Part shown: positions 1-37,689 of the stretch, one piece after another
Numbering within the stretch: the first letter of the stretch is position 1
How the letters are laid out: each line of letters starts with the position of its first letter
NCBI GenBank assembly: GCA_036481345.1
Contig: JAZGHU010000012.1
Span: 1 to 37,689 of the forward strand
DNA length: 37,689 nt
Direction of reading: 5' to 3'
From: Candidatus Woesearchaeota archaeon
GTDB taxonomy: Archaea; Nanobdellota; Nanobdellia; Woesearchaeales; WJKL01
Notes under the pieces: generated by a model
What the model was told of the DNA's origin: nothing
The model's database searches: none
The model's input: only the letters and a program-made list of their open reading frames with translations
Position numbers and translations under genes: made by a program

Positions 1-64
1 TTGAGTAACTCTCTATACGGGCCAAGATACGCCTTTTTAAGGCTTTATAGGCCTTGTAAAGCAT
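1..64 (-). CDS. Possible 5' end of a gene running off the left edge (MLYKAYKALKRRILARIESYS...)
   Basis: Minus-strand ATG at 64..62 is open to base 1; TATA-like TTTATATA on the minus strand at about 98-105. Only 21 codons are visible. Confidence 0.35.
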   Translation of the reverse strand, partial: MLYKAYKALKRRILARIESYS

Positions 65-200
65 ATTTTATCTCTATTATTATATAATATGATAGAATAT
101 ATAAAGATTTGTTTTTTTATTAGTTTATTGAACTAATTATAGTTATTAAAAACAATAGAATTGCTGTCAAATAAGTGAATATTTTGAATTTCATTTTGTA

Positions 201-375
201 ATAAACCCTAACAAGGCGTAAGCCTTGCCAGGGAAAAAGGGGGTTTTATCCGAATTGCTTCGAATAGTATGATAAACCCCTAAAATGCCTCCGAAAAGGC
301 ATTTAAGGGGAAAAGAGGTGTTTAGATAAGCATTAAAAGCTTATTTAATCTCTAATATTTAAATAAGGGGTTTTA
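201..375. repeat. Two structurally homologous hairpin units plus repeated AGGGG(T)TTTA motifs in alternating orientation
   Basis: Unit 1 (201-250): ataaaccct-aa-caaggc-gtaa-gccttg-cc-aggg-aaaaa-gggggttttat. Unit 2 (271-327): gataaacccct-a-aaatgcct-ccgaaa-aggcattt-a-agggg-aaaa-gaggtgtttag. A further aaggggttttag lies at 365-376. Confidence 0.7.
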
Positions 376-415
376 GAATTTGCCCCCAATTCATTACTAT
401 ACAGTAAGAATATGT

Positions 416-435
416 AGTATATAAATCTTTCTATT
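416..435 (-). promoter_or_regulatory. BRE/TATA-like promoter pointing into the hairpin region
   Basis: Minus strand reads aaatagaaagatttatatact; the same aaatagaaagatttata string lies upstream of the gene at 13417. Confidence 0.45.
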
Positions 436-498
436 TTAATACTACTATTGAGTGGTTATCATAGGAAGGTTTATAACTAGAAAATTTATGATTATTAC

Positions 499-912
499 AT
501 GAAAGATTTAGATAAACTAATTGAAGCAGGAGGATGGCTTAGTTTTGTAGAGACAAGTGGAGATATAGATCTTGATTGGCTTCCACATAAAGTACATTTT
601 GACTTTAATTCTGATATAGATTCTATAATAAAAGAAGATATACCAGCAGCATTTAAGATTACACCAGATACAGGAGGAGGACGTTCAATATCTGTTTGGT
701 TATGGAAAGAAATTCCAGAGGAATATAAACCAGTTCTTTTCTTTCATGAATTAACAGAAGCTATGTATAGTTTTGTTCATGGATATTCTAAAAGAAAATC
801 ACATGATCTTGCTATTATAGCCCATATGGCTTATGCAAAAAAATACCTTTATGAAGAAGAATTCACTGATTTTTGTGCATGGCAAGAACAATTTGAAGAA
901 TATAAAGCATAA
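499..912 (+). CDS. Hypothetical protein with HExxE...H motif (possible metal-binding, zincin-like)
   Basis: 137-aa ORF containing FFHELTEA and a downstream SHDLA; TATA-like ggtttataac about 25 nt upstream. Confidence 0.7.
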   Translation: MKDLDKLIEAGGWLSFVETSGDIDLDWLPHKVHFDFNSDIDSIIKEDIPAAFKITPDTGGGRSISVWLWKEIPEEYKPVLFFHELTEAMYSFVHGYSKRKSHDLAIIAHMAYAKKYLYEEEFTDFCAWQEQFEEYKA

Positions 913-955
913 TTTTGTACAAACCTTTATAAATAATTAATTCTTTAGTTTTTTT

Positions 956-1513
956 ATGACCTCCGATTCAGAGTATCGTTATGAACTTAAGATACCAAAA
1001 GAAAGAATAGCTGTTCTTATTGGTGTGAAAGGAAAAGTAAAAAGAGATATTGAAACCGCTACAAAAACAAAGCTAAAAATTGATTCTGAAGAAGGAGATG
1101 TGTTTATTTCTGGCAAAGAGGCTATTGATTTGTATAATTCTAGGGAAGTTGTTAAGGCAATAGGTAGAGGATTTAATCCAAATATTGCTATGTTATTGTT
1201 AAAACAAGATTATTCTTTAGAAGTTGTTAATATTGAAGAATATACTAAGACAAAAGATCATTTAAAACGTGTTCGTGGGAGGCTTATTGGAACTGAAGGA
1301 AAGGCAAGAAGGACAATAGAGGCTTTGACTGATTGTTATATTTCTATTTATGGAAGAACTGTTGCAGTTATTGGCCATGTTGAGAATGTTCAGATAGCAA
1401 GAAAGGCTGTTGAAGGATTGTTAAGAGGATCTACACATGGAAATATTTATAAATGGTTGGAAAAAAGAAGAAAAGAGGTTATTGAAAACGAACTGAGTGG
1501 AAAAAATGGCTAA
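956..1513 (+). CDS. dim2: KH-domain pre-rRNA processing protein Dim2/Pno1
   Basis: Two KH GxxG loops (LIGVKG, LIGTEG), AIGRGF and HGNIY motifs; usual archaeal position upstream of top6B. Confidence 0.93.
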
Positions 1514-3251
1514 AAAGAAAGCAACACCAAAGAAAAAAGCTCCAGCTAAAAAACAACCAATAGCTCATGAACTTGCTAAAAAGCAAAGAGAGATTTCTGT
1601 TGCCGAGTTTTTTGAGAAAAATAGGCATTTACTTGGATTTGATAATAAAAGAAAGGCTTTGTTGACAACTGTTAAAGAAGCTGTTGATAATGCTCTTGAT
1701 GCTTGTGAAGAAGCGAAGATTTTGCCTGAAGTTAAAGTCCAAATAATTGATCTAAGTACAAAACCAGATGTCAAAAAAGAAGTTGAGGGAGGACAAACAA
1801 CATTAATTACAGAAGAAATCCATGAAAAACCAAAAGTTACTGATAGATATAGAATTATTATTGAAGATAATGGGCCAGGGGTTGTTAAGAAACAGATCCC
1901 AAATATTTTTGCTAAATTACTTTATGGAAGCAAATTTCATACATTGAAGCAGAGTAGGGGCCAGCAAGGAATTGGAATTTCAGCTGCAGCTTTATATGGG
2001 CAACTAACAACAGGAAAACCTATAAGAATTACTTCTAAAATTAGTCCTAAAAGTCCTGCTCATTATTATGAATTAAAGATCAATACTCAGAAAAATGAAC
2101 CAGAGATTGTTAAAGAAAAAGAAATTGAATGGAATAAAGAACATGGAACTAAAATTGAGATTGATCTAGAAGGAACATATCAAGCAGGGGGACAAAGTGT
2201 TGATAAATATCTGAAGCAGACAGCTATTGTTAATCCTCATGTTACTATAATCTATGCAAGCCCATTAGCAAAGCAAATGATATTTCCAAGGGCGGTAGAA
2301 GAGATGCCTGTTGAAAGCAAGGAAATCAAACCACATCCTTATGGGGTTGAGCTTGGAAGGTTGATTAAGATGTTGACAACTACCAAGGCTCGTAATATAT
2401 CTGGATTTTTACAAAAAGATTTTTCAAGAGTTGGATCAGGAACAGCTAAACAAATTTGTCAGAATGCTTCTGTTCTAACTGATACTAAGCCAAAGAAAAC
2501 TACAAGAGAAATGGCTGAAAGATTAATCCATGGAATAAAAGAAACAAGAATCATGAATCCTCCTACTAATTGTTTAAGTCCTATTGGTGCTGAAGCTTTG
2601 GAGAAAGGGTTAAGGAAGGAGATTAAAGCTGAATTTTATGCAGCTGCTACAAGACCACCAGCAGTTTATAGAGGAAATCCATTTATTGTTGAAGCTGGAG
2701 TTGCTTATGGTGGAGAGCAAGAGGAAGAAGGCCAGATCAGATTACTAAGATTTGCAAATAGAGTTCCTTTACTTTATCAGCCAGGAGCTTGTGCTGTTCA
2801 GAAATCTATGGTGCAGACAAATTGGAGAAGTTATGGATTAAGTCAGAGTAAAGGGTCTTTGCCTATTGGTCCTTGTACAATTGTAGTCCATATTGCTTCA
2901 GTATGGGTTCCGTTTACTTCTGAAAGTAAAGAAGCAATTGCACATTATCCTGAAATCATTAAAGAAATCAAGTTAGCTTTACAAGAAGCTGGAAGGAAAC
3001 TTGCACAATATGTTAAGAAGAAAAAAAGAATTGTTGCTGAAGGAAAAAAAAGAGATTACATCCAAACCTATATTCCACATGTTGCTGATGCTTTGAAAAT
3101 ATTATTGAAATTAAAAGAAAAAGATGAAAAGAAAATTGAGAAGATGTTGAAACAATTGCTTGAAAAACAAAGAGGAAAATTAGATCAAATTAAGATTGAT
3201 GATTCAGATTATGATAAGAATTTAGCTTCGGAGGATGCAAATGGCAGCTAA
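1506..3251 (+). CDS. top6B: DNA topoisomerase VI subunit B
   Basis: GHKL motifs [16 protein letters not shown] and [10 protein letters not shown]; RFANRVPL; [12 protein letters not shown]. Start placed at ATG 1506. Confidence 0.97.
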
Positions 3252-4338
3252 AAAAAGTAAAGGAGTTTTACCATTAATACAAGATGTTGCTAATGGTATT
3301 CGTAATAAAATTCTTAAGAAAAAGGCTCCTGAATTACATTCTCCTTTGAGAAGTTTAAGTAATGTTCAATACAATGATAAAGAAGGATATTTGAAATTAA
3401 TGGGCAAGATGAAAACTCGAAGTTTGAGTGCTGCAACTGTTAAATCATTTGCACAGACTCTTAGAATGATGACTTTGAGTAAAGAACTAATTGAAAAAGA
3501 TGATATTGCATCAAAAAGAGAGGCATATTATATTTCTAAAAACTGGGCTGAAGCAAGATTTAAGGAACAGCCTGAATCAGATTCTGTAATGGATGATATT
3601 GAAGCTATGTTGATGACAAATAGAGAACAGCTTGGATTTATCCCTGAGGAGAAAGGAGGAGAGATTGCCGGAAAGTTAATTGTTATTGATAAAGATACTG
3701 AAACTGGGAAAGAGCTTAAAATTGATTGTACTAAATTTGGTTCAGGAGCTTATTCAATTCCTATTTCTGTTGAACATTTAAAGTTTGAGACAAAAGCTAA
3801 GTTTATTTTAGCAATAGAGACAGCAGGTATGTTTCAAAGATTAGTTAAGCATAATTATTGGAAAAAAGCTAATTGTATTTTAGTTTCAATGGGCGGAGTT
3901 CCTACAAGAGCTTGTAGAAGATTTATTAGAAGATTATCTGATGCTAAGAAACTTCCTGTTTATGTATTTACTGATGGAGACCCATATGGATATTTTAATA
4001 TTTATAGAACATTAAAAGTTGGAAGTGGCAATGCTGCACATATTAATGAATTTTTCTGTGTTCCTAGAGCAAAATTTATTGGAATAACTCCACAAGATAT
4101 TGAAGATTACAAATTGCCAACTCATCCCTTGAAAGATATAGATATTAAGAGAGCAAAAGATGCTGTTAAAAATGATCCTTTTGTTCAACATCATAAAGAA
4201 TGGCAAAAAGCAATTAAAAAACAAGTTCAGATGGGAGTAAGGGCAGAACAGCAGGCTTTAGCAAAACATGGATTGAATTTCGTGATAACTGATTATTTAC
4301 CGAAAAAGTTAAAAAATACAAAAACTTGGTTACCATAA
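3241..4338 (+). CDS. top6A: DNA topoisomerase VI subunit A (Spo11 family)
   Basis: KREAYY (catalytic Tyr), TOPRIM IETAG and [14 protein letters not shown]; GGAGG at 3230-3234 favours ATG 3241. Confidence 0.97.
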
Positions 4339-4339
4339 G

Positions 4340-4456
4340 ATGGCTGATATACCTAAAAGTTGTGTTGGATGCAAAGTTTATGAACAGCATAGAGAAAACT
4401 GTTTCTATTATTGGGAATCAAAAAGAGATTGTACTATGCATAGTGATAAGCAATAA
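4340..4456 (+). CDS. 38-aa Cys-rich microprotein, putative zinc-binding (not in ORF track)
   Basis: MADIPKSCVGCKVYEQHRENCFYYWESKRDCTMHSDKQ*; one base separates its ATG from the top6A stop; CxxC-x9-C-x9-CxxH. Confidence 0.65.
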   Translation: MADIPKSCVGCKVYEQHRENCFYYWESKRDCTMHSDKQ

Positions 4457-4510
4457 GAAGTAATGGTGATATAAAATCACCAAACTTATCAAAATAAGTT
4501 TAATAAGTAA

Positions 4511-4521
4511 CATTTATAAAC
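4511..4521 (+). promoter_or_regulatory. TATA box of the tRNA-Arg/tRNA-Cys(/trmI) unit
   Basis: catTTATAAAc about 25-30 nt upstream of the tRNA 5' end. Confidence 0.6.
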
Positions 4522-4545
4522 AAACTTATTCTTTTTTTGTATTAA

Positions 4546-4655
4546 GGCCCTATAGCCTAGTCTGGATAAGGCGACAGCCTTCTATTGGGTAACCCAATCC
4601 TTTTGGGCATCCAAAAGTAAGCTGTAGATCGAGGGTTCGAATCCCTCTAGGGCCG
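4546..4655 (+). tRNA. tRNA-Arg(TCT) with 35-nt intron at 37/38 (intron 4585-4619)
   Basis: Acceptor GGCCCTA/TAGGGCC, anticodon stem ACAGC/GCTGT, anticodon TCT at 4581-4583, T-arm GAGGG-TTCGAAT-CCCTC; relaxed BHB (CTTC/AAAG, TGGGT/ATCCA). Confidence 0.93.
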
Positions 4656-4667
4656 TTTTTGATATAT

Positions 4668-4757
4668 GGGGACGTGGCCAAGCGGCTAAGGCAGTAGGCT
4701 GCAAATTATTAAAATAGTAGTGCCCTGCGATCCTGGGTTCGAGTCCCAGCGTCCCCT
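4668..4757 (+). tRNA. tRNA-Cys(GCA) with 18-nt intron at 37/38 (intron 4705-4722)
   Basis: Acceptor GGGGACG/CGTCCCC, discriminator T, anticodon stem GTAGG/CCTGC, GCA at 4701-4703, T-arm CTGGG-TTCGAGT-CCCAG; central helix CTGC/GTAG. Confidence 0.93.
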
Positions 4758-4766
4758 TTCATTATC

Positions 4767-5540
4767 ATGAAACTTCTAATATCAAAGCAGAAAAGAGAAT
4801 TTATCAAGGAATTGAATAAAGAAATTTCTATTGTTAAGATGAAAAAGTTCTATGTTGATGATTTGACTAAAGATTATTCTACGCATTATGGAGTTATTTC
4901 TGCAAAAGATTTGAAAAAGAAATCTGGAAGCGTTGTTAAGAGTGATCAAGGCAAAGAGTTTATTGTCTTGGATGCTGATTTTCTTGATGAATATAAAAGA
5001 ATAAAGAGAACTTCTCAGATCATGACTTTGAAAGATATTGGTTATATCATGGCCCAGACTGGTGTTGGCAGTAAAAGTAAAGTAGTTGATGCTGGAACTG
5101 GATGTGGAGCAAATGCAATTTATCTTGCTTACAATTGTAAAGAAGTTGCTAGTTATGATATTAATGAAGAGAATGTAAAAGTAGCTAAGGAAAATATTAA
5201 AAATTTAGGATTAAAAAATATAAAAGTAAAGAATAAAAGTATTTTTTCTGGAATTGATGAAACTGATGTTGATCTGATTGTTTTAGATCTGCCAACTCCT
5301 TGGAATGCAATAAAATCTGTTGAAAAAAGTTTGCGTGTTGGAGGTTATCTCGTTGTGTATAATCCTCAGATGACTCAGACAACTGATTTTGTCAATGCTA
5401 TCAAAGGAAATGACAAATTTATATATGAGAAAACAGTTGAGTTAATAGAAAGAAGCTGGAAAATTGACGGAGTTGTTGCAAGGCCTAGAAGTGAAGGTAT
5501 TGGGCATACTGCATTTTTGACATTTGTTAGAAGAGTTTAG
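4767..5540 (+). CDS. trmI: tRNA (adenine-57/58-N1)-methyltransferase, TrmI/GCD14 family
   Basis: QIMTLKDIG, VVDAGTGCG SAM-binding motif, LDLPTPW, ELIERSW, GHTAFL. Confidence 0.9.
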   Translation: MKLLISKQKREFIKELNKEISIVKMKKFYVDDLTKDYSTHYGVISAKDLKKKSGSVVKSDQGKEFIVLDADFLDEYKRIKRTSQIMTLKDIGYIMAQTGVGSKSKVVDAGTGCGANAIYLAYNCKEVASYDINEENVKVAKENIKNLGLKNIKVKNKSIFSGIDETDVDLIVLDLPTPWNAIKSVEKSLRVGGYLVVYNPQMTQTTDFVNAIKGNDKFIYEKTVELIERSWKIDGVVARPRSEGIGHTAFLTFVRRV

Positions 5541-5575
5541 TTAAGTTTTTATAGTTCTTGTTTTATTTTCTGTTT

Positions 5576-5833
5576 ATGACAACATTATCAGTATTAGCTG
5601 GAATTTTTGGAGTTGTTAATGGGATTGCTAACTTTCCACAGATCTATAAAATATTTAAGAAAAAGAGTGCTTATGACATATCTGTTTTAACATATTCTCT
5701 TTTAACTGTTGGAAGTTTTGTTTGGATCCTTTATGGGATAGAAATCCAGAATATGCCTGTACTTGTAATGAATGGGTTAGCTTTTATTGAATTTATTTTA
5801 GTTCTTTTTGGATGCTATCTGTATGGAAGATAA
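5576..5833 (+). CDS. SemiSWEET / PQ-loop (MtN3) family sugar transporter
   Basis: About 85 aa with three hydrophobic helices, FPQIYKIFKKKSAYDIS, WILYG, PVLVMN. Confidence 0.85.
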   Translation: MTTLSVLAGIFGVVNGIANFPQIYKIFKKKSAYDISVLTYSLLTVGSFVWILYGIEIQNMPVLVMNGLAFIEFILVLFGCYLYGR

Positions 5834-5834
5834 A

Positions 5835-6041
5835 TTATCCTTCATAAGCAAGATCTGCTTCAAGCTGTTCACATCTATCTTGCGGTACACCATTAGCTTG
5901 TGCAAATTCTAATAAATCTGCATCTAATGTGCCTGCAGCTTCTGCACGAGATAATACTCTTTCTCCTAGTGTTTCAGGTCCTAAATATTCACTGCCTTCA
6001 TGGCCTTTTTTTGGATATAGACTTATATTTGCTGAAACCAT
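5835..6041 (-). CDS. Small acidic hypothetical protein
   Basis: 68-aa ORF starting 4 nt after the NTP-transferase stop and exactly filling the gap to the convergent SemiSWEET. Confidence 0.6.
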   Translation of the reverse strand: MVSANISLYPKKGHEGSEYLGPETLGERVLSRAEAAGTLDADLLEFAQANGVPQDRCEQLEADLAYEG

Positions 6042-6044
6042 TTT

Positions 6045-6740
6045 TTACACCTCTAATTTTTTTAATGCTTCTTCTACTTTTGGAATATCTTCTTTACAAC
6101 CAAGATCAATCCAATAATCCTTTAGTTTCAAAGCTTTTACTTTTCCTTGTTTTGCTAAGATTGTGATTGCATCTGTTATTTCATATTCTCCTCTTTCTGA
6201 CAATTCAATCTGGTCTAATGCTGTCCAGATATCTTTTGTGAATTTGTATAATCCTATATTGATTAAATTACTAACAAATTTTTGTGGTTTTTCAACTATT
6301 CTTACTAAATCTTCTCCAACTACTAATAAAATTCCATATTTAGAAGGATCATCTTCTACTTTTCCTACAACATAAGAGAATTCATCCTGCCTGTTTATAT
6401 TTTTCAAATCTTCAACTGAGAATAGATTATCTCCTCCAAGAACAATAAATTCTTCATCTCCACAGAATTCTTCTGCCTGCATCACAGCATGGCCTGTCCC
6501 TTTTTGTTCTGCTTGTTCAAGGATTTTTGCGTTGATGTTATTTTCATCTATAAATTCTTGAATCTGTTCTTTTAGATAACCTGCAATGATTCCAAATTCA
6601 TCAAATCCTGCTTTTTTTAGATTTTCAATAACATAATGCAAGAAAGGTTTGCCATTTACTTCTATTAACACCTTTGGTGTATTTTCTGTCAAAGGAAGCA
6701 TCCTTGTTCCTTTACCTGCTGCCATTATTATTGCTTTCAT
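6045..6740 (-). CDS. Sugar-1-phosphate nucleotidyltransferase (RmlA/GlmU N-domain family)
   Basis: AAGKGTRMLPLT, PKVL, GTGHAV, GDN, VEKP, SERGEYEITD, WIDLG. Confidence 0.92.
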   Translation of the reverse strand: MKAIIMAAGKGTRMLPLTENTPKVLIEVNGKPFLHYVIENLKKAGFDEFGIIAGYLKEQIQEFIDENNINAKILEQAEQKGTGHAVMQAEEFCGDEEFIVLGGDNLFSVEDLKNINRQDEFSYVVGKVEDDPSKYGILLVVGEDLVRIVEKPQKFVSNLINIGLYKFTKDIWTALDQIELSERGEYEITDAITILAKQGKVKALKLKDYWIDLGCKEDIPKVEEALKKLEV

Positions 6741-8223
6741 TTATATCACCTGATTCAAATTTAGCTGCACAATCATCAAATGCTTTTTCTCCCATTGCTA
6801 AAAGTTTGTCTGCATAAAGTTTTGATTGAGCATCTGTTATAATCCTGAAAACGCCTTTTTCTGTTTTAGAAGCCCTATACCATATCCAACCAGGGCCGTG
6901 TTTTTCTAATTCTCTTATTATCTTTAAGCCTCCTGTGGAATCTCCTGTTTTTCTTATCTCTTTTATGAATGATTGATTTTGCCAGTATTGTTCAAGTTTT
7001 GCTCTCATCTTTGGAACAGAATCTGGATCACATTTGATATCAACTCTTGAATTATAATAAGCAGGGAATTCTTCTAAGATCCCTGTTACTTTTTGTTTTC
7101 TTTTTGCCATTAAATGAAGAATCTGAATCAATGATAAGATGCCATCTCTACATTCTGATGGAGGAACTATCCCACCAGAAGAAGAACCTTCTCCACCAAC
7201 TGGCGCGTTCAATTCTTTCATCTTTTCTACAACATTAATCTCCCCTACTTCAACTTCAACAGTTCTTGCATCATGTTTTTTTGCTACTTCTTTGATTAAA
7301 TCAGAAGTTGCATCATTAGTGACTACTATCCTGTTCATCCCTTCATATTCTGATAAGACTGCTTCAACAATTAAAGCTAAAATATATTGGCCAGACAACA
7401 TTCTGCCTCTTTCTTTTGAAAATTTTGAAGAGTTTGGAATAACTAGTTCAACCCTGTCTCCGTCACAATCCCATCCTGCTCCAATGTCTGCTTCCAAGTC
7501 TTCAACATAATAGGCTAGGTAAGCTAGAGATTTTTCATTTGGTTCAACTAATCTATTGAATACACCCAAGGGCATGTTCTTTCCAATCATTTTTACATTT
7601 AGTTTTGCTAAAAGGTCTTTTATCACTGTTGAAGCTGCCCCCCCATTTGGATCAACAACAACTTTGAAGTTTGCATTTTGAATTGCAATAATCCCTTTTT
7701 CTCCTATCTGATTTAGTACAAAGTCAACATAGCTTTTCCTTAATTCTGAACCATGTTCTTCTGATGTTCCCCTTATCTCTTGTTTTTTAGGCGAAGAGTC
7801 AGACTCCTTTGTCGTCTGGGTACCTGGGGCTTTAGAATTATTAATTACTTCTTGAATCTCTTCAGGACGGAGAACAGAACCAGTAGATCTTAGAAATTTC
7901 CATCCATTCCAGATCGGTTCGTTGTGAGAAGCAGAAATTATTACCCCTCCTTGTGCTTTGTAATGCCTTACACCATGCTGGATTGCTGGAGTTGTGTTAA
8001 ATCCAACATCATAAACATCTATTCCTTGACTGAGGAATATTTTTTTCATGTCTTCTTTAATGATTGGGGAAGAAGGACGAGTATCCATACCTAGAATCAG
8101 TAATGGCTTTTTGTTAAGTTTTTTTAAGAAATTTGAATAGGCTAAAGCATAGTTTTCAACAACTTTTCTTGTTAAATCCTTGTTGAACAGTCCTCGTATC
8201 CCTGAAAATGATTCTGTTAGCAT
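6712..8223 (-). CDS. Alpha-D-phosphohexomutase (PGM/PMM/GlmM family)
   Basis: SGIRG, DTRPSS, phospho-Ser loop SASHN, metal loop DCDGDR, GGEG, RASKTE. Confidence 0.93.
   Translation of the reverse strand: MLTESFSGIRGLFNKDLTRKVVENYALAYSNFLKKLNKKPLLILGMDTRPSSPIIKEDMKKIFLSQGIDVYDVGFNTTPAIQHGVRHYKAQGGVIISASHNEPIWNGWKFLRSTGSVLRPEEIQEVINNSKAPGTQTTKESDSSPKKQEIRGTSEEHGSELRKSYVDFVLNQIGEKGIIAIQNANFKVVVDPNGGAASTVIKDLLAKLNVKMIGKNMPLGVFNRLVEPNEKSLAYLAYYVEDLEADIGAGWDCDGDRVELVIPNSSKFSKERGRMLSGQYILALIVEAVLSEYEGMNRIVVTNDATSDLIKEVAKKHDARTVEVEVGEINVVEKMKELNAPVGGEGSSSGGIVPPSECRDGILSLIQILHLMAKRKQKVTGILEEFPAYYNSRVDIKCDPDSVPKMRAKLEQYWQNQSFIKEIRKTGDSTGGLKIIRELEKHGPGWIWYRASKTEKGVFRIITDAQSKLYADKLLAMGEKAFDDCAAKFESGDINESNNNGSR
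7800..7818. repeat. Triloop hairpin inside the phosphohexomutase gene
   Basis: cagac-tc-ctttg-tc-gtctg (minus strand: cagac-GA-C-AAA-G-GA-gtctg) within a GC-richer patch at about 7790-7830. Confidence 0.55.
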
Positions 8224-8259
8224 TTTTATCTCTCGTCGGTATATATAGAAAACAATAAA

Positions 8260-8273
8260 ACTTATATATAAGT
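8260..8273. promoter_or_regulatory. Perfect 14-bp palindrome (bidirectional TATA box or operator) between divergent genes
   Basis: ACTTATATATAAGT is its own reverse complement. Confidence 0.55.
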
Positions 8274-8326
8274 ATTATTAAAATAATTATAATAGTATTA
8301 AAAATTAAATTGTAATAGTGATTAAT

Positions 8327-9250
8327 ATGTATGTTGTTGAAAAATCTAAAGCTGGAATAAGCTCTTTACCTGCAAAAGAAATAAAGTCAAACAAGATTAA
8401 ATATTTTGCAAGCAAGGTTGCTAGGGATATATTGAGAGAACTAGCTAAAGAATCTAATTATCCAAGAAAGCTTGCCAAGAAATTAAGGTTGAATGAGCAG
8501 CTTGTTTATTATCATATAAGAAATTTAGAGAAAGGTGGGTTAATTGAAGTAATTAAGAAAGAAAGAATTCAAGGAAGTTTTGCAAATTTTTATGCTTTGA
8601 AAGAACCTGCTTTTGTTGTGAAATTCAAAGAGTTTGATAAAGCTTCTAAGATATCTGAGTTAGAAAAAGAACAGACAAAATTTTTGACTCCTTTTATTGA
8701 AGATGGGAAGTTTAGGGCTACAATAATTATTGGAAGTCCTGATCCGCATGGTCCTGATAAAGCAAGAAGTAGAGATGGTTATTATGCAATTGATTTAGCT
8801 TTATTTTTTGGAACTTTTTTAAGTTATACTCCTGAATCAAGTGTAAAATTAGATACTGAAGTTAGAGAACATGATTTAGAAGGGAATATCATTGTTGTTG
8901 GGGGGCCTGTTGTTAATACTGTTACTGGAAAATTGAACCTTAAATTGCCAATTAAATTTGATAAAGAAAATAGTTGGGCTGTTAACTCTACTATTTCTGA
9001 AAAGAGTTATACTTCAGATGAGATTGGTGTAATAATCAAGATGAAAAATCCTTTTAATCCTAGGAAATCCCTTTTGTTAATTGCTGGGAAAAGGCATTCA
9101 GGAACAAAGGCTGCGATAATTGCGTTTTTAAAACATTTTAATGAGATTTCTAATGGGAATAAATTCAATAAAAATATGTTTGCTAAGATTGTCGAAGGAA
9201 TAGACTTAGATAGTGATGGAATTGTGGATGAAGTAGAATTTTTGGAGTAG
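8327..9250 (+). CDS. ArsR-like winged-HTH regulator fused to an S-layer C-terminal-like alpha/beta domain
   Basis: N-terminal YPRKLAKKL...QLVYYHIRNLEKGGLI; C-terminal IIIGSPDPHG, NIIVVGGPVVN, LIAG...GTKAA. Confidence 0.8.
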   Translation: MYVVEKSKAGISSLPAKEIKSNKIKYFASKVARDILRELAKESNYPRKLAKKLRLNEQLVYYHIRNLEKGGLIEVIKKERIQGSFANFYALKEPAFVVKFKEFDKASKISELEKEQTKFLTPFIEDGKFRATIIIGSPDPHGPDKARSRDGYYAIDLALFFGTFLSYTPESSVKLDTEVREHDLEGNIIVVGGPVVNTVTGKLNLKLPIKFDKENSWAVNSTISEKSYTSDEIGVIIKMKNPFNPRKSLLLIAGKRHSGTKAAIIAFLKHFNEISNGNKFNKNMFAKIVEGIDLDSDGIVDEVEFLE

Positions 9251-9252
9251 AC

Positions 9253-9720
9253 TTACTCGAAGAATATGCTTAAAATGTATTCGTCAACACCTTTGTAATA
9301 ATGATCTTTTATTTTTGCTTCTTCTTCAAAGCCCATCTTTTTGTAGAAGTTTCTTAGTTTTCTATTGTTGGAATGAACCATCGCATACATTTTTCTAAGT
9401 TTTAAATTTAATAATTTGAAATATTTATCTGCATCTTGGATTGCTTCTTGAAGAAGTCTTTTAGCAACCGCGTCTCTTTTTTTGCTTGCAAGAATACCTA
9501 TTCTTTCTATTCCAACTAGCTGGTGTTTTGGGAGTCCATGCATATCCCAGCTGATAACTCCTACAAGTTTACCATTTTCTTCTGCTACAATAAAATTATC
9601 TGATTTTCTTTCTCTTAGAAATGTTTGCTTACCTTCTTTAAGTGAGGAGATGTTAAAACATTTACATAACATCTTCCCTATTTTCTCTACATCTGCTAAT
9701 TTAGCTCTTCTATATTTCAT
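9253..9720 (-). CDS. GNAT family N-acetyltransferase
   Basis: YRRA..D, FIVAEENGKLVG, VHSNN...NFYKKMGF, HYYKGVD. Confidence 0.88.
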   Translation of the reverse strand: MKYRRAKLADVEKIGKMLCKCFNISSLKEGKQTFLRERKSDNFIVAEENGKLVGVISWDMHGLPKHQLVGIERIGILASKKRDAVAKRLLQEAIQDADKYFKLLNLKLRKMYAMVHSNNRKLRNFYKKMGFEEEAKIKDHYYKGVDEYILSIFFE

Positions 9721-9781
9721 ATTACTCCCTAAATAGAATATAGCTTTTCTAATATATAAGGATTTCTATTTACTTTATATG

Positions 9782-11542
9782 TTAAGAATAATAATACTTG
9801 TTTTTAGACTTTTGTTCTCGATCTTTAACACTACCTTCTTTGTTTGCTCTTGGTCTGTGAGATTCTTCATCTCTTCTGAAAGTGATCTCTAAATCCTGTA
9901 AGAAATGATTCATTCCTTGCTCCATCAGGAAAGGACCTTTTGCCATTCCTTCAATTGCAGGCTGACCATCAAAGATCAATAGTTTTTGAGAAATATAATC
10001 TAGGAAGAGAAGATCGTGGTCTACGATTATTGCTGATTTACCTCTATGCTCCATTATGTCTCTGATTATTTTTGAGACAATCAATCTTTGTTCTACATCC
10101 AAGTATGCAGACGGTTCGTCAAGAAGATAAAGATCTACATCTTTTGCTAAGCATAATGCAATTGAAACTCTTTGCAATTCTCCACCTGATAATTCATTTA
10201 GTTTTTTCATGTATAATGGCTTGATGTTTAATGGGTTGATAACATCATTAGTGTGTTTTTTTATTGCTTCTTGGAGAACATTTATCACTATTTCGTCTGA
10301 ATCTGATTTTAGATATTGCGGTTTGTATGAAACTTTGACTTTTGTTAGAATCTCTCCTTTGTCTGGCTTGATTTCTTTAGCTAGAATTTTGACAAAAGAT
10401 GTTTTTCCAATTCCATTTTCTCCTAAGATACCTGTTACTATTTTTTTATCTATATCTCCTGCTTCTGCTATTAAATTGAATGTTCCTAATTTCTTTTTTA
10501 TGTCTTTCCAGGAAGTTAGAATCAATTCTTCTGATTTCTTTTTTATTGGGGGGCGGCTTTGGAATTTAATTGGGTGGTCACGGAAACGCATATTTTCTTC
10601 TTTTAAATATCCTGATAAATAAGTGTTGATTGCTGTTCTTGTTGCTCTTGGGTTAGCTACAACACCATAACAAGATTCTTTTCCATACATAATATGGACA
10701 AGATCTGTCATATAATCTAAGATTATAAGATCGTGTTCAATAACTAATACAGAAGTAGATTCATTTGCTAAACTTTTTATGAATTTACTTACTTTGATTC
10801 TTTGTTTTATATCTAAATAAGAAGTTGGTTCGTCAAAGATGTATAAATTTGCTTTTTTTAGAACAGTAGCTGCTATTGCAACTCTTTGAAGTTCTCCACC
10901 TGATATTTTTTTGATGTCATGATCAAGAATTTGAGTTATGCTTAGTTCTTCTGCAATTTCTTTTAATTTGCCTTTTTCATCAACTTTTTTTAGCAAAGTT
11001 CTGACTTTTCCTTTTTCTGCTTTTGGGATTAAGTCTACTTGCTGGGGTTTGTAGGAAATATTAATCTCTTTGTCTCTTACTTTTTCAAAAAATAATTGTG
11101 ATTCTGTTCCTTTAAAGTATTCTATCAATTGTTCATAAGTAGCTTCTTTATCTTTTCCAAAATTTGGCTTTAAGACGCCTGCAAGAATCTTTATTGCAGT
11201 GGACTTTCCAATTCCGTTTATTCCTAATACGCCTACAACTTTTCCAAAAATAGGGGTTGGGAGGGAGAATAGTTCAAATCCATTTTCTCCATATCTGTGG
11301 ATTGGATCTTGTTCAAGTTCTTCTGGCAGATTTATGATATGTTCTGCTCCAAATGGGCATCTATTTTGGCAGATTCCACAGCCAGTGCAGAGGGCTTCAT
11401 CTATCTTAGCTTTGTTATTATCTCCTTTTGTGATGCATTCTTCTCCTGTCCTGTTTACAGGACATAGTTTAATACAAAGCCAATCTCCACAACCAGTTGG
11501 GTTGCATTTTTCTTTTTCAACTATTGCTAATCTTTTTGCCAT
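9782..11542 (-). CDS. rli1: Ribosome recycling ATPase ABCE1/Rli1
   Basis: Two N-terminal Fe-S Cys clusters and two ABC domains (GINGIGKST, GENGIGKTS, SGGELQR twice, DEPTSYLD and DEPSAYLD). Confidence 0.97.
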   Translation of the reverse strand: MAKRLAIVEKEKCNPTGCGDWLCIKLCPVNRTGEECITKGDNNKAKIDEALCTGCGICQNRCPFGAEHIINLPEELEQDPIHRYGENGFELFSLPTPIFGKVVGVLGINGIGKSTAIKILAGVLKPNFGKDKEATYEQLIEYFKGTESQLFFEKVRDKEINISYKPQQVDLIPKAEKGKVRTLLKKVDEKGKLKEIAEELSITQILDHDIKKISGGELQRVAIAATVLKKANLYIFDEPTSYLDIKQRIKVSKFIKSLANESTSVLVIEHDLIILDYMTDLVHIMYGKESCYGVVANPRATRTAINTYLSGYLKEENMRFRDHPIKFQSRPPIKKKSEELILTSWKDIKKKLGTFNLIAEAGDIDKKIVTGILGENGIGKTSFVKILAKEIKPDKGEILTKVKVSYKPQYLKSDSDEIVINVLQEAIKKHTNDVINPLNIKPLYMKKLNELSGGELQRVSIALCLAKDVDLYLLDEPSAYLDVEQRLIVSKIIRDIMEHRGKSAIIVDHDLLFLDYISQKLLIFDGQPAIEGMAKGPFLMEQGMNHFLQDLEITFRRDEESHRPRANKEGSVKDREQKSKNKYYYS

Positions 11543-11596
11543 AGGTGTTTAGGAGATAAGGGTCTTTTTAAAGGTTTGGTCAAAATACCAAACCAG

Positions 11597-11625
11597 ACAT
11601 TCATGAAACTTCGTTTTATAAATGT
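11597..11625. repeat. Intergenic triloop hairpin
   Basis: acattcatgaaac-TTC-gttttataaatgt (13-bp stem with one mismatch and one G-T). Confidence 0.6.
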
Positions 11626-11678
11626 AAAACTTTTGAATAATTAGAAAACAATTTAAACAATCTTGGAACTCTTTGTTT

Positions 11679-12104
11679 ATGGTTGAATTTAATCCTGATG
11701 GAAGTATTAAACTTCCAGAAAAGTTTGCAAAAATTAAAACAGAGAATGAGATGAGATTAAAGAATCAAAGATGTATAAAAGTAAAAAAAGATATTGTAAA
11801 TTTTGATTCTCCAAAAAAATGTACTCTTAATATAGTTCTTTCAGAAACAATTTCTGATAATAGATTTGTGGAAAATATTTATAATTTTTTTAGAGAAAAG
11901 TGTTCAGTTCCTACTAAGATTATGAAAGTTAATGAAAAAGAGTTTTCTGTTGAGATTGGTACAGATTTTAGAAGATGTAGTGATTGTTGTTCTTTAATAA
12001 ATAGGTATAAAGATTTTCTAGATGGAAATCTTATTGAAGAAAAAGGAAACTGTACTTATGAGAGAATTACTCAGAATTTTACATATGAAGATTATTTTGA
12101 TTAG
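11679..12104 (+). CDS. Hypothetical protein with AbrB-like N-terminal motif and Cys cluster
   Basis: MVEFNPDGSIKLP; RRCSDCC...GNC; own TATA-like tttaaac upstream. Confidence 0.8.
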   Translation: MVEFNPDGSIKLPEKFAKIKTENEMRLKNQRCIKVKKDIVNFDSPKKCTLNIVLSETISDNRFVENIYNFFREKCSVPTKIMKVNEKEFSVEIGTDFRRCSDCCSLINRYKDFLDGNLIEEKGNCTYERITQNFTYEDYFD

Positions 12105-12151
12105 TTTTCATTTTCACAAACCTTTAAATAGGTCTTTTTATTTGAATTACT

Positions 12152-12310
12152 ATGGCAAAGTGCGAAATATGCAAAAAAAGGATCAATGAAACGTTTTTGA
12201 GAAAGTTAGTTGGAACTTATATTAAAGATAAAGGTAAGAAAAAAGCAATTTGTTTTGAATGCCAGAAGAAGTTCAAAACAAAAGAAGAAATTCTTAAGAA
12301 TTTGAATTAG
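12152..12310 (+). CDS. 52-aa C4 zinc-finger microprotein (not in ORF track)
   Basis: MAKCEICKKRINETFLRKLVGTYIKDKGKKKAICFECQKKFKTKEEILKNLN*; two CxxC pairs; ctttaaata TATA about 25 nt upstream. Confidence 0.85.
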   Translation: MAKCEICKKRINETFLRKLVGTYIKDKGKKKAICFECQKKFKTKEEILKNLN

Positions 12311-12320
12311 GTAGATTTCT

Positions 12321-13289
12321 ATGGACAATAATGAACGGCCTCTTTTGAGGAAAACCTGGTTTGGCAGATGTATCTTTGTTGGTTGGTATTGTGAAAGAGG
12401 TAGTTGTAAGTTTTGTTATAGGAGCACTACAAGTCATAAGAAGAAGCATGCTGTGAAGTCAAGAAGATCAATGAGTTCAATGATTGCTGATGCTGTTATT
12501 GGAAAGAATCTTGGTTGGAAATTTGAATATTTGACTGGGGGGTATGCTAATTGGGATATAGATAGGATTGTAGAGATTGCAAAGAATATTTCTGAAGTTT
12601 ATGGAGAGAAAATATGGGTCAATCTTGGAGTTTTGAGTGAAGATGAGATGGATAAATTAAATCCTTATGTTGAAGGGATATGTGCTTCAATGGAAACAGT
12701 TGAAAAAGAACTTCATGATAAGATTTGTCCTGATAAACCAATGGAACCTTATTTTGAAATGCTTGATTTGGCCAAGAAAAAAGGATTTAAGACAAGTATT
12801 ACAATTGTAATTGGATTAGGAGAGAAAAAAGAGAATATTTCTTTGTTATTTGATTTTATCAAAGAACATAAATTAGATAGAATCACTTTTTATGCTTTAA
12901 AGCCAGTAAAGGGAACTGAATTTGAAGGAAAAGAATCTCCTTCAGTTGAAGATTATTCATGGTGGATCAGAAAAGTAAGAGAAGAATTTCCTTCTATAGA
13001 GATAATTGCTGGATTGACCCCAAAAAAAGTTGATTATGTTAAATATATTTTAGAAGCAGGAGCAACTGCAATAACTAAATTTCCAGCTGTTAGATTATTT
13101 GGATCTGAAAAGGCCCAGAAAATTGAAAAAATGGCCAAAGAAGCTAATAGAGAATTTGTTGGAAGTTTAACAAAGGTACCATCTCATATAGATTGGGATG
13201 AAGAAGTTGATAAATTAAGTATAAATAGTGATTTGAAAGAAAAAGTAAAAGTTAAATTAGAACAATATTTAACTAAAATCAAGCAGTAG
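12321..13289 (+). CDS. Radical SAM protein, BioB/HydE-like fold, with CX4CX2C motif
   Basis: WYCERGSCKFCY, LTGGY, SMET, IVIGLGE, YALKPVKGT. Confidence 0.88.
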   Translation: MDNNERPLLRKTWFGRCIFVGWYCERGSCKFCYRSTTSHKKKHAVKSRRSMSSMIADAVIGKNLGWKFEYLTGGYANWDIDRIVEIAKNISEVYGEKIWVNLGVLSEDEMDKLNPYVEGICASMETVEKELHDKICPDKPMEPYFEMLDLAKKKGFKTSITIVIGLGEKKENISLLFDFIKEHKLDRITFYALKPVKGTEFEGKESPSVEDYSWWIRKVREEFPSIEIIAGLTPKKVDYVKYILEAGATAITKFPAVRLFGSEKAQKIEKMAKEANREFVGSLTKVPSHIDWDEEVDKLSINSDLKEKVKVKLEQYLTKIKQ

Positions 13290-13357
13290 AGAGTCTGTAA
13301 TGGCTGAATTCTGGTAGATGAAGTGGTTGAAAATAAGGTTCTAAGAGGTTATGTTAC

Positions 13358-13412
13358 TATTATACAGTAGTTATAAATAGAAAGATTTATAAAGGAGTAA
13401 TACTGGATAATA
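13358..13412 (+). promoter_or_regulatory. TATA box flanked by a 12-bp inverted repeat
   Basis: tattatacagta (13358-13369) and tactggataata (13401-13412), one mismatch, on either side of gaaagatttataaa. Confidence 0.45.
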
Positions 13413-13416
13413 TACA

Positions 13417-13896
13417 ATGAAAAAGAAATTCAAATTAGCAGATATATTGGGCATTGGGAGTGGTGTTGTTACTTCTATAGCTGTTACAGTGCCTTTAGCT
13501 ATGGATTATTTTTCTAATCTTAATGGAAATTATGATTTTTCTGAAAGTTTAACTCCATATGGATATGGATTGGCTGCAGGAACTCTTGTTGGAGTTATTA
13601 CAAGATCTGCTACAAGATTGTTTCAATCAAAGGGAACTAAAATTGATGAATATGGCCTAGATGTTCAAGGTATTACTCAAAGATTAGATGAATTACATGT
13701 GATATATGGCAATAATGAAATGGATGAAAGTGAAATTGAAAAGGAATTAAAATCACTAAAAAAAAGATCTTGTTATTTGAAAAAAAATTCTTGTAAAAAT
13801 AATGTTGATAGATTCAATACAGTTACAACAATTCAAACTAATATTACTAATTTCTTTGATGAAGCTAATGATTATAGTAATGTCACAATAAAATGA
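13417..13896 (+). CDS. Hypothetical membrane protein (two N-terminal hydrophobic segments)
   Basis: 159-aa ORF with Gly-rich hydrophobic stretches followed by a helical soluble tail. Confidence 0.75.
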   Translation: MKKKFKLADILGIGSGVVTSIAVTVPLAMDYFSNLNGNYDFSESLTPYGYGLAAGTLVGVITRSATRLFQSKGTKIDEYGLDVQGITQRLDELHVIYGNNEMDESEIEKELKSLKKRSCYLKKNSCKNNVDRFNTVTTIQTNITNFFDEANDYSNVTIK

Positions 13897-14039
13897 AACA
13901 TAGAATATCAATTACATTGGATGAAGTAACAGTGCTGAAAATGAAAGAAGCTGTTAGATTAAGTTCTGTTTTTAGAAATCAATCTCATTATGTAGAAATT
14001 GCATTGAAAGAGAAGCTGGAGGGGAGTGAAGATGAGTAA
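13893..14039 (+). CDS. 48-aa ribbon-helix-helix (CopG/Arc/MetJ) protein (not in ORF track)
   Basis: MKHRISITLDEVTVLKMKEAVRLSSVFRNQSHYVEIALKEKLEGSEDE*; ATGA overlap upstream and ATGAGTAA overlap downstream. Confidence 0.85.
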   Translation: MKHRISITLDEVTVLKMKEAVRLSSVFRNQSHYVEIALKEKLEGSEDE

Positions 14040-14613
14040 GAAAGGATTTAGGAATATGAATGAATTGTTATCAAAACTTGACCCGCGTGATTCTTCTTTA
14101 AGAGCAAATATGAATTTTATATCAATACATATCGGAGCTTATGAAAATGAGTTAGAGGAATTGAAAGGAACAGATAATGAATATACAGACTTTTTGCAAA
14201 GACAATGCAAGATTGGTGATCTGGCTCTTAATCAATTGAATCAATATGGTTCTGAATGTATTCTAAAAGCTCAAGAAAGAGTCAAAAACTGGGTTAAACC
14301 TTCAATAAAAGGATATGGTTTTGATGTTGATGATATTGAAGAGTGCAGAACAGAAAAAGATCTATATGAAAAATTAAATCCTTTTGGTTCAAAAGAAGAA
14401 AATATAACTTTATTGGGAGATTTGTTTTTAGAAGCAAGTTCTGCTGGTCGTATCACTCCAATATTTAGGGGGATGATTGATAATGCTGCAGAAGATATAA
14501 ATGAATGTATTATTGATCCAATTGAGAAAGCATATAGAGAAAGATTTGATAATGATGTTTTTGAGTTTTGCAAATTCTATAAAGATAAAGAGGTATTGAA
14601 GGAAAATGAATGA
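14032..14613 (+). CDS. Hypothetical acidic protein
   Basis: Long ORF; GGAGGGGAG upstream of ATG 14032; no family recognised. Confidence 0.8.
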   Translation: MSKKGFRNMNELLSKLDPRDSSLRANMNFISIHIGAYENELEELKGTDNEYTDFLQRQCKIGDLALNQLNQYGSECILKAQERVKNWVKPSIKGYGFDVDDIEECRTEKDLYEKLNPFGSKEENITLLGDLFLEASSAGRITPIFRGMIDNAAEDINECIIDPIEKAYRERFDNDVFEFCKFYKDKEVLKENE

Positions 14614-15316
14614 TTATGATTTTGTAAGAAAAGCCTTGAAGATAGATGAGATGGAACCTTGTAAGAAGAAATTATATTTAAATGAATTAGGTAAATTAGG
14701 TTCTACTAAGTCTGAGAAGGATTGTAAAGAAATAATAACAGGAGAATTTACTAAATATGATCAATGCCTTGCTAGTCTTAGAGGGGAAGGCAATATCTAT
14801 GATGATGAACGTCTAAAAGAAGTGATGAGGTCTCGTACAGTACATCTTACAGAAAAAGAAGCAGAGATAAGACGTACTGCAGCAAAAGATATTTTGGACA
14901 TTATTCAGATTGGTCCTGAAGCTTTTGATGCTCTGGAATCAATTGTAGATAATACATCTTATCTGAGCAAACTGCCAAAGGAAGATGATGAGGAAAAAAT
15001 AATCTATGATGTCAAGGAAAAAGAAGGCAATCGTATAGAAGTGCTTTGTTCTCCAGAACTTATCTGTGCAATGGATAAGTTTGATGATTGGTTAGAAGCT
15101 TTTAAAGAGCACTATAATGAAGCTATTGAAGGCAATTTTGATTATTCTCCTTATAATAATGTACAATTAGTTGGAATGCATATTCCTTCAGAAGAACCAA
15201 GAGTAGATTTTAGAGTTGATTGGTCTAAACATGAATTGGATTTTAGATTTACTGATGAAGATTCAAAAGATATTATTTATGATTTTATAGAAAGGATAAG
15301 AGAAAATGATAGCTAA
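14606..15316 (+). CDS. Hypothetical acidic protein
   Basis: 236-aa ORF overlapping both neighbours; no family recognised. Confidence 0.8.
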   Translation: MNDYDFVRKALKIDEMEPCKKKLYLNELGKLGSTKSEKDCKEIITGEFTKYDQCLASLRGEGNIYDDERLKEVMRSRTVHLTEKEAEIRRTAAKDILDIIQIGPEAFDALESIVDNTSYLSKLPKEDDEEKIIYDVKEKEGNRIEVLCSPELICAMDKFDDWLEAFKEHYNEAIEGNFDYSPYNNVQLVGMHIPSEEPRVDFRVDWSKHELDFRFTDEDSKDIIYDFIERIRENDS

Positions 15317-16301
15317 ATCAATACAAATCTTGAGAAAATTGCAAGCTCCTACTGGTTTGATGATGGCATCACAGGCAGGAGTTACAACTGGTTATAATAG
15401 GGCTTGGCTTCGTGATAATGTTTATGAAGCTCTTGGATTTGAAGCTGTTAAAGATAAAAAAAATGTTATTAAAATCTATAGATGTTTATTAGATATTTTT
15501 CTTAAGCATGAAGAGAAGATTGATTGGGCTATAAGAGAAAAGCCCGATGAGAAATTTAAGTATATTCATGCAAGATATGATCCTCATACTTTTGAAGAGA
15601 TTTATGAGGATTGGGGCAACAAGCAGAATGATGCTGTTGGTGCTGTTCTTTTTAAGATTGGAGAGTTAGAAGAAAAAGGAATTAAAGTTATTAGAAATAG
15701 TAAAGATCTTCGTATATTACAGAAATTAGTTTGGTATTTGGAATCAATTGAGTATTGGCATGATGAAGATAATGGGGTTTGGGAAGAGAATGAAGAAGTT
15801 CATGCTAGCTCTGTTGGAGCATGTGTTGCTGGATTGAAGAAAATAAGTAAAATTGTCGATGTTTCTAAAGAGTTGATTGAGAAAGGGCAGGAAACTTTGA
15901 ATAGATTATTGCCAAGGGAGTCATTGACAAAAGAAACAGATCTTGCTTTGCTTTCGTTGATTTATCCTTATGATATTGTCAATGCAAAACAAAAAAAATT
16001 GATATTAAAGAATGTTGAAGAACAGTTAGTAAGAGAAAGAGGAGTTATCAGATATCATAATGATGCTTATTATAATGAAAATGGAGAAGCTGAGTGGACA
16101 ATGGGTCTGCCTTGGCTTGCAATAATCTATAAACAATTGAATAAGCCTGCACAATATGCAAAATATATGAGAAAATCAGTTGAAGTTATGAATGACCAAA
16201 ATGAAATGCCTGAATTGTATTTTGCAAATTCTCAAAGATTTAATGAAAACAGCCCTTTGGGATGGAGTCAAGCTTTATTCTTAGTTGCGAGGATGAACTG
16301 A
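15306..16301 (+). CDS. GH15-like glycoside hydrolase (phosphorylase kinase alpha/beta-like subgroup)
   Basis: AWLRDN, IHARY, WGNKQND, DNGVWEE, HASSVG, LLPRES.TKETD, EAEW, MPELY, PLGWSQA. Confidence 0.88.
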   Translation: MIAKSIQILRKLQAPTGLMMASQAGVTTGYNRAWLRDNVYEALGFEAVKDKKNVIKIYRCLLDIFLKHEEKIDWAIREKPDEKFKYIHARYDPHTFEEIYEDWGNKQNDAVGAVLFKIGELEEKGIKVIRNSKDLRILQKLVWYLESIEYWHDEDNGVWEENEEVHASSVGACVAGLKKISKIVDVSKELIEKGQETLNRLLPRESLTKETDLALLSLIYPYDIVNAKQKKLILKNVEEQLVRERGVIRYHNDAYYNENGEAEWTMGLPWLAIIYKQLNKPAQYAKYMRKSVEVMNDQNEMPELYFANSQRFNENSPLGWSQALFLVARMN

Positions 16302-16302
16302 A

Positions 16303-16971
16303 ATGAAACATTTTTCAGTTATTATTCCGGCATATAATGAAGAATCTTTGATTGAAAAAACTTTACTTTCAGTTAAGGAACAAGATTATCCTAATTTAGA
16401 GATGATTGTAGTAGATAATGATAGTAATGATTCGACTAGTGAAATTGCTAAGGATTATGCAGATTTGGTTTTGACTTATGGAATGGAACATAATGTTTGT
16501 GCAGTTCGAAATTTTGGAGCAAAAAATTCAAATGGAGAATATATTGCTTTTATTGATGCAGATTCTTGTTTAAGTTCTAATGCTATCAGTAATGCAGCGA
16601 AATATTTGGATGAACAGTATGCAGGAGGAACTTGCAAATTGATTCCTCCAGAAGATAAGTTGATTGCCAAACTTCAGACAGGAATATTAAATAATTGGGC
16701 AAGGTTTATTGCTCCACAATATACACCTTTTATTTATACCACAAAAGAAAATTTTGATGAAGTTGGAGGATGGAATGAAAATTTAGAGTTAGGAAATGAA
16801 TTAGATTTCCAAAGAAATTTATCAAAATTAGGAAAATTGAAATTTGATTTGGAATCTTATATTACAACTTCTCCAAGAAGATATCAAGAAGAAGGTTATA
16901 TGAAAACATCTTTTTTAGGAGTTTTAGGTTATTTTGGATTTAAGATAAAATGGAGGAATATTAGAAAATGA
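16303..16971 (+). CDS. Glycosyltransferase family 2
   Basis: SVIIPAYNEE, VVDNDSNDST, RNFGA, FIDAD, TSPRR. Confidence 0.92.
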   Translation: MKHFSVIIPAYNEESLIEKTLLSVKEQDYPNLEMIVVDNDSNDSTSEIAKDYADLVLTYGMEHNVCAVRNFGAKNSNGEYIAFIDADSCLSSNAISNAAKYLDEQYAGGTCKLIPPEDKLIAKLQTGILNNWARFIAPQYTPFIYTTKENFDEVGGWNENLELGNELDFQRNLSKLGKLKFDLESYITTSPRRYQEEGYMKTSFLGVLGYFGFKIKWRNIRK

Positions 16972-17852
16972 AACCCTCTGAACTTTTTAAATCTGTGAAA
17001 GATTATCTGAAAGAAGTTTATTTTTCTAAATCAAAAGAAATTCCAGATGGGATTCAAGCTGATTTACATGTTCATCCTTATATTACTGATAAAGAATCTT
17101 TAGAACATACTTTACAAGTTATGGATGAGAATGGATTAGATTTAATTGCTTTAACAACACATGGAAAAGGAGGAAGATATGAACATGATTTTTGGAGAGT
17201 TAAGGAATTAGCTAAAGCAGAGTGTGATGTTGAAGATAAAGGGAGATTATTTACTGTAAATTATAATGGCAAGGAACTTAATTTTATTCCTGGATATGAG
17301 ATGTATGTTACTTTAGAAGGAGTTAAAGGAAGGATTGATATGGTTAGTCTGATGTCTGAAGAAGGGTTTGTATCAGAAGTTGAAGTTGGAATGAATTTTA
17401 AAGATTATCAGAAAATTAGTGATAAGTATGATGCAGTTTTGACTGCAGCACATCCTTATACAATATGGGATCCTTGGCCATTGCCTTTTAGATTAGCAAA
17501 AGAAGAAGAAAGAAATGTTATCAAGGAAAAAATATTTTCAGAAGTTGATTCTGTTGATTTAGTTGCAACAAATGCTTTATGGATGCATATTAGTGATAGT
17601 TTAGTAGAAGAAGATTATGAAAAACCACTAACAAATTCTGATGTTCATGGAAAAAACAGATATGCAAGACAGAAAATGGGATGCAGCAGAAATATCTTTA
17701 GAGAATTAGACTTTAATAGTGATAAAAATTTAAGAAAAACACTAATTACAAGTTTAAATTCAGGAGATTTTGAAAATTATCATAATCATTTAAGTCCTAT
17801 GCAATTCTTTGTACAATTATGTATGGGAAAAAAGCCAATAGGTTTTCCTTAG
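16968..17852 (+). CDS. PHP-domain metallo-phosphoesterase
   Basis: DLHVH, ALTTH, GYE, AAHP, NSDVH. Confidence 0.8.
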   Translation: MKPSELFKSVKDYLKEVYFSKSKEIPDGIQADLHVHPYITDKESLEHTLQVMDENGLDLIALTTHGKGGRYEHDFWRVKELAKAECDVEDKGRLFTVNYNGKELNFIPGYEMYVTLEGVKGRIDMVSLMSEEGFVSEVEVGMNFKDYQKISDKYDAVLTAAHPYTIWDPWPLPFRLAKEEERNVIKEKIFSEVDSVDLVATNALWMHISDSLVEEDYEKPLTNSDVHGKNRYARQKMGCSRNIFRELDFNSDKNLRKTLITSLNSGDFENYHNHLSPMQFFVQLCMGKKPIGFP

Positions 17853-19603
17853 AGTTCTTCAATCAGTTCTACAAACATTGCATTAGACCAAGCTTGAGCA
17901 AAACAACCTTGTGATTCTAATCTTGATGCTGAAGATATTTCTGCATGGTGGCCGAGTGCTCCTGATGTTAGGATTTCTTTTACAGATGCTTGAGTAATTT
18001 TGTCAATATAGGATCTGAATTTTAATTTGTTTGTTCTTTTTAATACTAATGCTGCTAAATTATTGATCCAGAACCAAGAATCTCCACGGTGATAGCTTTG
18101 GTTGGATTCTCCTGTATAATCATTGCAGAACAAAGGATTGGACTTGTCTATTGTTGATAATCCTCCATATTTGAGCCAAAGTTTTGGAAGTATATTCTTA
18201 AAGCATAATGTCCATTCTGATTTAGACAGCAGTTCTGGATATATGTATGCTGCAATAAATATATTTGGACGGATTGTGAAGTCTTTTAGTCCGTCTGCAA
18301 GAATCTTTCCATTCCAGAATCTTTCTTTTACTAAAATTCTTAATCCTCTTTCTTGATCAATATATTTTTCATCTTTTGTAAGCTGATAAGCAAGCTTTAG
18401 CATGTTTAGGAATAAAGCTTGGATCTCAATCCTAAATCCTGCTCTTGTATCTTTATCCCATACTGTGTCCATCCATGTTGATTTTGATTCATTGTAGACT
18501 AAACTGTCTGCCATATAATTTTCATTTATGAATTTTATTGCTGCTGTTAATTTCTTCTTTATGACTTCTTTGTCTTTAGAAGAGAATAGTTCTAAACAGT
18601 CAGAAATTCTTTTGAATAACCATCCGATTGAATCTGCATTTGTAGATTCTGCTTTAGGCATATTAATGTTCAATAATCTTCCATTTTTTATTAGGTTGAG
18701 ATTTTTCAATAGAATTTCTTTAACTTCTCTATGTTGATGATTAAGCATCAAAGCTTTTAATGAAATAATCTCATCTCTGCTCCAGAATTGGAAGAACCAG
18801 GGCAATCCAGCAAACAGGCCCCTATTATTCTTTAAGTTTACAAGAAGTTTGTTTAAAGAATTAATACAGCATTTTTTTGCAATCCTTATTTCAGGATTTC
18901 TAGTTAATTTAGTATTGATTTTTGTGACATAGATTTTTTGATGTTCTTTTAATCTAGTCAGATTCTTATAAACATCATCAACTTCTTCTATTGCTCGCTT
19001 TCTTGATCTTGAGAAAGAAAATATAACTGTTTTAGCTTTTAGTTTTAATGCTCTAAATACATGTTTTTCAGATAAAGTGCCTCGAGCTTTGTCAGATCCA
19101 TAATCTCTTTTAACCCATTCTTCTATTTTTTCGTAATCTAAATTATCTGCTTTTATTGCTAAGAATAATTTAGTTGATCCATGTTTATAATCTATCATAA
19201 TCTTAGAATTTGATCTGGAGATCTTATATTCCCTTCCAAATTCAGGATTTGAGTAAGAAGATCTCATGTCAAGTATGAGTTCTATCTCTGCTGGCTGGTT
19301 TAATTCATAGACTAAAGCGTCATAACCATAAGGCATGAAAAAGGATTCTTGGATATTTTTTCTTTTTCTTTTTATTGAAGAGAATTCATTAACAATCTCT
19401 TGTACAGGAGAAGCATTAACTAAAGAGATATTTTCAATTATCTTATACATATCCTTGTCAAATAAAAATATCCCTTGATATCTTGAATGTGGATGAGAAG
19501 CAAGCATACAATAGCCTCCAAGCTTATTAGTCAGCAAAAAATTTGGATCTTGCTTTGTATTTTTAGCTACAATTGTCTTGTTTAACTTATGAATTATTTT
19601 CAT
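17849..19603 (-). CDS. Amylo-alpha-1,6-glucosidase / glycogen debranching enzyme (GH133-like)
   Basis: LLTNKLGGY, AGLPWFFQFWSRD, TWMD, IEIQAL, IRPN, YHRGDSW, QAWS. Confidence 0.9.
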   Translation of the reverse strand: MKIIHKLNKTIVAKNTKQDPNFLLTNKLGGYCMLASHPHSRYQGIFLFDKDMYKIIENISLVNASPVQEIVNEFSSIKRKRKNIQESFFMPYGYDALVYELNQPAEIELILDMRSSYSNPEFGREYKISRSNSKIMIDYKHGSTKLFLAIKADNLDYEKIEEWVKRDYGSDKARGTLSEKHVFRALKLKAKTVIFSFSRSRKRAIEEVDDVYKNLTRLKEHQKIYVTKINTKLTRNPEIRIAKKCCINSLNKLLVNLKNNRGLFAGLPWFFQFWSRDEIISLKALMLNHQHREVKEILLKNLNLIKNGRLLNINMPKAESTNADSIGWLFKRISDCLELFSSKDKEVIKKKLTAAIKFINENYMADSLVYNESKSTWMDTVWDKDTRAGFRIEIQALFLNMLKLAYQLTKDEKYIDQERGLRILVKERFWNGKILADGLKDFTIRPNIFIAAYIYPELLSKSEWTLCFKNILPKLWLKYGGLSTIDKSNPLFCNDYTGESNQSYHRGDSWFWINNLAALVLKRTNKLKFRSYIDKITQASVKEILTSGALGHHAEISSASRLESQGCFAQAWSNAMFVELIEEL

Positions 19604-19615
19604 CTTACAGTTTCT

Positions 19616-20563
19616 TTATTGTTTTTCTCCTCTGTAATATTCTGCAGCTGCTTCTGGAGATACAGAATTTATAATATCATCTGTTAAAAGTTCAAATCCA
19701 GCCCATGTTGCCAATCTTGGAGTTACTTCTATATGGAAATGCAGATCTTCACTGTCTGGAGAATAGAATAATTCCATATTGTAAGGAGAATTCAATTTTT
19801 TTAATTTAGTAAGTATTAATTTCATTATTTCAGCTAAATCTTTTAGCCTGTCTTCACTTAAGTCTGTGATATTCTTTAGATGCTCTTTTGGAAATATCCA
19901 AATTTCGAAATGGAATCTTGATGCATAAGGGGTGAATGCTACAAATGAAGAATTTTCATAACATCTTCTGTCAGAATCTTTTTCTATCTCAAGAATCTCA
20001 CAGTAAGGACATTGATCATATTTATTTACTGCATTAATCTTGTCTTTTACTAGATTTGGCCATTTATTGTATGCAATAATCTGAGAATGTGAATGGACTA
20101 AAGAAGTTCCTCCTTCTTTTCCATGATTTTTGAATACACAAACATAAGAGACGTTTTCTTTTTGAGACAAATCTCTGATTCTGTTAGCATATGTTTCTAA
20201 AACCATCTTGATCTGAGTTTTGGTTAGATCCCATAATTGTTTTTTGTGGTCATTAGTCTCTACAAGAACTTCATGATAACCATAAGCTGAGGCAAATGTG
20301 AAATAATTATTGTGGGTTTCAATCTGTGGATTGCCTTCTAGATCTACTGCTGCAAATTTATTAGGAAACCATCTTAATTTCCATTGTTTTTTTGTTCCTA
20401 TCCTTCCAATTTCAGAGGGAGTAAGATTTTCATTTCCAGGACAGAAGAAACAAATGCCTTCTTTTACCTTTTCTTGGACTTTTTTAAACTCCTTCGGTCG
20501 TTTGCTTCTTGCTGAAGATACAATTACATATCTATCTAAGATGTAATCTTTTCTAAGCTCCAT
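19616..20563 (-). CDS. galT: GalT-family nucleotidyltransferase (HIT superfamily), possibly NDP-glucose phosphorylase
   Basis: ELRKD, RSKRP, CFFCPGNE, FPNKF, FKNHG..GGTSLVHSHSQ, CPYC, AGFEL. Confidence 0.88.
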   Translation of the reverse strand: MELRKDYILDRYVIVSSARSKRPKEFKKVQEKVKEGICFFCPGNENLTPSEIGRIGTKKQWKLRWFPNKFAAVDLEGNPQIETHNNYFTFASAYGYHEVLVETNDHKKQLWDLTKTQIKMVLETYANRIRDLSQKENVSYVCVFKNHGKEGGTSLVHSHSQIIAYNKWPNLVKDKINAVNKYDQCPYCEILEIEKDSDRRCYENSSFVAFTPYASRFHFEIWIFPKEHLKNITDLSEDRLKDLAEIMKLILTKLKKLNSPYNMELFYSPDSEDLHFHIEVTPRLATWAGFELLTDDIINSVSPEAAAEYYRGEKQ

Positions 20564-22377
20564 TATTTTTCACCGTACTTTTTATCTATTGCCTTGTTAT
20601 GTGCTAAGATGTAATTAATGACAAGACGTTTCCAGTCTGCTTTTTCTGCAAGCTTCTTTGCTTCTATCTTGTTTTTAACACGGCCTTGTCTTGTAAAGCG
20701 TGTAAACTTATGCATGAAATTAGTCAATTCATTGATTATTCCATCATCTTTTTTATCCATTCTTTTTAAGACAAAGATTCCAGGATGTCTTTTTTGTTTT
20801 TTCTTCATTATATATTTTCCAAAGCCAGCAAGATCAGTTGTTACTGATGATACACCGAGAGCAGCTGCTTCTAAAGGAGTATAACCCCATGGTTCGTAGA
20901 ATGAAGGGAATACACCTAGGTGGCCTGCTTGCATTGATTCATAATATGTTAGATCCAACAGTCCATCTGCTCCAGTCAAATAGATTGGATAGAATATTAC
21001 TTTTACTTTGTCATCTTCTTTATTATCTAATCCTGTTTTTAACATCAAATCAACTATTTGATCTCCATATTGCTGAAGATCATGGGTTATCAATGGAGGG
21101 GTTCCTTTTTTCTTGAACTTCATCAATTTTCTTTTTGTGTCTTCTAAGAAAGATTCTGGGAAAATGTTTTCTTGAGTTAATTTTTCTTTTGAAGCAATTG
21201 TGTAGAGGATATTTCTTTTTATTTGATTGATATCTTCATCTAATCCATCTCTCATGTCATTGAATAATGTTTTGTTGTCTAGGATATCTAGTTTAATGCC
21301 TCTAATTGCTGTTGGAACCCAAATAAAAGCTATGACTGTTTTTGGACTTTTCATCTCTTTCATCTTTTCATTTAGTTTAGCAAGAGATTTAATGAAAATA
21401 TCAATACCTTTGTTTTTTAATTCATATCTTCCTGCTAGGAAAAAGAAAAGAGTATTCTTTATATTAAATTGATAATATGGGAAGAAGTAATACATTATAA
21501 ACTGTCTTACTTGATCCCTGTGGACGCGATGTTCTATTGATGCTTCTTCAAATGTTGGGAATCTATCATTATCTAATCCATTTGGAAGGATTTTGTGGGG
21601 CTTGATACCTAGAACATATGATGCTTCTAGTCCTGTGATATCACTTACTGTTGTGAAGACATCAGCATTGTTGGCAGAGGCTTTTTCTATCATATGCTTG
21701 CCTTCTGTGTGATAATTATAAGCTTCCTTATCAATATCCATCAGTTGAAGATTGCATTTATTTTCTCCCTTTGGCTTGCAAAATAGATCAATGTTTGCAC
21801 TAGCTAATGCACGGCCCATAACAGTTGCATGGGTTGTGAATACTGTTGCAACATTTGCATTGTTCTTTTTTAGATATAATAGGCCAGGGCCTGCTAACCA
21901 TTCATGGAATTGAGCAACTACTTTTTTATTATAGACTTGAGATAATTTTTCTATTACCATGCCTGCTGCATAGCTCCATACAATCGGTTCATTATATTCA
22001 ACACTATTTGAATTCATAGAATCGACTTTGAAAGTATTCCATAATTCTTTTTTTATCTCATCTGTCTTAAATCTGAAATTTGCAAAGTCAATCAAGATTA
22101 CCTTAGGGGTTCCTTTGATAAGCCATTTTCCAAAGTGGAGCACTATGCCCTGTGCTTCAAGATCCTTGCACACATCTTTGCATTCTTTTGGAGCTGGTTC
22201 TTCTTCAAAGCTGCCAATTGTTTTTTCTGCAAAATAAGGCCCAATACAATTGTATTTCTCCCTATAAAATCTCTTCATCTGGCTTACTTTTGAAGATATA
22301 ACTGTCCATATCCCTCCTACTTTGTTGCAAACTTCCCATGATACCTCAAATACAATTTCAGATTTTGCTTTTGCCAT
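20563..22377 (-). CDS. Glycogen synthase, GT3 (eukaryote/Bacteroidota type)
   Basis: FEVSWEVCNKVGGI, FHEW, FTTHAT, GRYE.KNKG, GVFPSFYEPWGYTP, TTDLAGFG. Confidence 0.94.
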   Translation of the reverse strand: MAKAKSEIVFEVSWEVCNKVGGIWTVISSKVSQMKRFYREKYNCIGPYFAEKTIGSFEEEPAPKECKDVCKDLEAQGIVLHFGKWLIKGTPKVILIDFANFRFKTDEIKKELWNTFKVDSMNSNSVEYNEPIVWSYAAGMVIEKLSQVYNKKVVAQFHEWLAGPGLLYLKKNNANVATVFTTHATVMGRALASANIDLFCKPKGENKCNLQLMDIDKEAYNYHTEGKHMIEKASANNADVFTTVSDITGLEASYVLGIKPHKILPNGLDNDRFPTFEEASIEHRVHRDQVRQFIMYYFFPYYQFNIKNTLFFFLAGRYELKNKGIDIFIKSLAKLNEKMKEMKSPKTVIAFIWVPTAIRGIKLDILDNKTLFNDMRDGLDEDINQIKRNILYTIASKEKLTQENIFPESFLEDTKRKLMKFKKKGTPPLITHDLQQYGDQIVDLMLKTGLDNKEDDKVKVIFYPIYLTGADGLLDLTYYESMQAGHLGVFPSFYEPWGYTPLEAAALGVSSVTTDLAGFGKYIMKKKQKRHPGIFVLKRMDKKDDGIINELTNFMHKFTRFTRQGRVKNKIEAKKLAEKADWKRLVINYILAHNKAIDKKYGEK

Positions 22378-22394
22378 TTTATATTACCCCTTTT

Positions 22395-22961
22395 TTAAAA
22401 TATAGCTGTAAGCACTAAGGCTATCAGCACCCCTAATATTACTCCAAAGATGAATTCTAACAGGCCGCATTTGAGTGTCTTATATGGGCAGTTTATGCCA
22501 TACTTTATCTCTTCTGGGCTCATCTGACTTAGCCTCTTTTTTGTTTTTGATCCTTCTTCCTTAAAGAACATATTGTGTAACCTGTTCTTTGCTGCATGTG
22601 CTTTATTCTTCACTGTCTGCACCTGCTTTCTAGCTATCTTTGGCCTGGCTGCTGGTTTTTTAGCAGTGGTTTTTATCTTTGTTGCTGTTTTTTTATCCAT
22701 GCCTTTCATAGTGTCCTTTTCTATTTTTTTTGCTATTTCTTTCTGGATTTGTTTTCGACTGTTTGCAGATAAGACTTTTGTAGCTAAGTCTTGATCTTTA
22801 ACAACCTCCTTTATCCAGCTATAGAAATCGTTCCTGCTTTCATTTACATGATGCTCGAATGTGTCTTCGGGCATCTTATCCAATGCTTTAGACAGCTCGA
22901 AAAGATTTTTGACTATAGTGCCGTCTTTAAGCAGGAAATAATTTTCCTCTTTTATTCCCAT
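22395..22961 (-). CDS. DUF5752-like domain, Lys-rich linker and C-terminal transmembrane anchor
   Basis: F.LKDG..VKNL.EL...L..M....F.HHV....NDFYSWI; C-terminal LLEFIFGVILGVLIALVLTAIF; GAGGTGA upstream of ATG 22961. Confidence 0.78.
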   Translation of the reverse strand: MGIKEENYFLLKDGTIVKNLFELSKALDKMPEDTFEHHVNESRNDFYSWIKEVVKDQDLATKVLSANSRKQIQKEIAKKIEKDTMKGMDKKTATKIKTTAKKPAARPKIARKQVQTVKNKAHAAKNRLHNMFFKEEGSKTKKRLSQMSPEEIKYGINCPYKTLKCGLLEFIFGVILGVLIALVLTAIF

Positions 22962-22966
22962 GATTT

Positions 22967-23236
22967 TCACCTCTTTTTTCCTACTAAATGTTTTAATAAT
23001 GTAATTTGCATTTCTTTTCTATCTTGGATCTCAGAGAGTCTTGCTGCTAATCTATACTCCTTGAAAACATCTCTAATCCAATTGCTGAAGTCATTATTAT
23101 CTTCACTAATGTGATAATCCAGCTCTTCATCACTTAGATATTCCAATGCAAAAGCTAGTTCACGTACATCCTTTATTAAACCTCCTGTGCATAATGAAAA
23201 ATATTTTTTAGGATCAAGTCCTTTTTTTCTTGGCAT
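22967..23236 (-). CDS. Small soluble DUF5752-like protein
   Basis: F.LCTG..IKD.REL...L.......YH.....NDFSNWIRDVF; paralogous to the next gene. Confidence 0.8.
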   Translation of the reverse strand: MPRKKGLDPKKYFSLCTGGLIKDVRELAFALEYLSDEELDYHISEDNNDFSNWIRDVFKEYRLAARLSEIQDRKEMQITLLKHLVGKKR

Positions 23237-24425
23237 TTGGGTTCACCTCTTTTTGAATCCTTTTGTCAAAATCAGCAAGTATGTTCATGTAAATAATGAA
23301 TGCATCATATGGGCTGTCATATGGATTGAAATATTTATGGACATCTCCATCATTAAACCATTTTGTACACATGTAATAGAAATGGTCAGATGTCTGAAGT
23401 TTTCTCCAGTCGTCAATCAATTTTGGATTTTTGGATCTTTTTACAGCTCTTTCTACTGAATATATCTTTTGTATTGCTGACTGCTGCATCTTATTTCCAA
23501 GCCACGCTGATAAGTCACGTTCTGTGTCTGCCCATGAGACTATGTGGTGGACATCCAGCTCTTCAACTGGCTTGAACTCTTTTATCACTTCGCTTGGTGT
23601 TGCAAACTTGTTATCGGGATGTTTTAAGATTTCCTTTGGAAGATGTTTTAGGAAATTGAAGATTCCTGTTGTAGACCACTGGTGCTCTCCAAAGGTCTCA
23701 TAATCCATGAAAAGATTTACTGTGTTGCCATTTCCATTTACTGCATTGACCCATTGTGTGAACTTTCCAGTTGTCAGGGGCCATTCAGGCCATCCCTGAT
23801 TTGAGAACCTGAATGCAATGTCATCTGATAATTTGTAGTTTTTCAATAAAAGTTTTATTTTCTTTGTTCCTTTTGGCTTGTAGACAAAGTTAGGAGATCT
23901 CCAGCTAAGAATATGGTCTGCTCCTTCTGCTAGTATTCCTTTGTATCCCATTTTTTCTACATAGCTTGCAAGTTCATTGTTATATGTCAATTCTGTATTT
24001 CTGAAAACTTTTGGAGTGTAGCTAAATAGTTGCTTTATCTTCTTTTTATGAAGCATCACTTGCTGCTTGAATTCAGCTTTTGAATAAAGGAAAGCTAAAC
24101 TGTGATGATATGTTTCATCTAAGATCTCAACATTACCAGTATCAACTAATTTTTGGAAGGATTCTAATACATCTGGAGCATTTTTTTCAATCTGTTCAAG
24201 GAAGATTCCTGATAAAGAGTAGCTTATCTTGAAGTTTGGATGTTTTTTGATCAGCTGCAGCATCAGATTGTTTGTTGGAAGATAACATTTATTTGAAACT
24301 TTCTCTAATATTTCTTGATTCTTTTTATGATCAAAATAATCATGATCATTTCCTATTTCAAATACATTATAAGGCCTTAATCTTGCCGGCTGATGAACCT
24401 GAAAATAAAAGCAGATATTAACCAT
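23214..24425 (-). CDS. GH57 alpha-amylase-type glycoside hydrolase
   Basis: FQVHQP, ETYHH, FRNTEL (nucleophile), MDYETFGEH (acid/base), SWAD, QTSDHFYY. Confidence 0.93.
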   Translation of the reverse strand: MVNICFYFQVHQPARLRPYNVFEIGNDHDYFDHKKNQEILEKVSNKCYLPTNNLMLQLIKKHPNFKISYSLSGIFLEQIEKNAPDVLESFQKLVDTGNVEILDETYHHSLAFLYSKAEFKQQVMLHKKKIKQLFSYTPKVFRNTELTYNNELASYVEKMGYKGILAEGADHILSWRSPNFVYKPKGTKKIKLLLKNYKLSDDIAFRFSNQGWPEWPLTTGKFTQWVNAVNGNGNTVNLFMDYETFGEHQWSTTGIFNFLKHLPKEILKHPDNKFATPSEVIKEFKPVEELDVHHIVSWADTERDLSAWLGNKMQQSAIQKIYSVERAVKRSKNPKLIDDWRKLQTSDHFYYMCTKWFNDGDVHKYFNPYDSPYDAFIIYMNILADFDKRIQKEVNPNAKKKRT

Positions 24426-25653
24426 TGTTTTTATCACCCATCATTTTTCGATATACATCCATGCATTCTTTTGCTGGATTGTTCCAATCAAATTTTTTGA
24501 CTTCTAAAGAGCCGTGATGCTTTAGCGTGTCGCTCAATTCTTTATATTTCAATACACCAAGCATCTTATTTACAATCTGATCAATATCCCAGAAGTCAAC
24601 TTTTAGACAATGACTTACTACTTCTGAAACACCAGATTGTTTTGATATCAACACAGGAGTGTTGTTTCTCATTGCTTCTAAAGGGGTAATACCAAATGGC
24701 TCTGATACAGAGGGCATAACATAAAGATCTGCCATTTGGTATGCTTTGTCAATTTCTTGACCCCTTAGAAACCCCGTGAATAGGACTTTGTCAGCTATTC
24801 CGAATTCTGCTGCTTTTTCTATCATGAACTGCTCCATGTCTCCGGAGCCAGCCACTATGAATTTTATGTTTGGATCAAATTCCAATGCTTTTTTAGCAGC
24901 ATATAGGAAATAATCTGGGCCTTTCTGGATTGTGATTCTTCCTAGGAATAGAACTATCTTATCTGTCTCTTTTATCTTGAAAGTTTCTTCTTCAAACTTA
25001 TGATCATTGAATTCAACAGCATTATGGACAACATGAATTTTTTCTTCTGGAATTTCATAATGCTTTACAATCTTATCTTTTGTCCATTTGCTTACCGCGA
25101 TAATTTCATCTGCTTCTTTCATCCCTTGTTTTTCAATATCATATACATATTGATTAGGATTGCCGCCTGTCCTGTCAAATTCTGTTGCATGAACATGGAT
25201 TACAAGAGGTTTACCTGATTTTTTCTTAGCATGGATCCCTGCTTGATAAGTCATCCAGTCATGAGCATGGATTACGTCAAATGATTCTCCTTCAGCTATG
25301 ATTCCTGCTTTGACTGCGTATCTTTTTACTTCTTCAAACAAGCCTGTGCCGTATAATGGTATGTTTTTTTTCTTTCCATATTTCAAGACAGCTTGGCTGT
25401 ATTCTTTGCTGTATTCTTCTGAAGTCATATAGCCCCTTATCATAGAATTTATCCCTATCTTTTTCATGCCTTTTCTGACGTCAGCTGAAACAAGCTTTAC
25501 AAATTCTGCTTTCATCTCTGGATTTGATACTGGGAGGACAAATGTTACACCGGCTCCCTGGTTTTTCAGGCCTTTTGTAAGGCCGTAGCAGGCAGTTCCT
25601 AATCCTCCTGAGTTATAAGGAGGGAATTCCCAACCAAACATCAGGACTTTCAT
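24418..25653 (-). CDS. GT4 glycosyltransferase (glycogen-locus associated)
   Basis: GWEFPP..SGGLG, HAHDW, HVHATE, GRITIQKG, PSVSEPFGITPLEA. Confidence 0.93.
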   Translation of the reverse strand: MKVLMFGWEFPPYNSGGLGTACYGLTKGLKNQGAGVTFVLPVSNPEMKAEFVKLVSADVRKGMKKIGINSMIRGYMTSEEYSKEYSQAVLKYGKKKNIPLYGTGLFEEVKRYAVKAGIIAEGESFDVIHAHDWMTYQAGIHAKKKSGKPLVIHVHATEFDRTGGNPNQYVYDIEKQGMKEADEIIAVSKWTKDKIVKHYEIPEEKIHVVHNAVEFNDHKFEEETFKIKETDKIVLFLGRITIQKGPDYFLYAAKKALEFDPNIKFIVAGSGDMEQFMIEKAAEFGIADKVLFTGFLRGQEIDKAYQMADLYVMPSVSEPFGITPLEAMRNNTPVLISKQSGVSEVVSHCLKVDFWDIDQIVNKMLGVLKYKELSDTLKHHGSLEVKKFDWNNPAKECMDVYRKMMGDKNNG

Positions 25654-25823
25654 TTTTTACCCCTCCATTTTTTGGAGTTGATTATCTTATTAAGATTAGT
25701 TTCTAAGAATTCTTCTAGAATTTCTTTTAATTGATCATTAACTTTTATGTTTTTTAGTTTACAGAAAGCGATGAATCTACGCCATGTATCTTCATCCATA
25801 TCTTTAATCAGCTTATTACTCAT
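25650..25823 (-). CDS. 57-aa ribbon-helix-helix-like protein heading the glycogen operon (not in ORF track)
   Basis: MSNKLIKDMDEDTWRRFIAFCKLKNIKVNDQLKEILEEFLETNLNKIINSKKWRGKK*; ATGA overlap with the GT4 start. Confidence 0.82.
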   Translation of the reverse strand: MSNKLIKDMDEDTWRRFIAFCKLKNIKVNDQLKEILEEFLETNLNKIINSKKWRGKK

Positions 25824-25825
25824 AA

Positions 25826-25870
25826 GTTAAACCTGTTAATCAAGATAATACGGTTAATAAGGTTAAACCT
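25826..25870. promoter_or_regulatory. Five phased 9-bp direct repeats (putative RHH operator)
   Basis: gttaaacct|gttaatcaa|gataatacg|gttaataag|gttaaacct, lying between the minus-strand TATA (tttttata, about 25873-25880) and ATG 25823. Confidence 0.7.
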
Positions 25871-25908
25871 AGTATAAAAAGTTTATGTTTTTCTTTCAGA
25901 AAAACAAC

Positions 25909-25934
25909 GTTAAGAAAGCTTCGCGTTTCTTAAC
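25909..25934. repeat. Intergenic GCGAAGC-capped hairpin
   Basis: gttaagaaa-gcTTCgc-g-tttcttaac. Confidence 0.7.
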
Positions 25935-25957
25935 TTATGGTTTTTTTAGAAGTAAGA

Positions 25958-27178
25958 CTATTCGTATCTCAATGCGTCTACTGGGTTAAGTTTTGATGCT
26001 TGTATTGCAGGGAAAAGTCCTGATAATGTTCCTACTAAGAATGCAAATACTAGGCAGCCAATAACAAGCCAAGCAGGGAATGCTGGGCGAATCATTGAAA
26101 GGCCAACTGATGCTGTTATTGCTCCACCAAGTCTTGCAATTAAGTAGCCAAGTATGACCCCTATTGCTCCCCCTACAAGACCGAGAATTCCTGATTCAGC
26201 TACAAAAACAAAAAGTATGAATTTATTTTTAGCTCCAATTGATTTCATTATACCTATCTCTTGAGTTCTTTCTAAGATAGAAGTATACATTGTATTTGCT
26301 ATATTAACAGCAGCAACAACTACTGAGATTAATGCAATTATGACTAAGACTCCATTTAGAACAAGGATTATGTTTGTGAATGTTTTAAGTACATCTTCAA
26401 ATGTTTGAACTGTGAAGTCTTCTTCTCCTTCTCTCAATCCCCTATGTTTTCTAAATCTTTCTTCTATTTTTTCAGCTAATAATGCTGCGTTTTGATCTGG
26501 AGCAGCCCTTATGTAAACATATTCAAATTCATCTATGTCAAATATCTCTTCAAATCCTTCTTGAGAGATATAGAATTGAGCGTCATCAGCAGGAGAGCCA
26601 ATTTCTTCATAGATGCCCATTACTTCAACTTCAATATCATTAATTTCAACTTTATCCCCTACTTTAATTGCTTTTTTGAATAATCTATTTGGAACAGAGT
26701 TGCTGTATCCTGCAGTTGCCTTTAGAACATCTCCTTTTTTCAAGGCTCTGCCATCCATTATTTCAATTCCACCAAACATCTCTTCTACTAGTCTTTTTTC
26801 TTTGCTGTCTGTTGAAAGACCTATCACAAAAGGATAAACTTCTTTAAAATCTTTAAATTTAATTTTTCCTGTGCTTATATACATGCCTGTAACTTCGTCA
26901 ACTCCATTTATTTTTTTTAGAAATTCAACTTCATCTTTTGTAAATAAGATATTGCTTGTTCCAGGAGGCGATGTCAAGCCTCCGCCAGGCATCAAGAATA
27001 TCTTATCTGTTCCTTGTTCTTGGGCAAACGCACCAATCCAACTATTCAGCCCCTGCCCAAAGCTGACGAGTGCAAAGATTGCAGTGATTCCTATAAGGAT
27101 AGAGAGGATTGTAAGAAAACTTCTCATTTTTCTGTTCCAAAGATTGTTTATTGAATATTTTAGTATGTCTTTTATCAT
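25958..27178 (-). CDS. ABC transporter permease, MacB/FtsX family
   Basis: RSFLTILSILIG, large extracellular domain, NIANTMYTSILERTQEIGIMKSIGA, PAIQASKLNPVDALRYE. Confidence 0.93.
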   Translation of the reverse strand: MIKDILKYSINNLWNRKMRSFLTILSILIGITAIFALVSFGQGLNSWIGAFAQEQGTDKIFLMPGGGLTSPPGTSNILFTKDEVEFLKKINGVDEVTGMYISTGKIKFKDFKEVYPFVIGLSTDSKEKRLVEEMFGGIEIMDGRALKKGDVLKATAGYSNSVPNRLFKKAIKVGDKVEINDIEVEVMGIYEEIGSPADDAQFYISQEGFEEIFDIDEFEYVYIRAAPDQNAALLAEKIEERFRKHRGLREGEEDFTVQTFEDVLKTFTNIILVLNGVLVIIALISVVVAAVNIANTMYTSILERTQEIGIMKSIGAKNKFILFVFVAESGILGLVGGAIGVILGYLIARLGGAITASVGLSMIRPAFPAWLVIGCLVFAFLVGTLSGLFPAIQASKLNPVDALRYE

Positions 27179-27183
27179 CAGCC

Positions 27184-27256
27184 TTTTCCCTCGCTTCGTT
27201 CGGCAAAACCCTGGGGAAAATTTCCCAGTACCATTTTCGCTTCGCTCAAACGGGAC
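27184..27256. repeat. GC-rich three-hairpin insert between the permease genes (REP/MITE-like)
   Basis: TCGCTTCG(T/C)TC occurs twice (27191, 27237), each capping a stem, flanking ctggg-gaaaattt-cccag. Confidence 0.7.
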
Positions 27257-27278
27257 GATTTAATTTCATATTTATTTA

Positions 27279-28502
27279 TCATTTTGCCTGTCTTATGGCG
27301 TCTACTGGATTAAGTTTTGCTGCTCTTATTGCCGGGATTGTTCCGAAAACAGAACCTAAAATAAATGAAAATAATAATGCTCCAATGATCAGTCCTGGAG
27401 AGAAGTGAGCTGAGATCAAGTCTGTTCCTAATGCAATCCTTCCCACAGCTGAAAGTCCTGCTGCGATCAAAACTCCAAGAATAATTCCGATTGCCCCTCC
27501 AACTGTTCCTAAAAATCCTGATTCTACAAAAAATAAAGTAAATATTGTTGAGTTTTTAGCTCCAATCGACTTCATTATTCCAATTTCTTTTGTTCTTTCA
27601 ACAACTGCTGTGTACATTGTGTTCATTATTCCAATGCCTCCGACAATAATTGAGATTCCTGCTATTATGTATACAAAAATTTGTATTCCCAAGATAACTG
27701 AATTAACACTTTCAATAATTGATTGGGGTGTTTCTACTGAGAAATCTTCTTCTCCCTCATCAACATCTCTTATTTTTCTTAGTTTTTTTTCTATGTCTGT
27801 TTTTATTTTTTCTATGTCTTTAGATTCATCAAATTGAACTGCTATGATATCATATTCATCATCTGGCCTGCCAACTAGATTTCTTAGATCATCTTCATTG
27901 AGAAAGACTGTTCCGTCTAATTGGAAATTTCCTTTTTTCTCCATTATTCCAACAACTTTGAATTCCCTATCCAAGACTTCTACTTTAGCTCCTGGAAGAA
28001 TTGCTTTTCCAAATCCATTGTCTTCTTCTCCGAACATCGCTCCTAAGAAAACAGAACCAGATTCCCCGTCTTCTAGAAGTCTTCCTTTTTCTTCTTTCAT
28101 ATTCATGAGATGCTCCATAACATCCCTGTCTTCTCCATCAGGCATAGATAGAGCAAATCCGAATCCAGCTTGTTTATTGTAAACAAGTTTTCCTGATTCA
28201 AATATTCTCCCTGCTACCTCCATAACTCCTTGAACATCGTCTATTGCATTAATTTCTTTTTCTGTCAAGGGGTCGGCAACACCTGTTCCAGGAGGTCCGA
28301 ATCCTCCGCTAGCTATTACAGATAAGATATCTGTTCCTAAGAATCCAAATTGGGAATTTATTGTCTCTCTCAGACCTTCTCCTAATCCTATTAGAGCTAC
28401 GACTGAGGCTATTCCTATGAATATACCAATCATAGTAAGCCAAGATATTATCTTTCTATGCCTCAGAGTATCTAATGCAAATTTAATGTAATCTTTTACC
28501 AT
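27279..28502 (-). CDS. ABC transporter permease, MacB/FtsX family
   Basis: SWLTMIGIFIG, GGIGIMNTMYTAVVERTKEIGIMKSIGA, PAIRAAKLNPVDA. Confidence 0.93.
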   Translation of the reverse strand: MVKDYIKFALDTLRHRKIISWLTMIGIFIGIASVVALIGLGEGLRETINSQFGFLGTDILSVIASGGFGPPGTGVADPLTEKEINAIDDVQGVMEVAGRIFESGKLVYNKQAGFGFALSMPDGEDRDVMEHLMNMKEEKGRLLEDGESGSVFLGAMFGEEDNGFGKAILPGAKVEVLDREFKVVGIMEKKGNFQLDGTVFLNEDDLRNLVGRPDDEYDIIAVQFDESKDIEKIKTDIEKKLRKIRDVDEGEEDFSVETPQSIIESVNSVILGIQIFVYIIAGISIIVGGIGIMNTMYTAVVERTKEIGIMKSIGAKNSTIFTLFFVESGFLGTVGGAIGIILGVLIAAGLSAVGRIALGTDLISAHFSPGLIIGALLFSFILGSVFGTIPAIRAAKLNPVDAIRQAK

Positions 28503-29758
28503 TTACCGAAGATTTTCTTTCCTTTCTTTTTCTGTCTCCAGATGTAGACTCCCAGGCCTCCTATGACGATGATAAAGATTATTACTCCTCCAATACTTCT
28601 TTCTCTTGATAATCCGTATTTTTTAGCTTCTAAAGAGGAATATTGTCTTAATTCTAGATTTTCTGTTAAGGAATATTTATTGTTGTTTGAGTCCATGTAT
28701 TCGATTACTAATGGTAGCGGAACTATGTCTTTTCTACTTTTGACATAAAGGTTGAATTCAGCTGTTTCATAATCATCTGAATCAATGTTCCCGATGTAGA
28801 CTTCTGCAGGAGAGATAATCTCATAATTCTTTGATTCTTTTAATTTGATATTAAGGAATTTTATGTCTGTAACTCCTTTATTTACGAATCTCATCGTCAC
28901 CTTTCCCCCTTTGTTCACCCCATAGATCTCAGAAGATTCAATTCCTACATATATGTCTGGCTTGTCTCCAACAATCAAACTGATTATATCGCTTTTTTCA
29001 TATTTTGTTCCGGCTTCATCATAATATGAAACATCTAATGGAATTTTGTATGCTTGTGAGTCAGCATCAGCCATTGCCATTATATCAAAGACTACAACTG
29101 TTTCTTCTTTTGAATCAAGTTGATAGATCTTTTTTTCAGTGGTTGATCTTATTGGAACAAATGGAATATCTTCTGAGCTCAGATCTATCTTTACTTTTAA
29201 ATCTTTGACTAATGAATCAGCCAGATTTCTTATCTTGAATTTAAGTTTTGCTTTTTGTCCAGGTGGCACCATTTCGGGAATGGACTCGACTTCGTCGATT
29301 TGCAAAACAATATCATCTGTTCTGACTCTTATCACAAAATCTTCAACATATGTCCATCGATCAGACATTTCTCCAAATTTGTATCTTATGTCAATAAAAT
29401 TGTCTCCTTCTACTGCATTTTCGTCAACTTTGAGTTCATAGTGAACAATGACGCCTTCGTCTCCCTGCTGGTATGCCTGCATAGAGCCGATATTTTCTTC
29501 AGCAGATCCAGTATACATAGAGAACGGATATTCAGGCAGGACTTCAAAGATTATATCTTCTGTTCCTCCTCCGCCTTTGTTCTCTATTTTGAACCTTAGA
29601 TCAAGAATCCCACCAGGAGATGCTGGATCTGGCTCTTGACTTATCAGGGTTACCTGTAGTCTTGCAGAGTCTGCTACAATTAGTCCATGTGCTATTGAAG
29701 CAACCCCCAATGTTATCAATAGGCATAATGCCAATATTGCTAGTTTTTTTGTTTTCAT
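28496..29758 (-). CDS. COG1361 S-layer-like / CARDB-repeat surface protein
   Basis: Signal peptide, QEPDPASPG...IENKGG Ig-like repeats, YIGNIDSDDYE, C-terminal TM helix with basic tail. Confidence 0.85.
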   Translation of the reverse strand: MKTKKLAILALCLLITLGVASIAHGLIVADSARLQVTLISQEPDPASPGGILDLRFKIENKGGGGTEDIIFEVLPEYPFSMYTGSAEENIGSMQAYQQGDEGVIVHYELKVDENAVEGDNFIDIRYKFGEMSDRWTYVEDFVIRVRTDDIVLQIDEVESIPEMVPPGQKAKLKFKIRNLADSLVKDLKVKIDLSSEDIPFVPIRSTTEKKIYQLDSKEETVVVFDIMAMADADSQAYKIPLDVSYYDEAGTKYEKSDIISLIVGDKPDIYVGIESSEIYGVNKGGKVTMRFVNKGVTDIKFLNIKLKESKNYEIISPAEVYIGNIDSDDYETAEFNLYVKSRKDIVPLPLVIEYMDSNNNKYSLTENLELRQYSSLEAKKYGLSRERSIGGVIIFIIVIGGLGVYIWRQKKKGKKIFGKW

Positions 29759-30459
29759 TTCTTACCACCTTTATGTTTAGTTTTGATTATAACACCATCT
29801 TTTAGATAATCTACTCTTCCTGCACATTGTACAAGATGAGCATCGTGTGTGACCATGATAATTGTCTTTCCTTCGTCTTTATTAAGTTTGCAAAGGAAAT
29901 CCATTACTAATCTTCCTGTTTTTGAATCAAGATTTCCTGTTGGTTCGTCTGCTAGGATAACTTCAGGATCATTTGCCAATGATCTTGCTATTGCAACTCT
30001 TTGCTGCTGGCCTCCTGACATTTCTGTTGGCTTGTGATCCATTCTGTCTCCTAATTCTACCATTTTCAAAAGCTTTTCAGCTCTTGTTATTCTTTTTTGA
30101 ATAGGAGTTCCTTGGAACATCATAGGAAGCATTACATTTTCTTTTGCTGAGAGAGTAGGGATAAGGTTGAATTGCTGGAAAATAAAGCCAATTCTTCTTC
30201 CTCTAAGATTAGCTAGATTAGATTCACTTAATTTAGAGATATCTTTTCTGTCTAAGAAGATTTTTCCTTTTGTCGGGATGTCTAAGGCACCGATCATGTT
30301 TACTGCAGTTGATTTTCCAGAGCCAGAAGGACCCATTATTGCTACAAACTCTCCATCTTTGATCTCAAAATTCATCCCTCTAAGAGCATGAACTTCTACT
30401 TCGCCCATCTTGTATGTTTTCCATACATCTACTATCTTGATTATTGTGGGTGCAGTCAT
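29755..30459 (-). CDS. ABC transporter ATP-binding protein, LolD/MacB family
   Basis: GPSGSGKST, IGFIFQQFNL, MSGGQQQRVAIAR, LADEPTGNLD, VTHD. Confidence 0.96.
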   Translation of the reverse strand: MTAPTIIKIVDVWKTYKMGEVEVHALRGMNFEIKDGEFVAIMGPSGSGKSTAVNMIGALDIPTKGKIFLDRKDISKLSESNLANLRGRRIGFIFQQFNLIPTLSAKENVMLPMMFQGTPIQKRITRAEKLLKMVELGDRMDHKPTEMSGGQQQRVAIARSLANDPEVILADEPTGNLDSKTGRLVMDFLCKLNKDEGKTIIMVTHDAHLVQCAGRVDYLKDGVIIKTKHKGGKK

Positions 30460-30593
30460 TTCTTATCCTCCATTGCCCTTTTTATAAGGAATTCAAAACC
30501 ATGAGAACGATTAGCAAAGATTTTTTCCTCTATTTTTAAATCTAACCATTTTAGAAGTTCTTTGTCGGTTGTTACTGTTATACGTTCTTTCAC
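30456..30593 (-). CDS. 45-aa ribbon-helix-helix protein heading the ABC operon (not in ORF track)
   Basis: GTG start: MKERITVTTDKELLKWLDLKIEEKIFANRSHGFEFLIKRAMEDKK*; ATGA overlap with the ATPase; AGGT upstream. Confidence 0.82.
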   Translation of the reverse strand: MKERITVTTDKELLKWLDLKIEEKIFANRSHGFEFLIKRAMEDKK

Positions 30594-30605
30594 TGTGAAT
30601 ACCTA

Positions 30606-30653
30606 TTACATACTTTTACATACTCTTTATGATAATTACTTACTAAGTATGCA
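30606..30653. promoter_or_regulatory. TTAC(A/T)TACT repeats on a 10-bp phase plus an inverted copy (putative operator)
   Basis: ttacatact at 30606 and 30616, ttacttact at 30636, inverted agtatgca at 30646; next to the minus-strand TATA ttttatata (about 30658-30666). Confidence 0.6.
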
Positions 30654-30739
30654 CTACTATATAAAACTTTCCTTTGATGTTTTTGAAACGATTAGTAATT
30701 ATAGTAAATTTTATAAGAGGCAACTGATTTTTCTGTTCT

Positions 30740-31309
30740 ATGAAAGAAGAAAAAAAGAAATTAATCATCAGCCTATTTATTGTGTTTATTATGGTCAGCA
30801 GTGGTATTGGCTATATGTTTGGTAAAGATGGTGGAGAAAAATATAAATATAATGATCACTCTTTTTTGAAAAGAGGAAATGAATGGGTATTGAAAGTAGA
30901 TGGAGGAGAATTAGTTTTTAGTTATTTTCCTGAGACTGTTGAGAACATTGATCTAAATTTTGATATTTCTGCTCTTAATGGATTGGTTGAGATTGATACC
31001 ACTTCTGATCCTGATGATAAATTTAAAGGGAAAATTGCTGAGGCTCAGTATAAGATGCAAGATGTTTTAGGAAAAGCATCAAATACATATATTTTAAATG
31101 GAATGACTGATGAAAATGATTTTAATATGCCAATAATTGGTTGTGATAAAGCAACAAGTTTAGTCCCTGTAATATATTTTAAGGAATCAAATGAGACGAA
31201 AATAGAGAAAGTTGGAGAATGTATCATTGCAGAGGCAAGATCTGAATTAGATGTTCTTGCATTAAAAGATAGGATATTATATGGTATGCTTGGGATTATA
31301 GAACAATAA
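30740..31309 (+). CDS. N-terminally membrane-anchored hypothetical protein with Cys pair
   Basis: N-terminal TM helix; YNDHSF...W; IGCDKA..LVPVIYFKESNETKI...CI. Confidence 0.85.
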   Translation: MKEEKKKLIISLFIVFIMVSSGIGYMFGKDGGEKYKYNDHSFLKRGNEWVLKVDGGELVFSYFPETVENIDLNFDISALNGLVEIDTTSDPDDKFKGKIAEAQYKMQDVLGKASNTYILNGMTDENDFNMPIIGCDKATSLVPVIYFKESNETKIEKVGECIIAEARSELDVLALKDRILYGMLGIIEQ

Positions 31310-31337
31310 ACTAAAGTAATTGAAAATCAATTACAGG

Positions 31338-31364
31338 GTTTGCAATTGCTATGCAATGGCAAAC
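31338..31364. repeat. Intergenic triloop hairpin
   Basis: gtttgc-a-attgc-TAT-gcaat-g-gcaaac. Confidence 0.6.
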
Positions 31365-31396
31365 TTTAAAAAAACCAAATTCTAAGGTGTATATAT

Positions 31397-32221
31397 ATGG
31401 GAGAAGAACAACCAAAGCCAGAAGGTGGAGAAGCAAAACCTCCAGAAGGACAACCAGCTCCTGAAGGCGAGGCAAAACCTCCAGAAGCTCCTAAGCCTGA
31501 AGAAGGTGGAGGAGAATCAAATCAAGGGGCTGAAACGGCCAGCGGGGGAGAAAAACAAGCAGAACCTCCAAAAGAAGATCCTTCTATTGAAAATAAAGTC
31601 AAATTAGATATCATTAAAAAAATATTAGATGACAAACCAAAAGAAGCTCCTCAACCAAGAGTAGAAGTAGTGAATGTTGAAGGAGGAGAAGGACAACCTC
31701 AAGGCGAAGCACTAAATCCAGAAGGGCAACCTATGCCTCAAGAAGGAGGACAACCTCCAGAAGGAGGAGATGCAGGGGGAGGACAACCAGCAGGAGAAAA
31801 GCCAAATTATAAAGAGATCGCAAAAAAAGTAGGAATTATTGCTGGAATTGTATTAGCTGTTTTTTTAATCATATTTCTTGGAGCAAAAGCATTAAGAGGA
31901 CCAACAGGAGCCACTATTGAAGAAGTTGAAGTTCAAGAAGAAGATTCAGAAGAACAAGATGTAAAAGAACTTTATAATAAATTAAGTGAAAAAGCAGGGT
32001 TAGTTGAAGAGGAAGAAGAAGAGCAAGAGGAAGAACCTGAAGAAGAGACAGAGGAAGAAGAAGTTGTTGAAGAAAAAGAATCTTCAGAAGGAATATTAAG
32101 TGGAATAAGGGGCATTCTTAATAACTTATTAGGTGGAGATGAAGAGAAAGAGACAGAGGAAGAAGAAACTTCTGAGTCTAAAAGCGGAATATTAGCAGGG
32201 TTAACAAAATTAATAGGATAA
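31397..32221 (+). CDS. Single-pass membrane protein with Pro/Glu/Gly-rich and Glu-rich disordered halves
   Basis: PEG(G)/QP repeats, one TM helix followed by PTGATI, duplicated GIL(S/A)G motif. Confidence 0.85.
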   Translation: MGEEQPKPEGGEAKPPEGQPAPEGEAKPPEAPKPEEGGGESNQGAETASGGEKQAEPPKEDPSIENKVKLDIIKKILDDKPKEAPQPRVEVVNVEGGEGQPQGEALNPEGQPMPQEGGQPPEGGDAGGGQPAGEKPNYKEIAKKVGIIAGIVLAVFLIIFLGAKALRGPTGATIEEVEVQEEDSEEQDVKELYNKLSEKAGLVEEEEEEQEEEPEEETEEEEVVEEKESSEGILSGIRGILNNLLGGDEEKETEEEETSESKSGILAGLTKLIG

Positions 32222-32252
32222 TTATTAAAAACTAATATCTAAGTTGATTTAT

Positions 32253-32891
32253 ATGGATAAAAATACTAAGAAGATTTTGGAATTTGTTGTGATAATAATA
32301 ATAGTATTTGCTTTGACTTTTTTAGCTAGGTATTTTTATGATGATGAAGCAACAACACTAGATGAATTGCATAGAAAAAATTTAGAAGGAGAAAAAGTTG
32401 GAACTAATTATGTTTATGATGGATTTTCTTTTGTTTTTGTAGATAATTTATGGTATACGCAGGTTCAAAGAAAAGGCGATACTATCCTGGATATTCCCCT
32501 CCATTTTGGACCAAAAGAGTTAGAAAATATTTCTATTATTGGAGAAAATTGGAAGTTGGAGGACCCTGAAGTTTACCTTACATTTGATCCTGATGAAGGA
32601 AATAATTTCAAATTTACTACGTTAGCAATTCTTGAATTGAGTTTGAATTTGGCAAAAGGTATGGAAATAAAACCAGTTGCTGCATGCACTAAGAATGAAA
32701 CTTCTGCTTGTATAGACAGGCCTATTGTTACATGTGCAAGCAAAGATAAAGCTGTTATTTATCTGAAGCAGACTAATGAGAGTGGAAAAGTAAAGCTTAA
32801 TGGAAATTGTGTTGAATTGAGTGGAGAAGATTGGGAATTGGTCAAGGCAACAGACAGATTCTTGCTTCAGTGGTATGGGGTTATGAAGTAA
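32253..32891 (+). CDS. Membrane-anchored hypothetical protein, paralogue of 30740..31309
   Basis: TM helix; YDGFSF...W; VTCASKDKAVIYLKQTNESGKV...NCV; four Cys. Confidence 0.85.
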   Translation: MDKNTKKILEFVVIIIIVFALTFLARYFYDDEATTLDELHRKNLEGEKVGTNYVYDGFSFVFVDNLWYTQVQRKGDTILDIPLHFGPKELENISIIGENWKLEDPEVYLTFDPDEGNNFKFTTLAILELSLNLAKGMEIKPVAACTKNETSACIDRPIVTCASKDKAVIYLKQTNESGKVKLNGNCVELSGEDWELVKATDRFLLQWYGVMK

Positions 32892-32897
32892 TGGCTA

Positions 32898-32959
32898 CAA
32901 CTGGTTACGCTCAGTTGACACGCAAAATTAAGTGAGACATTGACTTTGTCAAGTCTCAC
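32898..32959. repeat. Two intergenic triloop hairpins
   Basis: caactg-gttacgct-cagttg (32898-32917) and gtgagac-a-ttgac-TTT-gtcaa-gtctcac (32932-32959). Confidence 0.7.
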
Positions 32960-32974
32960 GAAGAAGATTCAAAA

Positions 32975-33268
32975 ATGACAATAAGCAAGACTGAATGGGA
33001 AAAGATGGTCCGAAAGGCTGATTTTAAAGCTCGACAACAAGTGATGCATGAAAGAAATGCCCTCAGAAGATTTGTCAATACATTGAAAAGAGCCCTTACT
33101 TTTGAACTTCTCATCGGGTTGATTGCTGCTTTTTCTTTATATGTCTATTTTGGATGGGATGCATTGTTTAAGACCTTATTGAACTGGGTAATAGGTATAA
33201 CTATGGTCAGTACTGTAATTACAATAATGGTTGATAAATATAAGAAGCTGCTACATTTGAATAAATGA
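32975..33268 (+). CDS. Small membrane protein with two TM helices
   Basis: Basic N-terminal helix followed by two hydrophobic segments. Confidence 0.75.
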   Translation: MTISKTEWEKMVRKADFKARQQVMHERNALRRFVNTLKRALTFELLIGLIAAFSLYVYFGWDALFKTLLNWVIGITMVSTVITIMVDKYKKLLHLNK

Positions 33269-33312
33269 TCTGTTGCTAAAAATATTTATATCAAAACAAT
33301 TTCTAAAAATAT

Positions 33313-33669
33313 ATGACTTCACTGATTGCCAGCGTAGGAAGTGGAAAAGGAACATGGTCTCATCTACAGCAAGTGATAGAAAAACAAGAATGGGATAATG
33401 TCTATCTTATAACAGATGAATTTGGCAAAGAAAATTTCAAGCCGAACAAGCAGGTTGAATTTATTATGATTAATTCAAACAGTATTCTGGAAAATTTAGT
33501 TGAAGATATAAAACAACAATTACAAAACAAAATTCTGGATACAGAAGTTGCAATAAATTTGATATCAGGAACAGGCAAAGAGCATATGGCAATTCTTTCT
33601 GCAGTTCTAAAATTAGGATTAGGAATCAGACAAATGGCATTAACACCTGATGGAATTAAGGAAATATAA
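33313..33669 (+). CDS. Stand-alone CARF-like Rossmannoid protein
   Basis: LIASVGSG after beta-1, VYLITD, and VAINLISGTGKEHMA resembling CARF motif II (NxTGGxK); own TATA tttatat. The CDS is solid; the CARF call is less certain. Confidence 0.65.
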   Translation: MTSLIASVGSGKGTWSHLQQVIEKQEWDNVYLITDEFGKENFKPNKQVEFIMINSNSILENLVEDIKQQLQNKILDTEVAINLISGTGKEHMAILSAVLKLGLGIRQMALTPDGIKEI

Positions 33670-33712
33670 TTAGGGCAAAACTTTTAAATAGTCTTGTCTG
33701 TTTTATTTTAAT

Positions 33713-34846
33713 ATGAGGGGGAAATTAATTTTATTTGTTTTATTTGCAGTTTTATTTAGTTCTATGACTTTTGCTGAACCTGTTCCTGAACTATATGGGG
33801 TTCAAGGAGGGATTGTTGATATTGTATATTTTTATGGAAGCACTTGTCCTCATTGTGCTGATCTTGAAATTTTTCTGGAGGAGTTAGAAGAGAAATATGA
33901 ACTTAATATTGTTGGATTTGAAGTTTATGGAAATGAGACTAATCGAGATCTTGCTTCTAAGATGGCAGTAGAATATGATGATAGTTTTAGAGGAGTTCCA
34001 ATGACTTTTATTGGAGACAAATCTTTTGTAGGATTTAGTGATGAAATAGGGGGGAAAATTGAATCTCAGATACAAAATTGTTTAGAGACTTGTTGTGATA
34101 GTCCTTTGGAAACTTTGGGAGAATGTGCTGCTGGAGAATCTACTAAAGAAAAATTAACTTTTACATCTGTTGTTGCATTAGCTGCAGCAGATTCTGTTAA
34201 TCCTTGTGCTTTAGCTATTTTGACAATGGCTTTGATCGCCTTACTTGTTCAAGATCCTAAAAAGAAAAAAAATGTTATCTATGGGGGGTTGGCGTTTACA
34301 GCTGCAGTGTTTTTTACTTACATATTTTATGGATTAGTTATTGTACAATTGTTTAAAACAATAGCTGTTTATTTTGCTGCTGCAAGCAAAGTAGTTAGGA
34401 TTATATTTGCATTGTTAGCAATATTATTAGGATTGATGAATATTAAAGATTATTTCAAATATAAACCTGGAACAATTGGAACTGAGATGCCTATGTTTAT
34501 GAGGCCGATTGCAAAGAATCTGATTAAGAATATTACAAGACCGCGCGGAGCATTTATTATTGGAATTTTAGTTACTGTATTTTTGCTACCATGCACTATT
34601 GGACCTTATATTGTTGTTGGAAATATTTTATCTGGCTTTGATTTAATCAAGTATTTGCCTTGGCTACTTCTTTACAATTTGATATTTGTGCTGCCTATGT
34701 TAGGAATAACTTTCTTTGTTTACTTTGGCTATACAACTGTCGAGAAAGTAAGCGGATGGAAAGAAGGCAATGTTAAGAAGATGCACCTTGTAGCTGGAAT
34801 TGTTTTATTGTTGTTAGGAATAGCTATGCTGTTTGGATGGATCTAG
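33713..34846 (+). CDS. Thioredoxin/glutaredoxin domain fused to a CcdA/DsbD-like transmembrane domain
   Basis: Signal peptide, FYGSTCPHC, GVP cis-Pro loop; TM domain with DSVNPCA and LPCT. Confidence 0.88.
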   Translation: MRGKLILFVLFAVLFSSMTFAEPVPELYGVQGGIVDIVYFYGSTCPHCADLEIFLEELEEKYELNIVGFEVYGNETNRDLASKMAVEYDDSFRGVPMTFIGDKSFVGFSDEIGGKIESQIQNCLETCCDSPLETLGECAAGESTKEKLTFTSVVALAAADSVNPCALAILTMALIALLVQDPKKKKNVIYGGLAFTAAVFFTYIFYGLVIVQLFKTIAVYFAAASKVVRIIFALLAILLGLMNIKDYFKYKPGTIGTEMPMFMRPIAKNLIKNITRPRGAFIIGILVTVFLLPCTIGPYIVVGNILSGFDLIKYLPWLLLYNLIFVLPMLGITFFVYFGYTTVEKVSGWKEGNVKKMHLVAGIVLLLLGIAMLFGWI

Positions 34847-35466
34847 AGTCTTCCTTTTCTAAGATATTCTTCAATATCTCTTTCATTCATGTGTGTTTTA
34901 TTTGAATTAAATTTTACATTAAAAGTTTTCTTTTCTTTTCTTATAATTTTAGCATAAATTAATCCAAATACGGCTCCTGCTAAATGGGCTGCTACTGCAA
35001 TATGCGAGAAAACAAAAAAATCTAAGAATGCAAATAGGACAAGAACCTGCCATAAGGGCATTGCAATTGGCAAAAATAAAGGAGATACTTTAAGTTCTGG
35101 AACTATTATTATAAGCATCCCAAGAATACCATATATTGCTCCGCTTGCTCCTAATGCTCTTGGATAGAAAAAACTAGCTGCAAGTGCTGCAACAATTCCT
35201 GATATAAAATATAAGAAAAGAAATCTTTTTGCCCCTATTCTACTTTCTAATAATGAACCAAACATAAATAAGATATACATATTGAAAAATAAGTGGGCAA
35301 GGCCTCCGTGAAGAAACATTGAAGTAAGAAGAATCCAAGGTCTAACTAGGATATCAGATGAAATCAGCATAAATGATTCTGTGAAGCTAGACCCAAGAAC
35401 AATTTGCAGAATAAATGCTACAATATTAATTGTAATTAATGGAATTACAGCATTTCTAAATTTCAT
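34843..35466 (-). CDS. Rhomboid intramembrane serine protease
   Basis: PW..LTSMFLH, HLFFNM, GASGA (catalytic Ser), AHLAG (catalytic His). Confidence 0.95.
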   Translation of the reverse strand: MKFRNAVIPLITINIVAFILQIVLGSSFTESFMLISSDILVRPWILLTSMFLHGGLAHLFFNMYILFMFGSLLESRIGAKRFLFLYFISGIVAALAASFFYPRALGASGAIYGILGMLIIIVPELKVSPLFLPIAMPLWQVLVLFAFLDFFVFSHIAVAAHLAGAVFGLIYAKIIRKEKKTFNVKFNSNKTHMNERDIEEYLRKGRL

Positions 35467-35584
35467 AATTCTTAGAAGTTTAAATAGTTTTAAAACCTTT
35501 GCTTTTAAGATTTATTCTGGCTTGCTGCAAGCTATATTTTAGAGTATGTAAATATTTTTATAAACTTCTTCTTCTATTTTTAGA

Positions 35585-37288
35585 ATGAGGGGGGAAGAAA
35601 TTTTAAAGAAAGTAGTGGATAAATCTAGTGGTGAATTCTATACTCCTCTTCCTGAAGGGTATAAGATTGGGAAGATAAAGTATATCATTGTTGCAGGAAG
35701 TGTTATGAGCGGCTCTGGAAAAGGAATATTCTCTTCTTCTCTTGCTAAATTGTTGCAATATGCTGGATTAAAAGTAAGTCCTATTAAAATAGATGGTTAT
35801 CTTAATCAAGATGCTGGGACATTAAATCCATTCAGGCATGGAGAAGTTTTTGTCTTGGATGATGGTATGGAATGTGACATGGATTTAGGAAGTTATGAGA
35901 GATTTTTGGATATGGAATTGAGCAAAGAGAATTACTTGACTGCTGGAATGATTTTTGACAGGATATTGAAAAGAGAGAGAAAAGGGAATTATCTTGGAAG
36001 AGATGTACAGTTTATACCTCATGTTACTGGAGAAATTAAAAAAGTTTTGCGTGAATTGGGGATGAAGCAGAAAGCAGATGTTGTCGTAGTTGAGATTGGA
36101 GGGACAATTGGAGATTTTGAAAATGCTTATGTGATTGAGGCTATGAGGGAATTGATGTATGAAGAAGGCAAAGGAAATGTCTGTTTTATCAATGTAAGTT
36201 ATATTGTAGAGCCTTCTAGTTTAGGAGAACAGAAAAGCAAACCAGCACAGTTAGGATTAGAAAGATTAAGAGGATTAGGGATACAGCCAAATATTATGGT
36301 CTGTAGATCTGAGAATCCTATCAGTCATAGCATAAGAGAGAAATTAAGTGTTTATTCTAATGTTCCTGTTGAGAATGTAGTTGGATTACATAACACTCCA
36401 ACTGTTTATGGTGCACCACTTCTTTTGAAAGATATGAAAGTAGATGAAAAAGTGATGAATCTGCTTGGATTATATAGGATGTTTAGCATGGCAAGGCAGA
36501 AAAGAGAGATGGTCAAGTGGAAGGAATTTGTTGAACAGTATAGGTCAACTGAAAAGAAAGTTGTTATAGGGATTGCTGGAAAATATACTGGGTTGAATGA
36601 TTCTTATGCTTCAATTTTAAAAGCTCTTGAACATGCTGCTACTCATAATAATGCCAAGGTTAAGATAAAATATATTGAGACTACTAAAATAGAAGATGGA
36701 GAGTTGGATGTTTCTGATGCTCTATCTGATGTTGATGGATTGATTGTTCCTGGTGGTTTTGGGAAAAGAGGAACAGAAGGAAAGATAAAATGTGTTGAAT
36801 ATATCAGAGAGAATAATATTCCTTTCTTAGGATTGTGTTTTGGATTTCAGATGGCTGTGATCGAGTTTATCAGGAATAAATGTGGAATGAAGAATGCACA
36901 TTCTACTGAGATTGAACCAAGATGCCTATATCCTGTTATTGATATCCTTCCTGAGCAGAAAAAGATTGAAGGATTAGGGGGCAATATGAGATTAGGAGGG
37001 CAGGATGTTGAAGTTAAAAAAGGGACTAATGCTTATGATCTTTATGGTGGAGATATTAGACTTCGCTTTAGGCATAGATATGAAGTAAATCCAAAATATA
37101 TCAAATTGTTAGAGAAGCATGGATTGGTGTTTTCAGGGAAGGCTCCTAACTATGATATAATGCAGATTCTTGAATTGCCTAATTTGAAATATTTCCTGGC
37201 AACACAAGCTCATCCTGAATTTAATTCTAGGCCTTTGAAGCCTGAACCTTTGTTTGATGGTTTTATCAAGGCAATATTGGTAAATTGA
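35585..37288 (+). CDS. pyrG: CTP synthase
   Basis: KIDGYLNQDAGT, HGEVFV, DLGSYERF, EIGGTIGD, PGGFG, GLCFG, RHRYEVN, HPEF. Confidence 0.97.
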   Translation: MRGEEILKKVVDKSSGEFYTPLPEGYKIGKIKYIIVAGSVMSGSGKGIFSSSLAKLLQYAGLKVSPIKIDGYLNQDAGTLNPFRHGEVFVLDDGMECDMDLGSYERFLDMELSKENYLTAGMIFDRILKRERKGNYLGRDVQFIPHVTGEIKKVLRELGMKQKADVVVVEIGGTIGDFENAYVIEAMRELMYEEGKGNVCFINVSYIVEPSSLGEQKSKPAQLGLERLRGLGIQPNIMVCRSENPISHSIREKLSVYSNVPVENVVGLHNTPTVYGAPLLLKDMKVDEKVMNLLGLYRMFSMARQKREMVKWKEFVEQYRSTEKKVVIGIAGKYTGLNDSYASILKALEHAATHNNAKVKIKYIETTKIEDGELDVSDALSDVDGLIVPGGFGKRGTEGKIKCVEYIRENNIPFLGLCFGFQMAVIEFIRNKCGMKNAHSTEIEPRCLYPVIDILPEQKKIEGLGGNMRLGGQDVEVKKGTNAYDLYGGDIRLRFRHRYEVNPKYIKLLEKHGLVFSGKAPNYDIMQILELPNLKYFLATQAHPEFNSRPLKPEPLFDGFIKAILVN

Positions 37289-37324
37289 CGAAGGTTTATA
37301 AGCAATATTTATTTCTTATTTTGT

Positions 37325-37689
37325 ATGAAAGAGATAATAATCCCTGCAAAATTTACTCAGGTTAATAAAATCGATTATCCTTTTGTAGAGCAAAAACTTC
37401 CTTATTTATTGGATGAGAATTTTGAAGTAAATGATCTTGAAGACATAAATAAATTTTTGCAAGAAGATGATGAGATAATTGACCAATATCTAAACAGTAA
37501 AGAGTATCCTGGTGGATGTATGGGAATTTCAAAATTAGTTGAATCTCAAATGAAAAAGAAAGGATTACATGCACTAAGAATAGCTGGTCCAGTTTATATG
37601 CAAGTGGGATATGAGGAAAACTTCCCTTTTGAATATGTTCTATCTTTTAGTTTTGGCTTGGGCATAGCTGCTTCTGAAACATATCATGA
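37325..37689 (+). CDS. Partial gene running off the right edge; possible transglutaminase/papain-like protein
   Basis: ATG 37325 is open to the window end (MKEIIIPAKF...YPGGCMGISKLVESQMKKKGLHALRIAG...ETYH); TATA ggtttataag upstream. Confidence 0.7.
   Translation, partial: MKEIIIPAKFTQVNKIDYPFVEQKLPYLLDENFEVNDLEDINKFLQEDDEIIDQYLNSKEYPGGCMGISKLVESQMKKKGLHALRIAGPVYMQVGYEENFPFEYVLSFSFGLGIAASETYH

Follow-up and report, generated by a model that had tools for sequence, protein, structure and literature searches.

Does the series of short hairpins dispersed along this archaeal contig belong to one repeat system acting on single-stranded DNA, and what determines the way round in which the hairpin loops sit? 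The window, meaning the whole stretch of 37,689 nucleotides analyzed here (JAZGHU010000012.1:1-37689), comes from the genome of Candidatus Woesearchaeota archaeon (GCA_036481345.1, hereafter abbreviated as G000), an assembly of 66 contigs that is 86.23% complete and has no mapped origin. A preliminary description of the window listed nine hairpins with unrelated stems and a three-base loop, which were taken as a single repeat system. Our analysis partly confirms the reality of that observation and partly supports its interpretation.

The listed sites were folded as single-stranded DNA of the minus strand and compared with 200 shuffles per site, using a DNA nearest-neighbour energy model in which neither GNA loops nor sheared G.A pairs receive a bonus. 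Perfect stems in the window were scanned against 200 dinucleotide shuffles, intergenic DNA of the genome against 100 shuffles and energy-defined sites genome-wide against 12 shuffles. The intergenic set amounts to 85.9 kb (about 9.5% of the DNA) and derives from crude gene calls (ORFs of at least 90 codons, taken greedily), so that it also takes in tRNA introns and small genes.

The Nine Hairpins of the Window

The nine sequences are as originally written, their loops on the + strand reading TTT, TTC, TTC, TTC, TTC, TTC, TAT, TAC and TTT; rather than one family, the members in the window are three unrelated things. Class membership does not hold for four of the nine sites (7800, 27191, 27237 and 29286), which are coding and show weak folding or none. 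The first (7800..7818, minus strand) is coding sequence in the long ORF of a phosphogluco/mannomutase-like gene and reaches only -2.2 kcal/mol with a 5-bp stem and a 9-nt loop, 8/200 shuffles being as good. Sites 27191 and 27237 remain unfolded (0 kcal/mol) and are contained in a minus-strand ORF of 34 codons (27178..27282) that extends a few bases into the gene on either side. The perfect 5-bp C-TTC-G hairpin at 29286..29298 (minus strand) lies within a 420-codon ORF and folds at -2.8 kcal/mol, with 25/200 shuffles as good; such hairpins occur at chance level in the window (7 vs 6.6 expected).

Site 11597 is a weak member of the class. It belongs to a singleton pair of hairpins lying between divergent genes (11573..11625, strand unassigned), in which an 8-bp stem with a 6-nt loop (11573-11594) is followed by an imperfect stem carrying a C-TTC-G loop, as read by eye (11597-11625; -2.7 to -3.2 kcal/mol, 15/200 shuffles as good), and the 3' arm of the latter includes the TATA-like TTTATAAA. 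Another pair, a singleton located between two + genes (31316..31364, strand unassigned), begins with an 8-bp stem that has an AAA loop closed by A-T (31316-31334) and continues with the C-TAT-G hairpin at 31338-31364, which folds at -7.9 kcal/mol with 0/200 shuffles as good; it is succeeded by a TTTAAAAA stretch, with the next ATG at 31397. No conserved copy of this pair was found among 30 relatives, the best match having an E value of 0.0015.

A Class of Intergenic Hairpins Defined by Shape

With perfect stems of at least 4 bp the window contains 17 C-closed triloops against 23.2 +/- 4.9 in the 200 dinucleotide shuffles, and with stems of at least 5 bp it contains 7 against 6.6 +/- 2.4; by these counts the whole window therefore has no excess of C-NNN-G triloop hairpins. 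Its sites at -6 kcal/mol or below number three, for which the genome-wide shuffles predict about 0.46 per window (11.3 per 925 kb). The genome-wide scan proposed in the preliminary description does reveal enrichment, not in the window but in intergenic DNA, where C-closed triloops amount to 36 vs 12.5 +/- 3.6 with stems of at least 5 bp, 17 vs 3.6 +/- 1.8 with at least 6 bp and 12 vs 1.1 +/- 1.0 with at least 7 bp, none of which is reached by any of the 100 shuffles. Energy-defined sites in the whole genome are similarly in excess (51 vs 31.8 +/- 5.4 at -5 kcal/mol or below, 25 vs 11.3 +/- 3.3 at -6 or below), and 39 of the 104 strong sites (-4 or below) are intergenic, even if intergenic DNA represents only about 9.5% of the total.

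The genome thus possesses a genuine class of short stem-loops between genes that is defined by shape and has several origins. The three bases of the loop, closed by 5'-C...G-3', are in most cases GAA or AAA, with TTC or TTT on the opposite strand. The stems in our lists of strong hairpins are mutually unrelated and most members are singletons, while all-against-all blastn of 501 intergenic segments retrieves small families only, including one of four copies to which site 25909 belongs; the earlier view that the class is defined by structure and not by sequence is supported. Hairpins often come together, two or more being present in 38 of the 99 hairpin-bearing co-directional intergenic regions. 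The heptamer GCGAAGC occurs 23 times in the genome, and all nine of its intergenic occurrences cap stems; in the window it is found at 25918-25924 on the minus strand, while the loops at 31338 (ATA) and 32932 (AAA) are of the R-N-A and not of the G-N-A form.

Loop Orientation and Strand Asymmetry

On the + strand of the window, exhaustive scanning of perfect stems of at least 4 bp yields eight T-N-Y loops vs two R-N-A loops, and energy-defined sites (-1 kcal/mol or below) are divided 23:6, for a pentamer base rate of 265:196 (p about 0.02). To place such values in a genomic frame, 29 contigs were oriented by the mean GC skew of + genes and - genes, which corrects for gene direction. T is enriched on the resulting G-rich strand as well (r 0.78, with 24/29 contigs agreeing in sign), and therefore the corrected skew is of the replication type and not of the coding type, although as a proxy of replication it is indirect, since a contig whose two strands differ in gene composition could give rise to a similar signal.

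Intergenic C-closed hairpins carry their T-first loop on the G-rich strand in 58/82, 40/53 and 32/42 cases at -1, -2 and -3 kcal/mol or below, respectively, against a pentamer base rate of 330:324 (0.505; p 2e-4 to 1e-3). The proportions persist once the contig of the window is removed (52/76, 36/49 and 28/38), contig-flip permutation gives p values of 0.008, 0.0024 and 0.0029, and the direction is the same for contigs of either orientation. At -3, contigs with the majority of loops on the G-rich strand outnumber those with the minority 13:2; by hand count, the rule is obeyed in 23/28 cases in contigs having an absolute skew of at least 0.03 and in 9/14 in the others. At the same three thresholds no bias is found for loops closed by G (21/38, 8/19, 5/11), A (61/118, 29/56, 16/28) or T (99/190, 46/89, 27/50). 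Perfect stems show a weak C-closed bias (44/72 vs 38.5 expected, p 0.19). The test pooling intergenic and genic hairpins is marginal at -1 and -2 (z 1.6-1.9) and reaches z 3.25 at -3, and it was after this marginal result that the intergenic and genic sets were separated. A simple test detects no significant over-dispersion among contigs (chi2 45.5 on 38 df, p 0.19; chi2 19.7 on 23 df, p 0.66).

Neighbouring genes separate this asymmetry from transcription. In co-directional regions (-2 or below) the A-last loop lies on the sense strand 16:1 when the sense strand is C-rich, vs 3:7 when it is G-rich, and convergent regions (-1 or below) keep the strand rule 12:1; the cases in which the strand rule and a sense rule make different predictions are few, at 9:8, 7:3 and 6:2. 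Loop orientation hence tracks an asymmetry between the strands that does not depend on gene direction, in agreement with the claim that it ignores the direction of adjacent genes. The polarity reported for the window extends to intergenic C-closed hairpins genome-wide (40/53), relative to this replication-like asymmetry. Lack of enrichment, equal strand distribution and orientation tracking transcription had been named as the outcomes that would speak against the preliminary description, and among intergenic members none of the three is observed.

Contribution of Transcription

A transcriptional effect also exists, because among triloops with any closing pair and stems of at least 6 bp in co-directional regions the purine loop is on the sense strand 25:5 (base rate 0.57, p 0.003). 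Many hairpins, moreover, lie 3-30 nt past a stop codon, and for C-closed hairpins inside genes the split in favour of the sense strand is 104:56, consistent with their pentamer base rate of 4248:2597. These data would fit an account in which proxy, thresholds and small numbers produce a spurious polarity and the hairpins are ordinary structures of transcripts (hairpins at 3' ends or terminators, intron stems, palindromes resembling operators) with A-rich loops that follow the sense strand; the non-significant over-dispersion and the post hoc nature of several analysis choices are also consistent with it. We consider this account possible yet rather doubtful, since a model based on sense alone misfits the contrast of 16:1 vs 3:7, and the bias is restricted to C-closed loops, survives both contig removal and contig-flip permutation and is the same in either contig orientation. 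Terminator-like sites, in addition, are not clearly enriched in the window (8 vs 8.9 and 17 vs 11.3 +/- 3.9 in two scans), and a run of four Ts within 10 nt is found downstream of 15/126 hairpins vs upstream of 9/126. Archaeal terminators are described as a U-tract acting with aCPSF1 (PMC8716108, PMC7515710), and termination of this kind does not need a hairpin; they resemble our hairpins in their place just behind stop codons and in the T-rich tract that follows some of them, but differ in that the orientation of the hairpins does not simply follow transcription.

Comparison with Known Single-Stranded DNA Hairpins

The preliminary description envisaged a dedicated signal system, with hairpins recognized by a protein while single-stranded during replication and their orientation maintained for this reason. 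Candidate binders would be a HUH enzyme of the REP/RAYT kind, primase as at ssi signals, or another hairpin-binding protein. REP/BIME elements associated with RAYT (a Y1 HUH enzyme) form sequence families of hundreds of copies, in which a 5' tetranucleotide is conserved and which come with a RAYT gene. Like these and the subterminal hairpins of IS200/IS605, ours are extragenic, often located just after genes, often arranged in adjacent pairs and connected with single-stranded DNA and the replication strand; unlike REP, their stems are unrelated, no family with many copies is found (the largest has four) and no Y1 or TnpB gene was detected. Specifically, the 86%-complete genome has 0 matches to Y1/HUH TnpA/RAYT (PF01797; 6/14 control genomes positive), 0 to TnpB (PF07282) and 0 to tyrosine recombinase/integrase (PF00589), and no reverse-transcriptase gene was found in it. 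The proposed link with HUH enzymes is consequently not supported, for RAYT and for IS200/IS605 alike. Integron attC sites, too, are recognized by fold and not by sequence, their orientation relative to replication being important, which makes them comparable to the present hairpins; they nevertheless differ in the order of core sites (by eye), and the hairpins are dispersed, with neither cassette arrays nor a PF00589 match in the genome.

A closer parallel is provided by mini-hairpins of the GNA type. GCGNAGC DNA has extraordinary stability, SSB binds the GCGAAAGC-type mini-hairpin poorly, and GNA mini-hairpins occur at initiation sites that depend on primase (phage G4, ssiA of RSF1010) and in phage N4 promoters (PMC13037366). 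They share with our class the C-G closure around G-N-A, of which the nine intergenic GCGAAGC caps are examples, and in that source their function depends on strand and structure. The mini-hairpins described there, however, occur singly, at origins or promoters of phages or plasmids, whereas those found here are dispersed over a cellular chromosome, have AAA loops as commonly as GAA and are without a known partner protein. These precedents, together with a polarity that does not depend on transcription and is confined to C-closed loops, the preference for GAA, the over-representation of GCGAAGC tops in intergenic DNA (9/23) and the small non-syntenic families of two-hairpin units, would favour a dedicated signal.

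Such a system nonetheless appears unlikely, considering the enzyme genes not found in the 86%-complete genome, the unrelated stems and the four copies of the largest family. The stable purine loop (GAA/AAA), furthermore, is on the C+A-rich strand, which by the usual skew convention is the leading-strand template and not the exposed lagging-strand template, so that the lagging-strand template invoked in the preliminary description is probably the wrong strand.

Two Families with Conserved Pairing

Pairing is conserved in both families that can be aligned. The first is a genus-specific cassette of two hairpins on the minus strand (25887..25934), lying beside a TATA-like box. Its hairpin B (25909-25934; -5.8 kcal/mol, 4/200 shuffles as good) has the GCGAAGC top and a 1-nt bulge, and hairpin A spans 25887-25905. 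The cassette starts 24 nt past the stop codon (25958) of a FtsX/MacB-like gene and ends 6 nt before the TATA-like box (25873-25880), which precedes a 57-codon ORF (25650-25823); the T-rich tract following 25909 on the minus strand makes it one of the isolated clear terminator-like cases. Copies are found in non-syntenic places, four in G000 (contigs C12, C10, C35 and C40), 4-5 in G001 and 1-3 in G002. In the alignment of nine copies (A2), 95.1% of the cells are paired, a value reached by 0/500 shuffles (slid controls, 45-59%), and 6/18 pairs are changed on both sides.

The second family is represented by a conserved, intron-derived structured RNA module on the + strand (32898..32961), the sole copy in G000. 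It consists of P1 (32898-32917), a linker and P2 (32932-32959), whose top is the C-TTT-G triloop of site 32932; site 32898, originally described as a triloop, is P1 itself, with a 7-bp stem and a loop of six bases. As minus-strand DNA, 32898 folds at -3.2 kcal/mol (6-bp stem, 8-nt loop; 1/200 shuffles) and 32932 at -8.4 kcal/mol (0/200 shuffles as good). The covariance model R1 scores 47.2 bits at the module (E 8.5e-12 to 5e-13), and 5/7 pairs of P2 are changed on both sides in alignment A1 (19 distinct rows). Because the G.U wobble pairs of the conserved P1 stem fit the + strand only, this is the functional strand of both sites. The 25-nt core pattern of the module is present in 42/201 genomes of the order, its reversed control giving 0 matches.

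In relatives the module resides in tRNA T-loops, where its removal in silico restores a detectable tRNA at 8/11 loci with six anticodons, and one copy is a tRNA intron at the canonical position. It is also found within a MITE of G066 that has 14-bp terminal inverted repeats and target duplications of 8-10 bp (4/6 copies examined), and copies standing alone have direct repeats of 15-88 nt on either side. The copy in the window sits between two protein ORFs, outside any tRNA gene, with no evident bulge-helix-bulge partner and, by eye, no inverted repeats or target duplication around it. In view of this position and of the T-loop loci of relatives, it is related to introns without being one itself. 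Transposed tRNA introns of Thermoproteales (Fujishima et al. 2010), as described in a review (PMC4090602), are alike in that module removal restores tRNA in relatives; unlike them, the module has hosts in a different archaeal group and occurs also outside tRNA genes, in a MITE or between long direct repeats.

The MITE (4/6 copies), T-loop and direct-repeat (15-88 nt) contexts of the module and the non-syntenic cassette might suggest that most hairpins were left behind by small mobile elements (intron-like modules, MITEs, two-hairpin cassettes) inserted with a bias relative to the replication fork, polarity being a footprint of insertion and not of function. This is very unlikely, since the members are for the most part singletons whose stems are unrelated, the 25909 family obeys the strand rule in only 2/3 copies and no transposase was found in G000.

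A Proposed Role of Replication in Hairpin Orientation

The explanation that we favour, tentatively and with slightly less than even confidence, is that replication imposes its orientation upon intergenic hairpins that have other primary roles. Those roles would lie at the transcript level, as structures behind stop codons or intron structure, or in small mobile repeats, while replication would set which way round the hairpins sit, a dedicated enzyme being unnecessary. As single-stranded DNA, the C(GNA)G fold-back would have an unusual stability that its complement C(TNC)G lacks, and selection would therefore act against the stable form on the template strand left exposed by lagging-strand synthesis.

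Listed Hairpin Sites and Their Setting

The window fills the entire 37,689-bp contig (C12) of an assembly, G000, that comprises 924,922 bp in 66 contigs and is 86% complete; the contig, with 33% G+C and genes for topoisomerase VI A and B and an ABCE1/RLI-type protein, is archaeal. The preliminary description had joined nine C-NNN-G triloop hairpins into one family, at 7800, 11597, 25909, 27191, 27237, 29286, 31338, 32898 and 32932, and re-reading of the window confirmed the sequence and loop of every one. Each site was folded as minus-strand DNA against 200 shuffles, with an energy model in which neither GNA loops nor sheared G.A pairs have a term. Sites 31338 (-7.9 kcal/mol), 32932 (-8.4) and 25909 (-5.8) fold strongly, with 0, 0 and 4 of 200 shuffles equally good; site 32898 also folds (equalled by 1/200), but with a long loop and no triloop. 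Folding is weak at 11597, 7800 and 29286 (15, 8 and 25 of 200 shuffles as good), and with this model, which lacks those two terms, 27191 and 27237 do not fold. Sites 7800 and 29286 lie within long ORFs and 27191 and 27237 within an unannotated 34-codon ORF (27178-27282, minus strand), which is situated between two FtsX/MacB-like permease genes and overlaps both; four of the nine sites are therefore ordinary coding sequence. The single family thus dissolves into members of mixed origin, but the class of hairpins with a loop closed by 5'-C...G-3' (C-closed) is real, its shared properties being a C-closed R-A-A loop and an orientation.

Excess of C-Closed Triloops between Genes

Enrichment over shuffled sequence, which the preliminary description had put forward as one check of its proposal, does not hold for the window as a whole, in which perfect stems of at least 4 bp number 17 against 23.2 +/- 4.9 in 200 shuffles and those of at least 5 bp number 7 against 6.6 +/- 2.4. 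Three sites in the window reach -6 kcal/mol or lower, where genome-wide shuffles predict about 0.46. Across the genome, C(NNN)G hairpins defined by energy outnumber those in shuffles only among the most stable, with 51 versus 31.8 +/- 5.4 at or below -5 kcal/mol and 25 versus 11.3 +/- 3.3 at or below -6 kcal/mol, and strong sites cluster between genes (39/104 at or below -4 kcal/mol are intergenic). Genes were taken by a crude, greedy choice of ORFs of at least 90 codons (906 genes, coding fraction 0.908), so that the intergenic set takes in small genes, tRNA introns and RNA genes. When the 501 intergenic segments were shuffled separately (100 shuffles), C-closed triloops were clearly enriched (36 vs 12.5, 17 vs 3.6 and 12 vs 1.1 for stems of at least 5, 6 and 7 bp), and no shuffle reached these counts. 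G-closed triloops (9 vs 1.1 at stems of at least 7 bp), C-closed tetraloops (7 vs 1.1) and A/T-closed loops show a smaller fold excess; hairpins are thus over-represented between genes in general, and C-closed triloops most of all. On the C-rich strand their loops most often read GAA or AAA, and GCGAAGC occurs 23 times in the genome, including nine intergenic occurrences that all sit on stems.

Within the window, G-NNN-C palindromes are also above shuffles (40 vs 27.6 +/- 5.4 at stems of at least 4 bp; 17 vs 8.0 +/- 2.9 at 5 bp or more, with 0/200 shuffles as high), possibly a codon-pattern effect.

Orientation with Respect to Strand Asymmetry

According to the preliminary description, the purine loop of the listed hairpins always lies on the minus strand of the window, whatever the direction of neighbouring genes. 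Exhaustive scans retain the lean, with T-N-Y to R-N-A loops on the plus strand at 8:2 for perfect stems and 23:6 for sites at or below -1 kcal/mol (p ~0.02 against a base rate of 265:196). The lean does not come from gene direction, since the genic sites involved split into 13 sense and 10 antisense. Genome-wide, genic hairpins carry the purine loop on the sense strand in 104:56 cases, matching the pentamer base rate (4248:2597) and hence reflecting composition, and because contig orientation is arbitrary the raw totals are balanced (99 T-N-Y vs 96 R-N-A).

The plus strand of the window is both G-rich and T-rich, despite near-equal gene content per strand (17.4 kb vs 17.0 kb), and we therefore oriented contigs by skew, taking the mean of plus-strand GC skew in plus genes and in minus genes for the 29 contigs with at least 3 kb of genes per strand. 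The G-rich strand in this frame is also T-rich (r 0.78; sign agreement 24/29), an asymmetry of the replication type, the coding type being that which pairs G-rich with A-rich; as a proxy for replication it is indirect, because no origin is mapped. In G000, the one genome to which this result applies, intergenic C-closed hairpins place the T-first loop on the G-rich strand in 58/82, 40/53 and 32/42 cases at or below -1, -2 and -3 kcal/mol, respectively, against a base rate of 330:324 (p = 2e-4 to 1e-3). The same cut-offs give 58/82, 40/53 and 33/42 with TA skew as the proxy and 52/76, 36/49 and 28/38 when contig C12 is left out, while permutation by flipping whole contigs gives p values of 0.008, 0.0024 and 0.0029. 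The rule is seen in contigs of both orientations (19:7 and 13:3, by hand count of the site list) and in all four of the window's real sites (11609, 25919, 31349 and 32944); in the 29-contig frame, no polarity is found in G-, A- or T-closed triloops or in genic hairpins.

Transcription could be thought to impose the same orientation. Among co-directional intergenic regions, at or below -2 kcal/mol, the A-last loop lies on the sense strand in 16:1 cases when sense is the C-rich strand and in 3:7 when it is the G-rich strand, and convergent regions follow the strand rule 12:1 at or below -1 kcal/mol. A sense-only model fails on these counts, few as the discriminating cases are, and a strand-only model fits them, which upholds the independence from neighbouring gene direction that had been claimed. 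A smaller effect of transcription is probably added to the strand rule, since stems of at least 6 bp with any closing pair give 25:5 on the sense strand.

The polarity would be explained away if it were an artefact combined with ordinary RNA hairpins, an account that we consider unlikely though by no means negligible. The separation of genic from intergenic data was made after a marginal pooled test, perfect-stem C-closed counts show only a weak polarity trend, and simple over-dispersion of loop polarity among G000 contigs is not significant; on the other side stand the contig-flip permutation and the restriction of the polarity to C-closed loops.

Complete and Other Relatives

The complete relative G026 contains GCGAAGC 14 times forward and 8 times reverse (reversed control, 13 and 11), and 19 of 20 sites examined are genic, with 8 on the sense and 11 on the antisense strand. 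An apparent two-block strand pattern in this genome was discarded: GCAAAGC does not repeat it (27:7 and 30:15 in pre-set blocks, hand count), and the pattern does not match the position of the sole Cdc6 gene (765 kb). With a generic hairpin covariance model (R2), G026 gives only seven hits, all weak, and 13 relatives give 0-11 hits per genome at E <= 1, the E-values being rough. Hits in G001, G002 and G004 include adjacent same-strand pairs spaced 25-53 nt apart (e.g. G001:C7:113055 and 113080), and tandem hairpin pairs of the same polarity are thus common to relatives.

Paired Hairpins and Small Repeat Families

Site 25909 belongs to a cassette of two adjacent hairpins (25887-25934, minus strand), which begins 24 nt past a stop codon and ends 6 nt short of a TATA-like box; downstream of both lies an unannotated 57-codon ORF (25650-25823, minus strand). 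Nine copies were aligned, four from G000, four from G001 and one from G002, which belong to the same genus and carry the cassette at non-syntenic places. Pairing is retained in 95.1% of the cells, and both sides have changed in 6 of 18 pairs. Apart from a few cases elsewhere, only this family adjoins a promoter (8/9 rows, sharing one alignment position). As a general rule such adjacency was rejected, since the last hairpin lies at the distance from the next start codon expected of random placement, and a TATA-like box occurs within 18 nt on the downstream side of a hairpin in 9/99 cases versus 7 upstream.

The singleton hairpin pairs at 31316-31364 and 11573-11625 have no conserved copy that we could find elsewhere. 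A second small repeat family of G000, each unit a hairpin pair that leads into a long T run just behind a stop codon, occurs at C22:11258-11340, C53:1064-1176, C38:3999-4292, C42:1849-2286, C60:8459-9169 and C19:11966-12063, and looks terminator-like.

A Structured Module Found within tRNA Genes

Sites 32898 and 32932 are parts of one structured module (32898-32961), the 25-nt core of which matches 42 of 201 genomes sampled from the order (39/170 genera); those that match have 1-16 copies each, and the reversed control matches none. Its covariance model (R1) finds a single copy in G000 (47.2 bits) and, among 11 genomes of the family, has hits in eight. The first stem is near-invariant across an alignment of 19 distinct copies, with U.G in 9 rows and G.U in 19/19, which become mismatches if read on the other strand, and five of the seven pairs of the second stem have changed on both sides. 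Two correlated changes of the core recur in several genera, loop C to G with linker G to C and stem T to C with linker A to G; judging from sequence, they suggest either tertiary pairs between first loop and linker or distinct subfamilies. Rfam returned only noise at 32800-33050 and no match on seven loci with the long form of the module.

The module loci considered are L013-L059 (L013-L024 coming from genomes among G001, G005, G007 and G010). Relatives carry the module within tRNA genes. Eleven loci of this kind yield no tRNA in ARAGORN when left unedited; once 82-105 nt beginning in the T-loop are deleted in silico, eight of them yield one, namely Ala-CGC, Ala-UGC (two), Pro-GGG, Ser-CGA (two), Met-CAU and Trp-CCA, four of these eight being from G007 (two), G010 and G005. 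The other three loci gave none, probably because of truncated flanks. Another copy, an insert of 106 nt, occupies the canonical position in the anticodon loop, and a bulge-helix-bulge fold was derived by eye for one locus.

Free-standing copies, including that of the window, sit just 5' of gene starts, and several have direct repeats of the target on either side, 15-27 nt long (by eye) or 88 nt in one syntenic relative; two of the three syntenic comparisons are from G001 and G005. Three relatives carry the module one gene further downstream than in the window. In G066 the module forms the core of a ~300-bp element located between housekeeping genes; in four of six copies examined this element has perfect 14-bp terminal inverted repeats and 8-10-bp target duplications. 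The long forms are flanked by housekeeping genes, none of which encodes a nuclease or transposase.

The window itself has two adjoining tRNA genes with inserts, one of 110 nt (4546-4655) matched by Rfam and missed by ARAGORN, the other of 90 nt (4668-4757) found by both, its amino acid unnamed by ARAGORN. Only 12 tRNAs are reported by ARAGORN in the whole assembly, so that many tRNA genes are probably interrupted. The tRNA gene at C14:17080-17340 of G000 has two inserts, in the anticodon region and the T-loop, both rich in GC-capped triloop hairpins and including one GCGAAGC top. Despite the presence of intron-bearing tRNA genes, G000 (86% complete) has no match to the splicing endonuclease domain PF01974; the endonuclease gene may be in the missing 14% or divergent.

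Interpretation and Significance

Mini-hairpin DNA of the GCGNAGC type is hyperstable when single-stranded, and SSB binds the GCGAAAGC-type mini-hairpin poorly, as documented in a review (PMC13037366). We tentatively favor, at somewhat less than an even chance, a reading in which the hairpins would have other primary roles, and replication would select which way round the C-closed ones sit, hyperstability as ssDNA being limited to the version on one strand.

A stronger claim, close to that of the preliminary description, is that intergenic C(GAA/AAA)G hairpins form a dedicated, structure-defined ssDNA signal read in chromosome replication. Small mobile cassettes, and an intron-like module able to create tRNA introns as well, would account for part of their spread; the hairpins would then be the cellular, dispersed counterpart of folded sites of the ssi and attC type. 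The strand rule and the non-syntenic cassette copies are compatible with such a system, which is improbable in our judgment. The proposed link to HUH/Y1/RAYT enzymes found no backing, as a search of G000 (86% complete) returned no Y1/HUH transposase; nor did we find TnpB, a tyrosine recombinase or a reverse transcriptase there. Orientation-biased insertion of small mobile elements, which the target duplications of G066 might recall, is a very doubtful source of the polarity, seen next to singleton pairs that lack conserved copies.

Should the strand rule prove true of closed genomes, it would represent a structure-defined feature polar to replication in an archaeon. The replication-polar sequence features known to us (Chi, KOPS and attC arrays) are all from bacteria. 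We found no description of the polar hairpin class or of the module in open-access papers and bioRxiv. The rule, if true, would provide a handle on how replication shapes the non-coding DNA of very small genomes.

The module, present as a T-loop intron in at least six tRNA species, free-standing and in a transposon-like form, may outweigh the polarity in importance. With regard to archaeal tRNA introns, 'how they arrive remains open', in the words of a preprint (bioRxiv 10.64898/2026.10.13.758758). The tRNA-intron, free-standing and MITE-like forms of the module constitute a possible route for their origin, and this family makes the question of their arrival directly testable.

Follow-up and report, generated by a model that had tools for sequence, protein, structure and literature searches.

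The window, a stretch of 37,689 nt from a small DPANN archaeon of the Woesearchaeota type, carries a cluster of carbohydrate-active genes that raises two questions: what the genes make together, and whether they represent a new kind of system. On the minus strand, at positions 17849–25823, eight co-oriented ORFs overlap or are separated by gaps of 17 nt or less, in the order 57-aa ORF, GT4, GH57, two DUF5752 genes, GT3, GalT-like and GH133. A TATA-like box, TTTTTATA, was read from the sequence at 25873..25880 (minus strand), ≈53 nt 5′ of the first start codon, and a direct repeat, AGGTTTAAC, occupies 25870–25862 and 25834–25826 on the same strand. Both the box and the proximal AACAGGTTTAAC are kept in a same-family relative (L035). 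The ORF coordinates and family matches bear out the eight tightly coupled genes of the preliminary description, and the position of the box, together with the lack of evident space for internal promoters between the eight genes, is consistent with the single promoter predicted there.

The sixth gene encodes a GT3 glycogen synthase of 604 aa (20563..22377, minus strand). It matches PF05693 (Glycogen_syn) at 4.7e-149, covering profile positions 1–589 of 639, and the yeast Gsy2 and human GYS1 enzymes at 2.3e-113 and ≈1e-109, respectively. The sequence EPWGYTPLE is found at residue 495, and the catalytic motif is kept in 61/61 sequences. The last gene, GH133 (17849..19603, minus strand), matches GDE_C at 3.9e-32 (112 bits, cut-off 21) and is the sole copy found in the genome.

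All α-glucan genes found in the genome lie within the window; GH57, GDE_C, GH15, NTP_transferase and the GT5-like domain were each matched only there. GT35, GH13, GH77, GT8 and a second GT5-like gene were not found, absences that are provisional because the genome is 86% complete; GT35 is present in a same-family relative (G321). Searching the rest of the genome for glgB, glgC and glgP gave the same picture, and with no member of the GlgC/GT5/GH13/GT35 set found at 86% completeness, the proposal of an α-glucan operon built on GT3 is supported. The statement that the window has no glgC was misleading, however. A sugar-1-phosphate nucleotidyltransferase gene (231 aa; 6045–6740, minus strand; PF00483 NTP_transferase, 4.5e-40, the only such match in the genome) overlaps a phosphoglucomutase/phosphomannomutase (PGM/PMM) gene (503 aa; 6712–8223, minus strand; PGM_PMM I–III, 4.3e-32, 1.6e-13 and 8.9e-21) 11 kb from the operon, and this pair is likely to supply NDP-glucose. 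A GH15-like protein consisting of the catalytic domain only (331 aa; 15306..16301, plus strand; PF00723, 7.8e-17) is encoded in a convergent five-gene operon (14026–17852). It is the sole copy found in the genome, similar ≈330-aa ORFs occur within 9 kb of GT3 at 17/60 loci, and it is likely an exo-glucohydrolase in glycogen breakdown. The window also contains a SemiSWEET gene.

The GT4 gene (24418..25653, minus strand) matches Glycos_transf_1 (7.7e-36), Glyco_transf_4 (2.9e-23) and Glyco_transf_5 (8.7e-19). Its best PDB match is GlgM (6TVP, 6.5e-19), and it scores 139.6 against NCBIfam glgA_Coryne, far under the cut-off of 302.4. An EPFGxxxxE motif is present at residue 318, and the catalytic motif is kept in 39/42 sequences. 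The protein is a retaining glucosyltransferase with a starch-synthase-like N-domain and a candidate for a primer-independent α-1,4-glucan synthase or initiator; nothing was found in favor of the α-1,6 links previously suggested. The adjacent GH57 (407 aa; 23214..24437, minus strand; PF03065, 6.8e-81) is 57–71% identical to its DPANN and bacterial relatives and falls in a strongly supported group made up mostly of CPR sequences. The motifs HQP, GNVE, RNTEL (E149), MDYETFGEH (D245) and TSDHFYYM are kept across 40 orthologues. Its sole PDB sequence match is the 4-α-glucanotransferase 1K1W (6e-6), with no significant match to the solved GH57 branching enzymes. We regard it as an α-glucan-active enzyme and as a candidate for trimming or branching the polymer during synthesis. 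With its catalytic motifs intact, the earlier claim that the window lacks a GH57 branching enzyme is not assertable.

Among relatives, these genes are inherited together. GT3 is present in 214/401 genomes of the phylum, a tally that takes in three unpublished genomes. All 57 GT3-bearing relatives sampled have GH57, within 9 kb at 39 loci and elsewhere in the genome in the other 18 (18/18), compared to only 4/20 relatives without GT3. At 38 of the 39 loci the gene immediately 5′ of GH57 is GT4, and at 38 the one immediately 3′ of it is DUF5752; the 18 relocated GH57 copies retain GT4 upstream in 17 and DUF5752 downstream in 15. In public loci, GT4 is upstream of GH57 in 71/80. The triad also occurs on nine bacterial-labelled contigs, five of which have informative flanking Pfam matches (SecA, Obg, GatB, PBP, sortase, LytR, DprA or shikimate-pathway genes), and GT4–GH57 pairs with GT3 and GH133 are found in CPR, Planctomycetota, Bacteroidota and other bacteria. 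GT4–GH57–DUF5752 is a near-invariant triad, common to genuine CPR contigs, and constitutes a new result.

DUF5752 copy 1 is a soluble protein of 89 aa (22967..23236, minus strand) that matches PF19027 with 24.9 bits (cut-off 23), while copy 2 (22395..22970, minus strand) falls below the cut-off with 21 bits. A custom profile matches both (9.3e-25 and 7.1e-28), and the two are 32% identical over 79 aa (E = 3e-16). Copy 2 consists of the unit (≈residues 5–85), a Lys-rich linker and a hydrophobic C-terminal tail anchor (≈170–191; KD19 maximum of 2.96 at residue 173). Within the order, 82/101 genomes contain the unit, at most 11 matches being found in any one of them; it also occurs in genomes without GT3 and GH57, and fused to KaiC-like and HerA-like ATPases; judged by these matches it is a generic domain, not a glycogen-specific one. 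The profile also matches PDB 4CSO (4.9e-10), the solved structure of OrfY from Thermoproteus tenax; this match is a new result. OrfY contains two tandem units that match the 76-aa DUF5752 unit and share the NDF[AS]xW motif, whereas in the window the units are two separate genes, one of them membrane-anchored. The full-text literature search found no mention of the name DUF5752, and no published function for OrfY was found in the literature searched.

The 57-aa ORF at the operon head (25650..25823, minus strand) encodes a conserved small protein with 42 homologues (62–100% identity). It had been described as a ribbon-helix-helix protein, but no Pfam family matched at E ≤ 0.01 and no ribbon-helix-helix family even at E ≤ 10, and the best PDB match of a profile of 27 homologues, ParG, was non-significant (E = 0.89). 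It is thus only a possible candidate for such a regulator. In the window and in its family relative, the first ORF of the operon is thus a small, putatively DNA-binding one; in seven other lineages a wHTH ORF (HTH_5, 2.5e-5) occupies this position.

We consider it probable that the operon is a unit for synthesis and turnover of glycogen (α-1,4/1,6-glucan) consisting of two modules. What is observed is which genes are present, how they are arranged and conserved, and which families they belong to; from this we infer every catalytic specificity, priming by GT4, the part played by DUF5752 and the regulation, as follows. Module A (GT4–GH57 and the two DUF5752 genes) would initiate and shape the glucan: the GlgA/GlgM-like GT4 would polymerize glucose from NDP-glucose into α-1,4 chains with no need of a protein primer, GH57 would trim or branch them during synthesis, and the two OrfY-type proteins, one tail-anchored in the membrane, would serve as accessory or regulatory partners of both enzymes. 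In module B (GT3–GalT-like–GH133), the eukaryote-type GT3 would elongate the glucan, and the GalT-like enzyme may interconvert NDP-glucose and Pi with glucose-1-phosphate and NDP. For mobilization, module B would debranch the polymer, assisted by the nearby GH15-like hydrolase, while the PGM and nucleotidyltransferase pair would provide substrate. The small, putatively DNA-binding head protein probably autoregulates the operon.

Two alternatives concern individual proteins. The GalT-like gene (19616..20563, minus strand) could encode an ordinary Leloir galactose-1-phosphate uridylyltransferase with no role in glycogen, since it passes TIGR00209 galT_1 (118 bits, cut-off 102.1) and its second PDB match is an archaeal GalT (6K5Z, 5.7e-33). 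We consider this quite unlikely: the gene fails the equivalog NF008724 (130 bits, cut-off 448), a search of the 86%-complete genome gave no galactokinase signature, and the gene overlaps the stop codon of GT3, adjoins GT3 directly downstream in 27/60 loci and PGM in 10, and has a distribution inverse to that of GT35. The best PDB match, over 310 residues, is 1Z84 (3.6e-47), the Arabidopsis At5g18200 protein, which we take to be an ADP-glucose phosphorylase without GalT activity. HSHSQ and CxxC are conserved between the two, the HxHxQ motif is kept in 31/31 orthologues, and in the window the gene lies inside a glycogen operon. The protein is a GalT-like nucleotidyltransferase of the HIT superfamily whose closest resemblance is to ADP-glucose phosphorylase, and the suggested handling of NDP-glucose is plausible; this likeness and the distribution complementary to GT35 are new. 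It is conceivable, if doubtful, that the DUF5752 proteins are transcription factors of the operon rather than enzyme-associated accessory proteins. The unit matches 4CSO, deposited as “ORFY protein, transcription factor”, its KaiC-like fusions resemble archaeal regulatory architectures, and the soluble copies carry a basic extension at the N- or C-terminus. However, a tail-anchored paralogue is present in 25/39 loci, each operon has one to three tandem paralogues, the units are on average acidic (mean net charge −2.1; 62% negative), the conserved residues (HH, N, D, F, W) group into a polar-aromatic cluster more reminiscent of a ligand site, and the operon already has a separate DNA-binding-type ORF at its head.

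Other alternatives concern the product. Module A might make a short or modified α-glucan, an oligosaccharide or a compatible solute, leaving only module B related to glycogen, by analogy with the GT4/GH57 pair that mycobacteria use for methylglucose lipopolysaccharide, or with the Thermoproteus TreT–OrfY trehalose unit. In line with this, the triad occurs without GT3 in the 4/20 relatives mentioned above, DUF5752 is homologous to OrfY, whose gene is presumably co-transcribed with treT, the GT4 trehalose synthase, and GlgM is a maltose-1-phosphate synthase, not a polymerase. We find this unlikely, given the presence of GH57 in every GT3-bearing genome sampled, a co-oriented DUF5752 gene immediately 5′ of GT3 in 25/60 loci, the absence of TreT among the 14 PDB matches of GT4 at E ≤ 1e-10, and the failure to find a GH13/GlgE for maltose-1-phosphate use in the genome. 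Moreover, Sulfolobus needs GH57 for glycogen itself, according to the available part of PMC8158581. That the cluster, by way of GH57, GH133 and GH15, mainly digests α-glucans scavenged from a host or the surroundings instead of storing carbon is very improbable. Woesearchaeota metagenome studies do assign these three families to the degradation of starch or glycogen (PMC11606122, in part), and the SemiSWEET gene would fit; but two synthases share the predicted operon with the hydrolases, the GH57 N-terminus has no detectable hydrophobic signal peptide, and the Sulfolobus genetics place GH57 on the synthetic side.

The glycogen synthesis and turnover unit proposed here is already known as a kind, and the claim of a distinct, undescribed system does not stand, given the prevalence of GT3 in the phylum, the same gene order in CPR and the bacterial clusters. 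The 2024 Chem Rev review (PMC11046441), in its available part, lists GT3, GT4, GH57 and GH133 for DPANN, records GT4–GH133–GH57 clusters and the unclear role of GT4, names the GH57 “amylase” as a candidate for the missing branching enzyme, and gives no biochemical work on any GT3 from archaea, nor on the GT4, GH57 and DUF5752 proteins considered here. The available part of PMC10266531 terms glycogen a DPANN hallmark and describes nanohaloarchaeal glycogen genes. The DPANN/Euryarchaeota sets in these two accounts share with the window GT3, GT4, GH57, GH133, GH15, PGM and nucleotidyltransferase, and the lack of a “classical” GH13/GH57 branching enzyme or a glycogenin; as far as the accounts are available, they do not include DUF5752, the GalT-like enzyme, the fixed GT4–GH57–DUF5752 order or the tail-anchored paralogue.

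In Sulfolobus acidocaldarius (PMC8158581, in part), the glg cluster consists of amyA(GH57)–glgA and glgC–gaa(GH15)–glgX(GH133). Deletion of amyA abolishes glycogen, while deletion of GH133 or GH15 increases it. As in the window, GH57 accompanies a synthase, here by co-transcription, and there is no classical branching enzyme; GH133 and GH15 degrade, as they probably do in the window. In contrast, the synthase is GT5 instead of GT4 and GT3, glgC is inside the cluster, and there is no GalT-like gene. As a control, Pfam DUF5752 matches the S. acidocaldarius genome. Among bacteria, Prevotella bryantii has a UDP-glucose-dependent eukaryote-type synthase (cited in PMC7935935, in part). GH133–GT4–GH57–GT3/GT35 clusters in Deltaproteobacteria, Spirochaetaceae, Fibrobacterota and Desulfovibrionaceae (L158, L170, L190, L194, L195) combine an orthologous GT4–GH57 pair (GH57 57–62% identical) with GT3 and GH133, but lack GalT-like and DUF5752 genes, and in L158 and L195 GT3 is fused to DUF3417 and a GT35 phosphorylase. 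Four CPR/Patescibacteria loci (L181, L126, L135, L180) have the order GT4–GH57–DUF5752–GH15, with a single soluble DUF5752 copy without tail anchor followed by a full-length GH15 (660–674 aa), and the small head ORF was not seen in the CPR clusters. In another CPR locus, L129, the order GT4–GH57–GT3–GalT–GH133 is the same as in the window. The gene set is common among relatives and shared with some bacteria.

The operon comprises eight ORFs on the minus strand, from 25823 to 17849, in which neighbors overlap by 1–23 nt or are separated by gaps of no more than 17 nt; the preliminary description of eight co-oriented, tightly coupled genes was thus largely right. Six of the eight were securely named by Pfam and NCBIfam. 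A 57-aa ORF at the head is followed by GT4 (25653–24418) and GH57 (24437–23214), both assigned by Pfam, an 89-aa DUF5752 protein (23236–22967; PF19027, 24.9 bits against a cut-off of 23), a second DUF5752-type ORF of 191 aa (22970–22395), the GT3 glycogen synthase (22377–20563), the GalT-like gene (20563–19616; NCBIfam TIGR00209) and GH133 (19603–17849; Pfam GDE_C). A TATA-like box (25880–25873) and a AACAGGTTTAAC element located 5' of the start codon are both conserved in a relative from the same family (L035), and AGGTTTAAC repeats are present in the region upstream of the 57-aa ORF. The operon is immediately preceded, on the same strand (25958–30459), by genes for two paralogous MacB/FtsX-type permeases of 406 and 407 aa, for a 420-aa protein without a family and for an ABC ATPase.

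With 42 homologues at 62–100% identity, the 57-aa ORF is a genuine and conserved gene. Its earlier identification as an RHH repressor was not supported: it matched no RHH Pfam family even at E ≤ 10, and a profile built from 27 sequences had ParG (1P94) as its top PDB match at a non-significant E of 0.89. The β-α-α pattern of the ORF was judged by eye only. In seven other lineages, a winged-helix protein of 76–103 aa overlaps the start of GT4 (L046:8643–8873 with HTH_5 at 2.5e-5, L052, L053, L059, L062, L087 and L091), in the place that the 57-aa ORF occupies in the window. It appears that this operon-head position has recruited various small regulators.

The GT3 protein matched PF05693 (Glycogen_syn) with 498.3 bits (4.7e-149; cut-off 27), covering profile positions 1–589 of 639, and is closely similar to the solved Gsy2 (2.3e-113) and GYS1. 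The E-x7-E motif of retaining GT-B enzymes is found as EPWGYTPLE at residue 495, and was kept in 61 of 61 orthologues. With regard to activation by glucose-6-phosphate, the positions of the yeast Arg-cluster, in a residue numbering that we take to be correct, read R, Q, R, K, E and K in the alignment, which amounts to partial conservation only. GH57 scored 272.2 bits against a Pfam cut-off of 21.2, and its catalytic Glu and Asp (E149 and D245) were invariant in 37 sequences (the names we use for its conserved-region motifs are presumably those of the GH57 literature). Searches of the PDB with the protein or its profile returned a single match, the 4-alpha-glucanotransferase 1K1W, and no solved GH57 branching enzyme at E ≤ 0.01. 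GT4 was above the cut-offs of both Glycos_transf_1 (123.6 bits) and Glyco_transf_4 (83.2 bits), but well below that of the Corynebacterium-type “glycogen synthase”/GlgM subfamily (TIGR02149; 139.6 versus 302.4 bits); its top PDB match was nonetheless GlgM (6TVP). The formation of alpha-1,6 links by GT4, as previously suggested, is unsupported. In GH133, the GDE_C match (112 bits, cut-off 21) covers residues 258–578, downstream of an N-terminal stretch of 257 residues with no family assignment.

The genome to which the window belongs is spread over 66 contigs with 924,922 bases in total, at a completeness of 86%. The window also encodes topoisomerase VI A and B, an ABCE1/RLI-type protein and a KRR1-type KH protein, and close homologues of its proteins are labelled Candidatus Woesearchaeota. 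A search of this 86%-complete genome found no GT35, GH13, GH77 or GT8 (PF01501) and no galactokinase signature. Of the classical GlgC-GlgA(GT5)-GlgB-GlgP set, it thus yielded no GT5, no GH13 branching enzyme and no GT35, and the sole Glyco_transf_5 match was the N-domain of the GT4 in the operon; for glycogenin-type priming, no GT8 was found. Another genome of the same family does carry GT35. The interpretation as a GT3-based alpha-glucan operon was right in outline, and the lack of GT5, GH13 and GT35 that had been reported for the window held for the genome as sampled.

The reported lack of glgC in the window is misleading: the only NTP_transferase in the genome is located there, at 6045–6740, overlapping a phosphoglucomutase (PGM) gene at 6712–8223. 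A 91-aa SemiSWEET-type sugar transporter (5558–5833, plus strand; MtN3_slv, 6.6e-9) adjoins this pair, and a GH15-like gene (15306–16301, plus strand) is found in an operon that converges on GH133. These genes had been overlooked; with them, it is the window as a whole, rather than the eight genes alone, that looks self-contained. Genome matches to GH57, GDE_C, GH15, DUF5752 and the GT5-type N-domain were all confined to the window. The converging operon (14026–17852, plus strand) has five tightly overlapping genes: two ORFs without a Pfam family (195 and 236 aa), the 331-aa GH15-like protein, a GT2 (16303–16971) and a 294-aa protein with a weak CehA/McbA metallohydrolase match and nothing else. 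The two family-less ORFs and the GH15-like gene recur beside the cluster in L035. We considered the possibility that the GH15-like ORF was a piece of a split gene, and rejected it because relatives repeatedly carry an ORF of about 330 aa. The gene at 8318–9250 (plus strand) encodes 310 aa in which an ArsR-type HTH (HTH_20) is joined to an S-layer-like outer domain (S_layer_C), an unusual pairing.

Of 401 genomes sampled across the phylum, 214 carried GT3, a tally that includes the unpublished genomes G360, G244 and G322. Sixty GT3-centered stretches from 57 of these genomes, none of them unpublished, were annotated with the proteins of the window. In 39 of the 60 loci, GH57 was no more than 9 kb from GT3; it was flanked by GT4 directly upstream in 38 of these 39 and, also in 38, by a DUF5752 ORF directly downstream on the same strand. 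The 39 loci contained 68 DUF5752 units, encoded by a single gene or by two or three in tandem. The GalT-like gene was present in 31 of the 60 loci and directly downstream of GT3 in 27; GH133 was present in 31, the GH15-like gene in 17, PGM in 10 and the nucleotidyltransferase in eight. The other 18 genomes had no GH57 at the GT3 locus but invariably carried it elsewhere, with GT4 upstream in 17 cases and DUF5752 downstream in 15, so that all 57 GT3-bearing genomes carry GH57. In this sample, GT3 was never found without a GT4-GH57 unit. By comparison, just four of 20 genomes without GT3, each with a completeness of 96% or more, had GH57, accompanied by GT4 in all four and by DUF5752 in three. 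One locus from a GT3-less genome (L200; G034:C69:12220–16077) departs from the usual GT4-GH57-DUF5752 order, in that one DUF5752 ORF separates a shortened GT4 frame from GH57 and a further one follows GH57.

The same arrangement extends beyond the archaea. A GH57 profile scan, with one genome per species, gave at least 592 relatives, the best 80 of which were 57–71% identical to the GH57 of the window and had GT4 upstream in 71 cases. The sources among these 80 included Nanoarchaeota, Woesearchaeota and Pacearchaeota as well as Patescibacteria/CPR, Planctomycetota, Bacteroidota, Verrucomicrobiota, Fibrobacterota, Spirochaetaceae and deltaproteobacterial bins. In a quick tree with a midpoint root only, the GH57 of the window fell in a set of 27 sequences dominated by CPR/Patescibacteria (99% SH-aLRT), while other Woesearchaeota among the public GH57 loci (L120–L199) were placed elsewhere. 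The tree suggests that transfers of the cluster have occurred from DPANN to CPR or the other way. The operon typifies a gene set that is found throughout DPANN, CPR and several bacterial phyla, and is ordinary for its lineage.

The 191-aa ORF, which fell below the PF19027 cut-off (21 bits), is a paralogue of its 89-aa neighbor (32% identity over 79 residues, E = 3e-16) with a hydrophobic tail at its C-terminal end. Such a tail-anchored paralogue was present in 25 of the 39 loci. The conserved unit comprises about 76 residues (consensus E..F.L..G...KNL.EL...L..M....F.HHVN..KNDF..W..DV.....LA..L, with an invariant W), is mildly acidic on average (mean net charge −2.1), and occurs twice in the 208 positions of the Pfam model. 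A profile of the 68 units matched one solved structure, 4CSO from Thermoproteus tenax (E = 4.9e-10, over two tandem stretches), which is named “ORFY protein, transcription factor” in the PDB. In T. tenax, orfY is presumably co-transcribed with the GT4 trehalose synthase gene treT. A literature search found no paper naming DUF5752, OrfY with trehalose, or 4CSO.

Although matches in the genome of the window were restricted to the operon, the unit is not specific to glycogen. An exhaustive search with its profile yielded 5,443 cluster representatives (E ≤ 1e-3); within the order, 82 of 101 genomes had the unit, with a maximum of 11 matches per genome. It was fused to KaiC-like ATPases of 468–804 aa (P0031, P0034, P0062, P0067 and P0115) and included in giant HerA/DUF87 ATPase and CarboxypepD_reg-repeat fusions of 1,300–1,970 aa (P0035, P0045, P0050, P0068 and P0111). 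A restriction to archaea was also rejected. Nine loci labelled bacterial had one soluble DUF5752 gene after a GH57 that nests among CPR sequences in the quick tree, and in a scan of the flanks of seven of them, the five that were informative were all bacterial (SecA, Obg, GatB, penicillin-binding protein, sortase, LytR, DprA and shikimate-pathway genes). Because the gene is kept beside the same pair in both domains, DUF5752 is most simply read as a probable functional partner of GT4 and GH57. The scaffolding role previously proposed for it is unsupported.

The GalT-like protein belongs to the GalT branch of the HIT superfamily; it passed TIGR00209 (118 bits, cut-off 102.1) but failed the equivalog model for UDP-glucose–hexose-1-phosphate uridylyltransferase (NF008724; 130 versus 448 bits). 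The HxHxQ nucleotidyl-histidine motif is present as HSHSQ at residue 157 and was found in 31 of 31 orthologues. Its best solved relative was Arabidopsis At5g18200 (1Z84; 3.6e-47), which we take to be an ADP-glucose phosphorylase, with HSHSQ and CxxC aligned. Among the 57 GT3-bearing relatives, 48 had the GalT-like gene and 13 had GT35. GT35 was present in seven of the nine genomes without the GalT-like gene, from seven different families, compared to six of the 48 with it (odds ratio 24.5, Fisher p = 1.9e-4, a value that ignores kinship and overstates the case, since related genomes are not independent). Furthermore, bacteria have GT35 fused to GT3, in the place that the GalT-like gene takes in DPANN and CPR. 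This alternation, together with the position of the fusion, supports a probable role for the GalT-like protein at the glucose-1-phosphate/NDP-glucose node of glycogen metabolism.

The same observations also allow a bolder reading, in which the GalT-like protein and a reversible GT3 would replace the phosphorylase. GT3 would run in reverse with catalytic amounts of NDP, releasing NDP-glucose, which would be cleaved by phosphate through the GalT-like enzyme to glucose-1-phosphate and passed by PGM into glycolysis. In parallel, the OrfY-type DUF5752 unit, conserved across the divide between archaea and bacteria, would serve a GT4-GH57 initiation module, and the tail anchor would in many archaea tie glycogen initiation to the membrane. 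We consider the joint reading rather unlikely, namely that the GalT-like protein takes the place of glycogen phosphorylase in most DPANN and CPR organisms, and that GT4-GH57 has in DUF5752 a small, often tail-anchored partner that binds sugar or glucan. If true, the GalT-like protein and GT3 would constitute a two-enzyme phosphorolysis of glycogen, and the reverse path a synthesis without pyrophosphate. Breakdown by GH15 and GH133 hydrolysis followed by phosphorylation is also open in this genome, since it has a ROK-family kinase, as do 39 of 58 genomes; an ADP-dependent kinase was found in none of the 58. The argument that a missing glucokinase forces phosphorolysis was therefore rejected. 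The ROK match (C21:4452–5222, plus strand; 2.5e-45) reads through one in-frame TAG, and that in G321, from the same family, has one TAA.

The alternation of the GalT-like gene with GT35, and an OrfY-type partner common to DPANN and CPR, give the orphan “ADP-glucose phosphorylase” family and DUF5752 a first physiological context. The OrfY link and this alternation deserve follow-up, as does the fixed GT4-GH57-DUF5752 triad. A recent review (PMC11046441, Chem Rev 2024) raises three standing questions, namely how GT3 is primed without glycogenin, how branching occurs in archaea without known branching enzymes, and what GT4 does beside GH57. The operon and the comparative pattern make all three testable at the bench with four to six small soluble proteins.

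The operon had been considered a distinct, undescribed system, which was wrong, given the frequency of GT3 in the phylum and the fact that clusters of this kind are already included in that review. According to the review, archaeal GT3 is confined to DPANN and Euryarchaeota, without enzymatic characterization, and that of DPANN is close to GT3 from PVC, eukaryotes and Bacteroidetes; GT4-GH133-GH57 clusters exist, the role of GT4 is in need of clarification, glycogenin was not found, and the GH57 “amylase” is possibly the missing archaeal branching enzyme (PMC11046441). Glycogen storage is described as a hallmark of DPANN (PMC10266531), and Woesearchaeota MAGs have GH57, GH133, GH15 and glycogen synthase, with transcripts (PMC11606122). 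In Sulfolobus acidocaldarius, deletion of the GH57 gene amyA abolishes glycogen, while deletion of GH133 or GH15 leads to more of it (PMC8158581), and a UDP-glucose-dependent, eukaryote-type synthase from Prevotella bryantii is cited in PMC7935935. With these accounts of GT3, GT4, GH57 and GH133 sets, the operon is thus known as a kind of system. A Paceibacterota contig (L129) has GT4-GH57-GT3-GalT-GH133, which matches the order in the window except for the DUF5752 genes. Other CPR contigs (L181, L180, L126 and L135) have the triad followed by a full-length GH15 of 660–674 aa, whereas the GH15-like protein of DPANN relatives has about 330 aa and consists of the catalytic domain only. Several bacteria have the order GH133-GT4-GH57-GT3, in which the “GT3” has 1,400 aa and joins GT3 to DUF3417 and a GT35 phosphorylase (L158 and L195).
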